From a virus, in the IMG/VR virus record IMGVR_UViG_3300042862_000198, positions 58,177-122,176 of that record: a stretch of DNA of 64,000 bases. One strand, 5' to 3'. Positions 1 to 64,000 of the stretch are shown in pieces. The notes under the pieces were generated by a model. It made no database searches and was not told where the DNA came from. It worked only from the letters and a program-made list of their open reading frames with translations. How positions within the stretch are numbered: position 1 is the stretch's first letter; every line of letters starts with the position of its first letter. Position numbers and translations under genes: made by a program.

Positions 1-2
1 AT

Positions 3-962
3 ACTCAAACAGGTTGTGGTACAACATCTACATGTTGTAAAGAATTTCTTTGTGGTGAAACTTACTCATTAAGAGTAGATGTAAAAGGTTCTCCTGCAAT
101 GAGATTTTTAAATCACAATGCATATGCTACTATTGATGCTTATACTGGTTGTTGTCCAGATGGTGCTATTGCACCTACAGCTGTTGATTCAACTGGAGTA
201 TTTATTGCATGGGCAAATGGTTTAATTACTAATCCAATTGTAGCTCCGTTTTTACAAATTGTTGTTCAAACAGAACTTGGTGATTTATTATATGCTCCAG
301 GTACATCTGCTGCATTCTTAACAGCTAATGGTGCTACTACTTGGGATTTATATGTATCTCCAGGACACACAGCTAATGCTTGTGCAGGAATAATTATAAA
401 TGGTGCATATGTAGATACTAAGTTTGGAGATTGTTCATTCCAGATTTCTGATTTCTATGAAAAAGAGCCAGTTAGATTATATGCTTCTGAAGTAGATCTT
501 AATGGTGATCCTTGTACATTTGATTCTTTATGTACAGTTACTGAATGTGAAGGTCTTCAAGCTCAAGGTTTAGGTGAAACTATTTTAAGAGATCTTACTT
601 TGTCAGAATCTTACAGACAAAATTTCTTAGCAACAGATATCCGTATCCGTGAGATTACTCAAGGAAATCAAATTGTAACTTCTATTAATAGAAATGCACA
701 GTATTACAGATACATGTTACAACACAATGTACCACGTAATTACAATCCATCAGGAACATTTGATTCAGATCAGTATGTATTAGAGATATATTCTTTATTA
801 CCTCTTGCAACATTTTATACTGATACTGCTGGATGGTTAGGGTCTTGTGGTGTATGTGAAACAGAAGAATATACATGTTCTACAACATGTGTAGTTCCTA
901 TTCTTTTCCCTGCATTACCTGTATTTAATCCTTATAATACAGTTTCTTGTTGGGGACTATAA
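3..962 (+). CDS. Virion structural protein, probably an auxiliary head/capsid-associated protein of a crAss-like phage (5'-truncated)
   Basis: The frame is open from position 3 (TQTGCGTTSTCCKEFLCGETYSLRVDVKGSPAMRFLNH...), so the ATG at 99 is probably internal. Followed by a terminator. Function inferred from position at the head end of the structural module. Confidence 0.5.
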   Translation, partial: TQTGCGTTSTCCKEFLCGETYSLRVDVKGSPAMRFLNHNAYATIDAYTGCCPDGAIAPTAVDSTGVFIAWANGLITNPIVAPFLQIVVQTELGDLLYAPGTSAAFLTANGATTWDLYVSPGHTANACAGIIINGAYVDTKFGDCSFQISDFYEKEPVRLYASEVDLNGDPCTFDSLCTVTECEGLQAQGLGETILRDLTLSESYRQNFLATDIRIREITQGNQIVTSINRNAQYYRYMLQHNVPRNYNPSGTFDSDQYVLEIYSLLPLATFYTDTAGWLGSCGVCETEEYTCSTTCVVPILFPALPVFNPYNTVSCWGL

Positions 963-987
963 GAACAAATAATTAATTATTAACTAG

Positions 988-1024
988 AAAGGGGAGAAGA
1001 GTTTCATACTCCTCCCCTTTTTTT
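988..1024 (+). terminator. Rho-independent terminator
   Basis: GGGGAG-(AA bulge)-GAGT / loop TTCAT / ACTC-CTCCCC followed by a T7 run, 26 nt after the stop at 962. Confidence 0.8.
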
Positions 1025-1035
1025 ATATAAATACT

Positions 1036-1578
1036 ATGGCAAATCATGTATTAAGTTTAGAGGTACCTACTGTGATGAACACATGTATTTTAAGTATATT
1101 TGATACAAGTGTATATTCTGAATTAATTCCTGTTAGCTGTCCATTATTAACTATTACAGTACCAGGTTTTGCATATTCTGTACAAATTCCAGTTTCACCA
1201 AATTTCAATGAAACTATAACAGCATGTGATTTAAATTTACAAACAGAAAATTGTGGAATAAGTTATAATAATATACCTGATGGTATTTATATTATTAAAT
1301 ATTCAGTAGAACCATCTGATATAGTATTTGTAGAATACAATCATTTGAGAATTACAAAAGCATTAAATAGATATAATAATATTTTATGTAGAGTGGATGT
1401 TGCTGATTGTGACCCACCTTTTAGAATTAAAGAAAAATTAGAAGCACTTAGAATAATACGTATGTATCTAGATGCTGCTAAATCTAAAGTAGAAGTTTGT
1501 CATGAACCTCAAAAAGGAATGTCATTATACAACTATGCTTTAAAACTTTTAATGAAAATGGAATGTGTAAATTGTTAA
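1036..1578 (+). CDS. Putative virion structural protein (beta-rich N-terminus, helical C-terminus)
   Basis: 180-aa ORF; the IPDGIYIIKYSV segment resembles an Ig-like strand; lies in the structural module. Confidence 0.5.
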   Translation: MANHVLSLEVPTVMNTCILSIFDTSVYSELIPVSCPLLTITVPGFAYSVQIPVSPNFNETITACDLNLQTENCGISYNNIPDGIYIIKYSVEPSDIVFVEYNHLRITKALNRYNNILCRVDVADCDPPFRIKEKLEALRIIRMYLDAAKSKVEVCHEPQKGMSLYNYALKLLMKMECVNC

Positions 1579-1605
1579 ATTATTAAACCTTTAAAAACCA
1601 ACCAA

Positions 1606-1818
1606 ATGAGTCAATGTTCAAATTGTAATCAAAAATTATCTTGTGGATGCCAAAGAAGAAATGCATCTAATGGAGTTCAAGTATGTAGTAATTGTTTAAC
1701 TAGTTATGAATCTCAAATACAAGCTACTAATCAACCTTCTGTAATTACAGAAGCAGAAGTAAAAACAGAAGAACCTCTTCATAGAAGAGCAATGTTACAA
1801 AGAAGATTTACAAAATAA
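1606..1818 (+). CDS. Small Cys-rich protein (CxxC...CGC...CxxC), possible metal binder
   Basis: MSQCSNCNQKLSCGCQRR...CSNC; tightly packed between neighbouring genes. Confidence 0.6.
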   Translation: MSQCSNCNQKLSCGCQRRNASNGVQVCSNCLTSYESQIQATNQPSVITEAEVKTEEPLHRRAMLQRRFTK

Positions 1819-1827
1819 AATTATATA

Positions 1828-4395
1828 ATGCCTGATACTGCTTTAATTTATTTTATTCCTTGCTGTGCTCCTGGAGATACTAGTATAGTATTTAGAGGTG
1901 CTCCTATTGCTGGTATAACAAATAATTCTTATTGGGTTTATACAGATGCAACAGCTATTCTTGGACAAGGTACATCACCATGGGATTCATTAATCCCTGG
2001 TCAATGTTATAATATATTTTTTGGTTCAACACCAGGTATTTCTACTGCTCCAATACTTACTTTAACTGTTTCTAGTTTTAGTAATAGTGCAGCTTATTTT
2101 CAAACAGATAAAACATGTACCGCACCTTATTGTGTGAATATTTGTAATCCTTTACCACCACAAGAATTTACAAATAGATACTATAAGTTTACACCTTGTT
2201 GTGATCCTGATAATCCAGTTTATTTTAAACCTGTTACTTTAGGAACACAGATAGCAACCGGTGTTGCAATATATTCTGCAACAATTACTCCAAATCCATA
2301 TCCAACAACTGATATTTTTGGAAATCCAGATAATCCACTTATTGCTAATTTTTGTTATAGCATAACAATGGAAAATGCAGGACCTGGAATGCATGTAACA
2401 AATGCTACTGAATGGAATAATTTACAAGAAGCTCCTAATAATGCTTCATCAAATTTTTTATATGTAAGTCAAGGTACAAGTTGTACAGCTCCACAAGTTA
2501 TTAGCAGTTGTCCAAGTTGTAATCCTTTTTGTTTTACCTTATGGTCATGTGATGGTTCTCAACCTCTTTTTACAACTTATACAGATTTAACAGCTTATAT
2601 CGGAACTAATATACTTGTAAGTAGTTTAGATCCAGATGATAATATAGTTGATGTTTGTGTATTTGTTCAAGACTCAACTGGTAATAATTGTACAAATGCA
2701 ATTGAAGTTGTAGTAGAATCAGAAACTTGTGAATGTGACTGTACATGTTATACTATACTTGGTGTAATTAAATCAGTAGAATGGATTGATTGTGATGGTG
2801 TCTATCATTTAGTAGCTACACCACAAAGTCCTTTTCAAATATGTGCCGGAGCATATCCATTAACATATCCTTCAATACCAGATAACCCTTTACAAATTAT
2901 AGACAATGGTTTATGTATTGAAAGTACAATTTTTAATGATGAAACATGTGAGGAAGAAACTGTATTTAATTGTGAGCCTGCTTGTTATTTATTAGAAGAT
3001 TGTTTAGATAATACAAATGTTATTTATTCTAACTCACCTTCATTACTTGGTCCTGCAAATCTTGGACAAGTAGTTACTATTGCTGGTTATACAGAATGCT
3101 GGAAAATATTAATTCCTCAAATATGTGACTGTCCAATAAATGTAACAGTATTAACAGTAAGTGACTGTTGTGAAGCATGTTTACCTAATATAAATTATAA
3201 ACTTACAACCTGTAATGATTCAAATGTATATGTTTATACATCAGATGATTTAAGTCTATATGTTGATAAAGTTATAAGAAGAGAAGACTGTCCAGATGAA
3301 TGTTGGATTGTATCTCAAATTGATGGTAACATACCAACAGATATACCTATTGTAGTTTTAGAAGATTATTTAGATTGTGAATTATGTTATAGAAAATATT
3401 ATTTGCTTGAAGATTGTATAGGTTTACAAAATGATATAATAACATATACGGATCTTTCAGATTATGTTGGTAAAGTAATTACATTAGATTGGTGTCCTGA
3501 AACATGTTGGGAAATAACTGAAACTATTGAAGATGATACTGCTGGTATTATATCAGATATTTTAAATACATATAATGTCTGTGTTGATTGTTTAACAAAT
3601 GCTTCTTGTATTTGTAGTACAATAAAAAATTATAATACTATATCACAAATATATAAGTATTTAGATTGTTATGGAATATTACAAAGTATTACATTACTTC
3701 CAAATCAAAAAAGTAATAGGTTATGTTTAATAAGATGGTATGCACCAGAACCTTGTGATGAACTTATAGTAACTATAACATCTTCTACAGGAATTGTATC
3801 TAATATTACACTATATCAAAATAGTGTAAATCATCCAGGACCTGTAATTGTAAATGATAAACCAACTTGGAAAGATACAGGAAATAATTTATATATATAT
3901 TATGATGGTGCAAAATGGATATTAAGTAAAAATTTGACTCCATCGGTATTACCTTCTGTTTATACTACTATTGGTTTTATTAACTGTAATGGAGATTGTG
4001 ATTGCCCAACAGGAACATGGGAACAAAGTTCAAGCATTCCAAATCAAGATGTTTATGTAACAACTGAACTTAAATATACAATAGAATATTTTGGTAACTG
4101 TATAAATGGTGTATGTCCTCCAAGAAAAAATAGTCAAAAATCTGTTACTCCTGGTTACAATACTCCAGGGTGTGAAGCATGGAAGTATGAAGAAATTTCT
4201 TGTAGAGCTGCAGAAGCAATGTACAAACAAGTTTTAGAATTAAGATATGGAATATCAAATTGTTGTCCTGATGAGGATGAACAATATATTGTACAAAAAG
4301 AACTTATAGATTTAGCTGCATTAAATGATCCAGCTTATCCATGTTCTACAAATTCATGTGGATGTAATAATGATTGTAATTGTTCAACAACATAA
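1828..4395 (+). CDS. Cys-rich repeat-containing virion protein (putative tail/fibre component)
   Basis: 855 aa; about four degenerate repeats YxLxxC...YTxxDLSxYVxKVI...CxxxCWxV; C-terminus YKQVLELRYGISNCC followed by a Cys-rich tail. Confidence 0.55.
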   Translation: MPDTALIYFIPCCAPGDTSIVFRGAPIAGITNNSYWVYTDATAILGQGTSPWDSLIPGQCYNIFFGSTPGISTAPILTLTVSSFSNSAAYFQTDKTCTAPYCVNICNPLPPQEFTNRYYKFTPCCDPDNPVYFKPVTLGTQIATGVAIYSATITPNPYPTTDIFGNPDNPLIANFCYSITMENAGPGMHVTNATEWNNLQEAPNNASSNFLYVSQGTSCTAPQVISSCPSCNPFCFTLWSCDGSQPLFTTYTDLTAYIGTNILVSSLDPDDNIVDVCVFVQDSTGNNCTNAIEVVVESETCECDCTCYTILGVIKSVEWIDCDGVYHLVATPQSPFQICAGAYPLTYPSIPDNPLQIIDNGLCIESTIFNDETCEEETVFNCEPACYLLEDCLDNTNVIYSNSPSLLGPANLGQVVTIAGYTECWKILIPQICDCPINVTVLTVSDCCEACLPNINYKLTTCNDSNVYVYTSDDLSLYVDKVIRREDCPDECWIVSQIDGNIPTDIPIVVLEDYLDCELCYRKYYLLEDCIGLQNDIITYTDLSDYVGKVITLDWCPETCWEITETIEDDTAGIISDILNTYNVCVDCLTNASCICSTIKNYNTISQIYKYLDCYGILQSITLLPNQKSNRLCLIRWYAPEPCDELIVTITSSTGIVSNITLYQNSVNHPGPVIVNDKPTWKDTGNNLYIYYDGAKWILSKNLTPSVLPSVYTTIGFINCNGDCDCPTGTWEQSSSIPNQDVYVTTELKYTIEYFGNCINGVCPPRKNSQKSVTPGYNTPGCEAWKYEEISCRAAEAMYKQVLELRYGISNCCPDEDEQYIVQKELIDLAALNDPAYPCSTNSCGCNNDCNCSTT

Positions 4396-4455
4396 TTTAA
4401 ATATATAGCAATAAGATAATATACTACTTTAAATAAAAATAAAAAAATACTAAAA

Positions 4456-6750
4456 ATGGAAGCAATACTTTTAAAAATTGAAGAATTAGGAAAAGAACTT
4501 TTTTTAAACAATAATTCTAGATTAAATACTTCATCTAATATAACTAGTATTTCATATGGTTATAAACATGTTAATAATATTCAAACAGATGAGTTGTGTG
4601 TTGTTTATACTGTTAAAGAAAAAAAACCAATATCAGAACTTTTACCTTCAGAAATTATTTCAAAAACAATATCAATTGATAATGCACTTGTAAAAACTGA
4701 TGTAAAAGAATTACATAGTATAGAATTATTAGTATGTAATCCAGTATGTGGTCAAGTTGCAGGTCCAAATTCTGCAGCTAACAGAGCTCTTACAAGACCA
4801 TTAAAAGGTGGATTATCAATAACTTCTACTAATACAGTAACTAGTGTTGGAACAATGGGTTTTATTGCTGTTCATACTGCTACTAATACTTTAGTTGGTG
4901 TAACAAATAATCACGTTGTAATACAAGATGCATATATTGCTTGTGATAGAGGAAATTCTACTCCATATGAAAATGAATATCAACCAATAAATAGTGTATA
5001 TCAAAATGGAGAAGCAGGTGTAATACCTCCTCCAAATTATACAATTGGGCAAACATTAAAATATAAACCAATATATGCTAGTACAACAAATGATGTAGAT
5101 TGTGCTATATTTTCATTAAGACAACCAGATATTGATATGACTAATCCTTCAACATCTGGAATGCAAGTAGGAGAAGCTTATACTAATTGTTTACCTTTTG
5201 CAACAACTGCAGAAATAAATAATTTGCTTGTATCTAATCCTATGTTATATTCTTCAGGAAGAACAACAGGACCAAAAGGAGGGGTTGGTTGTCCACTTAG
5301 AATACTATCAACATTTAATGCTTTTCAAATAAATTATCCATTACAAGGTGTTAATGTTCCATGTACTTTTATTAATGTACTTTCATTTGTAAAACCTGAA
5401 TTTGATCCTAGTTTATCAACCACATGTTTTAATCCTATTGTTCCTGGTGATTCTGGTTCAGCATTAATTGCTGATTTTGGAGGAGTTAGAAAAATTATTG
5501 GTTTAGTTTTTGCAGGTGCAAAAGATTCAGCTGGAAATACTATTATTGGTTATGCATGTAGAATTGATGTTGTAGCTACTCAAATGGGTATACAAGCATG
5601 GGATTGTACAAATAAAAGTTTTGTAGATGAATCATCTATTGTATATAAAACAGTACCTGGATTATCATGTATTGAAACATTACAGTGTTCTCTTTCAGAT
5701 CCTATATATTATCAAGCTGGAATAACTAATACACTTAGCAATCCTTGTCCAACTCCTCTTATAAATGATTTTACTACAACATGGGAAACTACAACTGCAA
5801 GTGAATCTATTGAACTACCTTATATTGCACCAGGAGATGGAGGAGTTTATTTAGGAACTATTAATTGGGGAGATGGTAATATAACTACTAATAGTTTTGC
5901 TAATAGAATTCATACTTATTTAACACCAGGAACTTATACTGTAACAGTAACTGGAACTTGTAAAGGTTGGAACTTTAATAGAACAAATCCATATATTATA
6001 ACTAATGCAGTACGTGCTAAAATTAAATCTGTAGTATATTGGGGACAATTACAATCTCATCCTGGTGCTTTTCCTGGTACTGGTTTTGAGGGTATGTTTT
6101 ATGATTGTATAAATTTAAATTTAAATTTAGTTTTAGATACTTTAAATCTAACAGGAGTTGTTTCATTATCTGGAATGTTTAGTGGCTGTTCTTCTATTAC
6201 TTCAGTTAACGGTATTAATTTTTGGATTACTTCAGGAATTACTTATATGTCTCAAATGTTTCAGAATTGTTTTTCTTTCAATCAACCATTAAGTTTTGAT
6301 ACTTCAGCAGTTATTAATATGAATAGTATGTTTTTTGGGTGCTCGGTGTTTGATTCACTATTAACATTTAATACCTCTGCAGTAATTGATATGCAGTATA
6401 TGTTTATAAATTGTACTAATTTTGACCAACCATTAAATTTTAATACTATATTAGTTAATAATATGCAGTATATGTTTAATGGTGCCACAGCATTTGATCA
6501 AAATATAGGAGCATGGAATATAACAAGTGTTACTAATTTCTCAAACTTTATGTTAGGCAAAACACCTGCAACTTGGTCTCAAACAAATTTTGATAATCTT
6601 TTATGTGGATGGAGTTCTCAAACAGTTAATCCAAATTTAATTATAAATTTTGGAACAGCTAATTTTACAAATGCAACAGGATTAGCATGTAAAAATGTTT
6701 TAACTGGTGCACCTAATAATTGGATAGTAAATAGTGGTGGAGGTGTTTAA
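4456..6750 (+). CDS. Trypsin-like (Nal1-type) serine protease fused to PKD-like domain and DUF285/BspA-like repeats
   Basis: Triad motifs TNNHV (His 4912-4914), DVDCAIF (Asp 5098-5100), PGDSGS (Ser 5452-5454); also GRTTG and IIGLVFAG; PKD-like INWGDG...HTYLTPGTYTVTV; repeats MxxMFxxCxxFNQPLxFxTS. Confidence 0.8.
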   Translation: MEAILLKIEELGKELFLNNNSRLNTSSNITSISYGYKHVNNIQTDELCVVYTVKEKKPISELLPSEIISKTISIDNALVKTDVKELHSIELLVCNPVCGQVAGPNSAANRALTRPLKGGLSITSTNTVTSVGTMGFIAVHTATNTLVGVTNNHVVIQDAYIACDRGNSTPYENEYQPINSVYQNGEAGVIPPPNYTIGQTLKYKPIYASTTNDVDCAIFSLRQPDIDMTNPSTSGMQVGEAYTNCLPFATTAEINNLLVSNPMLYSSGRTTGPKGGVGCPLRILSTFNAFQINYPLQGVNVPCTFINVLSFVKPEFDPSLSTTCFNPIVPGDSGSALIADFGGVRKIIGLVFAGAKDSAGNTIIGYACRIDVVATQMGIQAWDCTNKSFVDESSIVYKTVPGLSCIETLQCSLSDPIYYQAGITNTLSNPCPTPLINDFTTTWETTTASESIELPYIAPGDGGVYLGTINWGDGNITTNSFANRIHTYLTPGTYTVTVTGTCKGWNFNRTNPYIITNAVRAKIKSVVYWGQLQSHPGAFPGTGFEGMFYDCINLNLNLVLDTLNLTGVVSLSGMFSGCSSITSVNGINFWITSGITYMSQMFQNCFSFNQPLSFDTSAVINMNSMFFGCSVFDSLLTFNTSAVIDMQYMFINCTNFDQPLNFNTILVNNMQYMFNGATAFDQNIGAWNITSVTNFSNFMLGKTPATWSQTNFDNLLCGWSSQTVNPNLIINFGTANFTNATGLACKNVLTGAPNNWIVNSGGGV

Positions 6751-6799
6751 TATATAATACTTTAAATCAACCTATATGCTTTTTTAAAAATAAACAATA

Positions 6800-6831
6800 G
6801 TTGCAAGTCTTAATAAAATTTTGTATATTAT
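6800..6831 (+). promoter_or_regulatory. Putative Bacteroidota-type promoter variant (-33/-7)
   Basis: GTTG(6800)-N20-TATATTAT(6824), with AAATTTT just upstream of the -7 box; same spacing recurs at three other intergenic sites. Confidence 0.45.
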
Positions 6832-6846
6832 ATTAATAGTAAACTT

Positions 6847-9363
6847 ATGAAACCATTAAATTACGATAACTCTCCATGTAGTCCAACATCATCTAACTGT
6901 GTTATTTGGCAAGGACCTAATTTACATTGTATTAAATTATGTACAGGAGATACTATATCAGATGTAATTGCAAATCTTGCAACTGAATTATGTACAGTAA
7001 TGGATCAGTTATCTATTACAAATTATGATCTTTCTTGTTTTAATTTAGTTGGTTGTAAACCAGAAACTTATCAAGAACTGTTACAATTTTTAATAGAACA
7101 GATTTGTTTAGCACAAGGTATATCTCCAACAACTGTTGATGGTAAAAGTAATGATGCTTTAATAACTGTAGCACCTTGTTTCATAGTTAATGGAATTACT
7201 GTAATGTCATTAACTGATTATGTAATTGCAATAGGACTTAGAATTTGTAATATAATTGATCAAATTTCAATTATTAATAATACACTTAATGAGTTAAATA
7301 TAAGAGTTTCAATATTAGAAGATGCTGTACCACCTACATATACATTACCATCTATTACTAGTGATTGTATATTACAAAATAGTCCTCAAATTGGAGGTAG
7401 TGGTTCTGGGCCAGTTCCTCTTGATCAATTATTAAGTATTCTTATAAATGATGATAATAATGGATACTGTGCATTAAGAAGTGCAACTGGATTACCTGTT
7501 GACTTAGTTAATTCTGTATTATCACAATGTATATTAAATTCTGATTTACAGTTATCTAATAATTTACCATTTTCTAATAATCCAAATTGGGAATCTAATT
7601 GGAATGTTGCTCCTACTATTACTGTAGCATCTTCAATAAATAATATTTGGGTAGCACTTTGTGATATATATAATTATTTAAATACACCACTAGGGTTAAC
7701 AATTACTGAAACTGTTTGTGAAACTGGTATTTCAGATGATGCAGATATTTATGGTTATATAGATAGTTCTTCTGGACCATATAATGGATCTAGTGCAATT
7801 GCTATACAAAATAGAGCAATAGTATGTTCAGCACTTAATGCTTGGTTTGTGAATTATCAATTAGCAAATCCAAGTTATACTGGTAATCTTTATATTTTTT
7901 CTACACCTATTGAAACCTATTTAAGTCATCCTAATAGTATTAAGTTAGGTCTTAATTTTAGTCAAACTTGGTTAAATCCTGCTGATGGTACTACTACAGG
8001 AGCTGTAGTACCTCCAGGTTATGCACCTGGATGGGCTGGACCTACTGCAATGTTATTTGTAGCATTTGTAAATGAATCTAATGCTGTATATCATAGTGCT
8101 ACTGTTCCTCCTTCTTTAATTAGTCCTGCCCAACCAACTGCTACATGGACTAGTAACTTTAATACATTTGTATTAGATTATAATACATATTGGTCTAGTT
8201 TTAATGCTGTTATATATCCAGCATATACAGCTAGTGCTAATGAAGAAAATTTTTTACTTCAAGCTTATGCTGCTACAAATAATGTAGATATTTCATTAGC
8301 TGGTTTAAGTGGAGCACTTGGAGTAAATTATAACTCTGCACTAACTAGTTTTGGAGGAACAAATGTTGGACCTGGAAGTAATGTTTATTTAGCTGCAAGT
8401 CAAGGTTTATGGAGTTATGGTTGGGGATCAATACTTAATAAAGCTGTAGATGGAGCAGGATTGCTTACATTTACAACTGTAGAATTTGAAACTGACTTAA
8501 ATAATTTATTAATTGGAGATACTTCTTGTAATTCAGAATCTTTAATTGAATCTTGGGATCCTATTTCACAGTCTTTAGTATTAAGACAAATAACATCATG
8601 TTGCTTAGATTTAAGTGTAACTTCTGAAGGATGTCTTTCTATAGAGTGTGCACCCGGAAGTTTAGCAATTGTAGAAGCTGGATCAAATATAGTTCTTCAA
8701 AATAATACTATAGGAACAACAACAACATATACTGTTAATAGTGCTGGCTTAGATTATTATTTTGCAAATGTTTTAATAGGAGGACCTAATGGTTGTAATA
8801 CTGTTACTGCAAGTATCCCTTCTGTAAGCAATGCTCCTGGTAAAACAGTTGCATATGGAGGTAATAATTATTCTGTGCCAAATAGAGTTCAAGATGTATT
8901 AAATTATAATTATGTAGATTCAAATGGAACTTATGTAGATTCTAGAGGAGGTACATCTTATGTTACAACTCCACCAACATCACCATTCTTATCTCTTGAT
9001 AATGCTACTGGAATATTTACTATATCTGAAGCAGGAGAATACTCATTAACTATGTCTTGTTCTTTAAAAGCATCTCAAAATAATGATGCTTATTGGAAAA
9101 CAACTGGAACAGATGGACGTTTTGATATAGGTATATGTAGTGGAGGTACTAATTCTAGAGAAATATTTGCTGGTGCTTCAAAAAATATTGTTACAAATAT
9201 GGATAGCAATGTACTAGTTACTGCACAATGCACAACACTGTTAGAAATTAATGATCAAGTAATTTTTAGATTATTAAATTTAACAGATGTAAATTATAAT
9301 GGTGGTGCTTATGGTAATTCAGATAGTATAAGTGTTAGTATAGTAAAACTTAGAGATTTATAA
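6847..9363 (+). CDS. Tail fibre/spike protein: Cys-rich N-terminal anchor, coiled coil, C-terminal C1q/TNF-like domain
   Basis: N-terminal PCSPTSSNCVIWQG...; heptads IIDQISIINNTLNELNIRVSILE; C-terminal LDNATGIFTISEAGEYSLTMS...LLEINDQVIFRL...SISVSIVKL, typical of C1q-like heads. Confidence 0.6.
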   Translation: MKPLNYDNSPCSPTSSNCVIWQGPNLHCIKLCTGDTISDVIANLATELCTVMDQLSITNYDLSCFNLVGCKPETYQELLQFLIEQICLAQGISPTTVDGKSNDALITVAPCFIVNGITVMSLTDYVIAIGLRICNIIDQISIINNTLNELNIRVSILEDAVPPTYTLPSITSDCILQNSPQIGGSGSGPVPLDQLLSILINDDNNGYCALRSATGLPVDLVNSVLSQCILNSDLQLSNNLPFSNNPNWESNWNVAPTITVASSINNIWVALCDIYNYLNTPLGLTITETVCETGISDDADIYGYIDSSSGPYNGSSAIAIQNRAIVCSALNAWFVNYQLANPSYTGNLYIFSTPIETYLSHPNSIKLGLNFSQTWLNPADGTTTGAVVPPGYAPGWAGPTAMLFVAFVNESNAVYHSATVPPSLISPAQPTATWTSNFNTFVLDYNTYWSSFNAVIYPAYTASANEENFLLQAYAATNNVDISLAGLSGALGVNYNSALTSFGGTNVGPGSNVYLAASQGLWSYGWGSILNKAVDGAGLLTFTTVEFETDLNNLLIGDTSCNSESLIESWDPISQSLVLRQITSCCLDLSVTSEGCLSIECAPGSLAIVEAGSNIVLQNNTIGTTTTYTVNSAGLDYYFANVLIGGPNGCNTVTASIPSVSNAPGKTVAYGGNNYSVPNRVQDVLNYNYVDSNGTYVDSRGGTSYVTTPPTSPFLSLDNATGIFTISEAGEYSLTMSCSLKASQNNDAYWKTTGTDGRFDIGICSGGTNSREIFAGASKNIVTNMDSNVLVTAQCTTLLEINDQVIFRLLNLTDVNYNGGAYGNSDSISVSIVKLRDL

Positions 9364-9375
9364 AAATAAAAAATA

Positions 9376-12300
9376 ATGAGCTGTAATAACACTAATAGTA
9401 CTTGTACTAATTGTAATCATAACTATAGTAGTTGTAATAACAAATGTGCAAAATGTGGATGTAGAGATAGTTTTTTAACTAGTCCTCCTTCATGCCCTAC
9501 TCCTCAAGGTTGTCCAGATCCAATCCCTTGTCAAGAAGTATTAAGTTCAGATTGTGTTATATACACTGGAGTTCCAATTATGTGTGATGATGTGGTAATT
9601 ATACCATCTGATTCAACTATGACTGAAGCACTTATGGCTCTTGTAGATTTTATGTGTGGATGTTGTGGAACACCACAACCTGCTGTTAGTTATAATTGTC
9701 TTACTGGTGTTTGTTTTGATCCGGGAGATGGTACGGGAATTTATCCAACATTAGCTGCTTGTCAAACTGTATGTACTGAACCAACTCAACCATCTTGGAA
9801 TTGTGTAAATGGTACTTGTATAGATCCAGGAAATGGTTCAGGACAATATTTATCTTTAAGTGCTTGTCAAACTAATTGTATACCAACACCAGTTACTTAT
9901 AATTGTGTGAGTGGTAACTGTGTAAATCCAGGTGATGGTTCAGGTATGTATGGTACTCTTGCTCAATGTCAACAATTTTGTGAAGATGTATATGAATCTT
10001 ATGATTGTCTTAATGGAGTTTGTAGTGATCCAGGAGATGGATCAGGAGTATACCCAACACTACTAGCTTGTGATACTGCTTGTACTTTTCCACCACCTAA
10101 CATTTCTTATAATTGTCTTAATGGTAATTGTACTGATCCGGGTGATGGTTCAGGTGTTTATCCTACATTACTTGATTGTACAAATGTTTGTGCTGATCCA
10201 CCTCAAGTTTCTTATAATTGTTTCTTAGGTCAATGTACAGATCCAGGAAATGGTTCTGGAGTATATCCTACATTATTAGCTTGTCAAACAGCTTGTGTAC
10301 CAATTGCTCCTGTTAGTTATAATTGTGTAAGTGGAAATTGTGTTGATCCTGGTAATGGTTTAGGACTTTATCCTACATTAAATGCATGTGAAGTTGTATG
10401 TAATCCTACTCCACCAATAACACCTTGTAATACAGAATGTGAATTAGCTATAATGGCACCACTTCCAGGAACTACATTAGTGTATAGTGGTTATACTATT
10501 ACTAGTACTAGTAGTTATACTCCTCTTTACTCTTTTAATCCTGCTAATACATTATCTTGTAATTTACAAAATATTTTTAGTGGTGCAGTATGGTTTGATT
10601 GGGGTTTTGGACCACTTTTTCCTGGTGGGCCATTTGTTGATATACCTTTTACTTATACATTAAATTTTAGTTCACCAATTAATAATGTATATATATTTTT
10701 GCTTGGATATAGTGCTGTAGGTGCGCCAAATCCAAATACTCCTGGTGCTGAATCATTTGTATTTACAACAAATGCAGGATTTGTTGATATAACTTGTGCT
10801 GATTATTGTTGCGCTACTATTACTGGTGGAAATACTGTTACAGCAATGAATGGTCCAGGTATTAATTGTCTTCCTGATACATTTTGTATTCCTGGGACCT
10901 GTAATGGTAGTGGTGCTTTTATAATTTCAAGTTCTCTTCCATATACATCTTTAACTATAACAGGATCAGGTGGACAGGCTGGAGTTAATATAGGTTTATG
11001 TGAAGCTCAATTTGGTACATCAAGTACAAGTACAATATATACTACTTTTGATGCTCTTCCTATACCTGCTGTTAGTTATGATTGTGTAGATTGTGAATGT
11101 GTTTCTGTAGCAGGTCCTAGTGGACAATTTCAAACATTAAGAGCTTGTCAAGCTAATGGATGTGAAGCTAATAAATTTGTTACAACATGGGAAACTACTA
11201 CAGCAAGTGAAAGTATTACTTTACCTTATTATTTAGGAGGTAATTACGCAGGTACTATAGATTGGGGAGATGGTAATACAAGTGTTAATAGTTTTGCTAC
11301 TTCTACACATATTTATGCTACTCCAGGAATATACACTGTAACCATATGTGGAAGAATTGCTGGTTGGAATTTTTCAACAACTTCTACTAGTGTTTTAAAA
11401 ATTAAATCAGTAGTAACATGGGGACAATTAACTTTAGGAGCTGATACAGGAGGTTATTTTAATGGTTGTACTAACTTAGATTTAAGTTCAGTTACAGATA
11501 CTTTAGATTTATTTGGTACAGGCATTACTAATTTTCAAAATATGTTTCTTGGTTGTACATCTATTACAACAATTAACAATATAAATTTTTGGGACACTTC
11601 AGCAATTACAAGTATGGGTAGTATGTTTAGTGGTTGTTCATCATTTAATCAACCATTAAGTTTTGATACTTCATTTGTTACTTATATGGTTTTTATGTTC
11701 CGAGATTGCATAGTATTTAATAGTGCATTAACATTTAATACTTTTGCAGTTACTGGTATGAGTGCTATGTTTTATAATTGTTCATTATTTGATCAACCAT
11801 TAAATTTTAACACTTCAGTTGTTACTGATATGGATCAAATGTTTTTTAATTGTATTAATTTTAATTCACCATTAACATTTACAAGTACTTCATTAGTTAC
11901 TGGTATGGGTGCTATGTTTTCTGGTTGCACAGCATTTAATCAAGCATTAAATTTTGATACATCAGCAGTTCAAAATATGAGTGGTATGTTTTCTGGTTGC
12001 ACAGTATTTAATCAACCATTGAATTTTAATACAGGAGCAGTAAATAATATGAATAGTATGTTTTTTAATGCTACATCATTTAATCGACCATTAACTTGGA
12101 ATACAGGATTAGTTGCTACTATGGCTAGTATGTTTATGAATGCTACTGCATTTCAACAAAACATAGGTTCTTGGGATATATCAAGTGTTACTAATTTTAC
12201 AAACTTTATGACAGGTAAAACACCTGCAACATGGCCTACAACATATTTTGATAATCTGTTGTGTGGATGGAGTCCACAAACAGTTGTACCTAGTCTTACA

Positions 12301-12408
12301 ATAAATTTTGGAACAGCTAGTTATACAACTTTAACAGGAGGACCATGCAGAACTGTTTTACAAGCTGCACCAAAACTTTGGACTATAAATAGTGGACCAG
12401 GAGTTTAA
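9376..12408 (+). CDS. Fibre/adhesin-like protein: Cys-rich tandem repeats + PKD-like domain + DUF285/BspA-like repeats
   Basis: Seven tandem SYxCxxGxCxDPGxGxGxYPTLxxCxxxC units plus one displaced unit; IDWGDG...HIYATPGIYTVTI; eight ~24-aa MxxMFxxCxxFNxPLxFxT repeats. Confidence 0.75.
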   Translation: MSCNNTNSTCTNCNHNYSSCNNKCAKCGCRDSFLTSPPSCPTPQGCPDPIPCQEVLSSDCVIYTGVPIMCDDVVIIPSDSTMTEALMALVDFMCGCCGTPQPAVSYNCLTGVCFDPGDGTGIYPTLAACQTVCTEPTQPSWNCVNGTCIDPGNGSGQYLSLSACQTNCIPTPVTYNCVSGNCVNPGDGSGMYGTLAQCQQFCEDVYESYDCLNGVCSDPGDGSGVYPTLLACDTACTFPPPNISYNCLNGNCTDPGDGSGVYPTLLDCTNVCADPPQVSYNCFLGQCTDPGNGSGVYPTLLACQTACVPIAPVSYNCVSGNCVDPGNGLGLYPTLNACEVVCNPTPPITPCNTECELAIMAPLPGTTLVYSGYTITSTSSYTPLYSFNPANTLSCNLQNIFSGAVWFDWGFGPLFPGGPFVDIPFTYTLNFSSPINNVYIFLLGYSAVGAPNPNTPGAESFVFTTNAGFVDITCADYCCATITGGNTVTAMNGPGINCLPDTFCIPGTCNGSGAFIISSSLPYTSLTITGSGGQAGVNIGLCEAQFGTSSTSTIYTTFDALPIPAVSYDCVDCECVSVAGPSGQFQTLRACQANGCEANKFVTTWETTTASESITLPYYLGGNYAGTIDWGDGNTSVNSFATSTHIYATPGIYTVTICGRIAGWNFSTTSTSVLKIKSVVTWGQLTLGADTGGYFNGCTNLDLSSVTDTLDLFGTGITNFQNMFLGCTSITTINNINFWDTSAITSMGSMFSGCSSFNQPLSFDTSFVTYMVFMFRDCIVFNSALTFNTFAVTGMSAMFYNCSLFDQPLNFNTSVVTDMDQMFFNCINFNSPLTFTSTSLVTGMGAMFSGCTAFNQALNFDTSAVQNMSGMFSGCTVFNQPLNFNTGAVNNMNSMFFNATSFNRPLTWNTGLVATMASMFMNATAFQQNIGSWDISSVTNFTNFMTGKTPATWPTTYFDNLLCGWSPQTVVPSLTINFGTASYTTLTGGPCRTVLQAAPKLWTINSGPGV
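9688..10401 (+). repeat. Seven tandem ~33-36-codon Cys-rich coding repeats
   Basis: Recurring TATAATTGT...GATCC(A/G/T)GG(A/T)(G/A)ATGG...TATCC(A/T)ACATTA units. Confidence 0.85.
11575..12210 (+). repeat. DUF285-type ~72-nt coding repeats (8 units); paralogous 4-unit array at about 6214-6550
   Basis: Recurring ATGTTT...TGT/TGC...TTTAATCAACCATTAA(G/A)TTTT. Confidence 0.75.
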
Positions 12409-12450
12409 TATATATTTTAATTAAAATATATTAATTTATATTATAAAGAA

Positions 12451-12516
12451 GTTACAGTTTGTTGGTTACTGTGGCAACAAGACAATACCCTCGCACTTGT
12501 GAGGGTTTTGTTTTTT
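12451..12516 (+). ncRNA. Candidate small structured RNA (hairpin followed by terminator)
   Basis: Relatively GC-rich island in an AT-rich intergenic; stem GTTACAGT/ACTGTGGC with G-U pairs and loop TTGTTGGTT; preceded by TATATTAT (12437-12444). Confidence 0.3.
12479..12516 (+). terminator. Rho-independent terminator
   Basis: ACCCTCGC-ACTT-GTGAGGGT followed by TTTGTTTTTT. Confidence 0.8.
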
Positions 12517-12530
12517 ATACTATCTTTACA

Positions 12531-12562
12531 TTTGTTAATCTCAGTAATTTTTAGTATATTAA
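12531..12562 (+). promoter_or_regulatory. Putative promoter for the IHF/tail operon
   Basis: TTTG(12531)-N20-TATATTAA(12555), 11 nt before the ATG at 12573 and just after a terminator. Confidence 0.5.
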
Positions 12563-12572
12563 TATATAAAGT

Positions 12573-13154
12573 ATGAAAGAATTTAAAAAACCAGATGTTA
12601 AGGCTCCAAGGTTTAGGCCGGAAACAAAGAATATTTTAACTAAAGAATTTTTTATTTTATTTAAAAAGAAATATCCAAAATATAAAACAATTGATAATAT
12701 AGAGTTAAGAAAAATTATAAAAAAATTTAATCAAGTTGTATATCAAACAGTAATTGATAATAGAGATGGTGTACAACTTCCAGAACAAATTGGATGGCTT
12801 TTTATTGGAACATGTCAACAAAGTAAAAAAGAAAATATTGACTATGCAAAATCATTAAAGTATGGATTGAGAGTAAGCAATAAAAATTGGGATTCAGATG
12901 GTAAGTTAGCAAAAATATTTTTTTCTAATCATGCACCAAAACATAAAATTAAGAATAGAGAATTTTGGAGTTTTGTAGCATGTAGAGAATTTAAAAGATC
13001 AGTTGCAAAATCTTATCCTGAAAATTGGCAAATGTATGTAGAAGCTAATCCTCAAACTAAATTACAATATACTTATGGAAGAACTCTATATAAAAATGTA
13101 ATATTAAAAAATACAGAAAAAGAACTTCAAAAATATAATGACTTTGAATTATGA
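12573..13154 (+). CDS. IHF/HU-like DNA-binding protein of crAss-like phages
   Basis: Basic 193-aa protein; ...VIDNRDGVQLPEQIGWLFIG...WSFVACREFKRSVAK follows the HU/IHF pattern; crAss-like phages carry such a gene next to tail genes. Confidence 0.6.
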   Translation: MKEFKKPDVKAPRFRPETKNILTKEFFILFKKKYPKYKTIDNIELRKIIKKFNQVVYQTVIDNRDGVQLPEQIGWLFIGTCQQSKKENIDYAKSLKYGLRVSNKNWDSDGKLAKIFFSNHAPKHKIKNREFWSFVACREFKRSVAKSYPENWQMYVEANPQTKLQYTYGRTLYKNVILKNTEKELQKYNDFEL

Positions 13155-13813
13155 CAACAATTGGTGAAACTATATCAAGAGTAAGAAATACATTAAAAGC
13201 TGTAAAAGAAGATGCTTTTTTAACAGATAGAATAATTTATTCTTCATTATTAAAATATGCACAAACATTAATTAAAAGAGAAGACAATCAATTTAGACTA
13301 ATGAAGATTAGTTCTTTATTTAGAGTTCTTCCTTATATAGAATTAATAGATGTAGATAAAGTAGAAGCTGGTTGTCTTGGAGTATATTCAGGTTGTTATT
13401 TCAAAAGGTCAAAAGAAAAGATTCCGGGAATATTAAATGGAATGGCAGGACCTATTATACGTACTACATCTTCAATAGATGGTACTATAGAAATGTTTAG
13501 AACAGATCCAGGTACCTGGGTTTCTATGACTAAAACTACAACTTGGAAATATAATAGAAATTTTTATTTTTGGTATTTAGATGGTTACATATATTGTCCT
13601 AATGTAGATTGGGAAGCAATAAGAATGGAAGCTATCTTTGAAGGTACCCTTGAAACATGTGATACTAAAGAATGTGAAACAAGACAAAATGAACCTTTCT
13701 CATTACCAGAATATTTATTTTCTGAAGTAGAACAATTTGTAATAAAAGAATTAACTATAACTATGTCAATTCCAACAGATGGACCTGATGATAGTCAAAA
13801 TACACTTAGATAA
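13151..13813 (+). CDS. Tail ring / head-tail connector protein
   Basis: 220 aa, ATGA overlap; YFWYLDGYIY...IRMEAIFE...FSLPEYL; located between IHF-like and tubular genes. Confidence 0.55.
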   Translation: MTTIGETISRVRNTLKAVKEDAFLTDRIIYSSLLKYAQTLIKREDNQFRLMKISSLFRVLPYIELIDVDKVEAGCLGVYSGCYFKRSKEKIPGILNGMAGPIIRTTSSIDGTIEMFRTDPGTWVSMTKTTTWKYNRNFYFWYLDGYIYCPNVDWEAIRMEAIFEGTLETCDTKECETRQNEPFSLPEYLFSEVEQFVIKELTITMSIPTDGPDDSQNTLR

Positions 13814-14868
13814 TGGACTTTAATTATACTTTAAGATACAGAACTTTTGATTCAGTCTTAGAAGATGTATCAATAGACTTTAATACTTTTGCTTTAGAAA
13901 ATATGATAGAGCCTCAACAGCTTATCAAGTTAGCTAAAAAATTAAACTATGATTTAGGTTTGAGAATAAATCAAACTAAAGAAGTTGTATTAGAGGTATG
14001 CCATGGTAAAGTAAAGTTACCAGATGACTTTTATGTATTTAATTATGCATTACTTTGTGGTTCTTATACTGAAAGTGTAGGATACAATGGAATGGTTGGT
14101 GGAACTAACATACAAGAGGTTCCATATGTTGAAACTCCAGCTAATGTTAATGTATGTGCACCTATCACAATTAATTGTTCTACATGTAATTCTAATCCAT
14201 GTAATCATACTGCAGCTTGTCCTACTAATACATGTGCTTCAGAATGCCCCACACCAACTATTCCTACGTCTTTTGATGCACTTAATCCTTCTGGAGATAC
14301 TTGTATAAGGCCAAGAGTTTTTATGAACTGTAAGGGAGAAAAATCTGAACTTATTCAAATAGTAAATACTGGGCAAACAAGAACCTATAGTACACTACTT
14401 CCATTAAGAATGAAAACTAGTCAAGAAATTTCTTGTGACTGTCCAAACTTATATGTAAATACTTTAGATGAAGGTTGGATAAAAGGTGGTTTTTTATTCA
14501 CTACACTAGATACCTGTAAAGTTTATTTAAATTATCAAGGAGCTATGGAAGATGATAATGGAAACTTATTAGTTCCAGATCATGATCTTATAAATGAATA
14601 TTATGAGTATGCTTTTAAATCAAGAATTCTTGAGAACTTATTAATGAATGGTGAAGATGTTTCACAAAGAATGCAGTTAATAGAAGGTAGATTAAAAGCT
14701 GCTAGAAATCAAGCACTTAGTTTAGTTAATACTCCAAACTTTAGTGAACTTGAAGAAATCTGGTGGACAAATAGAAGAGCTATGCATAGTAAATATTATG
14801 ATATGTTTACAAGTCATAGACCAAATAATGAACATCCAAGAAGTTTTAGAAACACAAGAGTTATATAA
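13813..14868 (+). CDS. Tail tubular/ring protein (P22 gp4-like) with Cys-rich insertion
   Basis: VKLPDDF...GGFLFT...VYLNYQGAMEDDNGNLLVPD pattern; immediately precedes the stabilisation protein. Confidence 0.65.
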   Translation: MDFNYTLRYRTFDSVLEDVSIDFNTFALENMIEPQQLIKLAKKLNYDLGLRINQTKEVVLEVCHGKVKLPDDFYVFNYALLCGSYTESVGYNGMVGGTNIQEVPYVETPANVNVCAPITINCSTCNSNPCNHTAACPTNTCASECPTPTIPTSFDALNPSGDTCIRPRVFMNCKGEKSELIQIVNTGQTRTYSTLLPLRMKTSQEISCDCPNLYVNTLDEGWIKGGFLFTTLDTCKVYLNYQGAMEDDNGNLLVPDHDLINEYYEYAFKSRILENLLMNGEDVSQRMQLIEGRLKAARNQALSLVNTPNFSELEEIWWTNRRAMHSKYYDMFTSHRPNNEHPRSFRNTRVI

Positions 14869-14870
14869 AA

Positions 14871-17800
14871 ATGGCAGAGTCAGAAAATTCAGGACAAAGT
14901 ATAACACACACGTTTACTAAAGGATTAAATAAAGATTCAGATCCTACATATGTAAATGAGGGTATGTGGACACATGCCCGTAATGCTGTTAATAATACTT
15001 CTGAAGGTGACTTAGGTACATTATCAAATGAAACATCAAATTATTTATGTGCAATAACAGGTGCAACTATGCAGGCTGCTGTTACAGATATATATATAAT
15101 TGGTTGCATTCAAATATTTTCAGATAAATGGATAATTTTTACAGCTGGTCATGATAATCAGGGTAGACCAATTATGTCTGAGATAGGTTTATTACAAGAA
15201 GAAAGATGTATTTATCAACCTATTGTACAAGATGCTTGTTTAGCCTTTGATAAAAGATTTTTAATATCTGGTGTATCAAGAGAAAAAGAAGATTGTACAT
15301 GGCAAGTATATTGGGCTGATGGATTAAATCCAGATAGATATTTAAATATTGGAGATCCTCAAACTTGGATACCAACATCATATACATATTTTGGTAATTC
15401 TTCAGGTCCATTACTTGTAAACTATTATAGTAATGGTGTAAATCCACCTGAATTATGGCCAGGAGTTGAATGGGATAAATTATGTAGTGATAATGCAGGA
15501 TGTAATCAAACATCTCCGGGAGTATGGCCATTTGGTTGTCCTCCAGTAAATGCTTGTATTACTTGCACACCAGTTAATAGTTTAAACTGTGATAAAATAA
15601 GATTAGCAAGATTTATGACTACACCTTGTCTTAATGTAACTTTAGGAAGTTCTGGAGGTACATTAAGAAATGGAACATACTATGCATGTATAGCTTATAG
15701 TATAAAAGGTCAAAAAGTAACTGATTATTTTTCTGCTAGTAATACTCAACCAGTATGGTCACCTGATGATTTAGAAGGAGCCATAAGAATTTCAATAAAT
15801 GCAGATTCAGAAAATTTTGATGAATTTATTTTAGTAGTTGTACAAATTATTAATCAAGGAGCTGTTGCTAAACAAATTGGTTTTTATTCTACTAATACTA
15901 CAGTAGTTGAGTTAGATCAAATTAAAGAAGATTTGATTACTGTACCAATTGGTTTTTTACCAATACAAACTCCTATATTTGAAAAATCAGATCAGATATC
16001 AGAAGTAAATAATTATTTATTAAGAGTTGGTCCAACATCAAAACTTGATTTTAATTATCAACCACTAGCAAATTTAATTACTTCTAAGTGGGCTTCAGTT
16101 GAATATCCAGGAAATTATTATGTTAAAGGTGGTGGAAAAGGATCTTATTTAAGAGATGAAGTATATGCTTTTTTTATTAGATGGATTTATGATACTGGTG
16201 ATAAATCATCTTCATATCATATTCCTGGAAGAATTCCTAGTACTTATAATAATATTATTGAAACAGCAGTTTTATCTAATGCTAATCCAGCAAATATAAA
16301 TAGTTTAACACCTGATGATGAGTTATATGAAGTTTTTAATACAGCATCACAAACAGCAACTCCAGGTACTGTTTTAGATGATGGAGGTAGAGTAATTGCT
16401 GTTGGAAATATGGCTTATTGGGAATCTAATGAAAAATATCCTGATAAAAAACCTGATATATGGAATTCAACTTCACAGTGTTGGACTCCTCTTACAATTG
16501 ATCCTTTAACAGGTTTACCAACTACGGCATTTGATTTATGTGGAAAAAACATAAGACATCATAAATTTCCAGATAATGCTTTAAATATTAATACTTATCA
16601 TTTTTTAGCAAATCCTGCAACAGCTACTCAAAATAATGATAATCAAATTAGACTCATGGGAGTTTATTTTGAAAACATTACTTATCCAAAAGATAATGAA
16701 GGAAATGATATTCCAGGAATAGTTGGTTATGAAATACTAAGAGGTTCAAGAGAAGGTAACAAATCTATTATTGCAAAAGGTATGTTAAATAATCTTAGAA
16801 CATTTGCAATAAAAGGATCTAATGCTGCAACAGCAACAACTGGTTTATATCCTAATTATCCATTTAATACTATTACACCACCAAGTGCTTCTATTGGAGG
16901 AAATGTTGGTGCTCAAAATGATCCATATATTAGAATACCTCAAACTCCTGGTGCTCAAAAACCAAGTAGTGGTATTATAAATCAATCTGTACCAAGTGAT
17001 ATGATGACTTTTCATTCACCTGATACAATGTTTAGAACACCTTTTTTATCAGTTACTGAATTAAAACTATATGGTCAATTAAGAGGAACTTCTCAACATC
17101 AATTTCTTACTCCAAGTGATCATCCACAATTTAAATTATTAAGTGATACATCAACAATAGTTATGATTGTAGGTGGTATTATTGAAGCTATACTATCAAA
17201 TATTGGAAGAACAGAACAAACAATTGATTCTCCATTTTTAGGTGAAACTATAACAGGAGGTACTACTGTGCCATCTGTTGGTAATGCTGCTTATGCCCCT
17301 CTTGAAGCGGCATATGAACTTAGATTAGGTGATCCAACAACAGCAAATCCATTATCATTGTTGGGATATTTTAATGCAGCTGGTGGAGTAGCTGATTTTA
17401 CAACTTTAGGATTAACTAGTATAACTTCAAGAACAAATATTTTTAATACAGCTACGGCTGCTATTCCAGGTGTTATATCACAAAAAAGAAGTTATAAAAA
17501 TGATTTAGGAGATAGACAAGTACTTGGTAGAGTTGGTAGTGTTGCATTTAATGCTATTGGAAAATTTACTTATTATTTTGCTAAAGGAGCAGATACATCT
17601 AAAAAATTAATATTGTTATTTGTAAAATATAAACAATATGCATTACAAAGTGTTGCTCATGGTTTTTATGGAAATTTTGTTCCTGAACCTGCTGCAAATA
17701 TTTTTAGATATAGTATAGAAGATGCTTTTTATATTAGAGATACTATACAGGAAGTTCCAAGATATCAAAGTACTATTACTGGTCTTTCTCAATCATATAG

Positions 17801-20414
17801 TATTAATAATTTAAAAAGATCTGATACAGTTGTTTTAAGAACTCAAAATGGTAATGCTCAAACTGATGGCCCATTACCTATTAATGCTGATAATTCATTA
17901 GTTACATTAGGTACATTAATACAAACATCTTCTGCTGCGGATAGACCAACTTTGCCAAGTTTTACTAGTTTAGAAATTCCTTTTAATAGACAAATTGCTA
18001 GTCATTATGCAGGTATTAAAGTTAGACTTAGAAATCAATATGGACAGTTAGATGGTATTAAACAAATACCTATTACACCGTGTGAACAAAAAATGAATTT
18101 TAATGTTACTACAGCTCCTTTCCCAGAAAATAATTTTGTTACTATAAATTCTGGAAGAGACTGTCCTACAATATTTAATCCTACAACAGGAAATAGTAAT
18201 TTAATTTGGTTAAGATTAGCTCAAACTCCTATATTTTTTGGAGGTGATACTTTTATAAATAGATATACTGAAAGAAATACATTTTTTTATTTTTATGATT
18301 GGTTGTTTAATGAACCTGATGGGTATGAATTTAATTATACATTGTATAATATGATTCCTACTGCAAGATTTTTTATAAATAGCATTGAATATGATCCATC
18401 TGTATTAGCACCTAATCAAGCAGTAGTTTTAGCTTTAATTAATCCAGGTAGTATAACTCCTTCTGGTACTGGTCCATGGCCAAGGGATTATTATCAACTT
18501 GATTGGTGGACAGATGATAATTCTAATGATCGTTATAATTATATTAATGATGATGAAGGTAATTATGGTTCTACTTGGGACTTAAGTGTGCCAAATGCTA
18601 ATTTTTATTTAGCAAATTCTAGTGTTAGAGACTTTTTTGTTGAATCAGATGTATTAGTAGATTTTAGACAACAAGGATTAACAGAAGGTGAAAAACATTA
18701 TGATCCATATAGATATACTGATTTAGAACGTATGTTTAATATTAATCCTGAAACTATAACAAAAGGAAATAGATATAGATATGATTATTCTTTAAGTATA
18801 TCTAAAGCCTTTACTCAATATTTTTCTCAAGGTACTTTACAAAGCAGGTATTATAATCCTCAAGTTTCACAACTTTGTTATACTTATTATCCTGATAGAA
18901 TATATTATTCTTTACAACAGCAAGATGAATCATTTAAAGATAGTTGGTTTATATATTTAGCAAATAATTACAAAGAATTTAAATCACAAGTAAGTGGTGT
19001 AAAAAGTGTAAATAAAAGTGGTATACTAATTACATTTAAAAATGATGGTCCTTTAATGTTCCAAGGTACTGATCAGTTACAAACTGATTTAGGAACTAAA
19101 CTTACTATTGGAGATGGAGGATTATTTTCACAACCCGGACAAGCTATAACAAATGCTGATAAATCATATGAATATGGTTCATCACAAAATAGATTATCAG
19201 TTATTGCATCTCCTGTAGGAATATATTATATATCTCAAAATCAAGGTAAGATTTTTACTTATGGTCAAGGATTAGAAGAAATATCTTCTATAGGATTAAA
19301 GTGGTGGTTTAATTTATTTTTACCATATAAACTTACTGATGACTTTCCTGATTATCCATATAAAGATAATCCAGTAGCTGGTATAGGTTGTCAAACTATG
19401 TATGATAGTGATAACACAATGTTATATTTTAGTAAAAAAGATTATAGGTTAAGAAAAACTACTGATCCAATTCCAAGAGTTCCCGGAACTGTTGCTTATG
19501 TACCTTTAATAACATATGGTAAAGATACTGGTAAAGGAGATTACTTTACATTAAATGGACAAGGAAGATATTTATTAGGAGATCCTTTCTTATTTGAAGA
19601 TGCCTCTTGGACAATAAGTTATGACCCAAAAATAAAAGCATGGATTTCTTTTCATGACTGGCATCCTAGCTTATCTTTAGGTACCAAAAATACTTTTTTA
19701 ACAACCGGAGACATAGGAAAACAAAATTCATTATGGAAACATAATTTTGTATGTAATAACTTTTGTAATTTTTATGATACACCATATCCTTTTGAAGTTG
19801 AGTTCCCTCACATTACTGGACAAACAGTAACTACTATAAGATCATTTGAATATATGTTAGAGTGTTATAAAAGATCAAGTATTAACTGTGTTGACCAGTT
19901 TAAAATTTTAGATTATAATTTTGATAAGGTTGTTATATTTAATAATGAACAAGTATCTGGATATTTAAATTTAAATATATTTCCAAAAAACAATGTAACT
20001 TTAAGTTTAACATATCCTAAATTAAATACAACAAACTTTGCTTCTTATGATATACTATTTTCTAAAGAAGAAAGTAAATATAAATTCAATCAATTTTGGG
20101 ATATAACTGCAGACCGTGGTGAATTTCCAGTAGGTTCAGGTTATCCACCATTAGGGCCAGTAATTCCTGGTACAACTGTATTGTCTGGAAATTATACTGA
20201 AAGAAATATATGGATAACAGATGCAAGTGGTTATAAAAAAATATTAAACCCATCTAATTTAAATTATGCTAAACCACCATTAGAAAGAAAAAAGTTTAGA
20301 AGTTATTTAAATTTTTTAAATTTAACAAGAAATGCAGCACCTGTTGGAGTTGTAAATGATGTTAATATGATAATTAAAGTGTTTGATGCTAAAATTCAAT
20401 ATTCTCCAAGATAA
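14871..20414 (+). CDS. Tail stabilisation / muzzle protein (P22 gp10-like, crAss-type)
   Basis: 1847 aa; N-terminal FTKGLNKD...WTHARNA; YLRDEVYAFFI; C-terminal WTISYDPKIKAWISFHDWHP, recalled as typical of this family. Confidence 0.75.
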   Translation: MAESENSGQSITHTFTKGLNKDSDPTYVNEGMWTHARNAVNNTSEGDLGTLSNETSNYLCAITGATMQAAVTDIYIIGCIQIFSDKWIIFTAGHDNQGRPIMSEIGLLQEERCIYQPIVQDACLAFDKRFLISGVSREKEDCTWQVYWADGLNPDRYLNIGDPQTWIPTSYTYFGNSSGPLLVNYYSNGVNPPELWPGVEWDKLCSDNAGCNQTSPGVWPFGCPPVNACITCTPVNSLNCDKIRLARFMTTPCLNVTLGSSGGTLRNGTYYACIAYSIKGQKVTDYFSASNTQPVWSPDDLEGAIRISINADSENFDEFILVVVQIINQGAVAKQIGFYSTNTTVVELDQIKEDLITVPIGFLPIQTPIFEKSDQISEVNNYLLRVGPTSKLDFNYQPLANLITSKWASVEYPGNYYVKGGGKGSYLRDEVYAFFIRWIYDTGDKSSSYHIPGRIPSTYNNIIETAVLSNANPANINSLTPDDELYEVFNTASQTATPGTVLDDGGRVIAVGNMAYWESNEKYPDKKPDIWNSTSQCWTPLTIDPLTGLPTTAFDLCGKNIRHHKFPDNALNINTYHFLANPATATQNNDNQIRLMGVYFENITYPKDNEGNDIPGIVGYEILRGSREGNKSIIAKGMLNNLRTFAIKGSNAATATTGLYPNYPFNTITPPSASIGGNVGAQNDPYIRIPQTPGAQKPSSGIINQSVPSDMMTFHSPDTMFRTPFLSVTELKLYGQLRGTSQHQFLTPSDHPQFKLLSDTSTIVMIVGGIIEAILSNIGRTEQTIDSPFLGETITGGTTVPSVGNAAYAPLEAAYELRLGDPTTANPLSLLGYFNAAGGVADFTTLGLTSITSRTNIFNTATAAIPGVISQKRSYKNDLGDRQVLGRVGSVAFNAIGKFTYYFAKGADTSKKLILLFVKYKQYALQSVAHGFYGNFVPEPAANIFRYSIEDAFYIRDTIQEVPRYQSTITGLSQSYSINNLKRSDTVVLRTQNGNAQTDGPLPINADNSLVTLGTLIQTSSAADRPTLPSFTSLEIPFNRQIASHYAGIKVRLRNQYGQLDGIKQIPITPCEQKMNFNVTTAPFPENNFVTINSGRDCPTIFNPTTGNSNLIWLRLAQTPIFFGGDTFINRYTERNTFFYFYDWLFNEPDGYEFNYTLYNMIPTARFFINSIEYDPSVLAPNQAVVLALINPGSITPSGTGPWPRDYYQLDWWTDDNSNDRYNYINDDEGNYGSTWDLSVPNANFYLANSSVRDFFVESDVLVDFRQQGLTEGEKHYDPYRYTDLERMFNINPETITKGNRYRYDYSLSISKAFTQYFSQGTLQSRYYNPQVSQLCYTYYPDRIYYSLQQQDESFKDSWFIYLANNYKEFKSQVSGVKSVNKSGILITFKNDGPLMFQGTDQLQTDLGTKLTIGDGGLFSQPGQAITNADKSYEYGSSQNRLSVIASPVGIYYISQNQGKIFTYGQGLEEISSIGLKWWFNLFLPYKLTDDFPDYPYKDNPVAGIGCQTMYDSDNTMLYFSKKDYRLRKTTDPIPRVPGTVAYVPLITYGKDTGKGDYFTLNGQGRYLLGDPFLFEDASWTISYDPKIKAWISFHDWHPSLSLGTKNTFLTTGDIGKQNSLWKHNFVCNNFCNFYDTPYPFEVEFPHITGQTVTTIRSFEYMLECYKRSSINCVDQFKILDYNFDKVVIFNNEQVSGYLNLNIFPKNNVTLSLTYPKLNTTNFASYDILFSKEESKYKFNQFWDITADRGEFPVGSGYPPLGPVIPGTTVLSGNYTERNIWITDASGYKKILNPSNLNYAKPPLERKKFRSYLNFLNLTRNAAPVGVVNDVNMIIKVFDAKIQYSPR

Positions 20415-21691
20415 TGTTAAATAAAAAAGTTTTATCTAAAATAGATTTAGGAAGTTATAAAAAACCTAATCCTTATAGTAAGGATATAATCTATGATCCA
20501 AAAGGTCAATGGAAATATCCTGGACAAAACACTAGAATACCTGGTGGAGATATTACTATGCAAGGAGTACCATATCCTGTATGGGCTCAACCTAATGTAG
20601 GTCAACCACAAATGATGTATCCTGATCAAAACTATCAGTTTCCAGGAGCAGATTATGTAGATGAGTTTCCTCAGATGAGAAAAGGAGGTAGAATAAAAGG
20701 TCTTGTATCAATGCCAAAACCAGGTAAAAAAGGTTTAATGTCTAAAAAGTATTCTAGAAGTTTAGATGCAACTAATAAACTGTTTACACAAAACTATTTA
20801 TTTGCAAAACCTAAATCTAGAAAGAATAAAGTATTTGATCCTAATGCAAACTATGCAAAAGGTGGTGCTTTACTTACTAAAGAAGTAACATGTAAAAAGT
20901 GTGGTTGGGAATGGGATGCTGCAGATGGTGGTAAAAATATTACTACATGTCATAAATGTGGTGGTCAAGGATTAGTTCATGCTCAGAAAGGTGGTTCTCA
21001 AATTTATAAATATGCAGATAGACCAGAAGCTACTTATAAAAAAGATGCTAAAGGAAATTGGTTAATAAACTTACCCTCTACTAAAGGAGAGTATGTTCCT
21101 ATTAAAGACCCAACAGGTAAACGTGCAGGTGAACTAAATGAAAAAGCTAAACCTATAACATTTAAGATGCCTGTTATTGTTAGTGCAGAAGAAAAATATC
21201 ATGATGGTCCTTTAATGGGAATAGGAAAAAACATTAATGGTGGTGATGGTATGATGGAAAACATCTTTGAAGTAGTTGATCCATCAGGAATAACATCATG
21301 GGATGATATTGCTAGAAGTTATGAAAAAGAAGGTATGTCACCTAATACGTGGTTAGAAATAGCTGGTGCTATTCCTTTGCTTGGTAAAGCTGCCAAGGCT
21401 TCTGCCGCAGGTATACATATTGCAAAATACAAAGGTTTAGATAAACTGTTGTATAATATGTTACCTAAAAGTAATACTGTGTCACGTACATTAAAAGGAG
21501 CAGGTTATGCTGGTCGTGGATATGATGGATACCAAGTTTATGATGAGGCTAACAGACCTTATACTTTAAATAATATGGGACCAAAATATGAAGAAGGTGG
21601 AGCAAGTAATGATTATGTAGATGCAGAATTAACACCAGAAGAAATAAAAGATTTAATAGCACAAGGTTATGTGATAGAAGAACTCAATTAA
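20414..21691 (+). CDS. Mosaic putative cargo protein (GG-delimited modules, Zn-ribbon, pre-toxin-TG-like segment)
   Basis: Modules separated by MRKGG, YAKGG, AQKGG, YEEGG; CKKC...CHKC; LEIAGAIPLLGKAAK. Confidence 0.55.
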   Translation: MLNKKVLSKIDLGSYKKPNPYSKDIIYDPKGQWKYPGQNTRIPGGDITMQGVPYPVWAQPNVGQPQMMYPDQNYQFPGADYVDEFPQMRKGGRIKGLVSMPKPGKKGLMSKKYSRSLDATNKLFTQNYLFAKPKSRKNKVFDPNANYAKGGALLTKEVTCKKCGWEWDAADGGKNITTCHKCGGQGLVHAQKGGSQIYKYADRPEATYKKDAKGNWLINLPSTKGEYVPIKDPTGKRAGELNEKAKPITFKMPVIVSAEEKYHDGPLMGIGKNINGGDGMMENIFEVVDPSGITSWDDIARSYEKEGMSPNTWLEIAGAIPLLGKAAKASAAGIHIAKYKGLDKLLYNMLPKSNTVSRTLKGAGYAGRGYDGYQVYDEANRPYTLNNMGPKYEEGGASNDYVDAELTPEEIKDLIAQGYVIEELN

Positions 21692-21733
21692 ACTTTATAA
21701 GTTTACTGAATAAATTAAAATTTATTATATTTA
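21689..21733 (+). promoter_or_regulatory. Putative promoter with overlapping 17-bp palindrome
   Basis: TAAACTT-TAT-AAGTTTA (21689-21705), whose last 4 nt are followed by N20 and TATATTTA (21726). Confidence 0.55.
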
Positions 21734-21748
21734 ATTATAACTAGTTAT

Positions 21749-24700
21749 ATGAAAAAAAGAGTAAGAATTTATAAATCATCAGATGGTGAAGGTAAATTTA
21801 TAAATAAAACTGCACAATTTTTACAAAGAGCCCAAGAAGGGGGAGTTCCTGATTCTAATATGATGGGATATCCAGGTGCTCAACAACAATCTCAAGAACT
21901 TACTGATGATCAGTTAGCATCTGTTGTATTACAAGATATATCAAATTCTGCACCTAGAGAAGCAATTGTTGTAAAGTTAGTTAATGTATTTGGTAAAGAA
22001 CCAACGCAAGCTATGCAATTTGTAGATCAAATGTATAACTATGTTAAAGAACAACAACAATCAGAAATAGATAGTGAAGATAATGAAGATGAAGAATCAG
22101 AAGATATAGTATCTGGAAATGATGTAATAGAAATTGCAGAACCTGAAGAAGAAGAAGAATCTCAATCAGGTACAGACATGTCAAATGAAATGATTCTAGA
22201 AGATGATGGATCAGATTATGATGACAATGCAGCAGCATCAGATTTAATTATGCAATATGGTGGTTACTATAAAGCTCAAGATGGTGTAGAAGTTCCTATT
22301 GAAATGCCTGATCTAAGTGCTTATTTACCACAAAATATTTCTGATTACTATGATAATTTAGATTATATATCACAAAGGGCATACCCAGAACTTGAAGAGG
22401 ATACTGAAGAATATCAAGATTTTGTAGCACCTGACGTGCCTGAAGATGTTGATTTTGATGTTGCAAGATATGGTGGAAGTAAAAAAAGTAAAAAACAGTT
22501 TGTAAATTCTGTTCTTAATCTTGTTAAAAAACAAATGGGTGGTCCTAATGAAGATAGTGAAACTTCAAGTAATGATGCAGACCCAACTGGTTCTAATGTA
22601 AGAAAACAAAATCTTGATAAATTTATTAATTCTGTAAAAAATGAATCTGCAATAGCAACAGCTCAAAAACAAGCTGAAGAACATTATGATCAAATGATAC
22701 AACAACAGCAAATGCCACAACTGAATGAAGAAATGCAAAGAGGTGGTAGAGTAGTTCGTGGTAATAAATTGAGATATAAAGCAAATCAGTTAAGAGATTT
22801 TTTAACAGGTAGAAATAGAAGAGAAGAAAATGATTATAGTAATGTTGATAATAATTCTTCAACAGGCTATGAAAGTGGAGATTACAATCAAGATGGTTAT
22901 ACAGATGCAACTGATTATGCTGTTAGAGGACAATTTGATGAACAAAGACCTAGTTATAGAGTAGATGTTAGGAAATCAAATTGGTTAACAGGTAGACCTA
23001 GTAAATACACAATTGATTATTATGGACAAAGTCCAATGCCAGGAATGGGTTCAAAAAACCAAGGTACTGGAATGTATACTCTTGATGGCAAAATATATAG
23101 GTGGCCTGCAACTAGGAAAAAAGTTGAAGTAGCTGCAGCTTCTGTAAACAAAGATGCAATTAAAGAAGTAGCAACTGCTACTCCAGATTCAAAAGCTACA
23201 ACTAAAGCTTCTGAAACTGCTGTAACATCTACTACAAGTACATCAACTCAAGGAACTGTTGCAAAAGATGTTAAAGCTGGTGATATAAAAGAAACAGTAA
23301 CAACAACTAAAAATGGTAAAACTACTGTTGTTCCAACTAATTATGGAACTATTGATCCTAGTAAAATGTTAAGATTAGATACAGTAGGTAATAATTTTGT
23401 AACTAAGTATCTTGATTCTGAATCTAAGACTCCTATAATTAAACAAAGAGATAATTGGGGTAGACCAGTAGGTGATAAGTTCTATGGATATAATCCTAAA
23501 ACAAAAAAATATGAACAAGGAAAACTAAAAAATAAATATGGAGGTTCTATGCCTTATGAAATAGGGGGATCAGTTAATGATCCTTTTATGGATCCTTATG
23601 GAAACTTACAGCAATTTATAGATGGTGGAGATGAAGACTTTACTCAAGCTGACATAGATGATGTGTATTCTAAAAATACTGCTAATGCAGATTTTCCAGA
23701 ATCTGAATATCAAAGAGGTGGTGGAGTTAGAAGGTTTATTGAAAATAATTTTCCAGGAAATATAATAGGTCCTAGAAGAACTTATAGAAATGAAATCCAA
23801 AGAGTTTATGATCCAAGAACAGGTAAGACAGTTGCTATGCCTATTAATATGGGTAACTTATCTTCAGTAAATGTAGATAAATCTAGATTTTCAGGTGCTC
23901 CAAAAAAATATACTATGTATTTTAATGGTCAATCTGGTCAACCTAGTACTACATCAAAAGGTAATACTACTTCTCAAAGTGGTCGTGATAGATATTGTTT
24001 AGATTTTCCTAATTCACCAAATTGTCAAGGTGGAAAAAAACCAGTTAAAGATAATTATACTGAAGATACTAGAGAAAATAATAAAAATCAAAGATCTGGA
24101 AGACAAGGTTATGGTTTTATGAATGATTTAAAACTTAGAATGCAAGGTTTAGATGAATATGGAAATCCTAAAGGTAGTAAGCAAAGTGATAAAGTACCAT
24201 TGTCTAATGAAGAAATGCTTATAAAACAAGGTAAAATTTGGGATGAAAAAAGTAAACGTTGGATTGTAAAACCAGAACCACTTTCTGCACCTATGCAGTA
24301 TATGAAAGATTCATTAACTTTACCCAATAATCCTCAACCTTTTTCATCTGATCAATTAATTAATACATCAGGACCAAGAAATACAGAAATGCAATATGGA
24401 GGAGGCTTAGAAATGTTTATTCCTAGAGCACAAGATGGTTTTCAAACTCCTTTAAGTCCAGGAGAATGTCCAATGGGTTCTACTAAAAATGCAGCTGGAG
24501 ATTGTGTAGATTTTATGGGTAAAGTTGTTAAAAAAAGATCTACAGGATCTGACTTTGGAAATAATACTCAAGATATGAAACAACCAGGAGTAATGGATGA
24601 AGATTATAAAAATCCATTAACAGGTGAAAAGCCTGGTGTTATTAAAGGTGCTGATGGAAATCTTAAAATGAATCAAGAAGATCCAACATTTTATGGAGAT

Positions 24701-25108
24701 CAGTATGCTGTTGATGTAGAAAATAAAAGAAATAAAGGAAAACTTACCTTTGGTAAAAATAATACTGGAGTTAGTGAAGCAAGATTAAGTTTATTTAATA
24801 CAGGAGTTGATATGATAGATAGTGCTAGTAGAAATAGAGACTATCAAAAAGCAGAAGCTGAAATGCAAGAAGATTTAAATTCTAATAATCTTTATGCTTC
24901 TAAATCAACTCTTGACAAAGGAGATTATGAAACTAATTCAGGTTTATTTAGACCTGATGAACAAGGAGCAATGCGTGAAAGTAGATCTAAACAATATGGT
25001 GGAGATGTATATCAAGATGGAGGTTATGTAGAAGGTGATGAAGTTTTCATGACTGATGAAGAAATACAAGAATTTCTTGCTAATGGTGGTGATTTAGAAT
25101 TTATATAA
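21749..25108 (+). CDS. Low-complexity putative internal/cargo protein with repeated xxxGG motifs
   Basis: 1119 aa; acidic and Q/T-rich, likely largely disordered; about 12 [AMFYK]xxGG-type motifs. Confidence 0.6.
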   Translation: MKKRVRIYKSSDGEGKFINKTAQFLQRAQEGGVPDSNMMGYPGAQQQSQELTDDQLASVVLQDISNSAPREAIVVKLVNVFGKEPTQAMQFVDQMYNYVKEQQQSEIDSEDNEDEESEDIVSGNDVIEIAEPEEEEESQSGTDMSNEMILEDDGSDYDDNAAASDLIMQYGGYYKAQDGVEVPIEMPDLSAYLPQNISDYYDNLDYISQRAYPELEEDTEEYQDFVAPDVPEDVDFDVARYGGSKKSKKQFVNSVLNLVKKQMGGPNEDSETSSNDADPTGSNVRKQNLDKFINSVKNESAIATAQKQAEEHYDQMIQQQQMPQLNEEMQRGGRVVRGNKLRYKANQLRDFLTGRNRREENDYSNVDNNSSTGYESGDYNQDGYTDATDYAVRGQFDEQRPSYRVDVRKSNWLTGRPSKYTIDYYGQSPMPGMGSKNQGTGMYTLDGKIYRWPATRKKVEVAAASVNKDAIKEVATATPDSKATTKASETAVTSTTSTSTQGTVAKDVKAGDIKETVTTTKNGKTTVVPTNYGTIDPSKMLRLDTVGNNFVTKYLDSESKTPIIKQRDNWGRPVGDKFYGYNPKTKKYEQGKLKNKYGGSMPYEIGGSVNDPFMDPYGNLQQFIDGGDEDFTQADIDDVYSKNTANADFPESEYQRGGGVRRFIENNFPGNIIGPRRTYRNEIQRVYDPRTGKTVAMPINMGNLSSVNVDKSRFSGAPKKYTMYFNGQSGQPSTTSKGNTTSQSGRDRYCLDFPNSPNCQGGKKPVKDNYTEDTRENNKNQRSGRQGYGFMNDLKLRMQGLDEYGNPKGSKQSDKVPLSNEEMLIKQGKIWDEKSKRWIVKPEPLSAPMQYMKDSLTLPNNPQPFSSDQLINTSGPRNTEMQYGGGLEMFIPRAQDGFQTPLSPGECPMGSTKNAAGDCVDFMGKVVKKRSTGSDFGNNTQDMKQPGVMDEDYKNPLTGEKPGVIKGADGNLKMNQEDPTFYGDQYAVDVENKRNKGKLTFGKNNTGVSEARLSLFNTGVDMIDSASRNRDYQKAEAEMQEDLNSNNLYASKSTLDKGDYETNSGLFRPDEQGAMRESRSKQYGGDVYQDGGYVEGDEVFMTDEEIQEFLANGGDLEFI

Positions 25109-25118
25109 ACTATATAAG

Positions 25119-27407
25119 ATGTTAAGAAGAGTAAAAATTAAAGTTGTTCCTAAAGCTAAAACTGGTTATCAAGTTCAAGGATCATTATATAATAGCCCAG
25201 CAACTATTGGTGGAGCTGATTATAATGCTAATATGGGGGCACCTGATGCTAAAGTTAAAAGAACTATATCAAGAGTTCCTAGAAAAGAAGCTAACTTAGA
25301 AGCTGAAGGTGGAGAGACTGTAGTTGGTAACTTAGATGGAAGCATGATGCCTTCATTTAAAACAATTGTAGGTCCAAGACATAGTAGTGGTGGTGTTCCT
25401 CTTAATTTACCTGATGACAGTTTTATTTTTAGTGATACTAAATCTATGATGATTACTGATCCTGTTATTTTAAAAATGTTTAATAAAAAACCAAAGAAAG
25501 GTGGTTATACTCCTGCTGAGTTATCAAAGAAATTTGATATCAATAAGTATAGAGAACTTTTACAAAATCCTGATGCAGATAAGATAGATATTAAGACTGC
25601 TGAATTAATGATTAAGAATAGTGTATTAAAGTTAGGAGCATTAGCATTAGCTCAAGAATCTAAAAAAGCTTTTCCTCAAGGTATTCCAGAAATTGCTAAA
25701 CCATATATGGAAGCAAATGGAATAGCTGAAGAAGATTTAATACCACAGCCACAACAACAAAATCCTGAAATGCAAAATCAGGAAATGGAACAAGAGATGC
25801 CAATGGAAATGCCAAATGGTGAACCTGTTGCAATGCCACAAGAAGAAATGTTACAACCAGGCATGGATCAACCAGCTCCTATGGCAGCTTATGGTATGTC
25901 TATGGGTGGTTATGATATGCCAGAGTATATGGCTTATGGTGGCATGTTCCAAAGAGGTGGGCCAAATACAACAAGACAACAATCAAAAACTGATTATACT
26001 AAAGATTATGGTATTAAACTTAATGAAGAAGGTATTGGTGTTGATAGATATGAAAATATTCAAGGAAAATCAAAAATAGGTTTTGGAAATGCTGAAGAAA
26101 ACTTAAAGAGTTTTGCTAAATGGGAAAAAATATATCCAGGATATGCTGAATTATTAAAAGAAATAAATAAACCAGGTGGTCCAGGAAAAAATAATCCTAA
26201 AGTTAAGCAATTTCAAACTTGGATTAATAATGATTACATACCTGAACAAGTAGCAGAACTTAATTCTAAAAGAGTTTCTTCTGGAAGACCAGCCTATACT
26301 GAAAATGAGTTAACTAATTTAAAGTCTAGTCTTATAAGTGATTTTGGTTTTGACAGTAGCACAGGACAAAGAATTGATGCTGATTTTGGAGCTTTTACAT
26401 CATCAAGAACACCTATAAATTTTGATTTTGAAAAGATGCCAGATAAAGAAAAAGGTCCTTGTCAATGTGAGGATGCTACAAAAACTGGATATGAATCTAA
26501 AGTAAATGGTGTATGTCCATGTGATACTAAAAAGTCTCCATGTGAATGTACTGACCCTGATACTGGTGACACATATGATCCTGGTGAAGATGCAAATGGT
26601 AATTGTAATGAATGTTCAAAAGAATATCCTGGTGAAACCCCAGAAAAAGAGAATGCTAAATGGTGGTTACAAGATAACATAAATACTATGGGTGCAGCTT
26701 CTGATCTAGCAGGTATTAAAAAATATATGCCGTGGGAAGCAAGAGTTGATCTTGAAGAACCAAGACCTACATTTTTAGATCCTACAAGAGAACTTGCTGC
26801 ACAATCTGAACAAGCTAATATTGCTTCTCAAGCTTCTGCATCTTTTGCAGGTCCTCAAGGATTAGGTGCAAGAAATGCAGCAACACAAGGAAATGCAGCA
26901 ACTCAAGCAGCAAACACTTTAGGTAATATAAATAATCAAAATGTAAATATAGCAAACCAGTTTGAGGCAAATCAAGTTGGTGTTAGAAATCAAGAACAAG
27001 CTATGAACCAACAAATGGCTACTAGACGTTATGATAAAAATGTTATTGCTAACCAACAATTTGATAATGCTAAAAGACAAGGAAGAAAAGCTTTAAGAGA
27101 TTCCTATACTACAGCTATTACTAATAGAGCTAAGACAGATGCTATGAATCAAATGTATCCTAATTATCAAGTAGATCCAGCATCTGGAGGTTTTGTTGAC
27201 TATACTCCAACTGATAAAGAATTTGATAAAACAAAAGAAGCGGATATATTTGAGTATAGAAATAAACTTAAAGCTGCAGGTTGGTCTGAAAAAGAGATTA
27301 CTGCAGAAATGGCAAGAAAGTTTGGTAAAAAGTTTGGTGGTGCAATTTATGGTAATGGTGGAGGAGTTTATGTAATGGGTGGTTCAGTTTATCCTTTTTT
27401 AGACTAA
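25119..27407 (+). CDS. Putative cargo/ejection protein
   Basis: ANLEAEGGETV...GPRHSSGGV...FIFSD domain, recalled from crAss-like cargo proteins; Q/A/N-rich helical C-terminal half; GG motifs. Confidence 0.6.
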   Translation: MLRRVKIKVVPKAKTGYQVQGSLYNSPATIGGADYNANMGAPDAKVKRTISRVPRKEANLEAEGGETVVGNLDGSMMPSFKTIVGPRHSSGGVPLNLPDDSFIFSDTKSMMITDPVILKMFNKKPKKGGYTPAELSKKFDINKYRELLQNPDADKIDIKTAELMIKNSVLKLGALALAQESKKAFPQGIPEIAKPYMEANGIAEEDLIPQPQQQNPEMQNQEMEQEMPMEMPNGEPVAMPQEEMLQPGMDQPAPMAAYGMSMGGYDMPEYMAYGGMFQRGGPNTTRQQSKTDYTKDYGIKLNEEGIGVDRYENIQGKSKIGFGNAEENLKSFAKWEKIYPGYAELLKEINKPGGPGKNNPKVKQFQTWINNDYIPEQVAELNSKRVSSGRPAYTENELTNLKSSLISDFGFDSSTGQRIDADFGAFTSSRTPINFDFEKMPDKEKGPCQCEDATKTGYESKVNGVCPCDTKKSPCECTDPDTGDTYDPGEDANGNCNECSKEYPGETPEKENAKWWLQDNINTMGAASDLAGIKKYMPWEARVDLEEPRPTFLDPTRELAAQSEQANIASQASASFAGPQGLGARNAATQGNAATQAANTLGNINNQNVNIANQFEANQVGVRNQEQAMNQQMATRRYDKNVIANQQFDNAKRQGRKALRDSYTTAITNRAKTDAMNQMYPNYQVDPASGGFVDYTPTDKEFDKTKEADIFEYRNKLKAAGWSEKEITAEMARKFGKKFGGAIYGNGGGVYVMGGSVYPFLD

Positions 27408-27452
27408 TAAACTTTTTAAATTTACTAAACTTATAAAATTTTAATATATTTA
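27408..27452 (+). promoter_or_regulatory. Putative promoter with overlapping near-palindrome
   Basis: TAAACTT-TTT-AAATTTA (27408-27424), then N20, then TATATTTA (27445); same layout as 21689-21733. Confidence 0.55.
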
Positions 27453-27473
27453 CAGTATAGATAATAATAAATT

Positions 27474-30410
27474 ATGGCAACATATCTTCAAGGTGTCACC
27501 GATTATATTCCTGAGTATCAGCCTTTTCAGCCTGATCTAAATTTTTATTCTAATGTTTTACAAACAAAGCAGACTCAGTATGACACAAACTGGAAAGCTT
27601 TAAATAAAATGTATGGTCAGTATTATAATGCTGATTTAACAAGAGATGAAAATGTTTCTAAAAAAGATAATTATTTAAAGCAAATTGAATTTAATTTACA
27701 AAGAGTTTCTCAATTAGATTTATCATTAGAACAAAATGTAAATCAAGCAACTCAAGTTTTTAAACCTTTTTATGAAGATAAAGGCTTGGTTAAAGATATG
27801 GCTTGGACTAAAAATTTTATGAATCAAGTTGGAAGAGCAGAAGGACTTAAAGGTTCAAATATAGTAGCTGAAAGAGAACAGTATTGGAATGATGGTGTGC
27901 TTGCAATGAATTATAAAAGAGATGAATTTAAAGAAGCTTCATCTGAAGATGCTTTATCTTTTGAAAATGCTAGTTATACTCCATATGTAAATACAGTTGA
28001 AAAAGCACAAGAAGTTGCCAAAGCTGCTGGTCTATCTATTGAATCTGTAGATTTTAGTAAAGATGGAAAATGGATTATTAAATCTAAAAATGGTGAGCAA
28101 CTTACTGAACCTTTACAAAGATTATTTGAAGCTAGACTGGGAAGTGATCCTGCTATACAAGAAGTTTATAAAACTCAAGCTTATGTAAATAGAAAAAATG
28201 ATGCCTATGCTAATGCTGCACAATTTGGTGGAGATAAAAATATGGCAGAATTAAAATATCTTGAGAATAGTTTTAATGTTTTAAAAGCTCAAAGTGCTGT
28301 AAGATATCTTGGACTTAAAGAAAGGTCCGTATCTTATGATGCAAAAATAAAAGATCTTGAAAGTCAAGTTGAAAAGGGAACAGCATCTCCAGAAGTAAAA
28401 TTGATGCTCTCTCAATATAAAATGAATAAAGATATTAATGACCAAGTATTATTAAGAGCAGAAAATGAACAAAAAGAATTAAGCAATGGTCAAAGTACTG
28501 CAACTACATCTACTGGTTTTGTAAATCCTTTTGGAGATATTAAGTCTTTAAGGTATAAAGTTGATAATGGAATGGCTTCTACTTTAATGAAAAAAGATTT
28601 AGATGAGGCTGCTAATATATTTGCCTTTAAAGATGCTAAAGTAGACATTGATGCTAATCCATATGCTGTATTAGATGTAAAACACCGTTATAGTATGCAA
28701 GAAACTGCAGCTAGAAATGCTGGTTTAGAAAGAGCTGCTAGAATTAGAAATGCAGGTGAAAAAGATACAGCACTAATGAAATGGAAATTAGAATCTGGTA
28801 CTTATTATCAAGATGAAGAAACTGGAGAAATTCTACCAGTAGAAGCTTTAAATCAAATGTTTGTAGATCCAAATGATAAAGGTACATCTACTGATAAACT
28901 TAATTTAAAAGAAGCTAGTAGACATATTAATAGATTACAAACTGAAAATATTGCAAAGCCTCACTTAACAAATGCACTTACTTTAATTGAAAAAATGGTT
29001 AAAGAAGGTACAATGAGTAAAGAAGAAGCTGGTAAGATATTATCTTATGGCAAAAATCCTAACATTAGTGTTGATTTATTTTCTAAAAAACTTAATAAAT
29101 ATGGTTCTGAATGGTTACGTGCTGAAGTAGGAGCTGATGATTTAGCTAAGATAAATAGTAGAATGAATACTTGGGTATCTCAAAATGGTCAATTATCTGG
29201 ATTATCTACCGCTGAATATAAAAACTTTGCCGTTAGTTCTATGAAGTTTCAAGATTATACTAATTATCTTAAAGCAGATGCTGATTGGAGAAAACAAACT
29301 TCTTATGAAGTAGAAAGAGATTTAAGAAAGCAAGGTTTCAAATATGTAGATTATCTATATGATAATAAGGGTAATCTAAGAAGTCAAAAAGACTTTTATG
29401 GAGCTCTTGAAAAAGCTGGTAAAATTAATAAATCAGAAGCTGAGAAAGGTAAAACATATAAAAAAGATCCAGTTTATGTATCTATGGGACCAGGTTTACC
29501 TGCTATGCCTGTAGAATCTCAACCAGAATCTGTAGATTATAATAGCTTAGTAAAAGCAGCTAGTAGAGTATATACTTCAGGCAGAGTTAAAAAAAATGTA
29601 CCAGGTTTAGATAAATTAGGTACTATGTCGGGTACAGGTAAGTTTACTATGGGTACCACAACTACATGGGTTAATCCTAAAGCACATGGTACAGCAAGTA
29701 CAATTTGGACAGCTGAAGCTTTTAAAGACTTAGCTAAAATGGACTGGGGTGCTAATGATAAAAACAGAGTAACTTTTGGAGGTCTGAGTAAAGATACTTG
29801 GAATAAAAGAGGGGAGATGGAATCTAAGAATAATGTTGGTAAAGCATTATTTGAAGCTATAAGAGGTGAATTAACTAATCCAAAAACTAAAATGGGAAAT
29901 TTCCGTATTGGTGTTTCTCCAATAGCTATTGGATCAATGAATAAAGCTGCTATTATTATCCATCCAAATGCTGAATGGTTGAAAGATTATGTAAAATCTG
30001 GTAAAGAAGGTACAGGAACAGGTCTAATTAGTCAAGATGAATATAATTATATTTTACAGAATGGTATTTCTTATATTACTGATTCTAAAGATATGACTAA
30101 TACAATGTACAAAAGTGCATTCCAGTCTCCTTTACAATCTTATGTAGATCAAGTTGGATCATATACATATACTGATCCAAGAAATGAAAATTATAAATTT
30201 ACAATTGAAAAAAATAAATTAGGTACAGGTGATTATACTACTTCAACTTCATTTCCATTATGGAATCCACAGAAAGGTAAATATGAATATGAAACTGAAG
30301 TAGAAAATACTTCAAACCTTGGAACTAATTTAGAGTCTACAAGAGACATGATGCCCGATCAATTTGATGCAATAATGGATTTAAATAAACAGTTATCTAA
30401 TGGCAATTAA
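27474..30410 (+). CDS. Putative ejection/cargo protein
   Basis: 978 aa, helical, no Cys; first gene of the giant-protein operon. Confidence 0.6.
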   Translation: MATYLQGVTDYIPEYQPFQPDLNFYSNVLQTKQTQYDTNWKALNKMYGQYYNADLTRDENVSKKDNYLKQIEFNLQRVSQLDLSLEQNVNQATQVFKPFYEDKGLVKDMAWTKNFMNQVGRAEGLKGSNIVAEREQYWNDGVLAMNYKRDEFKEASSEDALSFENASYTPYVNTVEKAQEVAKAAGLSIESVDFSKDGKWIIKSKNGEQLTEPLQRLFEARLGSDPAIQEVYKTQAYVNRKNDAYANAAQFGGDKNMAELKYLENSFNVLKAQSAVRYLGLKERSVSYDAKIKDLESQVEKGTASPEVKLMLSQYKMNKDINDQVLLRAENEQKELSNGQSTATTSTGFVNPFGDIKSLRYKVDNGMASTLMKKDLDEAANIFAFKDAKVDIDANPYAVLDVKHRYSMQETAARNAGLERAARIRNAGEKDTALMKWKLESGTYYQDEETGEILPVEALNQMFVDPNDKGTSTDKLNLKEASRHINRLQTENIAKPHLTNALTLIEKMVKEGTMSKEEAGKILSYGKNPNISVDLFSKKLNKYGSEWLRAEVGADDLAKINSRMNTWVSQNGQLSGLSTAEYKNFAVSSMKFQDYTNYLKADADWRKQTSYEVERDLRKQGFKYVDYLYDNKGNLRSQKDFYGALEKAGKINKSEAEKGKTYKKDPVYVSMGPGLPAMPVESQPESVDYNSLVKAASRVYTSGRVKKNVPGLDKLGTMSGTGKFTMGTTTTWVNPKAHGTASTIWTAEAFKDLAKMDWGANDKNRVTFGGLSKDTWNKRGEMESKNNVGKALFEAIRGELTNPKTKMGNFRIGVSPIAIGSMNKAAIIIHPNAEWLKDYVKSGKEGTGTGLISQDEYNYILQNGISYITDSKDMTNTMYKSAFQSPLQSYVDQVGSYTYTDPRNENYKFTIEKNKLGTGDYTTSTSFPLWNPQKGKYEYETEVENTSNLGTNLESTRDMMPDQFDAIMDLNKQLSNGN

Positions 30411-33400
30411 TGATGAAGTTTTTAATTCTTTGGATCCATTAGGGCCTGAGTATGGAAAAATAAATGCACCTATAATAGATAGTAAAGGTTTATCTCCTTT
30501 TGAGGGAGATGGAATTGAACTACCTAAAATTAATTTTCCTGATCAAGGAGAACAGTTTTTCCCAATAAGACCTAATATAAATAATCTTGAGTCTCCACAA
30601 AAAAATGTAAGACAAAGTATTGTTGGAGTTCCACAAAATAAACCTGGATTAAATAAATCAGCTAACTATAATGATATAAAAGCTGCTGTTAAACAAAATT
30701 TAAAAGCTTCTATACAAGCTAAACAAGATAAAAACACTTATGCAAAGATATACTCTTATGATGCAGGACCAGATGGTAATGCATTTTATAAAAGATATCA
30801 AGCATATGGTCAAGAAAAGTTTGATGAAATAGGATTCTCTCCAATAAGAGATAATGAATCTTTATTTAATGCACATACTACTTGGTGGGATGATCATAAA
30901 AGAATGATGACTAATTCATTCTGGCCTTTGTTTGGAAGAGGTTTTGTAGCTGGTCCTAAAAGTTTAGGTAAAATGCTTACTGGAGATTTTTTTGGAACAG
31001 ACCTTGAAGATGCAGCAGCTTATAAAGAAGCAGCAGCTATTGGTCAATCTAGCAAAAAAGGAGTTGCTTCATTTGCTAACAATACCATAATGAACTTTGG
31101 ATACTCAGCAGGTATTATGTCTGAAGCTATCTTAGAGGAAATTGGTGGTGTTTTACTTGCTCCTGAAACATTGGGAGGTAGTTTTGTTGTATCTACTGCT
31201 AACTTACTTAAGAATACTGCAAAAGCATTTAGGGGTTTAGACATGGCTAAAGATGGCTATAAAGCTGTTAATTCAACTTTAGATAGCATTAATAATGTTC
31301 AGAGTGCTAGAAAATTTTGGGAACAAGCAAGAAATGTAGGTAAGATGCCTCTAAGCCCTATAGGTGGTACAGTTAGAGCATATGAAGCTGCAAAGACTGC
31401 AGATAATTTAACTAACTTGGGAAAGGCTTATAAAACAGCAGGAGGTTTTTACAGAGATGTTGTAAGAATGAACATGGCTTTATCTGAGGCTAGACTTGAA
31501 GGTGGTATGGTAGAGAATCAAATTTATGATAATCTATATAACCAATACTATGCTAAAAATGATAAGGCTCCAGGTAATGCTTTACAGTATGATATGATTA
31601 AGCAATCTAAGAAAGGAGCTCTTAATACAGTACTGTGGAACTCTGCTCTTATATATGGTAGTAATGCTATTGTTTTCCCAAATATCATGGGACCAAAAGG
31701 TGGCATTAGAGGTTACTTAAAAAGCTCTATTAATGAGTTTCAAACAATTAAAGGTGGAAAGTTTGGTGATTTTGGTAATATAATGTACAATAAAGCAGGT
31801 AAAAAAATTCAGTTTGAAAAAGCTAATTTTAAAAACATGATTTTAGATTACATGAGAAAACCTATTCATAAAGCTGCTTTAGGTACCTTAGGTTATTTTA
31901 AAAAGAATTTTACAGAAGGTATTCAAGAAAATTTACAAGAAGTTATTTCTGGAGCAAATGAAAAATACTACTCAGATACATTTAATAGTAAAGCTTTAGG
32001 TTCACATGAGTATTCAAAAGCAGTATCTAAATATAATACTGCATCTCAATTAGATTATTATGGTAAGGAACTAGGTAATCAATTTACAGCTACTGGATTT
32101 GAAACATTTGCTTCAGGTTTTGCTATGGGAACATTAGCTTCTCCATTAAATTTTGCATTTAAAGAATTATCTATTGGTTATAATAGAATGTTTGATAAAG
32201 AAACTTATAATACATTTAAAGAACAAAAATTAAATATTACTAAAAATCTTATTGCTCAGTTAAATGGTATAGGTATACAAGAATTTTTAGATTCTAAAAC
32301 TTTTAATTATGCTGTACAAGAAGGTGTAGCAAATATAAAAGAACAAGGTTCTAAAAAACAAGCAAATGATGCTGACTTAGAAGGAATTGTAAGTCAAATG
32401 GAATATTTGTTTAATTCAGGAACTACTGATATCTTTAAAGAAAAAATGAGACATTTTAGTGAAATGACTCCAGAAGAATTTGAAGAAGCTGTACCTACTG
32501 TACCAAAAGGTGAGGGTGCTAAGTATCAAGCAAAGATTCCAGATACTCTTAAAAAACTAGATGAAGTAGAACAAGACTATAAAAATATTAATGAAAGATA
32601 TCCTAATCCAATTACTGATGATAATCTTCCACCAAAAGGTAGTCCTGAATATGCAGATGCTGTAGCATTAAGTCATGGTTGGAAAAAAGCAGTACAAAAT
32701 GCTGTTTATTTTAAACAATCCTTTAAGGATACTATGGCTAGAAAAGCACAAATTATGGCTAAGTATCTTTCACAAGCTCCTTTACAGGGAATGACACAAA
32801 GAGACTCTGAAGTTATTTTTGATTATGATAAGTTAAGAAATGAAGCTGCTATGCTTAAAGATGAAGTAGCAACATTAAAAGAACTTAAAGATCCTGAATC
32901 TCAAAGACAGTATACTATTAAACAAAGAAAATTAGAAGCTTTAACTAAGCTAGGAGAAAAAACTGTTAAGTTCAGTAACTTTTTTAATAGATATGAAAAA
33001 GCTGCTGCTATAAAAGCTGAACTTCAAAAACAAAAAGGTGATGTACCTGTAACTGATGAAGAAGTTGAAAAAGTAATGGATAGTGTATTAGGAGAATACA
33101 ATGATGAAAATAAAATAAAAACATTTTCAGAACATGAAGCAGCCTATAAAGATTATTTAAGAGCACTTGGTGAAGTAAATGGAGATTATCTTTTTGATCA
33201 AAATGTTGATGAGTCATATGAATTACTAGCTGATCACTATAAATTAGGATATGAAGCTAATAACTTAATGCAGTATGTAAATTTATTACATGATCCAAAT
33301 GCATTCATGGAAACTGCTGATAGAAACAGAAAATGGATGAAAGAACTCTATAATAAAAGAGGAGAGATATATGAAAAAATGATCAAAGAGCAATTAGATT

Positions 33401-36400
33401 TAGTTATAGATAATGCTTTATTAAATAAATTAGCAAATGAAGGTATTTATATTAGCCTTGATGATTTTGCTCAATGGAAAAAAGATGCTACTCCACCTTC
33501 AGAATTTTTTGATAATACAAGAAAGATGATTATTCCTGAAGGAACAACAGCTTATGATGAATATTATGCATTTTTTGAACAAGCTTCTAGTCTTAAAGAT
33601 CAATCAACAGGAACATTAAAAGAATCATTAGATCAATCATTGAGTGTTAAACTTGATGAGATAGATGAGCAAATGGCAGAAGCTATTGATAGAGTTCCAA
33701 AAAAAGAAGTTAAGACTGTTAGCACTACACTTAAATCTAAGAATGGAGTTAACATAACTCTTGCTGAAATTTTTAATACACTTAATCAAGAAGAATTTGC
33801 AGAAGGTGTTTTTAGTGAAGATGCAGAACCTTTAGTGTTATATAAAGATCTTGAAGGAAATCTTAGACTAGGCGGAAAAGAAGGTGAAATTTTTAAAAAT
33901 TTAAAGGCAACTGTTGATTTTACAAGTGTTCAAATATATACTGTCAGTGAGCAATCTGATCCTCAATTAGTTGCTCCTATAGAAAAAAGATATGAAGAAC
34001 TTAAAAATAAGACAAGAGAAGAATATGCAGATAGACTTGAAGAAATTACAACTGAAGAAGAAAAACCTGTAGAAGATTTTGTACCTGTTACAAATGACTA
34101 TGAGAGTCTTCTTGATTATCCAGCTTTATATAATAGTTTATATAAATCTTTTAATGAAAAAATTCTATCTAAATTAAGTGACCAAGATCAGGTTAATCTT
34201 ACAGAAGAAGAAGAGATAAATTTATTCAATAGGTTTTTAAAAACTGATAAAGAAGCAAAAGCTGAGATAGATGAATTTAATAAAAAGAAAAAGTTAGATG
34301 TAACTACTAAAGAAACTGGTGAGAAAGGTGAGTTTAAATTTATGTACCAAGGTAAAGAAAAAAGTACAGAGGACTATAAAACAGTTGTTGATCTTAGAAA
34401 AATTCAAAGAAGGTTCATAGCACTTATCAATGAAATTGATAATAAAGAAAATGCTACTACAGAGGATATGACTAATAAGAGTAAGTACAAAGTTCTTGTT
34501 ACTGACTTTGAAAAACTTATTGCAACTAGATCCAGAAAAGGATTAACTCCTGAACTTAGAGCAGCCATTGATAAAATTAATACTATTAAAGAAAAGCAAG
34601 GTGATATAGTTATAACTGAAGAAGGCATAACAGTAAATGGTGAAGAATACCAAACTGCTAATAATGCATTAGGTATTGAAGAAGTTAAATCTCCATTTAA
34701 AGATTATGTAGATGAACAAGTTAAAAACTTATTTGATCCAGAAGGAACTCCTATGTTTGATGAAACTAAAATTACTCAAGAAGCATATGATAATTTATTT
34801 GGTGATAAAGGATATCTTACTAAGTTAAAACAAAGAGTAGATAATGGTGAGTTATTTATTGTATCTCAAGGATTGACGGTATATGATACTAAATCTAAAA
34901 TGGCTAGTACAATAGACTTACTAGTAGCAGATGCAAATAGTAATTTAACTATTGTAGCAGTGACCCCGGATTCAAAAAGTAACTGGGATATCTTTAATAA
35001 AAAAGATAATCCTAAGTCTAAGATAAAACAAGCAGCAATGCTACAAACAGCTAATGCTAATTTGTTAATGAGTATGCTTGGCACAGAAGCTAAGATTGCT
35101 GTCTTACCAATTGAGATGAGTGTCAGCACTACAGATGATAAAATATTATCAGCTAATAAACCTACTTCACCTACATTACTTGCTACTGATTTCTTAATTG
35201 CTTTAAACAAGACAGAAGCTCAAGCAGAGATTGATAAACTAATCCCTGTTGAAAAAGTTACTACTACTACAGATACTAAAGCTGATATAGAAAAACAAAA
35301 AGAATTAGAAAATAAAGTAAAAGAGTTAGAAGAACAAAGAAAAGCTTTAAGATCTGAAGATGGTTCTATACCAGCAGATAAAATGTCTGAGTTTAAAAGA
35401 TTAGGAGAAGAAATTAATAAAGCTAAAAAAGCAGCAACAAGAGGTTATTCTGATAATTCAATGCTTATTAAAAGATTTTCAGAAGGTGCTGATACTAGTG
35501 TAACAGATCCAAAAATACTATCTGCTGAAGACAAAAAAGAAGCCGCTGATATAATTGAGCAAGTAATACAAAACAGTAAAACAGCAGAAGAAGCTCTTAA
35601 AAAAATACAAAGGCTTGGTTATATATTTGATATATCAGTTACTCAAAATCTTAAAAAATATTTAGATGATAGATTTGATCAAAATGTTCCTAAAATTGGT
35701 AATAATAAGGATAGCTTCCAAGCTTGGATATATGGAAAAACTGATGCAGAACTAGCTGCTTTAGAAACAAATGTTGTTCCTGCAGATGCTGAATCAAGTG
35801 ATGATGTAGAATCTCCTGCAGTAGAAGCAGAAGTAAAAGAAAGAGAAGTTGTTGTTATTGATGAGTCAGTAAGATATAAGATATCTGACTTTAAAGCTGA
35901 CTTAGATAAAGTAACTACAAAAGAAGAGTTAAATAATTTATTAGCTGATCTTAGTATTAAAAATTCAGAACAGTTAATTTCTTATGAAGATTTGCAAGAA
36001 ATGGCAACTATGGTTAAAGAAAAAGCTAACCAATTAAATACTCCACAAGATATTAAAATTGTTCCGGAATCATTGGCTCCAGGTACAGAACTTGTTGCAA
36101 AAAATACTATCTTTGTTTCAGGTGTTAATGTTCAAGTAGATGAAACAGTAGTTGTTAAATCAGTAAATGCTAGTAATAAAACTATAGTAGTTACTCCACT
36201 AAATTCAACATCTTCTGTAACACTAACTTTTAATACATTAAACCAATCATTTACATTAAAAGATGCTGTAATGAATGCAACAGAAATAGAAGAAGAAAAA
36301 GTTACACCAGAAGATAAAATTAAAATAGTTGAATCTACAGACTTAGTAGATACTTTTGTACAAAATAAGACTGGTAGAATTGATCAAATTGAAGAGACAG

Positions 36401-36459
36401 CTTCAAATAAATCTCTTGAAGAATTAGATGAAGAATTAATGGATGACTTAGAATGTTAA
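30400..36459 (+). CDS. Giant ejection/cargo protein (Gly/Ala-rich possible membrane segments, coiled coils, degenerate PD-(D/E)XK domain)
   Basis: 2019 aa directly upstream of the vRNAP; SEARLEGG and TEGIQENLQ motifs; the only Cys is the last residue. Confidence 0.65.
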   Translation: MAINDEVFNSLDPLGPEYGKINAPIIDSKGLSPFEGDGIELPKINFPDQGEQFFPIRPNINNLESPQKNVRQSIVGVPQNKPGLNKSANYNDIKAAVKQNLKASIQAKQDKNTYAKIYSYDAGPDGNAFYKRYQAYGQEKFDEIGFSPIRDNESLFNAHTTWWDDHKRMMTNSFWPLFGRGFVAGPKSLGKMLTGDFFGTDLEDAAAYKEAAAIGQSSKKGVASFANNTIMNFGYSAGIMSEAILEEIGGVLLAPETLGGSFVVSTANLLKNTAKAFRGLDMAKDGYKAVNSTLDSINNVQSARKFWEQARNVGKMPLSPIGGTVRAYEAAKTADNLTNLGKAYKTAGGFYRDVVRMNMALSEARLEGGMVENQIYDNLYNQYYAKNDKAPGNALQYDMIKQSKKGALNTVLWNSALIYGSNAIVFPNIMGPKGGIRGYLKSSINEFQTIKGGKFGDFGNIMYNKAGKKIQFEKANFKNMILDYMRKPIHKAALGTLGYFKKNFTEGIQENLQEVISGANEKYYSDTFNSKALGSHEYSKAVSKYNTASQLDYYGKELGNQFTATGFETFASGFAMGTLASPLNFAFKELSIGYNRMFDKETYNTFKEQKLNITKNLIAQLNGIGIQEFLDSKTFNYAVQEGVANIKEQGSKKQANDADLEGIVSQMEYLFNSGTTDIFKEKMRHFSEMTPEEFEEAVPTVPKGEGAKYQAKIPDTLKKLDEVEQDYKNINERYPNPITDDNLPPKGSPEYADAVALSHGWKKAVQNAVYFKQSFKDTMARKAQIMAKYLSQAPLQGMTQRDSEVIFDYDKLRNEAAMLKDEVATLKELKDPESQRQYTIKQRKLEALTKLGEKTVKFSNFFNRYEKAAAIKAELQKQKGDVPVTDEEVEKVMDSVLGEYNDENKIKTFSEHEAAYKDYLRALGEVNGDYLFDQNVDESYELLADHYKLGYEANNLMQYVNLLHDPNAFMETADRNRKWMKELYNKRGEIYEKMIKEQLDLVIDNALLNKLANEGIYISLDDFAQWKKDATPPSEFFDNTRKMIIPEGTTAYDEYYAFFEQASSLKDQSTGTLKESLDQSLSVKLDEIDEQMAEAIDRVPKKEVKTVSTTLKSKNGVNITLAEIFNTLNQEEFAEGVFSEDAEPLVLYKDLEGNLRLGGKEGEIFKNLKATVDFTSVQIYTVSEQSDPQLVAPIEKRYEELKNKTREEYADRLEEITTEEEKPVEDFVPVTNDYESLLDYPALYNSLYKSFNEKILSKLSDQDQVNLTEEEEINLFNRFLKTDKEAKAEIDEFNKKKKLDVTTKETGEKGEFKFMYQGKEKSTEDYKTVVDLRKIQRRFIALINEIDNKENATTEDMTNKSKYKVLVTDFEKLIATRSRKGLTPELRAAIDKINTIKEKQGDIVITEEGITVNGEEYQTANNALGIEEVKSPFKDYVDEQVKNLFDPEGTPMFDETKITQEAYDNLFGDKGYLTKLKQRVDNGELFIVSQGLTVYDTKSKMASTIDLLVADANSNLTIVAVTPDSKSNWDIFNKKDNPKSKIKQAAMLQTANANLLMSMLGTEAKIAVLPIEMSVSTTDDKILSANKPTSPTLLATDFLIALNKTEAQAEIDKLIPVEKVTTTTDTKADIEKQKELENKVKELEEQRKALRSEDGSIPADKMSEFKRLGEEINKAKKAATRGYSDNSMLIKRFSEGADTSVTDPKILSAEDKKEAADIIEQVIQNSKTAEEALKKIQRLGYIFDISVTQNLKKYLDDRFDQNVPKIGNNKDSFQAWIYGKTDAELAALETNVVPADAESSDDVESPAVEAEVKEREVVVIDESVRYKISDFKADLDKVTTKEELNNLLADLSIKNSEQLISYEDLQEMATMVKEKANQLNTPQDIKIVPESLAPGTELVAKNTIFVSGVNVQVDETVVVKSVNASNKTIVVTPLNSTSSVTLTFNTLNQSFTLKDAVMNATEIEEEKVTPEDKIKIVESTDLVDTFVQNKTGRIDQIEETASNKSLEELDEELMDDLEC

Positions 36460-36463
36460 TACT

Positions 36464-39400
36464 ATGAAAGTTACTTGTGCACTTACTCAATCTCAAGTTG
36501 AGAAATTATATGCTAATGTTTATGGTCACATGCTCAACCAAGGGGAAGCATTTGATGCTAAACAATACATGACAGATCTTTTTAATAAGATTGCAAAAAA
36601 TAAGGATGTAGATACTGCAGCTAAGTTTTTGCAACAAGTACCATCTTTGATTGGTACTGCTTCATTTAGACCTAGCATAGAAGAGTTTGAGATAAGCACA
36701 GACATGCTTAGACCGTTGATTAAACAATTTAAGAAAGATGACAATGGTCTTATTAATGCCGTTACTTATTTTAATCCAACTTTAAATCCAGAAGTTAAAA
36801 AAGAACTAGTTGAAAAAAAAGCTAATGAAGCTTTTGAAATAAAAGAAACTTCTTCAGATTCAATTACTGTTGATCCCTTTAATTATCAACCATATTCAGC
36901 ATTATCTACTACATTCCAAGAATTTATTTCTAAAGATCCTAATAAAGATATTGAAACAGAAACCTTAGATCAAGGTAGAAGAACTATCTATACTACATTA
37001 AGTGCTATTAGAGAGAATGCAAATAACAATACTCCATTAAAAGAACTTATTTATCAAGACACAGTATTAAAGTTAAAGCCTATTAAGCTTTCTGATATAA
37101 ATCCTGAGTTATTAGATAAGACTACATTAAGATTACTCAACCGTGCTGGATTTTTACTTGGTGCTAGAAAGGCTCAAGCAAATGTAACTACACCAGATAA
37201 GATATTCTTAATGGTTATTACAGATAATGTTGAGACTGGAAATCCATTATTCTTTGATGAGAAAGGAAATATTACTACTAAAGAACTGGGGGGCACAATA
37301 GTGTTTCAGTTTTTAAGAGAAGTAAGAAAAGAAGGTTCTAATTATAGAGTAACAGATATCTATGGTAAAAGTGATCAGATTATTGATCCGGCAATTGTAG
37401 CACAAAAAGCTGGTATTTCTTTTGAAGAAGCAGAAGCTAGACAGCAAAAGGAATTTGAAGAGCTCTATAACTTTAGACAAAAACTAATTAAAGATAACAC
37501 AGCTCCTTTAATTGATATTGTTGGAGTTAGTACAGGAGTTGGTAGTAATAAACCTCAGTCATTAAATCTTTCTAATGTAACACTTATTCTAGAAGATAAT
37601 GATGATGCTATTAGATCTCTTGATCTTGTAAAGTCACCAAGAGCTGGCTTAATAGAAGGTCAAGGTATAATTACTATTAAAGGTGAAGAAATTAAAGTAG
37701 ATAGACCAAACCTTACTGAAGATATTGCTAGAAAGATTGCTGCAGTATTGACTAATAAGAAGATGACTAATAAGGAGAAGTATTTATTTGTAACTCAATT
37801 CTTGGCAGATAATGTTTCTCCTGCAACAAGAAAACATGATTTAGTATATTTAGAAAATACAGATACACTTATATATAAGTATTCACCTACAACTTTTCAA
37901 CAAGGTTATAGTGAAATGATTACTGTAAACTTAGATGCTCCTAAAGCAGCTGATGTTATTTCTAAATCATTGATGGAAGCTTCTGGTAAAGATGGTAAAT
38001 TCTATCCAGCTAAAATGACTTATAATAAAGTGTTACTTGATGCTAATCTTTATCAAGATTATGATCTTCAGACCAATACATTAAATGATGACTACTCTGA
38101 CTATATTGAATTATTAAAAGGATTACCAAATACAAAAATCTTTTTAGATGTAACTCAAGAAAGTAAAGCTTTTAATAGTTATATGGGTTTTGCAATTCCT
38201 AATCAGTTCACAGAACAATTAGCTAAAGCTCAAGAGAGTACAGAAAATTTAGTTACAGATGATTTATTTGAAACATTATCTGAACCTGAAGATGTTGCAC
38301 CAGTACTTGGTGTTAGAGAAACTAGAGAAAAAATTATTAGTGTTTTAGAAAGTGGTAAACAAGTTAAAGGAACAATATCAAAACCATTTGGTGCAATAAC
38401 TAAATGGCATATAACAACTCCAAAAGGAAATATTATTGAGTTCTATAATAAAGAAAATAATATTACTGCTGAAGACATTGCAACTGAAGTTAGTTTAAAT
38501 CTAGTTCCAGAAGCTGAGTTTAATGGTAAAAAGTTTACTAATGTTATTGAAGTAAAAGCAGGTGATAAGTTACTTGGTTATGTAAGAGAAACTGAAGACT
38601 TTGATGCTCCAAAAACTGCAGCACCAACAAAGACTGTAGAAGAAATTGAAGCAGAGATTAATGAAACACTTGATCCTAAAGGTGTTGGTAAACCTGAAGA
38701 AGGTGGAGCAGCAGATATATTTTTCTATAGAAAAGGTGAATTACCATCAGATGTATCTGAAGAACAAATAGCAGATGCAAAAACATGGTGGGCTAACTCT
38801 CCATTAAATAAACATATTGGATTCAGAGAAGTAGCTAATATAGTTAACTCAGATGCATTTGCAAGATTTACAGCTTATGGTGCCACTCTTAATGGTAATC
38901 TGGGTATGATTGATCTTGCAGCAAAGGGTTCTATGGTAGATGTATATCATGAAGCATGGCATGGATTTTCTCAATTATACCTAAGTAGGGCTGAGAAAAA
39001 AGCTTTGTATAGAGAGGTACAGAAGAAGCTTGGAACTAAGGCTGACTTCTTTGAAATAGAGGAGATGCTTGCTGAAGACTTCCGTGAGTATGTAAGAACA
39101 GGAAAGGTTAAAGCTAACTCTCCAAAAAGAAATAGCTTATTTAGAAAAATCTTAAACTTTCTTAGAGAACTCTTTGGAAAAGGTTCAGTAACAAATACTA
39201 CAGATATTAAAGCTGTCAAAGAGTTATTTGATAACTTATATCTTGGAAAAGGTTTAAACATCTACACGCCATCTATTGACAATGTAATGTTTGATGTGTT
39301 ATATAGAAATAGTGGTGTTGTTAAACCGGGAACAGAGACTGACCAGGTTCTTAATAGACAAGATTCTAATCTACTTAAAGATAGTATGGATTCAATCATC

Positions 39401-42400
39401 TCTGAAATCATTGATGATCAAGTTCCTTCTAAAGTAATAAAATCAGGTACCTTAAGTATTCTATTAGATTCAAGAAATAGAGAGCCCTTATATAAGCTGA
39501 TAAAAATTAAATTACAAGATAAGTTAGACAACACTACTAAACAACTTGAGGCTACAGAAGACACTAAAGAAAATGAATTTAAGAAAGAGCTTTTAGAAAA
39601 TAGAATAAGAATTCTCAAAGCTGGTTTAGATAACTACGGAGATACTAAAAATGGTTTAATTAAATACCATGTAGATAATAGTACCTATGATTTAATGAGA
39701 CAGAAATATACTGCTCTTGAATTAGATGAAGAAGGTAACTTAATGGAGCCTGTAAATCTTGAGAATACAGAAAGATATGGTGACAAGAAAGATGGCCAGA
39801 AATCACTAATAGAACTAGCAGGTAAAGAGACTCTTTATATTTTAAAAAGTTTACATGAAGGTAAGCTTAATAAAAATACTAATAAAATTGAGTATCAATA
39901 TAATGAACTTGGTTTTAAAAAACTTGCAGACTTTAGAACTACTTGGAATAACACAGTAAGAGCTATTGGTGGTATTCAAGATGCTCAAGAACAGTATGAT
40001 AAGTTAGTTGAAGAATCAAAAACAAATGCTCAGATTAAACAACTTGTTGATACTAAGATAGCTAATCCAGAAAATTCAACTAATCAATATGAGTTTCAAG
40101 CTACTTCAGCTATTTGGCAAGACTTTAGTAAATCAAGAATACCTTATATTCAGTTAACAGTATTTAAAACTAAAATAGGAGAAAAAGAAGTACCTGATGG
40201 ATACTATGGTACAAAAATGATAGATGTATTTGAATATAGTACTGCAGTAACTGATGCATCTAATGATGTATTTAATGTTATAAGAAAATTTCAAGAAAAT
40301 TTTAAAGCTTCTACAACTAATTTATATGTAGATAGAATTGGAAGAGATAATATTCCAACTTTAAATTTACAAAAAGTTGTAGATGCTTTTGGAATAAATG
40401 GTAAATTAGATACTTCTAATTCTTTTGCATTTGCAAGAGCAATTGGTTTTTATTTAGATGACATAGCTATAATTAAAAATACACTTAAAAAAGATACTAA
40501 AACTATTGAGCAATTTGGTCTACCCTATATTTATGATATTGTTAAAAGATTAAATGACAAGTCTAAATTAGAAAATACTAATAGCACTGTAAAAACAGTT
40601 ATTGCTAAATTTAAAAATGATCCCATACAAACTCTTATGGATGGTATACCAGAAAATATAATTGGTACTACTAGAGAAGGTCAAAAAAATAAGATAAAAG
40701 AAATTGCAACTCTTCAAAGTAAATATGGATTAGAAGCATCTACTGGTATGGTTCTTAATGCAGAAAGAAACTTAGTGTCTGAATTTATTGAGAACAATAC
40801 TATAAGCAAACAGGTATATGCATTAAACAATGCTACTAAACTTTCTGATCTATGGACAACTGATAAGTTTCAACATATGTCTTATCTTGATCCGGCAACT
40901 AATCCTTACACAAAAAGATTAGCTACCATTAGAACTTTGTATGAATTAAGTTCTCCTGAACAAAAAAGAAGAGCAAATAGATCCTTAAAATTATTTATGG
41001 ATTCTGGAACTCAAATTGAAGGAGAAGATACTGGTTTAAATACAACATCCTTAGATGTTAACGGTAAATTTCTTCAAGAAATTAATACTATGCTTAAAGA
41101 TGGTGTTCAAGAATTTATGAGACATGCATCTAAGTCATCTTCATTTGGTGCTAAGATAGAAGGTGGAGTAATTGGATTACCAGGTAAAGAAGGTAGTGAT
41201 GGTCATCTTTGGATTGATGTTAAAATGTTTACAGATAACACAGCCTATGACTATGGATTTAAGGCTCACATGTTACCTTATATGGAAGCAGAAGCTGAGA
41301 GAATCTTTAAGTTTAGACAAAACAAAACTGAGTATTCAAAATATGCTGGATACAATAGAGACTTGGGTAATGGTCTTATGGCTGGAGAAGTATTTACTGC
41401 ATTTGATAATGTACTTACTAAGAGCTCAAAAGAACAAATATATAAAGCTATTGATAAAGCTATTGCAGAAAAAAAGAATTTTAATCTTACAGAATTTCTT
41501 AGAAATGATGATACAGGTTTATTAAATACTGTTAGAGATAATGTAAGAAATTATTTTAAAGATCAAACTAAAATAAATACTGGCTTACTTACTAATGCTA
41601 ATTTTATTAGTAAGGATTTGATTAAAAAAATGAGTGACTTAGGTGTTGCAGAAAATCAAATTGAAGATAAACTTGTTGAAACTTATACCTATAATTCTTG
41701 GGTTCAGAACTTTGAAATGGCTGTATTATTTTATGGTGATATGTCTCAGTACAATCATGATAAAGAAGAATTACATAAAAGAAATACTGGATCAACTTCA
41801 GGTGGTAGAGGATTTAGAACTGACATTGCCGCTAGAAACTTTGTGAAAGATTTCTTAGCTAAAACATCTTATGCTAAAAAAGATGGTATGCCAACAATAG
41901 CATATGATGGTACATACAATACAGCTATTATTCAAGATGTAAAAAGAACTTCAGAGTATTTAGGACAAATTGAAGCAGGTCTTAGAAAAGATTATGAAAG
42001 AAGATATAAAGAAGCAGGTGTTAAGAATGCAAAAGCTGAAATAGACATTAGGGTTGAAAAGGAAATAAGTAAATATAAAGGTATAGAAGAGGCTGATGGT
42101 CAAGGTTTTATAACTTTCGATGCATATAGAACTTTAAGATACCTTGAAAATAATTGGTCAAATGAGCAAGAGATTCTTTTCCAAAGAATTTTAAGAGGAG
42201 AAGAAGTAAATGCATCTGACATAACAGAAATGTTTCCTGTATATAAAGTTCAGAACTTTGGTGCATTAGCTAATACTAAACTTCCAGTAACAGCTATGCA
42301 TAAATTTGCATTAGCTCCATTAATTCCTTCAGTGATTGAAGGGTCAGATCTTCAGTCTTTGCATAGACAAATGATGGAAGATAATATTCAGTATGTATCA

Positions 42401-45400
42401 TTTCAAACTGGTTCTAAAGTAGGTAGTGAAACTTCTACAGTTAATGAAGAAGGTGAAGCAGTAGCAGATGAAATCTATGAGCCTAAGTCTGATCAAAAAG
42501 TTTTAAAGAAAAACATCAAATTTACAAAGAATACTATTTATCTTGAGAATCTTAAAAATGTAACATCTGTTCCGAATAAGTATAAAAACAAAACTGTATT
42601 TTCAACTCAGTTAAGAAAACTTATTTTGGGTGGTTTATACCGTAATGGTAAAATTATTAATTCTAATAATAAAGCAGTTATTAACGCTTATGAAAAAGCT
42701 GTAGATAATTATACTGAAGTTTTAAAACTAGAACTATTACATGAGATTGGTTATGAAGAAAATAAAGAGACTGGTAAATATACCGGAAACTTAAAAGATT
42801 TCTTAAATGTAGTACAAAAACAATTAGGTGATAAAAATGTACCTGAACATCTTATAGAGATGGTGGGTCTTAATAGAGACAACTCTATAAAAACAGATTT
42901 ATCATTACACTTAATGGCTGATGAAATTGAAGCTATCTTAGTTGCATTAGTAGAGAAAAGACTTATTAAACAAAAAGTAAAAGGAGAAGCATTAGTTCAA
43001 GTAGCTAGTTCTATTTCTAATGGACTATGGGATAACAATCTTAAGAAAGGTACTAAAGCAGATATACTAAAGTTTATGGGTACTAATAATCTTCCTTTTT
43101 ATAACAATGACACAGCTGATGGTAAAACATTAGCTATGAAAGTTGCTATAGCATTACAAGGAGACTTTGTTAATTTACTTAAACTTAATCATTTAGATGG
43201 CCAACCTATTGGGACAAGAGCTAGATTAAATGATATGATTAAAGAAGATTCTTGGTTAGATCTAAATGATAATAGAAAGTCTGTTACTTTATCTGCAGTT
43301 AGGATTCCAGTACAAGGATTAAACTCTATGGAGTTTATGGAAGTATATGAGTTCTTAGATCCGGCAGCTGGAAATATTATTATTCCTCCAACTGAGATTG
43401 TAGCTAAATCAGGAACTGACTATGACGTAGATAAGTTAACCACATTTATGCCTACAATTGATACTAAAGGTAACTTTGTTAAAACAGGTATTACTAATGA
43501 TGAATTATTAGCTAAAGTAAATAGATTAGCTGCTACACCAGAAGGTTCAAAAACAGCAACTAACTTAATTAAAATTCAAAAGGCTGCTCTAGAGAATGAA
43601 TTAATATCAACTATTAAAGGTATTCTTGAGTTACCAGATAACTATGCAGGTTTAGTTAGACCAAATGATACTTATTTATTAAAAGATGATATTGCTGATA
43701 AGATTGAGAATGATGTTGTTGAATACAATAGATTTCAGAACATGCATAAAGAATCTGAAAGAATTGGTAAGAAAGGTGAAAAAGTAATTAGCCCTACTAG
43801 AACTCTAGAAGTATCTTATAACTTACACAAGCATGAAGTAAATATGGTTGGTAAAAGAGTACTTGGTTTAATTGCTATTGAAAATGCATTACATCCAGTA
43901 CTTAATTCTATTGGAGCTTCATTACCTGCTACTTATCAAAATCCTGTTTTTGATGAGGCCTTACAAAGAAATGTTGATAGTAAAAAGACTAATAAAACAA
44001 GATTACTATTACCACATAACAAAATAAATGGTAATGTCTCTCTATCTGGTACTGATACAGCAGATGGCTTAGATAATATTGGTGACTTATTTTCACAAAT
44101 GATGAATGGTGCAGTGGATGTTGAGAAAAATCCATGGATATTCTTTATACAAGGTAACTATGAGATAGCACCAATGATTACATTCTTACTTAAAGCAGGT
44201 GTTCCAAAAGAACATGCTATTATGTTTGTATCAAATCCTCTTGTAAGAGAATATGCTAAACAACAAAGAATAATTAAAGGTGCTTATGCTAAAATGATAG
44301 GTAAAATTGATGAAAACTTTCCTGAAACTATGAGTAAATATCAAGCTGCTGTAAATGCACTTGAGACAGTAGGTATTAAAAAAGCTGGTAGCTTAGTTAG
44401 TGCTAAAGGATATTATAAGGCTGCCGTTGATGCTACATCTAAATCTGGAATATTAAATGATGCTCTTGAGTTTGACATTAAAATGATGAGCAAACTTGTT
44501 AAGAATCCTAATGCTCCAGAATTAAAAAATCATGCAGTAGCAATGTTCTTACATTTCTTAGAACTTGAAAAATCTACCCGTGGATATACATCTTTAAAAT
44601 TTATGTCTAATCCAGATACTAAAACTTCTAAAACTTTACAAGAGATAATAAGAAGAAACTTATCTATTGAAGATGCTAAATCAATGTCAACAATAGAAGA
44701 GGGTACTGTTGAAAAAATGATGGATTCTATCTTAGGTTCTTTTTATGATAATAAACTTATTGGTGACTTAATAGTTCCACTATTTCCATTAAGAAATAAT
44801 GATACTGTAACAGATTATATTGTTAAAACTATCCAGTTAAAACAAAATATAATTACTAGAACTTTTGGAAGAGGTCATGATGGTACAAGAAGATTCATTA
44901 CAGAATTTAAAAATGCTATACCTAATTATATCTATCAAAATTACATGTCTAATTTTATAGATGAAAATGGTAATATAACTTCAATGCCTGATAACTTTAA
45001 AGAGTTTCCTGTTAAAGAAAAAGCTGGTGTTAAAAATGGTGCACAAATAATTAATGGTACACTATATATTGATAAGACAAGATTATCTAATGAGTATAGT
45101 AAAAAATTATACTTAAGAGATAATACAGATGCTGCTAGTTATACTAAACAAGGATTGAGAGGTTTTGGAAATGTAGAAAAATTGTTCCCTAATGAATCTA
45201 CATATTTTAAATATGTATTTGAGAGAGAACTTCAAAGAAATCTTTATTCAATGAAATCACTTGAAACTAATAAAGATTATTTAAAAATCAACTCAATAAT
45301 CAAAGATCCTGCACAATCTTATGAAGCATATATTAATCAGAGAGCATTAATTAATGCATTTAATAGAGAAACTATTATGACATTAGATGGCCAATCTTAT

Positions 45401-47650
45401 ACAGATATGGTTTTAAATATGGTAGAAGAATTTTCAGAACTTAAAAATAAGTATCCTATTTTAACCCAATTTACAATACCAAAGGTTAAAACTGGTGAAC
45501 GTGTGCTAAGTTTAAATGATACTAAATCATTAAAGGATGCACAGTTAGCTGAAATTTATTTCCAAAATTTAGAAGATCTTGGAAATGAAGATATTAAAAA
45601 AGTAATAGATCCTGAAGATAATAAGAGAATAAGTAAACTATTTGCTTTATTACCACAAATGATGATGTATCAACATGGTATTGGTTATAGTAAGTATGGC
45701 TTTACAAGAGCATTACCTTATGAAGGATTCATAGGAGTAATGCAAACAGCTTCTGAAATATTTATAAATAAACAACTTAAAGAAGATACACTAGCTGTTA
45801 TCTTTGATAAGTTAGTTGAGCCCGGTAACAAAGTATTTAAAAACTTATTAGTTACACCTAAGCAATATCTTGCTCCAGAACCTTCTGTAGTTAAAGAAGA
45901 AGATGAATTTATGTCTGAAGAAGAAGCAGCAGCTATGCTTGAAAAAATGGGTATTAAGCCTATTGGAGAAGAACCTACTCAACCATCTACTAGTGTTAAA
46001 ACAGAAGTAGTAATTCCAGGTGTTGAAATTAAAAGAAATGCTATAACTAAAGAAGAACAACTTGAGTTATTTAATATTCTTAAACCTTATATTGAGCAAC
46101 AAGGAGCTAAAACCAATAAAGCTACTAGTGCAAATGTAATGATTGGTTTAGGTTTAAGATGGGATTATAAATCAAATAACCCTAATTATAAATCTATTGA
46201 AATAAAAAATATTATTGTACCTGGAAGTAGTGCTAAGTATGGCTACTATGAAGTATCTATTAATGGTCAACCATTAGGTCCTATTAATCCTAGAATTAAA
46301 ACATTAATGTCTAAAGCTACTGGTATAGATGCTACTGATTATGATGGAGCTATAATAAATCTTTATACAGATAAAACTTTTATAAGTGCTCATAATGATG
46401 TAGATGAAGCTGCTGATGCTATTGGATATCCTGTACTTGTTTTAAATATAGGTGGAAGTGGTAATTTTAGTGTACAACAAACTGGAAAATATGAACCTAC
46501 TCCTCTTAATTCTGGAGACTCATATGTTTTTGGAATAAATGGAGAAAACAGAAAAGTAATGCATAGAACTTTTCCTTCTAAACAAGATGGATTTTTACCT
46601 GCAATAACTACAGCAATAGATGGAGAAACTTATTCAGAAGGAAGTTATAGATTATCTATTACTTTAAGAAGAGTAAAAAATCTAGAACCAGGAATGCCTA
46701 CAGTACCAGCTAAGATTACTACTCAACCATCTACTAGTGTTAAAGAAGGCGTTCCAGAATTATTTGAATCCAATCCTGAATTAGCTGATCAAGTATATGA
46801 AGCTTTAGAGTTTCAAAATAAACAAGAACTAGAAAATCTTAAAAAAGAATTTTCTTCTTTTTCTAATATTAGAGATAAGTTTAAAGGAGATTTAAAAAAT
46901 GTAAAAAATTTAGTATCTAGTTTTACTCAAATGTCAGCAGATGCAAATTTTTATAAACCTTTTGCTACTGATATATCAGAACAAAGAAAAAAAGAAATAA
47001 TTTCTGGAAACGCAACTTCATATATTTTTGAAGATAATTTTGATGATTATAGAAAAACTATAAAAAAATCTTTAGATGATGAATTAAAATCTGAAGCTGA
47101 TAGATTTAATTATTGGTTTGAAAGAGGTGATACATACTATTATTTTGATACAGAAAATAAAAAATATTATTCTGTTACATCAAGTATGAAAAATGAAGAT
47201 GGTATTGAAATTACAAAGAAAGAATATTATGATGCTTTAGATGATTATAAGGATGCATTAGAAAAGAAAAATTTACAAGACCAAGAAGATGTAAAAGAAA
47301 ATGTATTAAGACAACCTTTCTTAGAAGGAAGAACAGTAAGACTTTTTGATAATCATTTTGTAATTGTAACAAAGCATGTTATAAAAGAAAAAGGAGATTT
47401 ATTCATAAATGAAATAGAATTTATGTATTATGATGAATTTAATTATGATAGATTAAAGGAATTAGAAAAACAAAAAATAACTCCACTACAAAAACAACAA
47501 GCTCAACAAAAGTTTCAAGAATATGTTGATGCTACTGGTAAACAAGATATAGAAGGATTTAAAAAGTTTGTTACTCAACCACCTACAGATAATCTTAATG
47601 CACCAGATGGATTACCAGGAATACCAAGAACATCAACTGATTGTCAATAA
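36464..47650 (+). CDS. Virion-packaged single-chain RNA polymerase (crAss/phi14:2 gp66-like) with N-terminal zincin and C-terminal AlkB-like domains
   Basis: Catalytic SGTDYDVDKL (DxDxD at 43418-43432), upstream RIPVQGLNSM, DGQGFIT, HKFALAPL; zincin HEAWH (38948-38962)...EEMLAE; AlkB-like HND...H...RLSITLR. Confidence 0.88.
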   Translation: MKVTCALTQSQVEKLYANVYGHMLNQGEAFDAKQYMTDLFNKIAKNKDVDTAAKFLQQVPSLIGTASFRPSIEEFEISTDMLRPLIKQFKKDDNGLINAVTYFNPTLNPEVKKELVEKKANEAFEIKETSSDSITVDPFNYQPYSALSTTFQEFISKDPNKDIETETLDQGRRTIYTTLSAIRENANNNTPLKELIYQDTVLKLKPIKLSDINPELLDKTTLRLLNRAGFLLGARKAQANVTTPDKIFLMVITDNVETGNPLFFDEKGNITTKELGGTIVFQFLREVRKEGSNYRVTDIYGKSDQIIDPAIVAQKAGISFEEAEARQQKEFEELYNFRQKLIKDNTAPLIDIVGVSTGVGSNKPQSLNLSNVTLILEDNDDAIRSLDLVKSPRAGLIEGQGIITIKGEEIKVDRPNLTEDIARKIAAVLTNKKMTNKEKYLFVTQFLADNVSPATRKHDLVYLENTDTLIYKYSPTTFQQGYSEMITVNLDAPKAADVISKSLMEASGKDGKFYPAKMTYNKVLLDANLYQDYDLQTNTLNDDYSDYIELLKGLPNTKIFLDVTQESKAFNSYMGFAIPNQFTEQLAKAQESTENLVTDDLFETLSEPEDVAPVLGVRETREKIISVLESGKQVKGTISKPFGAITKWHITTPKGNIIEFYNKENNITAEDIATEVSLNLVPEAEFNGKKFTNVIEVKAGDKLLGYVRETEDFDAPKTAAPTKTVEEIEAEINETLDPKGVGKPEEGGAADIFFYRKGELPSDVSEEQIADAKTWWANSPLNKHIGFREVANIVNSDAFARFTAYGATLNGNLGMIDLAAKGSMVDVYHEAWHGFSQLYLSRAEKKALYREVQKKLGTKADFFEIEEMLAEDFREYVRTGKVKANSPKRNSLFRKILNFLRELFGKGSVTNTTDIKAVKELFDNLYLGKGLNIYTPSIDNVMFDVLYRNSGVVKPGTETDQVLNRQDSNLLKDSMDSIISEIIDDQVPSKVIKSGTLSILLDSRNREPLYKLIKIKLQDKLDNTTKQLEATEDTKENEFKKELLENRIRILKAGLDNYGDTKNGLIKYHVDNSTYDLMRQKYTALELDEEGNLMEPVNLENTERYGDKKDGQKSLIELAGKETLYILKSLHEGKLNKNTNKIEYQYNELGFKKLADFRTTWNNTVRAIGGIQDAQEQYDKLVEESKTNAQIKQLVDTKIANPENSTNQYEFQATSAIWQDFSKSRIPYIQLTVFKTKIGEKEVPDGYYGTKMIDVFEYSTAVTDASNDVFNVIRKFQENFKASTTNLYVDRIGRDNIPTLNLQKVVDAFGINGKLDTSNSFAFARAIGFYLDDIAIIKNTLKKDTKTIEQFGLPYIYDIVKRLNDKSKLENTNSTVKTVIAKFKNDPIQTLMDGIPENIIGTTREGQKNKIKEIATLQSKYGLEASTGMVLNAERNLVSEFIENNTISKQVYALNNATKLSDLWTTDKFQHMSYLDPATNPYTKRLATIRTLYELSSPEQKRRANRSLKLFMDSGTQIEGEDTGLNTTSLDVNGKFLQEINTMLKDGVQEFMRHASKSSSFGAKIEGGVIGLPGKEGSDGHLWIDVKMFTDNTAYDYGFKAHMLPYMEAEAERIFKFRQNKTEYSKYAGYNRDLGNGLMAGEVFTAFDNVLTKSSKEQIYKAIDKAIAEKKNFNLTEFLRNDDTGLLNTVRDNVRNYFKDQTKINTGLLTNANFISKDLIKKMSDLGVAENQIEDKLVETYTYNSWVQNFEMAVLFYGDMSQYNHDKEELHKRNTGSTSGGRGFRTDIAARNFVKDFLAKTSYAKKDGMPTIAYDGTYNTAIIQDVKRTSEYLGQIEAGLRKDYERRYKEAGVKNAKAEIDIRVEKEISKYKGIEEADGQGFITFDAYRTLRYLENNWSNEQEILFQRILRGEEVNASDITEMFPVYKVQNFGALANTKLPVTAMHKFALAPLIPSVIEGSDLQSLHRQMMEDNIQYVSFQTGSKVGSETSTVNEEGEAVADEIYEPKSDQKVLKKNIKFTKNTIYLENLKNVTSVPNKYKNKTVFSTQLRKLILGGLYRNGKIINSNNKAVINAYEKAVDNYTEVLKLELLHEIGYEENKETGKYTGNLKDFLNVVQKQLGDKNVPEHLIEMVGLNRDNSIKTDLSLHLMADEIEAILVALVEKRLIKQKVKGEALVQVASSISNGLWDNNLKKGTKADILKFMGTNNLPFYNNDTADGKTLAMKVAIALQGDFVNLLKLNHLDGQPIGTRARLNDMIKEDSWLDLNDNRKSVTLSAVRIPVQGLNSMEFMEVYEFLDPAAGNIIIPPTEIVAKSGTDYDVDKLTTFMPTIDTKGNFVKTGITNDELLAKVNRLAATPEGSKTATNLIKIQKAALENELISTIKGILELPDNYAGLVRPNDTYLLKDDIADKIENDVVEYNRFQNMHKESERIGKKGEKVISPTRTLEVSYNLHKHEVNMVGKRVLGLIAIENALHPVLNSIGASLPATYQNPVFDEALQRNVDSKKTNKTRLLLPHNKINGNVSLSGTDTADGLDNIGDLFSQMMNGAVDVEKNPWIFFIQGNYEIAPMITFLLKAGVPKEHAIMFVSNPLVREYAKQQRIIKGAYAKMIGKIDENFPETMSKYQAAVNALETVGIKKAGSLVSAKGYYKAAVDATSKSGILNDALEFDIKMMSKLVKNPNAPELKNHAVAMFLHFLELEKSTRGYTSLKFMSNPDTKTSKTLQEIIRRNLSIEDAKSMSTIEEGTVEKMMDSILGSFYDNKLIGDLIVPLFPLRNNDTVTDYIVKTIQLKQNIITRTFGRGHDGTRRFITEFKNAIPNYIYQNYMSNFIDENGNITSMPDNFKEFPVKEKAGVKNGAQIINGTLYIDKTRLSNEYSKKLYLRDNTDAASYTKQGLRGFGNVEKLFPNESTYFKYVFERELQRNLYSMKSLETNKDYLKINSIIKDPAQSYEAYINQRALINAFNRETIMTLDGQSYTDMVLNMVEEFSELKNKYPILTQFTIPKVKTGERVLSLNDTKSLKDAQLAEIYFQNLEDLGNEDIKKVIDPEDNKRISKLFALLPQMMMYQHGIGYSKYGFTRALPYEGFIGVMQTASEIFINKQLKEDTLAVIFDKLVEPGNKVFKNLLVTPKQYLAPEPSVVKEEDEFMSEEEAAAMLEKMGIKPIGEEPTQPSTSVKTEVVIPGVEIKRNAITKEEQLELFNILKPYIEQQGAKTNKATSANVMIGLGLRWDYKSNNPNYKSIEIKNIIVPGSSAKYGYYEVSINGQPLGPINPRIKTLMSKATGIDATDYDGAIINLYTDKTFISAHNDVDEAADAIGYPVLVLNIGGSGNFSVQQTGKYEPTPLNSGDSYVFGINGENRKVMHRTFPSKQDGFLPAITTAIDGETYSEGSYRLSITLRRVKNLEPGMPTVPAKITTQPSTSVKEGVPELFESNPELADQVYEALEFQNKQELENLKKEFSSFSNIRDKFKGDLKNVKNLVSSFTQMSADANFYKPFATDISEQRKKEIISGNATSYIFEDNFDDYRKTIKKSLDDELKSEADRFNYWFERGDTYYYFDTENKKYYSVTSSMKNEDGIEITKKEYYDALDDYKDALEKKNLQDQEDVKENVLRQPFLEGRTVRLFDNHFVIVTKHVIKEKGDLFINEIEFMYYDEFNYDRLKELEKQKITPLQKQQAQQKFQEYVDATGKQDIEGFKKFVTQPPTDNLNAPDGLPGIPRTSTDCQ
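45975..46000 (+). repeat. 26-bp direct repeat, copy 1 (encodes TQPSTSVK)
   Basis: CTACTCAACCATCTACTAGTGTTAAA, identical to 46719-46744. Confidence 0.95.
46719..46744 (+). repeat. 26-bp direct repeat, copy 2; degenerate third copy at 47572-47586
   Basis: Identical to 45975-46000 and 744 nt (248 codons) downstream; third copy TACTCAACCACCTAC encodes TQPPT. Confidence 0.95.
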
Positions 47651-47677
47651 AATTTATTATCTTTAAATAAAAGTATT

Positions 47678-50600
47678 ATGCCTTGTGTAATTAAATTAAA
47701 AGAATTCTTAACTGATCAGATTTATGAGAAATCTAAACCTGCATTAAGCATGTCATATCAAAATGCTATAAGACTAACAGATACTATAAATAAAGAATAT
47801 GGCTACAATGTTGTATACCCTACATTAAGTGATACAATTGAGCTTGAAATAACAATTCCGGAAGCTTTAATAACTGATTATTATAATAATGAGCTTAAAC
47901 TAGAAATACAAGAAGCTATTGAGGTTGCTCAAGCAGCTGAAGAAGAAGCTAGAGAAATACAAAGAAGAGATGCAGAACGTGCAGGTATTCCATATCAAGA
48001 TGATTATCTATTTCAAAATGAAAATGATATTCAAGTGATTGTTGAAAAAACATTTAGAGAAGCAAGAGATCAAGAAATTGCTACTAAGCTAGGTGAAAAA
48101 TATAAAAAAGCTTTTGGAATAGAATATCAAATAGTAACCCCAGGTGAAGCTGCTTTAATCTTACAATTAAGTCCTACACCATATACATCAGATGTATCTG
48201 CTTTCTTTTATGGAAATCAAGTATATTTTGTAAAGGGTAACTTTAATGCTAAAACTGTAGTCCATGAATTTGCTCACCCTTTAATTAAAGGTATTGCATT
48301 TCAAAATCCTAAATTATTTAATAATTTATATGCTCAGTTATCTAGTTCTGTAACAGGACAAGAAGCAATTGAAAGAGTTAAAAGTAAGTATCCTGAATTA
48401 GAAGTTGATTCAGAAAGATTTAAAGAAGAAGCTATTGTTACTGCTATGGAAATAGATGCAGAATTAAAGTTAGAAAAAATTAAATCTGATGATAGCTTGT
48501 TTGATAAGTTTATAGAAACATTAATGTTTGCTATTAAAAAAGTTATTCAAGCTCTCACAAAGAATGTTAATCTTAAAAAGTTAAGCACACGTACTACCAG
48601 AGACCAGCTTGTTGACATGATGATCAATGAAGACTTTGTAATTCAAGATTTAAATTATCAAACAAGTTTATTTGCTGAGTTTAGTAAAGAAACTGATGCA
48701 TATTTAAAAGAACTTAAAGCTCTTGCTCCTGAAAAAATACTAAATACAATAAATAGATTTCATGATGAAATGTCTTTTCAGTTACAAGAATTAAGAACAA
48801 ATCCAAAAAAACTTAGAGAAACATTAGGAAAAGATGCTGAACAAACTATCCGTGGTATAAGAGACTATGTTAATGGATATAAAACTACTGGTGAAAACAT
48901 TTCAGATGATGAGTTACAAACTCTTATAGATTCATTAATTAATGATGAAGCTGATTTAAATGCCAGATCATTAGCTTTCATAAAAAGTTTAACAGAACTT
49001 AATGTATTTGCAAGAAGAGTTCAAAGAGTTCTTGAAGATATGAATACTTCAAAAGAATATTTAACTGAAGAAGGTAATCAAAAGATTCAGTACTTTAAGC
49101 AGTTCATGGAAAGAGAGATTAAATTTCTTAGAGATGTAGAAAAACAATTAGGAATGGATCCTTCAAATGAATTAAGTAAATTAATATTGTCTGTAAAGTC
49201 ATTAATGGAACGTAATTCTGAAACAGCTAAAGATATGACATTTAAATATGTCAAAGATTTACTTTTAGATGCAGGTCTTACTATGCAAGAAAATGTAAAA
49301 GAAAAAACTTCTGATAGAATTGATGAAATTTTAAAAACTGATGGTTTTACAGAAGCTGAAATAAATGATTTTAAAGAAGATTTATTTAATAGATTAGATG
49401 TAGATAACATTAGAGCTATATCAGCAAAAGACTTTAAGTTACCAAGAGAATCTCCTAGAGCTAAATACATTTTAGAAGCAATTCAAGAGTATAATAATAA
49501 TAAAATTACTGAGCAGGTTGTTGATGAATATTTAAGGGGTCATGTAAAAGATCTTGGATTTACAGGAGCTATGTTAAACCCATTAGCTAATGTTAATGAT
49601 TTATTTGGTGCCTTTGTACAGTATGCAAGAAATAAAATTTCAGATGCTGAAGTAAAAAGTGAGCAAGAACAAATGAAGTTTGTTGAAAGTTTAAAACCTA
49701 TTTTAAATGCAATGAATTGGAATCCTAATGATACACAACAATTAGGAAAAGCATTATTATTTGTAGATAAGAAAGGTATCATTAATGAAGATGGTGATGT
49801 TGAAGAATATGAAGCTTATGCATATTTAGATAAATTTAAAGATTGGGAACTTGATGAAGCCAACTTAAAAGGAGCCCTTAAAAAAGCTCAACTTAAAGGT
49901 GACAAGGAAGCAATTAAAGTTGCTATGCAGGCAATAAGAGATTTTGATAGAGACTATAAAGTTAGAAGGTATACAGATGAAGTATATAAGCTACAAGATA
50001 TATGGCTTCAAAGTAATACTGTGATAGATCCTACTACTAAAAAAACTGTTACTATATCTGCAGATGTGTCATTAGAAGCTTATCAAGAAAGAAAGGCTGC
50101 ATTAGATGACTTAAGTACTTATTCTGATTCAAATGAATTTACTTCACTTGATGACTTATTAGAATTTACTCCATCAGCAGCATCAAAAGTAAAGTATAAT
50201 AATCTTTATAATTTATATGATAATAATGGAAATTATAAACAAGGAATAGAATTAGAAAAAGTTTTAGTTAGAAGATACTATAGACAACAATCAAGACAAT
50301 TCTACGAGTCTGTTCCAGTTTTAGATAAATTTCAAAGAGATTATGAGCACTTTGTTAATACTGAACTTGCAAGTTTAGGTATTACTAAAGATGCTACACC
50401 TGATAAATATGAAGCAGAAATTAAAAAGTTTTTTGAAAAAAATACAAGAATAGCTTACACAGATGAATACTTTCAAGATAAAAATGATGTTCTTGCTGAG
50501 ATAAATGCTATTAATGAAAAAGCAAAAGGAGCAGAAATATCTAAAAAGCTTGCTAGTCTTTATGAACAAAGATATACTATTACAAATAGAGTAACAGATA

Positions 50601-53527
50601 AAGATGGAGAACCAAATGGAACTGAACTTGGAATTGACTCTATCAGAAAACTTAAAGCTATTGAAGAAGAAATAGTACTTCTTTCTGAAAGCTTTGATAA
50701 AAAAACTGGTTTATCAAAAACTGAAGCTTATAAGCTTAGGTATTATGAAGAAAAAATAATTGGTGCAGGAAAAGCATCTCAAATGACCCAAGAACAAAAG
50801 AATGAGTATCAGTCACTTGTAGCTAATAGAACAGCCTTTGGTTTATCAGATCAAGAAATTACATACTTAAGAGGTTTATTCAAAAAATTAGCAGAGTTAA
50901 CAGATAATGTTGCTACTGATTATTATGTTGATTCATTTAATACAGCACTAGGAGAACTTGAATTAGAACCTATTACAATTGATACTGCAGATGATTGGAT
51001 TAATTCACAAAATACTCTTCAAGCAAAAGCAGATAATCCAAGATTTTCAGAATGGTTTGATAGAAATCATTATGAAAAAACTGTATTTAATCCTGTACTT
51101 GGAGTATATGAATCTAGATTTTTTAGAACTAAAGCTTGGACAGTTTCAAAACCTTCAAATCCTAAGTATTTTAAAAAGACAGAACTTATAGATCCTATCA
51201 CTGGTGAAAAGATAACCATTGATGGTGTTCCAATTGCAAAATATTCTTATACTAAAATTAAAGATAAGTATAAAACAGGCTTTAATGCTAAGACAGGTAA
51301 AGTTGAGTTAGAAGTTGGTACTCATATTGATAACCGTGGAAACTTTTTACCTAAAGAACAAGCTTTAGGAAGTACTTTTGGAAAGTATATGAATGAAAGG
51401 TACTATGAAATGAAAAAAACTAATAGTCCTGAGTTTAAATTACTAGAAGCTATTAAAAAACAAAGACTTAAAAATCAAGAAGATAGTCCTTATGCATCTA
51501 GAATGTATTTAGATTTTCCTAGATTTAGAATAGCTACTACTCTTGAATATGGTCAATCTGGTGAATTAAAAAATAAAACAGTAGCTATTGGAGATGCATT
51601 AAAAGCTTCAGTATATAAAAGAGCTGCAGATGATGCGGAATCTGGTCAAGCAAATTTTGATCCTGAGTTTATATATGTTCCAACTGATTTACAGGGAAAA
51701 CCAATACCAAAAGTTCCAGTATCTGGTTTATATAAAATGCCAATTAATTCAGTTTCTTTAGATGTAATAACATCTGAATTAAACTACATGAATTCTTTAG
51801 ATATACAAAAAGTTTTGATTGACTCACAGTCTTCAGCTACAGCTATTCTTGATGTTCTTGGAGATCCAGATAATGCTTTAGATAAACTAGATATGGCAAG
51901 TAGTAAATTATCTAATGCTCAAGATAAAACAGCAGTGTTTTTAAAAAGAGATACTAATCAAAGATACCAGTTTGCTAAAGATGTTATTAATAGAATGTGG
52001 TATGGAGAAAAGGTAAGTGAATTTCAACAAGAAAACCCTACTATATCTAAGATAACAAGAAAAGCAATGGGAGCTGCAAGTTTTGCATTCTATGCTTTAA
52101 ATCCTGTTTCTACTATTAAGAATAAAGGAGGAATGACATTTCAAAAACTTATAAAAACTGCAGGTGGAAAATATATTAATTTTCCTGCAATGGCAAGAGG
52201 AGAAATTAGAACTTATAAAGCTATGTTTGATTATGCTACATCAGGAACATATACAACAGGTTTAAAAAGTTTAGATATGCAGTTAATGGATGCATTTGAT
52301 ATGTCTCCAGGTAAGACTAAAAAAGATGCAAAAAGAACTCATACAAATACAGCAGTTAAAAATTTATTAGATGCTACTTGGATGTTTTCTGATAGAAAAT
52401 TAACAGAGGTACAAGGGGCACTTGAATTAGGCTTTGGTTTAATGGAATGGCAAGAAGTTGATCAAATACAACCTGATGGTTCAGTTACAAAAATTAGATA
52501 TGCAGATGCCTTTGTAATAGGTGAAGATGGTATTGCAAAAATAAAAGATGGTATTAATCCTGAATGGGGAATGAACTATACTGATCATACTGTAGTTGCG
52601 GGAGATACCTTAGCATCAATTGCTAAACAATATCATATGACTGTTGAAGAGTTAGCAAAGAAAAATAAAATAGAAACAAATGCTAAATTAGAAGATGGTA
52701 AAGAACTTATTATATCTAGAAATACTAAGTTTAATATGATGAAGCTTAGAATGTCAAGTACTAATAAAAAATTAAATGGTAGTGTTGCAGCAATTGAAGG
52801 TCCTACTGCAGAAAAACATTTACTATATGATGTAGCATCATTCTCAAGAAAGTTTGGTACAGGTATGTTTTTATCTAGATTCCAAATGGATACTTCAAAA
52901 GGTAACCGTGGTGGAGCTGTATGGGATTGGGATTTAAATGAAACTACTAAAGGTAAGTATATTACATTTGCACAGAATATGACTAAATTACTCACAGATG
53001 CTAAAAACTATTGGCCAATAATGAAAGAAGAAGAAAAAATTGCTATGCGTGAAATTTTTACAGAAGGTATGTTAATATTCATATCAGGTGTGGCAATATC
53101 TTTATTATTTGGATTCAAAGGAGATGATGAAGATAGATTTCAAAAGTTAAAAGAAAGAGAGGCAAAATATGGTACAGCAGGTTGGGTTGCAAATCATATG
53201 CTTTATCAAATTATCATGGTACAAAAAGAAAATACTAGTATGACTCCATTAGGAGCAGGTGAATGGTTAGACTTTACCAAAACAACTAACATTATGATGG
53301 GGCCTACATTAGATCTTTATCTTAAGATTTTTAAAGACTTAGGATACATAATTTCAGGAAATGATAAAGCTGTTTACAAACAAGAAGTTGGTCCATATGG
53401 ATGGCAACAAGAAGGTGAGTATAAAATATGGAATCACTTAGGTAGCATAGTTGGATTATCAGGTAAGAATTTAAGTCCTTATTGGGCTATTAAGAAGCAA
53501 GAAATATTTACAAACTTGAAAGGGTAG
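47678..53527 (+). CDS. Giant ejection/cargo protein with zincin (HExxH) domain, LysM domain and C-terminal hydrophobic helix
   Basis: VVHEFAH (HEFAH at 48263-48277)...EEAIV; LysM HTVVAGDTLASIAKQYHMTVEELAKKNKI...LEDGKELII (52586-52714); MLIFISGVAISLLFGF. Confidence 0.75.
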   Translation: MPCVIKLKEFLTDQIYEKSKPALSMSYQNAIRLTDTINKEYGYNVVYPTLSDTIELEITIPEALITDYYNNELKLEIQEAIEVAQAAEEEAREIQRRDAERAGIPYQDDYLFQNENDIQVIVEKTFREARDQEIATKLGEKYKKAFGIEYQIVTPGEAALILQLSPTPYTSDVSAFFYGNQVYFVKGNFNAKTVVHEFAHPLIKGIAFQNPKLFNNLYAQLSSSVTGQEAIERVKSKYPELEVDSERFKEEAIVTAMEIDAELKLEKIKSDDSLFDKFIETLMFAIKKVIQALTKNVNLKKLSTRTTRDQLVDMMINEDFVIQDLNYQTSLFAEFSKETDAYLKELKALAPEKILNTINRFHDEMSFQLQELRTNPKKLRETLGKDAEQTIRGIRDYVNGYKTTGENISDDELQTLIDSLINDEADLNARSLAFIKSLTELNVFARRVQRVLEDMNTSKEYLTEEGNQKIQYFKQFMEREIKFLRDVEKQLGMDPSNELSKLILSVKSLMERNSETAKDMTFKYVKDLLLDAGLTMQENVKEKTSDRIDEILKTDGFTEAEINDFKEDLFNRLDVDNIRAISAKDFKLPRESPRAKYILEAIQEYNNNKITEQVVDEYLRGHVKDLGFTGAMLNPLANVNDLFGAFVQYARNKISDAEVKSEQEQMKFVESLKPILNAMNWNPNDTQQLGKALLFVDKKGIINEDGDVEEYEAYAYLDKFKDWELDEANLKGALKKAQLKGDKEAIKVAMQAIRDFDRDYKVRRYTDEVYKLQDIWLQSNTVIDPTTKKTVTISADVSLEAYQERKAALDDLSTYSDSNEFTSLDDLLEFTPSAASKVKYNNLYNLYDNNGNYKQGIELEKVLVRRYYRQQSRQFYESVPVLDKFQRDYEHFVNTELASLGITKDATPDKYEAEIKKFFEKNTRIAYTDEYFQDKNDVLAEINAINEKAKGAEISKKLASLYEQRYTITNRVTDKDGEPNGTELGIDSIRKLKAIEEEIVLLSESFDKKTGLSKTEAYKLRYYEEKIIGAGKASQMTQEQKNEYQSLVANRTAFGLSDQEITYLRGLFKKLAELTDNVATDYYVDSFNTALGELELEPITIDTADDWINSQNTLQAKADNPRFSEWFDRNHYEKTVFNPVLGVYESRFFRTKAWTVSKPSNPKYFKKTELIDPITGEKITIDGVPIAKYSYTKIKDKYKTGFNAKTGKVELEVGTHIDNRGNFLPKEQALGSTFGKYMNERYYEMKKTNSPEFKLLEAIKKQRLKNQEDSPYASRMYLDFPRFRIATTLEYGQSGELKNKTVAIGDALKASVYKRAADDAESGQANFDPEFIYVPTDLQGKPIPKVPVSGLYKMPINSVSLDVITSELNYMNSLDIQKVLIDSQSSATAILDVLGDPDNALDKLDMASSKLSNAQDKTAVFLKRDTNQRYQFAKDVINRMWYGEKVSEFQQENPTISKITRKAMGAASFAFYALNPVSTIKNKGGMTFQKLIKTAGGKYINFPAMARGEIRTYKAMFDYATSGTYTTGLKSLDMQLMDAFDMSPGKTKKDAKRTHTNTAVKNLLDATWMFSDRKLTEVQGALELGFGLMEWQEVDQIQPDGSVTKIRYADAFVIGEDGIAKIKDGINPEWGMNYTDHTVVAGDTLASIAKQYHMTVEELAKKNKIETNAKLEDGKELIISRNTKFNMMKLRMSSTNKKLNGSVAAIEGPTAEKHLLYDVASFSRKFGTGMFLSRFQMDTSKGNRGGAVWDWDLNETTKGKYITFAQNMTKLLTDAKNYWPIMKEEEKIAMREIFTEGMLIFISGVAISLLFGFKGDDEDRFQKLKEREAKYGTAGWVANHMLYQIIMVQKENTSMTPLGAGEWLDFTKTTNIMMGPTLDLYLKIFKDLGYIISGNDKAVYKQEVGPYGWQQEGEYKIWNHLGSIVGLSGKNLSPYWAIKKQEIFTNLKG

Positions 53528-53531
53528 GATT

Positions 53532-53564
53532 AAAAAAAAAGGGGAGCACATTTCTGTACCCCCC
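53532..53564 (-). terminator. Rho-independent terminator at the convergence of the two modules
   Basis: Minus strand GGGGGGTACA-GAAA-TGTGCTCCCC then T9; the G-U pairs and GAAA tetraloop work only on the minus strand. Confidence 0.85.
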
Positions 53565-53598
53565 TCTTCTTGATAATATGCTTAATCCATAAGCATCA

Positions 53599-54762
53599 TT
53601 AAAAGAAATCTGCAACACTCTCATTATCTTCTGCATCTGTAGTGGATGTAAAATCTAAATCAAAGTTAGCTTCTTCTTTTTTATCTATTTTTTTTGTTTC
53701 TAATGTATTCAGATCAGCTTCATATAACTCATAGTCTTCAACAGTAGGTTCTAATGAATGTTCTACAGCTGCATTATGAAATTCTATAGCTTCAAATGTA
53801 TTACCATCTCTATCGGTATATTGCAATATAGATTCTTCAGGTTGTTCTAAAGCAAGTTCTTCTACTTCTAATTCAGCATAGATTTCTTCTTCATCATTTG
53901 CAGCATATTTAATATCTTCATCCATCATATCAGCTTCCATGTCAGCAATCTGGTCTAACAAACTAATTTGATTAGGATCAATTGCATCTATTGTGTCTTC
54001 AGTAACTATAACTTCATCTTCAGGAACCTGTACAGATTGACTACATACTGGAAAATTATTTACAGAATTAATAAAATAATGTAATATTCTTTGATCCTCC
54101 ATCCATGTTTTAGGATGTGACTGCTGTAAAGCTAAAGTAACATAGTTATAGAATGCCCATAGACTATTATTATCTGCAAACACATAACTTGGTTTATCCA
54201 TTTGTTGTCTTACTATACTAGCTTGTTCAGTAGTAAGTATTTGATATTCAGCAAATAGTATTCCTAATAACTGTGCTTGTTTTCTTTTAGTCATGCTAAT
54301 AGTTTGCATAACATTTTTATCAGATACTAATTGATTATAATACATGTAAGCATTGGTTACTTGTTCAGTAATTGTAGCTATTGTTTCTGTGTCAGCTGTA
54401 CCTGTATGTTTTCTTGCCCAGCTACCCATATCTCCACATACCATTACAGTACCGTTAGTATTTATATAAGCACCAACACCACACTTAAACCTTACTTGCT
54501 TATTATAACTATTAGTCCATGCAAACATCATTGATAATTCTTGGTCAGTTCCATAGTGTAATCTAAAAACTCCCTGAGCAATCTGACCATCAGCAGTTGC
54601 TCTATATTCTTCTCTTTCAATTGTAAAACCTGCATTAATTAATGCTGTTTTTGAGTAATCCATCACATTTTCATGACTTATAACTGTATATGTATCAGCA
54701 TGTACCGGTAAAGGAATTCCTGTAAGGTAATCCCATGTGCAATCTTTAATTTTCTTTGGCAT
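53599..54762 (-). CDS. DUF932-like phage protein with long acidic C-terminal tail
   Basis: TYTVISHENV...MFAWTNSYNKQVRFKCGVGA...RKHTG pattern; D/E-rich tail ending ADFF. Confidence 0.6.
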   Translation of the reverse strand: MPKKIKDCTWDYLTGIPLPVHADTYTVISHENVMDYSKTALINAGFTIEREEYRATADGQIAQGVFRLHYGTDQELSMMFAWTNSYNKQVRFKCGVGAYINTNGTVMVCGDMGSWARKHTGTADTETIATITEQVTNAYMYYNQLVSDKNVMQTISMTKRKQAQLLGILFAEYQILTTEQASIVRQQMDKPSYVFADNNSLWAFYNYVTLALQQSHPKTWMEDQRILHYFINSVNNFPVCSQSVQVPEDEVIVTEDTIDAIDPNQISLLDQIADMEADMMDEDIKYAANDEEEIYAELEVEELALEQPEESILQYTDRDGNTFEAIEFHNAAVEHSLEPTVEDYELYEADLNTLETKKIDKKEEANFDLDFTSTTDAEDNESVADFF

Positions 54763-54763
54763 A

Positions 54764-56662
54764 TTAAAATAAACTTAATTGGTTTCTATTAGGCATAAGC
54801 CCCTCTATTTCTTTTTTTACTTTTTGTATGTAGTAATCATAATTAATATCATAATCAGAAAATTCTTTTTCTTCATAATTTATAAAGATACTCTGCATCC
54901 ACTTTCCAGCTTCTATTTGTATCTCTCTATTGTCTGTATTATTTTTCTTAACAATCTTACTTCCATTGTTAGACATATAATATCTAATAGTGTGTTGTAT
55001 TTCATTTACACTGTAGTCTCCATCTTTAATAATATGTTCCCAAAAATTCCAATCTCCTTTTATTTTTACACCACCACAAAAATCAAATATGTTTTTGTTA
55101 GCTTTAATTGTATCTATAGGTTCAACACCATTTACAAAGAACTCATGAAGAGCCATTGGTATAATTAAGAAACTTTTATTTTTATGAAGAGCTAAATCTT
55201 TAAACTCAAATCTACCCTTACATTTAGATTTTCCATCCTCTGTAACTGCTATATAATTATTTACATCACCTAAAACAATTTTACTATAAGTATCATGTTC
55301 TAGTTCTAGCATTGTTATTTTTTCCCATTCAGCACATATTTCCTTATACTTATCTACTTTATCCTTTGGTATTATAGTCTCCAAACCATCAGTATTTTGC
55401 ATTATAGGAATAGCTTCCGGGATCCCTTCACATATCATCTCATATAACATAGTAAGACTAAGCTGACCATTAATTGTAATCCTCATAGTAAACTCAGGAT
55501 CATATAGAAAACTATTAGCATCATTACTGAGCCCATAAGTAGAGTTTAATATAATCTTATATACATAATTCTTAGGATCTTTTTTAGGAATTTTTTTTCT
55601 TTCCTCAAAAAACCATTCATACAAGTTACAAAATTCTTCTCTTGGTAAATGAGCAGGAGACCATTTGTTTCTAATTGCTAAATTTGGATAGAAACTAGTA
55701 ACATCTGATGTCATGATTACAGTATCTTCAGTAGAGTTATATACCTTACTAGTTCTAGCACCGTGCACACCACCTAAACCAAAATCAGTTTTAACACCTT
55801 TATAGTTTACAGAGTATTTAAATCCTCCTTTAGTTTCTCCTGGATATAAAATTACGTCCTGGAATTTTTTAAGAAGATTTTGGAAACTTGCTGTCTTAAA
55901 CTCTATATAAGGTAGTATAATATCTTTAACTACTATCTTTGGTCTACTGGTTCTCATATTTTTAAGATCCCATTTTGGTATACCAGTATGCTTATGTAAG
56001 AAATGTAAAAACAACTCTTTAGATATCCTTGGTTCTGAAGCACTAAATAAATTAATATTATATTCTTCAGTTAAAGTTTTTCTAAGAGCAATCTGTTCCT
56101 TACTTAAATGCATTATGGCCTTTGTAGACTTAACATCATTTATACAGTAACTTATTATACTTTCTATTTGGTCTTCTGTGATACTACTAGCATGATGTAT
56201 TGGCATATCTTTTATGTTTAGCCAATCCATAGTATATTGTATCCATTTCAATGAACTTCTTTTTGCTGGATTATCCCAATGATTTAATTTAAAAACATCT
56301 ATTTGTTTTATATGTAAATCTTTAGGACTAAATTCAGAAAATTTATTTTCATTTTGGTTGGTTATTATGTCCTGTGCTTTTGCATAAATAAATTTTGCAA
56401 CAGTTTCTGCAGTTTCATTTAATAACTCATATTTATTTCTTATTATGTATTCAGTAATCTGACTGTCAAAACTTAATCCATTAAAGGATACATGCCACTC
56501 ATCAAAAGAAACATTTCTTTCTAAGAATGCTAAAAGTTCTACTAGATCATTTTTTGATTCATGTACAACAAAGATTTGTTGTTCTTCAGAATTTACAGAC
56601 TCAAACACTCCAAGGAAGCAGTTTGATAAAGTCTCATAATCCATTACCCAATGTGTTCTCAT
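54764..56662 (-). CDS. polB: Family B DNA polymerase with 3'-5' exonuclease domain
   Basis: ExoI MDYET, ExoII FNGLSFD, ExoIII YCIND; polymerase motifs SDVTSFYPN, KIILNSTYG, NTDGL. Confidence 0.92.
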   Translation of the reverse strand: MRTHWVMDYETLSNCFLGVFESVNSEEQQIFVVHESKNDLVELLAFLERNVSFDEWHVSFNGLSFDSQITEYIIRNKYELLNETAETVAKFIYAKAQDIITNQNENKFSEFSPKDLHIKQIDVFKLNHWDNPAKRSSLKWIQYTMDWLNIKDMPIHHASSITEDQIESIISYCINDVKSTKAIMHLSKEQIALRKTLTEEYNINLFSASEPRISKELFLHFLHKHTGIPKWDLKNMRTSRPKIVVKDIILPYIEFKTASFQNLLKKFQDVILYPGETKGGFKYSVNYKGVKTDFGLGGVHGARTSKVYNSTEDTVIMTSDVTSFYPNLAIRNKWSPAHLPREEFCNLYEWFFEERKKIPKKDPKNYVYKIILNSTYGLSNDANSFLYDPEFTMRITINGQLSLTMLYEMICEGIPEAIPIMQNTDGLETIIPKDKVDKYKEICAEWEKITMLELEHDTYSKIVLGDVNNYIAVTEDGKSKCKGRFEFKDLALHKNKSFLIIPMALHEFFVNGVEPIDTIKANKNIFDFCGGVKIKGDWNFWEHIIKDGDYSVNEIQHTIRYYMSNNGSKIVKKNNTDNREIQIEAGKWMQSIFINYEEKEFSDYDINYDYYIQKVKKEIEGLMPNRNQLSLF

Positions 56663-56702
56663 AGGATATTATTCAGTTAAGCTGTTTCCCCATTTAGTTA
56701 AT

Positions 56703-56732
56703 AAAAAAGGGTGAACAATAATATCCACCCTT
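56703..56732 (-). terminator. Rho-independent terminator upstream of the DNA polymerase gene
   Basis: Minus strand GGGTGGATA-TTAT-TGTTCACCC then T6. Confidence 0.75.
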
Positions 56733-56749
56733 CATTTTTGTTATTTAAT

Positions 56750-57127
56750 TTAAACTCCTGCTACAGGTAGTTCTTCTTCTTTTTCAGACATAAATGCTTC
56801 ATAATCAAATGTTTTAGCATTAACTGCAAAAAGATGTAATAAATCTTTAACAGCTATTTTGTCTTCAATATAAAATTCTTGAAATACTTCTAATTTATGT
56901 CTTTCTTCACGGTGACCCTTACTTCCTGCAATAGGTTGACCATATTCATCTAATTTAGGAAGCATCTGTAAAGATGTTCTTTTAATTTTAGAGATGATTA
57001 CAAAAACCTTAGTTCCCGGATCAAATATACATTCTACATAGGGACAACTATCACTAATAGGTATTAACCTAAAAGTTTGTTTGTCTTGCCAGGTTGCTTG
57101 AACCAGCATCATTGATTTTTCTGTCAT
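56750..57127 (-). CDS. Hypothetical phage protein
   Basis: 125-aa ORF co-oriented in the replication module. Confidence 0.7.
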   Translation of the reverse strand: MTEKSMMLVQATWQDKQTFRLIPISDSCPYVECIFDPGTKVFVIISKIKRTSLQMLPKLDEYGQPIAGSKGHREERHKLEVFQEFYIEDKIAVKDLLHLFAVNAKTFDYEAFMSEKEEELPVAGV

Positions 57128-57157
57128 TTTTTTAATTTTTTATAAAGTTAATGCAAA

Positions 57158-57724
57158 TTAATTTAGAATTTTTATATTTTCCAAATTTTCTACTATAATT
57201 AGTAGTGTTTCTTTTTCTAAATCAGGTTTAGTACATAATTCACCTACTGTTTTAAGCAAGCTAACATCTACATTTAGTATACTTGCATATTGCTCATAAA
57301 ACTTATCTGGAAACAAATAACTTTCTACATAAATATGGTTTGCACTATTATCATCAAAATAATTTAAAATTTTGCGCTTCAGAGACTCATTGATTTTACT
57401 ATATTTTCCATTTACAAATTGGAACCAATCATTTTTTAAATCAGAAAAATCAAATATAAATACACTAGTTGTGCTATCTACCTTAGAATAATCACATAGT
57501 CTGTTATGTTTTAATAAAACATTATTTTCAAACTGGATATATTCTGGGTCATTTTTAGTGTGATAAACACAGATTAGTTTTGCATCCTCAGAGTTATGTA
57601 TATCTTTCCAACTAATATATGTTTCAGTTGGAACAGCACATGATCCTCTTTTTATGTCTAAGATAGGATACATAAATATCTTAGACTTTTGGAAATACTT
57701 CCTATAAAGCGCAGTTAAAGCCAT
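57158..57724 (-). CDS. Hypothetical phage protein
   Basis: 188-aa ORF starting 3 nt after the exonuclease stop. Confidence 0.7.
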   Translation of the reverse strand: MALTALYRKYFQKSKIFMYPILDIKRGSCAVPTETYISWKDIHNSEDAKLICVYHTKNDPEYIQFENNVLLKHNRLCDYSKVDSTTSVFIFDFSDLKNDWFQFVNGKYSKINESLKRKILNYFDDNSANHIYVESYLFPDKFYEQYASILNVDVSLLKTVGELCTKPDLEKETLLIIVENLENIKILN

Positions 57725-57727
57725 AAT

Positions 57728-58747
57728 TTACAATTTTAAATTACCAATTGCTAACTCATAAGGTAAGGTATAGTCTTTGTTTTCATAATGGTACTTTACA
57801 GTATCAATAATTTTTTCAAAGTTATCTTGCCAAAGAGTTAAACTTTCTTGTGAGACTTGAAAAGGATATACTTGGTTGTATTTATCTATTACAATAAATG
57901 TAACAATTATATTCCATTCAAGACTATCGGGTAAATCTTTTATAAACTTTTGAAAAACTAATTTTTCATATACAACAGCTTGCATCCAATACTTATAATA
58001 CTGAACTGATTCTGGAAAGTCTATTAAGTTTTTACCAGTTGTTTTAAGGTCATTAATAAATACAGTTTTAGACTCAGAGTCTATAACAACATTATCCAAT
58101 ATACCTTTAAAACCAAAAGATAAATTATCAACATCAATAGCTAATGGCAACTCATTATGCACAGTGATGTGAGTATCCTCTTTTGTTTTATCAAGTTGTA
58201 GTAAAGCCCTAACAGAACTGTTAAGTTTAAGTATCTCAACACTTACTTTGCAGCCGCTCAAAGTGTCTTGATCTACTATTGCTTTAGATAAACTTAATTT
58301 TAAAAATTCAAAGTATTCCTTGTGATCTGTTGTGAGAATTTTATCAAGCCTTTGCTGATCTGTTTTGAGAGATTGGTGTAAGTTAATTGTATAGAGCTCA
58401 GAAATAATCTCCTGAGAATAATCATCCAAAGATAATAAATTATTTTCTGATTTAAAATGGTATTTAAAAATATTATCAATAATTATTTTATTGTTTCCAC
58501 TTGGTAGTTTTCCAGGTAATAAAATAAATTTATCATCAAAGGTATCCGGTTCAAATAAAAGACAATGAAGGACACTCCCTGTTACCAGGTGAGCATCCTT
58601 ACTATCTTCCTTCTGCTTTAATACATAATGAGAATAAAACATTCTTGGTGAAAACAAAAGTTTATTTATACTGCTATAACTAAAATAAAAATCTTTTTTA
58701 TAAAAGTTATCTAGTTCATCAGAACCAGTCGATATCTGTAGATTCAT
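57728..58747 (-). CDS. PD-(D/E)XK exonuclease (RecE/ExoVIII-like)
   Basis: FSYSSINK...GSVLHC...ELPL...FKGILDNV...INDLKTTG...YWMQAVVY. Confidence 0.8.
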   Translation of the reverse strand: MNLQISTGSDELDNFYKKDFYFSYSSINKLLFSPRMFYSHYVLKQKEDSKDAHLVTGSVLHCLLFEPDTFDDKFILLPGKLPSGNNKIIIDNIFKYHFKSENNLLSLDDYSQEIISELYTINLHQSLKTDQQRLDKILTTDHKEYFEFLKLSLSKAIVDQDTLSGCKVSVEILKLNSSVRALLQLDKTKEDTHITVHNELPLAIDVDNLSFGFKGILDNVVIDSESKTVFINDLKTTGKNLIDFPESVQYYKYWMQAVVYEKLVFQKFIKDLPDSLEWNIIVTFIVIDKYNQVYPFQVSQESLTLWQDNFEKIIDTVKYHYENKDYTLPYELAIGNLKL

Positions 58748-59993
58748 TAGATTCTGTTTTAGATTCTGTTAATATTAGTAATTCTTTTTCCTCTTCAATT
58801 ATTATTTCAATTTCTATAGGTTCATTAACAATTTCATTTATTAATTCATCTTCTATAACTTCATCTAATTCTTCTTCTTCTAAGTTTTCAACAATTAAAG
58901 GCTCATAGTCTTTAATAACTTTATAATTATAATTTTCATTTAATAAACTTAAAGTATCTTCATTTACTGTTATTGTCTGCACTTTAAAGTAAGTTGAGTC
59001 TCCTCTATTATTTATTTCATGACCATAATTTTCAAGTAATATATCTACTTTATCCTTAGTTAAAACTTTTTTAGATATCAAAGATTCCATTATATCATCT
59101 AAACTAGTGTCAATATATCTATTACTTTTACCTAAATAACTTAATAAAGATTTAAAATTAACATGATTTTTAGTATGACAATTTCCTATTGAATATGCAT
59201 GATTTTTAAATATCATTTCAATATATAATAAACTTTCTTTATACTTAGAATTAGCCAGTATCTCCATAGCAAGAATATGATTATCATCATCTGAACTATT
59301 AAACATTGAAGTTAATTGTATAAACATATCAGCATCTATTATAACAGCATCATCTCCATTAAGTTGATCTAATAAACAAGATTCATCTATAATTTCTCTA
59401 TCTTTAAGACTATTAAAAATACTTAGATATTCTGTAGTTACATCATAAACATATTCAGAACTACTTTTTTTGTTATTTACATAATCTAAGTATGCTGGTT
59501 GTAAAGAATAACTATTAAATTGTGGACAATCAGTATCTGTAAAATTTCTTGCTGTAGACCAATCAGTTAAAATATATTCTTCTGTATAAAATTCTAATGC
59601 ATTATCTATTTTACTGAATTGATAATCATCCATATCATTTTTATATGTTTCAAAAAATAATTGTACAAGAGTTGTTGGAATTTTATATTTCCATGAAGAA
59701 CCTGTCATTTTATCTTTTGTTTTTGATGAACCAAATATTATAGTTGCTTCATTTATATCTCTTACTGTACGGATACCAAATTTAGTAGCCAAATCTTTAA
59801 GTTTTATTCTAGGAATATTAACCCCCGGTAAAAAATAAAGCTTATCTCCTTTCATAGGAATATATTCATTTTTAACAATATTAAAAGCATCAGTACTCGG
59901 GTCAAAATAATTTGTAGTTTCAATTCTTACATCAACATTATTTAATGTTGTATCTGAATATGTGTAGTCAAAATTTAAATATAAATATGCCAT
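58719..59993 (-). CDS. Hypothetical protein with possible BRCT-like N-terminal domain and acidic tail
   Basis: KLYFLPGVNIPRIKLKDLATKFGIRTVRDINEATIIF resembles the BRCT beta-alpha-beta start; E-rich C-terminus ending DIDWF. Confidence 0.6.
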   Translation of the reverse strand: MAYLYLNFDYTYSDTTLNNVDVRIETTNYFDPSTDAFNIVKNEYIPMKGDKLYFLPGVNIPRIKLKDLATKFGIRTVRDINEATIIFGSSKTKDKMTGSSWKYKIPTTLVQLFFETYKNDMDDYQFSKIDNALEFYTEEYILTDWSTARNFTDTDCPQFNSYSLQPAYLDYVNNKKSSSEYVYDVTTEYLSIFNSLKDREIIDESCLLDQLNGDDAVIIDADMFIQLTSMFNSSDDDNHILAMEILANSKYKESLLYIEMIFKNHAYSIGNCHTKNHVNFKSLLSYLGKSNRYIDTSLDDIMESLISKKVLTKDKVDILLENYGHEINNRGDSTYFKVQTITVNEDTLSLLNENYNYKVIKDYEPLIVENLEEEELDEVIEDELINEIVNEPIEIEIIIEEEKELLILTESKTESNESTDIDWF

Positions 59994-60007
59994 TTTGTTT
60001 TATATTA

Positions 60008-60035
60008 AATAAGGGAAGTATTACCCTCCCTTATT
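60008..60035 (-). terminator. Hairpin / probable terminator after the AAA ATPase
   Basis: Minus strand AATAAGGGAGG-GTAATA-CTTCCCTTATT; the U-tract is weak. Confidence 0.55.
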
Positions 60036-60051
60036 ATGATTAATAATTAAT

Positions 60052-61221
60052 TTATTTTACAGCCATTTTAACAACATCACTGTTCATCATCAACTTACTA
60101 AACTTAAGTTTATTGCCATTTACAATTTCTTTAATCATATAATATCTAAGGTCATCAGTAAATGCATTACAATCTGTAGTAAGTTTAATTAGTCTATTAG
60201 TAAATGCATCTGTAATTGTATTTTTCTCAGAATAAACTAATGAATAATTTATTACTCTGGTAGCAATAATACTAGACAAGTCTGCTCTAAAATCATCATC
60301 TTTACCTACAGCACCATCTAATGCTCCCATTACATATGCTTCATCTTTAGTTAAGATATCTTCCGGAGAAATAATCTTATCTAATTTATTATTAATAAAC
60401 ATAGTAAACATAGAACTAAAGTCTGGACCAACTGAACCTTCACCAATCATTTGGATTAAAGGTAATTCTTGTTCAAACTTAGAAATAGAACTAATAGCAT
60501 TAAAGAATGTAGTTACTGATCTTGGATTAATCTTTTGTGTGACTAATTCAGGATGCATTAACATAAAATTTATACATCTACCATCAATATTTGCGGTCTC
60601 AGCCCACTTAGCCCATACTTTTACATCATACTTAAGCTCACATGAGATAAATCTTGTTTTCTGAGCTACATCAAGACTAGTAACATTATAGTCACCATTG
60701 TCTGGATTAGTAGTTAAGATTACATGCCAGTTCTTAGGAAGTTTCCAAGAAACATATTCTTGTCTATCTAAGATCTCCATAGTAGCTTGCATAAATCTAT
60801 GGTCAGCTCTAGTATAATCATCTAATACCAAGAATCCACCTTCACCTTTGCCTTGAATCCATTCAGGAGCAGCATGAGACATTCTTTTTCCTGATACTTT
60901 ATAGCCTTTTGCAGTAGCTGCATTTATCTGAGATTCATTAATCCAGGTAGTTTTACCTTCAGCATTTTTTATTTCAAATTCTTTTACAGGAAAACCAACT
61001 AAATCACCTAATTCTTCTAACTGAGATAAATTAAGTTTTACTACTTGCATATCAAGTTCTTTACCCAACTGCATAATAGCAGAAGTTTTACCAAGACCTG
61101 CATCTCCTTCAATATTAATAGCTACAGGAACTTTACCTTCCTTTTGAATATGTTGGTTGTTACCAACCATGTGCTTAATAAACCCTTTTAATTCTTCAAC
61201 ATTTAATTGTACTTGACTCAT
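60052..61221 (-). CDS. MoxR-like AAA+ ATPase
   Basis: Walker A GDAGLGKT; GDLVGFP; Walker B LVLDDYTRA; ILTTNP; sensor NPRS. Confidence 0.85.
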   Translation of the reverse strand: MSQVQLNVEELKGFIKHMVGNNQHIQKEGKVPVAINIEGDAGLGKTSAIMQLGKELDMQVVKLNLSQLEELGDLVGFPVKEFEIKNAEGKTTWINESQINAATAKGYKVSGKRMSHAAPEWIQGKGEGGFLVLDDYTRADHRFMQATMEILDRQEYVSWKLPKNWHVILTTNPDNGDYNVTSLDVAQKTRFISCELKYDVKVWAKWAETANIDGRCINFMLMHPELVTQKINPRSVTTFFNAISSISKFEQELPLIQMIGEGSVGPDFSSMFTMFINNKLDKIISPEDILTKDEAYVMGALDGAVGKDDDFRADLSSIIATRVINYSLVYSEKNTITDAFTNRLIKLTTDCNAFTDDLRYYMIKEIVNGNKLKFSKLMMNSDVVKMAVK

Positions 61222-61230
61222 AATTTTCTT

Positions 61231-62418
61231 TTAAAGTTCTAATTTAATGACCTTACCTGGAAGATCTTCATTCATATAGGATTGTTCTGACAAAACCCAA
61301 AGAACATTTCCTTTTGGTGTTACAGATGTATTACATTCACCGTCAGTAAAATATACTAAACTTGTATATAAACCTTGATTTTCATTATAATAATTTAAGA
61401 CAGGATCAAACTCTGTTCCTCCTCTTCCTGATACAGTCATTTCTAATTTACCTTTGTAAGCTTCAATAGAATTGATTCTTGTATCACATTGTATAACTGT
61501 AATATCTACACCTGATTTATGTATATGGTGTATTTCATTCATAAACTCTTGTAGTTCATGATCACTTACTGAACCAGAAGTATCAATACCCAATAACATA
61601 TGCTGTTTCATCTTAATTTTAAGACCAGGATTTGCATCATATCTTTTATTTTCTTTTCTTCTAACTTTCTTAGTATAAACTTTAGTTGAAATTCCATTAA
61701 ATCTTCTGATATATCCTTTCCAATCAAACTTAGCAGCAACAACTTCTTCAAGTATAAGAACACCTTCTATTTCTCCAGGTACATTACCTCTCTTTTTAAG
61801 TGTGTCATCTTTTGCATCTGAGAGTATTTTCTGTACTTGTTTCTCAATAAGTTTTTGTTCAGCTTCTGTAAGATTTTCAAACTCATCCCAAGTACTATGG
61901 TCAGGCAGATCAGCACCATCACCAGCATCCATTTGATCACAAAGATCATCATATTTCTCATCACCACTTGTACCATTTGTATCTTTCTCATTCTTAGCTT
62001 CTTTAAGCTTATCATAATAATATCTACAACCTGCTTTAGTATTTAGATTTAAATCAGGATAATTATTAATATCAATACCACCAACTGGTAGTAAGTCATC
62101 ACTAATATATTGATTTATTTCCATATCCATAGCAATATTTGCTAATCTTCTATCACTAAATTTAAATACTGTAGTTAAGTGACCAAAAGCAATATGTAAA
62201 AGCTCATGTTTAAGTAAACCTAATCTATGATCTTCAGATAAATTTGTCCAAAAATCTTCATTTATTGCTAATTGGTAATTAATACCATTTTTACAAACAC
62301 CAGCAGTTGGTATTCTTTTATTCCAAATCTTATTTAGTTTAATGAGAAAGAACCCATAATAGGGCTCTTTCAACATTAAATCTTTTCCTGTTTTACTTAA
62401 AGTATCTTCTCTAGTCAT
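61231..62418 (-). CDS. Metallopeptidase-like + vWA domain protein (DUF2201-type)
   Basis: LKHELLHIAFGH...NIAMDMEINQ; MIDAS IDTSGS; GRGGTEF; YFTDG. Confidence 0.85.
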   Translation of the reverse strand: MTREDTLSKTGKDLMLKEPYYGFFLIKLNKIWNKRIPTAGVCKNGINYQLAINEDFWTNLSEDHRLGLLKHELLHIAFGHLTTVFKFSDRRLANIAMDMEINQYISDDLLPVGGIDINNYPDLNLNTKAGCRYYYDKLKEAKNEKDTNGTSGDEKYDDLCDQMDAGDGADLPDHSTWDEFENLTEAEQKLIEKQVQKILSDAKDDTLKKRGNVPGEIEGVLILEEVVAAKFDWKGYIRRFNGISTKVYTKKVRRKENKRYDANPGLKIKMKQHMLLGIDTSGSVSDHELQEFMNEIHHIHKSGVDITVIQCDTRINSIEAYKGKLEMTVSGRGGTEFDPVLNYYNENQGLYTSLVYFTDGECNTSVTPKGNVLWVLSEQSYMNEDLPGKVIKLEL

Positions 62419-62815
62419 TGTCTTTTAATTTTACATTTATTTCTAATTTATCTGTAGGATAACCCATATTATATAAATTATTAGAAAGTTGATTAGTAAA
62501 TAATTCTAAATATAATTCTATTGATTCTTCACTACATTTATTATCTATTAAAGCAGAAAATACTTTAGAAGAGGGTAATCTATAGTCTGTACTATTAAGT
62601 TTTAAAACATTTTTTATAAGTTTAAAAACTTTTTTACATTCTTTTTCCCATTCTTCAGCTGATGTTCTACCAAATTGATATAATACCAATAAGTCACCTA
62701 AATGTTTTTTATGAGCATAGTTATTAAGACAAGAAAAAGCAATTACAGCATTTTCTTTATCTTCAGAAAGTAACATATTCAATATGTTTTTAATTTCTTG
62801 TTTGTTTAAAATCAT
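62411..62815 (-). CDS. Hypothetical protein
   Basis: 134-aa ORF overlapping the vWA gene start by 8 nt. Confidence 0.7.
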   Translation of the reverse strand: MILNKQEIKNILNMLLSEDKENAVIAFSCLNNYAHKKHLGDLLVLYQFGRTSAEEWEKECKKVFKLIKNVLKLNSTDYRLPSSKVFSALIDNKCSEESIELYLELFTNQLSNNLYNMGYPTDKLEINVKLKDND

Positions 62816-62816
62816 A

Positions 62817-62939
62817 TTATTTATTTGTTAAAGTCCAAACTACATCTTGAATTTTTTCAACTATAGTATCTTTAAGCTCATCTGTAAGTGTTTGCAATTT
62901 TAAATTGTATATCCACTTATATAATTCTTCTTCTGTCAT
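62817..62939 (-). CDS. Small hypothetical protein (40 aa, absent from the ORF track)
   Basis: MTEEELYKWIYNLKLQTLTDELKDTIVEKIQDVVWTLTNK*; starts in a TAATG overlap and stops 1 nt before the next ATG. Confidence 0.7.
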   Translation of the reverse strand: MTEEELYKWIYNLKLQTLTDELKDTIVEKIQDVVWTLTNK

Positions 62940-63139
62940 TAGTCTTCTATTTTTAAATTTTCTTCATCTAAAGAATCTACTTCCCATAATGCACTATTTA
63001 AATACATCATAGTAATATGTGCAGGATTATCAGATTTAGTATAATCCATATCATAATTACTTTCTAAAAGTTTTATACCTTCATTAACTAAAGCTTCTAT
63101 TTTTTCTTTGATTTCTTTTACTTTTTTTTCTTGTGTCAT
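62939..63139 (-). CDS. Hypothetical protein
   Basis: 66 aa; stop/start overlaps at both ends. Confidence 0.7.
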   Translation of the reverse strand: MTQEKKVKEIKEKIEALVNEGIKLLESNYDMDYTKSDNPAHITMMYLNSALWEVDSLDEENLKIED

Positions 63140-63438
63140 CAGTCTTCTATTTTAAATAAGTGTATACCAAGTTTAAGATCTTTTATTAATTTTTCACTAA
63201 ACGGTTTTTTAATAGTAGGATGCATGCTTTTATTATCTAATACTAAACCATCTTTTCCATTCTCATCTTTAGTTACAAATGCTACATATATCTGATGACC
63301 ATTATATTTATCTTCAGTAAGTATATCATCTCTTTTGAATAATGAACTGTCAGGTATTTGATATACTCCTGTTACTTTTATATAACTACCTTCTTCTATT
63401 ACAGTATCTACTGTAAATATGTTGATTCTTTTTTCCAT
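63139..63438 (-). CDS. Hypothetical protein
   Basis: 99 aa; stop/start overlaps at both ends. Confidence 0.7.
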   Translation of the reverse strand: MEKRINIFTVDTVIEEGSYIKVTGVYQIPDSSLFKRDDILTEDKYNGHQIYVAFVTKDENGKDGLVLDNKSMHPTIKKPFSEKLIKDLKLGIHLFKIED

Positions 63439-63785
63439 TAGTCTTCTATTTTAAGTGTTTTAATTGCCCATTCTTTAGGTTTACCTGATGATATCATATC
63501 AACCCATTCTTTAGCAGTAGGAATGTAATTATTACAATCTTCTTTTACATGCTGTTCTCCAACATATCTAGTGTATACAGTTTTACCATCTGAATTTATA
63601 AATGAATTACCAAATACTTTTTCACATTCAAATATACCTTCACTATGATGTCTAAACATTCTGTGTTTACTGTGTCCTATCCAAGCCTTAGTTTCATCAA
63701 ACCACTCCTCAATAGCTAAATACTCTTCCCATTTTCCACCAAATCTTTTTGCTGCTGACTTAGCATGCTGTATTGGATGACTCAT
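63438..63785 (-). CDS. DUF6915-like His-rich phage protein
   Basis: MSHPIQHAKSAAKRFGG...HRMFRHHSEGIFECEKVFG...VGEQHVKED, recalled as the DUF6915 pattern. Confidence 0.65.
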   Translation of the reverse strand: MSHPIQHAKSAAKRFGGKWEEYLAIEEWFDETKAWIGHSKHRMFRHHSEGIFECEKVFGNSFINSDGKTVYTRYVGEQHVKEDCNNYIPTAKEWVDMISSGKPKEWAIKTLKIED

Positions 63786-63787
63786 TT

Positions 63788-64000
63788 TTAATTAGTTTTA
63801 AATGTTTTTAAATAAACTTTACTTACCCATTCTTTAAATTTATCAAGAGGTAAATTACTTTTAGCTCTATTACAAATTTTACAACAAGTAACTACATTAT
63901 CATTAAAATAACCTTTAGTTGAATCAACTCTGTCTACACCATTATATATTACAGGTATGCCAGATCTAATTTTACCAGTTTTAGGATTTTTTAATTGATA
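63788..64000 (-). CDS. HNH endonuclease, C-terminal part (truncated by window end; absent from the ORF track)
   Basis: ...YNGVDRVDSTKGYFNDNVVTCCKICNRAKSNL...KTN*, the DRxDxxxGY...N...C..CN..K signature. Confidence 0.8.
   Translation of the reverse strand, partial: YQLKNPKTGKIRSGIPVIYNGVDRVDSTKGYFNDNVVTCCKICNRAKSNLPLDKFKEWVSKVYLKTFKTN

Follow-up and report, generated by a model that had tools for sequence, protein, structure and literature searches.

In Anabaena phage A-4L (cyanopodophage A4), the closest described system, a cryo-EM structure of the pre-ejectosome contains a disulfide between Cys1715 of gp27 and Cys5 of gp26, with the C-terminal helix of gp27 inserted into gp26 and locked there by the bond (PNAS 2025; PMC12002296). 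Each of the two proteins has one cysteine, at the third residue from the end in gp27 (1717 aa) and at residue 5 in gp26 (1114 aa), and the available portion of the paper ties the disulfide to a single structure and does not raise it to a general rule. The ejection proteins of N4-like phages (Schitoviridae) are depleted in cysteine, which has been ascribed to their passage through the periplasm (DEV paper, PMC11445570). Among crassviruses, some carry fused RNA polymerase polyproteins for which cleavage has been proposed (bioRxiv 10.1101/2020.03.07.982082). The virions of crAss001 have been examined by mass spectrometry, many structural, intersubunit disulfides have been described in their proteins, and the crAss001 maps leave the cargo proteins unresolved (crAss001 paper).

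The window analyzed here, 64,000 nucleotides of IMG/VR virus record IMGVR_UViG_3300042862_000198 (positions 58,177 to 122,176), encodes three consecutive large proteins, A, B, and C, all on the plus strand, as are all features of the window given with coordinates below. Protein A, the first chain member (30400..36459; 2019 aa, 227 kDa), has a sole cysteine, its C-terminal residue Cys2019 (TGT codon at 36454..36456). Protein B, the RNA polymerase (36464..47650; 3728 aa, 422 kDa), has only Cys5 (TGT, 36476..36478) and the penultimate Cys3727 (TGT, 47642..47644), and protein C, the final chain member (47678..53527; 1949 aa, 223 kDa), only Cys3 (TGT, 47684..47686). A 978-aa protein (27474..30410), which adjoins the chain on its upstream side, contains no cysteine, terminal or otherwise. 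A sequence-only reading had claimed these reading frames and cysteine positions, with four cysteines in 7696 residues, all at facing termini, and cysteine-free outer ends; a count on the translations bears it out exactly, with no internal cysteine overlooked. The start codons of A, B, and C can be relied on: the stretch from the preceding in-frame stop to each ATG offers no alternative ATG, GTG, or TTG, and sequence conservation among relatives that starts at Met1 provides a second support. If four cysteines were scattered at random over 7696 residues, the probability of one falling in each of the four facing terminal windows would be 3.6e-11.

Judged from its sequence, B belongs to the crAss-type two-barrel virion RNA polymerases; it also has a docking domain at its N-terminus, a zincin-like module with the motif HEAWH, and a payload domain at its C-terminus. 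It matches phi14:2 g066 (tblastn, E 3e-13), phi14:2 gp66 (blastp, E 9e-20), and crAss001 gp50 (blastp, E 4e-14), and the region matching phi14:2 gp66 includes DYDVD at residues 2319-2323 (43418..43432), the metal-binding DxDxD motif of the catalytic barrel, whose D2319, D2321, and D2323 are invariant in alignment A1 (26 B sequences). All five residues of the HEAWH motif of the zincin-like module (H829, E830, A831, W832, and H833; 38948..38962) are likewise invariant in A1, and hhalign aligns residues 818-982 of B with residues 2149-2323 of crAss001 gp47 (probability 94%, E 1.2e-7). The variable C-terminal part of B bears an AlkB-like 2OG-Fe(II) oxygenase domain (46022..46669, residues 3187-3402; Pfam PF13532, E 1.8e-12), and C has a peptidoglycan-binding LysM domain (52586..52714, residues 1637-1679; Pfam PF01476, E 1.6e-9), with matches to PHROG lysM and endolysin families. 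Similarity is weak between A and crAss001 gp47 (blastp, E 4e-5) and between C and both phi14:2 gp65 (E 1e-4) and crAss001 gp49 (E 5e-4). No match was returned by a PHROG search for A, B, or the 978-aa protein, by a PDB sequence search with whole B, or by hhalign of A1 against phi14:2 gp67, and a Pfam search of the chain proteins and the 978-aa protein gave nothing beyond the oxygenase and LysM domains.

The corresponding proteins of the two reference phages have a homologous polymerase core and an identical cysteine pattern. In phi14:2, gp67 (1797 aa) has its cysteine at the last residue (-1), gp66 (2180 aa) at 3 and -2, and gp65 (1421 aa) at 3; in crAss001, the positions are -3 in gp47, 5 and -9 in gp50, and 5 in gp49. 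The window differs from both sets in that identity is only 20-25%, the A/B break and the zincin module stand in the reverse order, and B bears the oxygenase payload. The annotation of phi14:2 gp67, gp66, and gp65 as virion proteins by MS/MS and the mass spectrometry of crAss001 virions suggest that B too is a particle protein that is delivered to the host. The pattern is also intact in crAss001, where A is encoded on the strand opposite to B and C, so the rule operates at the protein level, and we reject a nucleic-acid signal at the gene junctions. These cysteines go unmentioned in the available text of the phi14:2 preprint (bioRxiv 10.1101/2020.03.07.982082) and of the crAss001 paper.

The same arrangement is conserved among more numerous relatives. 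We found 303 homologues of B at 40-97% identity; among the 120 listed, 105 have exactly two cysteines and 109 carry a cysteine at both ends; only 4 of their 233 cysteines, over 426,466 residues, are internal, while the C-terminal tails vary in sequence. A search for related loci with the B sequence alone found none, and one with alignment A1 found 78. The counts below cover 73 distinct loci with 509,136 aa of chain proteins. In these 73, a cysteine is present at the C-terminus of A in 64 of 65 cases, at the N-terminus of B in 63/66, at the C-terminus of B in 63/63, at the N-terminus of the next protein in 71/71, and at the C-terminus of middle proteins in 9/9; it is present in 0/58 N-termini of A and 0/57 C-termini of the last protein. 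The single miss for A is L076, which was misassigned in the tally and whose true A ends in cysteine, and the three for B are L076 again, a start-codon choice (L056), and a frameshift at an A10 run (L019, true start MVNC). Terminal positions hold 270 of the 291 cysteines of the chain proteins, leaving 21 internal ones in 509,136 aa, compared to a cysteine content of 1.45% (722 of 49,916 residues) in the other open reading frames of the window and related loci. The chain proteins thus show a suppression of cysteine far below the level of the proteome, of the kind seen in N4/Schitoviridae proteins. Beyond this suppression, the terminal cysteines themselves are singled out: each is the sole invariant column in alignment A2 (last 150 aa of A, 62 sequences) and in A3 (first 150 aa of B, 62 sequences; Cys5), both B cysteines are invariant in A1, and at the 70 junctions downstream of B no column on either side other than the cysteine reaches 80% identity. 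The cysteine pattern is a real and conserved rule across the crassvirus order, and the conservation and pairing of terminal cysteines across junctions that the sequence-only reading had proposed checking in orthologues hold over these loci.

This body of evidence leaves practically no room for chance, for neutral tolerance of cysteine at disordered ends, or for a junction nucleic-acid signal, an explanation refuted as far as sequence can decide. It gains something from the known depletion of N4-like ejection proteins, which means that just a few leftover cysteines need explaining (PMC11445570), but it must contend with the probability calculated from the window alone, with invariance of the terminal cysteines down to about 30% identity, and with the persistence of the pattern in crAss001 when A and B are on opposite strands. 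The N4-like comparison itself also turns against it. As in the crassvirus chain, the very large RNA polymerase of N4-like virions and the ejection proteins that accompany it are nearly cysteine-free, but the available text of that report indicates no conserved terminal cysteines in them (gp71 homologues have 0.00075% cysteine; PMC11445570), in contrast to the invariant cysteines at crassvirus facing ends. The crassvirus cysteines keep to very regular positions, 3-6 counted from the N-terminus and 1-9 counted from the C-terminus, which could also reflect some other chemistry of protein ends, such as processing or ligation, an intermediate of the thioester or acyl type, or a signal that the assembly machinery reads for packaging. 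A zincin-like module does exist in the chain, and the phi14:2 preprint suggests that fused polyproteins are cleaved (bioRxiv 10.1101/2020.03.07.982082). However, no flanking residues are conserved as a catalytic or recognition site would require, and both outer ends are cysteine-free even though a general end-signal would mark them as well; we consider such end chemistry very improbable.

A more specific link between the cysteines and the junctions comes from lineages in which the genes are broken differently. The zincin module is C-terminal in the A protein of crAss001 (gp47) but part of B in the window, on opposite sides of the break, so the two A/B breaks are not homologous, yet each has a cysteine pair. 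Conversely, four fused-gene crassviruses also obey the rule: A and B are fused in cr118_1, cr113_1, cr1_1, and cr108_1, where the inferred junction is cysteine-free and the B-to-C pair is retained. In some loci, additional small proteins are inserted between B and C, and all nine of these carry exactly one cysteine at each end. Over their last ~120 aa they match the C-terminus of B from genomes without such inserts, and B in those genomes is free of internal cysteine. The cysteine pair therefore tracks the gene break wherever the break falls, and the prediction that terminal cysteines would vanish where genes are fused came out as expected, with cysteine absent at the matching site also where the break lies elsewhere and present at both ends of the inserts. 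The exception is L063, whose A is split, at a junction without cysteine, into parts of 1613 and 789 aa that run colinear with the undivided A of L070; this split may be an assembly frameshift. Fused polyproteins share with the window the module order A, zincin module, polymerase, C, and a disulfide chain would reproduce one continuous polypeptide; they differ in that their covalent connection is the peptide backbone through a cysteine-free junction, as opposed to separate genes with a cysteine pair at each break. It is unlikely that the terminal cysteines instead bond to proteins of the portal, capsid, or tail, or to another copy of their own protein, anchoring each cargo protein individually. 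Intersubunit disulfides are numerous in crAss001 virion proteins, and the partners of the cargo would not be visible in maps that leave it unresolved, but individual anchoring fails to explain why the N-terminus of A (0/58) and the last C-terminus (0/57) are free of cysteine, why inserts have one at each end (9/9), or why the pair is lost upon fusion, and the docking of A on B suggested by co-folding also argues against it.

That co-fold, of the C-terminal 150 aa of A with the N-terminal 150 aa of B (alignments A2 and A3), reached an ipSAE of 0.80 (0.77, 0.80, and 0.80 in separate runs), compared to 0.00 for the best of three controls. The mark of the A/B pair is attained by 58 out of 80 solved complexes and by 2 out of 110 mismatched pairs, figures that hold only roughly since the alignments used here were our own. 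The runs have at least 66% of contacts in common, with a partner pLDDT of at least 74, and the interface joins residues 147-150 of the A fragment (2016-2019 of the full-length protein, ending in Cys2019) to residues 1-18 of B. The C-terminal tail of A is thus predicted to dock on the N-terminal domain of B, and the suggested co-folding of terminal peptides spoke for docking; the model is a prediction that carries no S-S distance. Its geometry matches the helix insertion reported for A4 (PMC12002296), and the chain proteins, presumably ejected as well, resemble the A4 pair in being large products of consecutive genes, cysteine-free but for a lone residue near the upstream C-terminus and another near the downstream N-terminus. 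The A4 chain has two proteins, neither an RNA polymerase, as opposed to three to five in crassviruses, and its disulfide was observed whereas that of the crassvirus chain is inferred. None of five tests detected homology to A4, which we therefore take as an analogue only. Homology of the crAss junction to gp27/gp26 had a probability below 1% in hhalign, profiles A2 and A3 had no match to A4 chains in the PDB at E up to 10, and a Foldseek search with residues 1-150 of B gave no match at E up to 0.001; a sequence search with A2 and A3 for a solved complex resembling the A/B junction likewise found none. The facing termini could also dock with a metal ion (Zn or Fe) bridged by the two cysteines and by acidic residues close to them. 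A metal bridge would sidestep thiol oxidation in a reducing cell and is equally compatible with the pairing statistics, and the A tail can be acidic beside its cysteine (e.g., LLDDLDC); yet many tails lack acidic residues (e.g., NSKIC and KFKNCQ), each terminus has one cysteine as its sole invariant column and no second conserved ligand, and the solved A4 case is a disulfide (PMC12002296). Metal bridging thus seems to us an improbable form of the link.

We favor a disulfide-linked pseudo-polyprotein, which A, B, and C probably form, and we think somewhat likely the fuller scheme in which docked tails are locked by cysteines into a 1:1:1 chain, A-S-S-B-S-S-C, that is injected in order and released by reduction. 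The three proteins would be cargo, cysteine-free apart from the locking residues, that travels inside the capsid and enters the host upon injection, with each C-terminal tail docking on the N-terminal region of the following protein and one cysteine from each side closing the disulfide. The product would be an 871-kDa pseudo-polyprotein of continuous N-to-C polarity, the split-gene counterpart of the fused polyproteins of other crassviruses. Its links would hold the 1:1:1 ratio, let one protein drag the next through the tail, and open in the reducing cytoplasm of the host. The many structural disulfides of crAss001 virions also speak for this scheme. Because the host cytoplasm is reducing, the bonds would need to form after assembly. 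A thioredoxin gene, sought in the phage genome with a working control, is absent; an Erv1 search of the same genome gave no match, but its control was silent too. The head-to-tail linkage put forward in the sequence-only reading is therefore supported in part, by the conserved cross-junction pairs, the tracking of breaks by cysteine, and the A/B co-fold, while we infer the disulfide chemistry, its timing (after assembly or lysis), the ordered passage, and the reductive release. The suggestion in the same reading that no such linkage had been described is only partly right: we found no paper describing the terminal-cysteine pattern for Crassvirales in a literature search that covered main texts and, for phi14:2, the preprint, but a disulfide between a C-terminus and an N-terminus is already known from A4 (PMC12002296).

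A covalent head-to-tail chain, if true, would account for equal copy numbers of the cargo proteins, for their ordered N-to-C threading through the tail, and for the free fusion and splitting of cargo genes among lineages. No phage order is more abundant in the human gut than the crassviruses, and the chain bears on the way in which almost a megadalton of their protein, among it the polymerase for the onset of infection, is packed, ordered, and delivered. It would also widen one cyanophage structural observation into a rule for a whole phage order, offer annotators a simple sequence mark of cargo proteins and their order, and offer a natural redox-released coupler for protein delivery. More tentatively, and with chances we put at a little under even, the cysteine pair and docking tail could be a general modular coupler, such that any protein with an N-terminal cysteine head and a C-terminal cysteine tail could join the train, giving variable trains of three to five proteins. 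The members would then include a polymerase, an oxygenase, an ADP-ribose-related protein or kinase, and a peptidoglycan-binding protein, threaded N-to-C through the tail as a 0.6-1 MDa pseudo-polyprotein and uncoupled by reduction in the host, and gene fission, fusion, and payload swapping would be cost-free.

The 978-aa upstream protein is probably a further virion cargo protein; its counterparts by position in related loci have no cysteine in all those listed except L072, which has two. Internal cysteines do occur in chain proteins of gut crassviruses, where crAss002 gp33 has seven cysteines in all and cr118_1 gp14 has five. Outside the chain, 31 of 174 other open reading frames have an N-terminal cysteine, and 28 of these 31 belong to one conserved minus-strand family, which we reject as chain-related: it is unrelated to the chain and is not cysteine-poor.

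In the window, which is the final 64 kb of the 122,176-bp virus record, the cysteines of the four large consecutive ORFs called on the + strand lie only where neighbouring proteins face each other across a gene junction. A script count finds none in the 978-aa protein (27474-30410, +). The three giant cargo proteins that follow have a single cysteine as the last residue of A (2019 aa, 30400-36459, +), two at residues 5 and 3727 of the polymerase B (3728 aa, 36464-47650, +), and a single one at residue 3 of C (1949 aa, 47678-53527, +). All four codons are TGT (36454-36456, 36476-36478, 47642-47644, and 47684-47686), and the recount agrees in number, position, and coordinates with what the sequence-only reading had reported for these proteins. 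Between the preceding in-frame stop and the assigned ATG, none of A, B, and C has another start codon, so the N-terminal positions are independent of gene calling. Cysteine content is 0.4 to 7% in the other window ORFs of at least 100 aa, and 1.45% in the non-chain ORFs of the window and related loci. If four cysteines were placed at random, the probability that every one of the four facing terminal windows received exactly one is 3.6e-11, and the pattern is far beyond chance.

Sequence comparison identifies B as a crAss-type two-barrel RNA polymerase: phi14:2 gp66 and crAss001 gp50 match residues about 1690-2330, and in an alignment of B homologues (A1) the aspartates of DYDVD (residues 2319-2323) are invariant, as is the HEAWH of a zincin-like module (residues 829-833, window 38948-38962). 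Pfam places a 2OG-Fe(II) oxygenase (AlkB-like) domain at B residues 3187-3402 (window 46022-46669) and a LysM domain in C. C is weakly similar to phi14:2 gp65 and crAss001 gp49, and A to crAss001 gp47. The phi14:2 counterparts of all three are annotated as virion proteins on the basis of MS/MS, and the available text of the crAss001 paper reports its counterparts in virions by mass spectrometry and places them in the capsid cargo zone; by analogy with these relatives, A, B, and C would be packaged and injected. The final ~15% of B is a variable payload region across its listed homologues (P0001-P0120), with PF08719 (DUF1768), PF18760, PF25176, kinase, or helicase domains in place of the oxygenase in others; these payload domains are all cysteine-free.

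The terminal positions are conserved. An A1 search of IMG/VR gave 78 loci (30-74% identity), and the tally covered 73 distinct loci, window included (509,136 aa). Cysteine occurs at the N-terminus of A in 0/58 and at its C-terminus in 64/65, at the N- and C-termini of B in 63/66 and 63/63, at the N-terminus of every protein after B (71/71), at the C-terminus of the middle proteins (9/9), and at that of the last protein in 0/57; 270 of the 291 cysteines are terminal. The four misses are all accounted for: two, in L076, reflect a wrong assignment (the real A ends ...NCQ and B begins MITC), and the B misses of L019 and L056 reflect, respectively, a frameshift in an A10 run, the true start being MVNC, and an assigned start that is too long. 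The ten-A run of L019 (about 10130-10140) shifts the polymerase frame about 45 codons past that start, through either assembly error or slippage. In alignments of 62 sequences each, covering the C-terminal 150 aa of A (A2) and the N-terminal 150 aa of B (A3), the cysteine is the sole invariant column, and on either side of 70 junctions downstream of B it is the sole column at least 80% identical. A database search found 303 homologues of B, and among the 120 listed, 105 have two cysteines, four have three, and 11 have one; cysteine is at both ends in 109, and only 4 of 233 cysteines are internal, in 426,466 residues. Ten of the 11 single-cysteine proteins are probably truncated or mis-started calls, because their start or end differs from the conserved termini of the family; the other, P0019, keeps the conserved start and Cys5. 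Among the listed homologues, B tails differ in sequence between clades and all carry the cysteine, and C5 and C3727 are invariant columns in A1 (26 sequences).

The same arrangement is found in other crassviruses. In phi14:2, cysteines lie at -1 (counting from the C-terminal end) of gp67, at 3 and -2 of gp66, and at 3 of gp65; in crAss001 they lie at -3 of gp47, at 5 and -9 of gp50, which has one more internally, and at 5 of gp49. A DNA or mRNA signal at the gene junctions as the cause is excluded, since crAss001 gp47 is encoded on the opposite strand from gp50 and gp49. As judged from these sequences, the rule acts at the protein level and across the order.

The sequence-only reading had proposed testing whether terminal cysteines pair across junctions and vanish where genes are fused, and the test turned out as expected on three counts. 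First, nine loci have one or two additional proteins of 242-762 aa between B and C, each with exactly one cysteine per end. Over their final ~120 aa these proteins are homologous to the B C-terminus of genomes that do not have them (E down to 2e-22), in B proteins with no internal cysteine, and a tail of the type ...LK(A/N)(I/L)C is always followed by the head M..CP(I/N)K, be it carried by B or by an additional protein. Second, A and B are a single protein in cr118_1, cr113_1, and cr1_1 (Suoliviridae) and in cr108_1. These fused proteins have no N-terminal cysteine and none at the A/B junction inferred by blastp to phi14:2 and crAss001 proteins, with both flanks of the junction fixed only in the three Suoliviridae genomes and loosely bounded in cr108_1, where Cys1534 is within the zincin module of A type; each retains a cysteine at -2 to -4, and the following protein has one at 3-5. 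In crAss002 it is B and C that are fused: gp32 has a cysteine at -2, and gp33, given a start at Met33 that is inferred from sequence, has Cys3; it has no C-terminal cysteine. Third, the gene break has moved across the zincin-like HExxH domain, which is at the end of A in crAss001 (gp47 residues 2149-2323) and on B in the window (residues 818-982; hhalign probability 94%, E 1.2e-7). The two lineages have thus divided the ancestral array at different places, and in each a cysteine pair marks the site of its own break but not the site used by the other. A counter-example is L063, where A, colinear with the intact A of L070, is split into 1613 and 789 aa at an overlapping TGA/ATG (7629-7632), the only junction found without a cysteine pair; the split may be an assembly frameshift. 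Two of the fused genomes have further peculiarities: about 290 nt interrupt the cr108_1 polymerase gene inside the catalytic motif (...AKAGSD / LYDIDK..., 21797-22088 of L087) in what looks like an intron-like insertion, and the late genes of cr113_1 (L085) have many in-frame stops under table 11 (73 in gp38), which fits stop-codon recoding of that phage. The terminal-cysteine pattern holds in cr113_1 despite these stops.

The most likely reading of these comparisons, which we consider somewhat better than an even bet, is that A, B, and C are joined by disulfides: the tail of each protein would dock on the head of the next and a disulfide would lock the contact, giving an 871-kDa thread. This reading entails free outer ends, equal numbers of head and tail cysteines, and pairs gained or lost with fission and fusion. 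Terminal cysteines might instead anchor the cargo to other virion proteins or make homotypic dimers, but none of these three features follows from either alternative. The pairs could also form a metal bridge rather than a disulfide. Under disulfide linkage, the C-terminal-to-N-terminal links would keep a single N-to-C polarity, and because the stubs at the joints would be no longer than about 9 residues, such a thread could go through a narrow channel in much the way a fused polyprotein would. The crAss001 paper argues that cargo must partly unfold at constrictions under 50 Å and that gp45 exits N-terminus first; it also reports that the tail and portal vertex contain numerous structural disulfides. 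Oxidation of the thread's cysteines would have to take place away from the reducing cytoplasm or within the closed particle; no thioredoxin gene was found in this phage genome.

Co-folding of terminal peptides, proposed in the sequence-only reading, was run for the C-terminal 150 aa of A with the N-terminal 150 aa of B, and the predicted model supports, though does not demonstrate, binding of the A tail to the B head. The ipSAE is 0.80 (runs 0.77, 0.80, and 0.80), and the best of three controls scored 0.00. That mark is reached by 58/80 solved complexes and 2/110 mismatched pairs, counts that apply only roughly with user-made alignments. The runs have at least 66% of contacts in common and partner pLDDT of at least 74, and the confident interface joins A fragment residues 147-150 (full-length 2016-2019, with the cysteine at the end) to B residues 1-18, with Cys5. 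No related solved chain matched the A2 or A3 profiles, so the score is not memory of a sequence-similar complex. Alone, B residues 1-150 are predicted to form a helical domain (mean pLDDT 75) that has no significant neighbour in the PDB.

A link of this kind is known from one structure, which makes the sequence-only reading only partly right about novelty: in cyanophage A4 the C-terminal helix of gp27 is inserted into gp26, and a Cys1715-Cys5 disulfide stabilises the contact (PMC12002296). In that genome gp27 (1717 aa) has one cysteine at -3 and gp26 (1114 aa), the next gene, has one at 5, the same pattern as in the crAss chain for a two-protein link; no homology was found between A4 and crAss termini. 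The multi-protein form seen across the order, with the polymerase among its members, appears to be undescribed. No paper stating the rule for Crassvirales was found within a limited literature collection: the accessible text of the crAss001 paper, in which the polymerase-associated cargo is not resolved, never uses the word cysteine, and that of the phi14:2 preprint (bioRxiv 10.1101/2020.03.07.982082) mentions neither cysteine nor disulfide and records fusion of the three proteins in some phages. For N4-like phages, suppression of cysteine in the injected proteins has been published and attributed to passage through the periplasm (PMC11445570); in the available text those proteins keep no terminal cysteines, unlike the crAss chain.

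Several neighbouring ORFs also have distinctive cysteines. Upstream of the cysteine-free block, a 762-aa protein (25119-27407) with no family match has all 8 of its cysteines in one cluster (CxC, CxC, CxC, CxxC, residues 448-499), and similar clusters occur in its counterparts in L004, L008, L028, and L078. On the - strand, a 387-aa DUF932 protein (53599-54762) that is not cysteine-poor starts MPKKIKDC and has an acidic ...DFF tail; in 28 related loci the gene in the corresponding position conserves both Cys8 and the tail. In sharp contrast to the cysteine-free cargo block, the ORFs at 9376-12408 and 1828-4395 are very cysteine-rich (6.8% and 7.3%), and the former, which has DUF285 repeats and weakly matches PKD, may encode a fibre or receptor-binding protein.

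Follow-up and report, generated by a model that had tools for sequence, protein, structure and literature searches.

The window, a stretch of 64,000 nucleotides, derives from a lake-water crAss-like phage. It was found to carry a giant open reading frame, P0001 (36464..47650; all features described here lie on the + strand), whose product of 3728 aa comprises a region with a zincin motif, a two-barrel RNA polymerase (RNAP), a C-terminal array of modules and a conserved tail. Its homologues (n = 303) are 2050–6524 aa long and conserve approximately 85% of the query. The zincin-type HExxH motif, HEAWH (aa 829–833; 38948..38962), shows no variation at H829, E830, A831, W832 or H833 across 16 cores; a Pfam search of this region gave no match, and its predicted likeness to gp65 of phage phi14:2 is based on the Drobysheva 2020 preprint. 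The RNAP region (aa 1741–2720; 41684..44623) was modelled with AF2 (pLDDT 84.7, pTM 0.82), and a Foldseek search with these 980 aa gave 6vr4_A, the virion RNAP gp66 of phi14:2, as the best match (E 1.9e-30, TMq 0.66), with QDE-1 ranking next. By tblastn, the phi14:2 g066 "Catalytic RNA polymerase subunit" was matched (E 2e-12), and the search against "phages" returned 85 records with the names Bacteroides, "uncultured", Flavobacterium and Cellulophaga phages, crAssphage and Kehishuvirus. The DxDxD metal-binding motif, DYDVD (aa 2319–2323; 43418..43432), is the sole copy in the protein, and D2319, D2321 and D2323 do not vary in the core alignment. As judged from sequence and modelled fold, the protein is a crAss-like virion RNAP polyprotein. 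It has the two-barrel fold and DxDxD in common with gp66, although the identity is 17% and, whereas gp66 has the zincin protease gp65 and gp67 as neighbours, the zincin motif and the RNAP occupy a single ORF in the window. The next gene (47678..53527) encodes 1949 aa with a LysM domain (Pfam E 1.6e-9) and is possibly an analogue of the virion protein gp67.

Downstream of the core, an acidic connector, SVVKEEDEFMSEEEAAAMLEKMGIKPIGEE (45884..45974), leads to the module slot and is common to the closest relatives, P0002–P0004, as far as the first linker. This linker is one copy of a 26-nt direct repeat, CTACTCAACCATCTACTAGTGTTAAA, present with 100% identity at 45975..46000 and 46719..46744 (with a pan-lineage 21-nt core at 45977–45997 and 46721–46741). 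The copies are spaced by 744 nt, or 248 codons, both are in frame within the giant ORF, and they encode (P/T)TQPSTSVK, with TQPSTSVK at aa 3172–3179 and aa 3420–3427. A degenerate third copy, ACTCAACCACCTAC (47573..47586, peptide TQPPT), is part of VTQPPTD (nt 47564–47586), close to the C-terminus. The occurrence of the 26-nt repeat by chance is excluded, because the longest exact direct repeats in 50 random sequences of 64 kb, drawn from a Markov-1 model, reached only 15–19 nt. Exact repeats of at least 20 nt form four groups only in the window, the three others linking two paralogous genes, and no inverted repeats or attC-like structures were found around the linkers.

The segment between linkers 1 and 2 (46001..46718, aa 3180–3418), about 240 aa in length, is predicted to be an AlkB-like 2OG/Fe(II) dioxygenase module. 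Pfam PF13532 (2OG-FeII_Oxy_2) was matched at aa 3187–3402 with E 1.8e-12 and 48.4 bits, against a cut-off of 31.2, over profile positions 2–194 of 194. The AF2 model (pLDDT 93.2, pTM 0.92) is a double-stranded beta-helix, and all of the 15 top Foldseek rows were E. coli AlkB chains, the best being 3khb_B (E 2.5e-12, TMt 0.76). The Fe triad is assigned to H3310, D3312 (46391–46399) and H3367 (46562–46564), and RxxxTxR to R3396..R3402 (46649–46669); in an alignment of 20 AlkB modules, H132, D134, H189, T222 and R224 (module numbering) are invariant. A profile built from the phage modules found AlkB by sequence (E 3e-9), with the module H-x-D-x-D-E aligned with HQDKDE of AlkB. Thus, by fold and catalytic residues the cassette is an AlkB-type 2OG/Fe(II) dioxygenase with predicted activity. 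The module has the fold, Fe(II) triad and 2OG-binding arginines of the E. coli AlkB/ALKBH family, but identity to E. coli AlkB is only 17–19%, and it is part of a virion polyprotein whereas AlkB is a free repair enzyme. Modules of the window type form their own clade. Among the best 150 representatives from 1.84 billion proteins, 55 are at least 2000 aa long, 40 of which match the RNAP-region profile, while the short ones are mostly contig fragments with the Cys tail at their end. The sequence-only reading, which had proposed an AlkB-like dioxygenase between exact 26-bp repeats 248 codons apart inside a virion RNAP gene, was therefore borne out: the repeats, the match of the central 980 aa to 6VR4, the beta-helix fold and the quoted motifs (IINLY, HNDVDE, the second histidine and YRLSITLRR) were all recovered.

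The second module, Y (46745..47572, aa 3428–3703), has a fold without an assigned match, and gave neither a Pfam match nor a usable Atlas match. Its ends (the first ~50 aa, EGVPELFESNPELA..., and the last ~50 aa, ...IEGFKKFV) match module ends in other phages, including those of ART-PolyVal modules, while its centre (aa 3485–3625) has a match in 0 of 164 tails. The protein closes with the conserved tail ...NAPDGLPGIPRTSTDCQ (47587..47647), in which Cys3727 (nt 47642–47644) corresponds to the sole invariant column in an alignment of 51 tails; a cysteine is present among the final 6 aa in 159 of 164 distinct tails.

Among the relatives, the 164 distinct post-core tails range from 11 to 2056 aa, 17 of them being shorter than 100 aa, and the AlkB domain occurs in 27. 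P0002–P0004, with cores 95–97% identical, carry different modules between the same linkers, and three others with cores 79–82% identical (P0005, P0006 and P0008) have tails of 72–74 aa without a module. Pfam domains in 51 tails were 2OG-FeII_Oxy_2 (9), DUF7831 (6), RecD/PIF1-type helicase (4), NADAR (4), cpYpsA (3) and, once each, RNase H, AAA_33 and Zeta_toxin; ART-PolyVal (PF18760) is among the precomputed Pfam domains of homologues, and SLOG and kinase modules also occupy the slot. The suggestion that the slot holds a swappable payload is upheld by these data, the AlkB domain not being invariant and the linker being widely reused. This variability could be an artefact of assemblers mis-joining phages at the shared linker: the relatives are all metagenome assemblies, in which mis-joins at shared repeats are possible, and the lake-run contigs break at linkers. 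Yet the repeat measures just 21–26 nt, its 26-nt form falling below both the 31-letter word length of the run index and the length of typical reads. The in-frame architecture with the Cys tail recurs across IMG/VR, ENA, NCBI and Logan, a RefSeq gut crAss-like phage has a helicase at the C-terminal end of its 4946-aa RNAP protein, and the window's own stretch is present in 20 runs of 20 studies, so that an assembly artefact is regarded as extremely improbable.

Transfer of the cassette was apparent from a second phage (L002), which shares 96.9% DNA identity with the window over 45968–46739, namely the AlkB cassette, but 69.1% over the core at 44546–45784 (core-anchor identity only about 61%), with no alignment between core and cassette. 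Both borders of the high-identity tract are inside linkers, the downstream one being linker 2. Likewise, P0038 and P0052 are 92% identical in AlkB against 54% in the core anchor. A natural deletion was found in a 4808-nt contig from another lake sample (run X7), where 46730 is joined to 47583, from linker 2 to linker 3, with 118 letters on the shorter side of the joint. As a result 852 nt, or 284 codons, are skipped in frame, AlkB is kept and module Y is lost, the crossover lying within 14–15 nt of near-identity between the two linkers. The loss of 744 bp between linkers 1 and 2, which the sequence-only reading had proposed to look for, was not seen among the lake-run contigs, whose joints at linker 1 were flagged "between: not known" or short-sided; a clean in-frame joint between linkers 2 and 3 was seen.

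The analysis newly showed conservation of the linker as DNA, ACTCAAYCATCTACTAGTGTT, nearly letter for letter across very distant phages. Its 21-nt core, ACT CAA YCA TCT ACT AGT GTT, encodes TQ(P/S)STSV. It has 79 exact sites in 62 IMG/VR stretches, all open in the motif's own frame and in giant ORFs; these occurrences, which are not independent events, comprise 74 distinct contexts with unrelated flanks. Over these contexts, the information content is down to background by one codon upstream of the motif and by about the second codon downstream. With up to one mismatch, 39 of 39 matches in 1.36 Mb lie in a giant ORF, on the + strand and in frame 0. When sites were defined by the peptide TQ[PS]STSV (27 sites, 16 distinct giant genes), 23 had the identical seven codons, for which gene-wide codon usage predicts a rate of 0.2–0.4% per site. 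Tails totalling 85,729 aa contain the strict linker peptide 73 times, as against 3 occurrences in 558,703 aa of core sequence. Since the strict TQ[PS]S[TA]S linker is absent from 124 of 164 distinct tails, its use is confined to a part of the family, and other boundaries must work differently.

The linker may instead have been kept for its peptide, as a flexible hinge or as a cleavage site of the zincin protease freeing each payload, with identical codons reflecting recent common descent and ordinary recombination in similar flanks. The peptide is rich in Ser, Thr and Pro, it is placed exactly between folded modules, and an invariant HExxH is present in the same polyprotein; proteolytic processing of fused gp65-gp66-gp67 has been proposed (Drobysheva 2020 preprint). 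Moreover, the linker sites are non-independent samples, and a recent spread of modules with their own linkers would also yield identical codons. Against this, AlkB modules only 27–35% identical to that of the window have the same peptide linker on their flanks and the same 21 nt are found in loci with cores 26–65% identical, so that the linker is far better conserved than its supposed travelling companions. In addition, the first serine is TCT and the second AGT at 27 of 27 sites while the flanks hold no information, the L002 tract is bounded by linkers, and the X7 joint lies inside linker homology. A role of the peptide as the whole explanation is thus considered unlikely, though a cleavage site and a crossover point can both be true of one linker.

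The sharp bounds and near invariance of the element would also suit a dedicated homing-type endonuclease or recombinase reading the 21-nt site with its palindrome ACTAGT, in an integron-like insertion, and genes for an HNH-endonuclease-family protein (phrog_1314, 61231–62418) and an exonuclease VIII-like protein (phrog_412, 57728–58747) are present in the genome. However, no integrase or recombinase adjoins the slot, the attC-like structures sought around the linkers are absent, and the genome itself has two linker sites only (up to three mismatches) and no stored cassettes. The short near-identity at the X7 crossover is what simple homology-driven exchange predicts, and a site-specific enzyme appears very improbable.

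In polymorphic toxin systems (CdiA "VENN", Rhs), a conserved motif precedes a swappable C-terminal domain. As is proposed for the window, a conserved boundary sequence permits displacement of the downstream domain by recombination, but here the slots are serial and the conserved downstream tail forces exchange to be in frame; the window's genome yielded neither a secretion system nor an immunity gene nor any stored orphan cassette, and the resemblance is one of working, not of membership. Polyvalent proteins of phages and conjugative elements (Iyer et al. 2017, PMC5512222), for which a comparison with polymorphic toxin systems has been drawn, are likewise large, multidomain and virion-associated and combine polymerase, metallopeptidase and effector enzymes, and their ART-PolyVal domain also occurs in tails of the present family. 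Their RNAP carriers are N4-like (T7-type), however, in contrast to the crAss-like one described here, and the words "dioxygenase", "2OG", "NADAR", "crAss" and "linker" are all absent from the main text of that paper. The plant Flexiviridae (van den Born et al. 2008, PMC2553587) also have a sporadically acquired AlkB domain inside a polymerase-containing viral polyprotein, but they are RNA viruses, their AlkB is not virion-delivered and a linker-bounded cassette array is not described in the abstract of that paper. With respect to phi14:2, the variable array after the RNAP is a feature of the window, none being mentioned in the available portions of Drobysheva 2020 and Yutin 2021. Its homologue gp66 is virion-delivered according to the same sources, and by this homology P0001 would be packaged in the virion and enter the cell alongside the DNA, so that the AlkB module would be on hand ahead of phage gene expression.

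There, AlkB would most likely strip methyl or alkyl groups (m1A/m3C-type) from bases of the template DNA in its single-stranded state, or of early RNA as it is being made, beside the polymerase. m1A and m3C form mainly in single-stranded nucleic acid, so that repair is not an obvious role in the case of a dsDNA virion. A tentative alternative, somewhat short of an even chance, is that AlkB is a counter-defence or host-takeover effector, which erases host-imposed alkylation on phage nucleic acid or strips protective methyl marks or RNA modifications from the host. The slot also houses NADAR, ART-PolyVal, SLOG, kinase and helicase modules, NADAR being described as reversing DNA ADP-ribosylation by DarT, and phage AlkB-like enzymes have been suggested to reset methyl marks (Iyer et al. 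2021). Furthermore, AlkB presence differs even among 95–97% identical phages, and therefore an arms race is a better fit than housekeeping repair. The conserved H-x-D-x-D-E and RxxxTxR are nonetheless the residues of the repair enzyme AlkB, and the sequence fits repair and erasure alike.

Overall, it seems probable that this crAss-like RNAP polyprotein has a linker-recombined slot for virion-delivered enzyme modules, base demethylation by AlkB included. Between the conserved core and the short Cys-containing tail, the slot would hold a variable array whose modules are gained, lost or replaced whole by homologous recombination at the linkers, within a genome or between co-infecting phages, the downstream tail keeping its frame because the linkers are in frame. 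AlkB would then be one of several nucleic-acid "eraser/repair" and host-takeover payloads.

The 26-nt sequence CTACTCAACCATCTACTAGTGTTAAA was found twice in the window, at 45975-46000 (linker 1) and 46719-46744 (linker 2), without a mismatch and at a spacing of 744 nt. Both copies lie in frame within one ORF (36464..47650, 3728 aa) and encode TQPSTSVK at aa 3172 and aa 3420, and a third, degenerate copy, VTQPPTD (linker 3, nt 47564-47586), is located 25 residues ahead of the stop codon. As the longest exact repeat in 50 Markov-1 random sequences of window length was 15-19 nt, and the other exact repeats of at least 20 nt in the window fall into three groups only, each joining two paralogous genes, the repeat is real and not due to chance; the exact direct repeats that the sequence-only reading had described as bounding a module were thus confirmed. 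Two paralogous large genes, 4456-6750 and 9376-12408, have common exact repeats of 20-27 nt, around 6280/11647 and 6315/12045. Their C-terminal matches are phrog_22899 and phrog_17273, and the gene at 4456-6750 has an additional N-terminal match to a protease family, phrog_20754. These two genes may encode duplicated tail or receptor-binding proteins with exchanged C-termini.

The giant protein carrying the repeats has no family in PHROGs, and PDB sequences gave no match either to phmmer with the complete protein or to a core profile of 16 sequences; its identity was revealed by fold search only. When aa 1741-2720 were modelled with 33 homologues (pLDDT 84.7), the model matched the virion-packaged RNA polymerase (RNAP) gp66 of the crAss-like phage phi14:2 (6vr4_A, E 1.9e-30, TMq 0.66, 1067 columns), with QDE-1 next at E about 4e-4. 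In this predicted structure the 6VR4 fold, with its two double-psi beta-barrels, was matched as a whole and not barrel by barrel. DYDVD at aa 2319-2323 is the sole DxDxD of the protein and is invariant in 16 and in 33 homologues. The placing of the repeats inside a virion RNA polymerase gene, initially read from sequence, is upheld by this fold match and by the DxDxD motif. HEAWH (HExxH) at aa 829 is also invariant in the family; Pfam gave no match to this region at E up to 0.1. A blastn search with 44500-48500 found no match in the 'phages' collection, and tblastn of the RNAP region against deposited phages gave 85 records, all from Bacteroides, 'uncultured' crAss, Flavobacterium or Cellulophaga phages and including phi14:2 g066, annotated as 'Catalytic RNA polymerase subunit'.

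According to the available part of a preprint, gp65 (a zincin-like protease), gp66 and gp67 are virion proteins, fused in some phages into one polyprotein for which cleavage is suspected (Drobysheva et al. 2020 preprint). Given these fusions, the 6VR4 fold and the motifs, the ORF looks like a gp65+gp66-type fusion, and from the homology to gp66 and the same literature passages we infer that the giant protein travels in the virion and enters the host cell. The next ORF (47678-53527, 1949 aa), a candidate gp67 counterpart, encodes a LysM peptidoglycan-binding domain (aa 1637-1679), and its product may be an ejected protein acting at the cell wall. The RNAP gene closes a block of large structural genes, and directly beyond it lies a divergent replication block holding DNA polymerase, exonuclease and ATPase genes. 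The full genome is a 122,176-bp IMG/VR record, and 20 metagenome runs from lakes or fresh water, belonging to 20 studies, contain near-identical sequence; the source may be among these.

The segment between linkers 1 and 2 had been proposed to encode an AlkB-like 2OG-Fe(II) dioxygenase, to be verified by profile and by fold, and both analyses agreed. PF13532 (2OG-FeII_Oxy_2) covers aa 3187-3402 with its full profile (positions 2-194 of 194), with 48.4 bits in the whole protein and 54.1 bits in the excised module against a cut-off of 31.2. Foldseek analysis of the AlphaFold2 model (pLDDT 93.2, pTM 0.92) disclosed a double-stranded beta-helix with the AlkB-type N-terminal extension, and E. coli AlkB chains fill the top 15 PDB rows (TMt 0.72-0.78 over 234-245 columns), led by 3khb_B (E 2.5e-12, TMt 0.76); ALKBH1, 2, 3, 6 and 8 come next. 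In an alignment of 20 modules, from the window, IMG/VR loci and database proteins, the iron triad HxD...H (H3310, D3312 and H3367) is invariant, as are T3400 and R3402 (module T222 and R224). A profile of the phage modules aligns this triad to the HQD...H of AlkB and matches AlkB by sequence (E 3e-9), with H-N-D-V-D-E placed on H-Q-D-K-D-E. The window module has R3396-x3-T3400-x-R3402 (RxxxTxR), the first Arg being replaced in some subtypes, and of the N..Y pair module N121 is at least 90% conserved and Y123 invariant in the 20 modules; these positions correspond to the 2OG-binding RxxxxxR and N..Y residues of E. coli AlkB. The module has all computationally testable features of the AlkB family.

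With phmmer, run exhaustively against 1.84 billion representative proteins, only 210 matches to this module were returned. Among the best 150 of these, 55 are at least 2000 aa long, of which 40 are matched by a profile of the RNAP region and 11 of the other 15 contain G-x-D-[FY]-D-x-D; those below 450 aa are mostly fragments, starting inside the domain or ending in the Cys tail. By sequence, the AlkB of the phage modules forms a separate clade; tblastn found no match to it in the 'phages' collection and PHROGs no family. Free-standing AlkB proteins were sought among 21 matches of near-module length and rejected, as most of these, judged by their short contigs and, where aligned, by their Cys-ending tails, look like fragments of giant proteins.

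The whole-protein search retrieved 303 homologues of 2050-6524 aa, among which about 85% of the query, here called the core, is conserved. Behind an anchor that they have in common near aa 3140, the 164 distinct C-terminal tails measure 11-2056 aa (median 424), and 17 of them are shorter than 100 aa. The three closest cores (P0002-P0004, 95-97% identical) have the same connector, an acidic stretch at 45884-45974 in the window, up to the first linker and the same last 25 residues. Between these they hold modules differing from those of the window, namely an unnamed module and an ART-PolyVal module in P0002 and others in P0003 and P0004, and three proteins with cores 79-82% identical (P0005, P0006 and P0008) hold no module. 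The notion of a swappable payload slot, for which a comparison of related polymerases between TQPSTSVK linkers had been recommended, is therefore well founded. An AlkB-like module is present in 27 of the 164 distinct tails, including that of the window, at tail positions 9 to 890. Pfam recognized 18 families in 51 tails, among them 2OG-FeII_Oxy_2 in nine, DUF7831 in six, RecD/PIF1-type helicase domains and NADAR in four each, cpYpsA in three, Phage_30_3 in two, and RNase H, AAA_33 and a Zeta_toxin-type kinase domain in one each. ART-PolyVal (PF18760) is among the precomputed Pfam domains of the homologues and is absent from the window's protein. A count of module families from tails cut at a loose linker regex was discarded, as 210 of 228 segments chained into one cluster.

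Only one column is invariant in the 51 tails, a cysteine 1-6 residues from the C-terminus. It is present in 159 of the 164 distinct tails (Cys3727, 47642-47644, in the window), is preceded in the window's clade by the conserved peptide NAPDGLPGIPRTS, and might be a packaging or anchoring signal. The cysteine was recorded in the window and in the loci L002-L080 and L145, and its occurrence extends to human-gut cr118_1. This RefSeq CrAssphage (Crassvirales, human faeces) has a 4946-aa gene annotated 'exonuclease V', whose product contains HEAFH, GSDFDIDK and, at aa 4439-4909, a RecD-type helicase, with a Cys four residues from its end. As the layout is the same in a phage from human faeces, the arrangement of a core with C-terminal modules extends beyond lake phages. 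The RNAP polyprotein gene of cr113_1 (NC_055896.1, locus 703-13689, 4328 codons) is annotated 'DprA-like DNA recombination-mediator protein' and contains 73 TAG codons in frame but neither TAA nor TGA, in keeping with the reassignment of TAG that the available part of Yutin 2021 reports for certain crAss-like phages. In some lineages, linkers and AlkB-like modules were observed close to the N-terminus or upstream of the core instead of at the C-terminus (L068, aa 695-1164 of a 4130-aa ORF; P0215, P0221, P0226 and P0169), so that the family has more than one payload slot.

The second module of the window, module Y (46745-47572), gave no usable Atlas match. Its first approximately 50 aa (EGVPELFESNPELADQVYEAL) and its last approximately 50 aa (KITPLQKQQAQQ...IEGFKKFV) are common to modules of other phages, including ART-PolyVal modules, and its centre found no match in the tails of other phages. 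On sequence comparison, its ends suggest a nested 'bracket' with an exchangeable interior.

In these sequences, identity of the module is uncoupled from that of the core. L002, the locus of a relative, has 61% identity at the core anchor and 97% in AlkB, and P0038 and P0052 have 54% and 92%, respectively; in P0007 the values are 84% and 32%, the low AlkB identity being due to a different AlkB subtype. DNA identity between window and L002 amounts to 96.9% over 45968-46739 and to 69.1% in the core (44546-45784), with no alignment between the two tracts nor from 46739 until 47626. The 96.9% tract starts at linker 1 and stops inside linker 2. L002 carries an extra module upstream of AlkB and is without module Y.

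Population variants were sought in Logan contigs (not reads), with joints taken at the 90% likeness setting. A 4808-nt contig of run X7, from a different study (2020), follows the window sequence through AlkB and then passes from 46730 to 47583, leaving out 852 nt (284 codons); the shorter side of this joint has 118 matching letters. This contig represents the in-frame loss of module Y by a crossover between linker 2 and the degenerate linker 3. The clean 744-bp deletion that the sequence-only reading had suggested looking for did not gain support of this kind, since the joints at linker 1 (45994->46717, 45999->46719 and 45986->47583) were flagged 'between: not known' or had sides of about 25-40 letters and were not counted as evidence of this deletion or of an empty slot. 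Over 45900-47700 Logan contigs from several lake samples, runs X15 and X20, end at the linkers. Linker 2 has several different continuations, and in one the start of the unnamed P0002 module is encoded. Summed contig depth, which cannot rank gene parts, was approximately 185 and 107 for the core, 23 and 10.5 for AlkB, and 4 and 0-4 for module Y in X15 and X20, respectively. In these contig data, which are not quantitative, one population looks like it holds many alternative cassettes.

The main new result is that the linker, judged by codon use and sequence context, is conserved as a DNA element. In the giant genes of loci retrieved via the core, not via the motif, the peptide TQ[PS]STSV occurs at 27 sites in 16 distinct genes, and 23 of these sites use the identical seven codons ACT CAA (C/T)CA TCT ACT AGT GTT, the first serine being TCT and the second AGT at all 27. 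From the codon usage of the genes themselves, the chance of such a seven-codon match is 0.2-0.4% per site. With at most one mismatch allowed, the loci (1.36 Mb) and the window together have 39 sites of the 21-mer, each placed within the giant ORF in frame 0 of the coding strand. A scan of all IMG/VR contigs for the exact 21-mer gave 79 sites in 62 stretches, every one in an open frame that is the motif's own, so that the linker is indeed reused elsewhere. Across 74 distinct 111-nt contexts the information content peaks over 21 nt, is partial for one codon on either side and drops to the background level farther out. Tails, 85,729 aa in total, contain the strict linker peptide 73 times, against 3 times in the 558,703 aa of cores, where a single phage with an N-terminal module array accounts for all three sites. 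Most ORFs with the exact 21-mer are RNAP homologues or share tail modules, and a small number look like the giant genes next to the RNAP gene in the window. Two loci retrieved with the 21-nt motif are of this last sort: L093 is similar to ORF 30400-36459, and L124 to the N-terminus of ORF 47678-53527. Further giant virion proteins encoded in this gene block may thus also use the linker system.

We infer that the slot persists through homologous exchange at the short conserved in-frame linker. Such exchange must keep the reading frame because of the conserved Cys-containing tail downstream, and the exonuclease VIII-like protein encoded by the phage suggests that it may own a recombination system able to use such short homology. 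A use of the linker peptide as a cleavage site for the zincin domain as well would be compatible with this model. The probability is evenly balanced that the 21-nt linker is a recombination signal under selection on DNA itself, defining a shared 'cassette exchange' among crAss-like phages whose cores diverged to 26-65% identity, for trading virion-delivered effectors as plug-in units. The units so traded would include AlkB, NADAR, ART, helicases, kinases, SLOG and many unknown modules. If this DNA-signal reading is true, the linker would correspond, in frame and within protein-coding sequence, to the boundary sequences postulated by the modular theory of phage evolution, and the system would be a phage analogue of integrons and polymorphic toxins. 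The genome of this phage has only the two linker sites and no stored cassettes. An integron-type cassette system was rejected, there being no inverted-repeat structures at the linkers and no integrase among the 20 ORFs or ORF parts scanned, all of them in the window (58,177 to 122,176 of the record).

With a zincin motif, an RNAP, AlkB and one unknown module, and with variable architectures among its relatives, the window's protein is of the polyvalent, multi-domain type and, like the polyvalent proteins, joins several unrelated enzymatic domains in one polypeptide, here predicted to be virion-associated (Iyer et al. 2017, PMC5512222). The available part of that article lists N4-type virion RNAPs fused to a metallopeptidase and ART-PolyVal, and raises recombinational variability as a possibility for one kinase system only; its main text does not mention dioxygenase, 2OG, NADAR, crAss or linker. 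Elsewhere, in the portions accessible, sporadic free AlkB-like genes are reported in jumbo phages (Iyer et al. 2021), giant multidomain proteins of the crAss transcription block are described without naming these payloads (Yutin et al. 2021), and AlkB is embedded in plant flexivirus replicases (van den Born et al. 2008, PMC2553587). In a limited library, which is not proof of absence, no description was found of crAss-type RNAP polyproteins as polyvalent carriers nor of the linker, and a limited search for crAss with AlkB or polyvalent protein did not find this arrangement described. The AlkB module itself belongs to the AlkB family and to the polyvalent-protein payloads, both already known; the series of in-frame cassette slots bounded by a nucleotide-conserved linker is new among cassette-exchange systems.

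Conservation of the repair-type active site in the sequence predicts oxidative removal of methyl or alkyl groups from bases. If virion-delivered like gp66, the AlkB module would be on hand before any phage gene expression, tethered to the only polymerase present at that moment. The modules that alternate with it (NADAR, kinases, RNase H, helicases and ART) suggest a stock of payloads made up of host-takeover effectors and of enzymes that repair nucleic acids or act on them as erasers. The payload differs between close relatives, a variation that fits a role in counter-defence at least as well as damage repair. For AlkB, a role in repairing the template or early RNA is placed slightly ahead, and is held loosely.

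With these results, the concept of polyvalent proteins, in which several enzymes are packaged into the virion as one protein, comes to include the two-barrel RNA polymerases of crAss-like phages, and an AlkB-type demethylase joins the known payloads; enzymes entering with the DNA set the abilities of the phage ahead of its own gene expression. The part most worth pursuing is the linker-bounded, in-frame cassette series. It offers a testable mechanism for diversification, in which the short linker, its synonymous sites conserved as DNA even between very distant phages, coincides at module boundaries with the observed transfer and deletion breakpoints, so that precise module shuffling by phages becomes a directly testable question. 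Metagenome scans for the linker yield a catalogue of candidate early-acting phage effectors, many of them without known family and pre-cut at natural domain boundaries.
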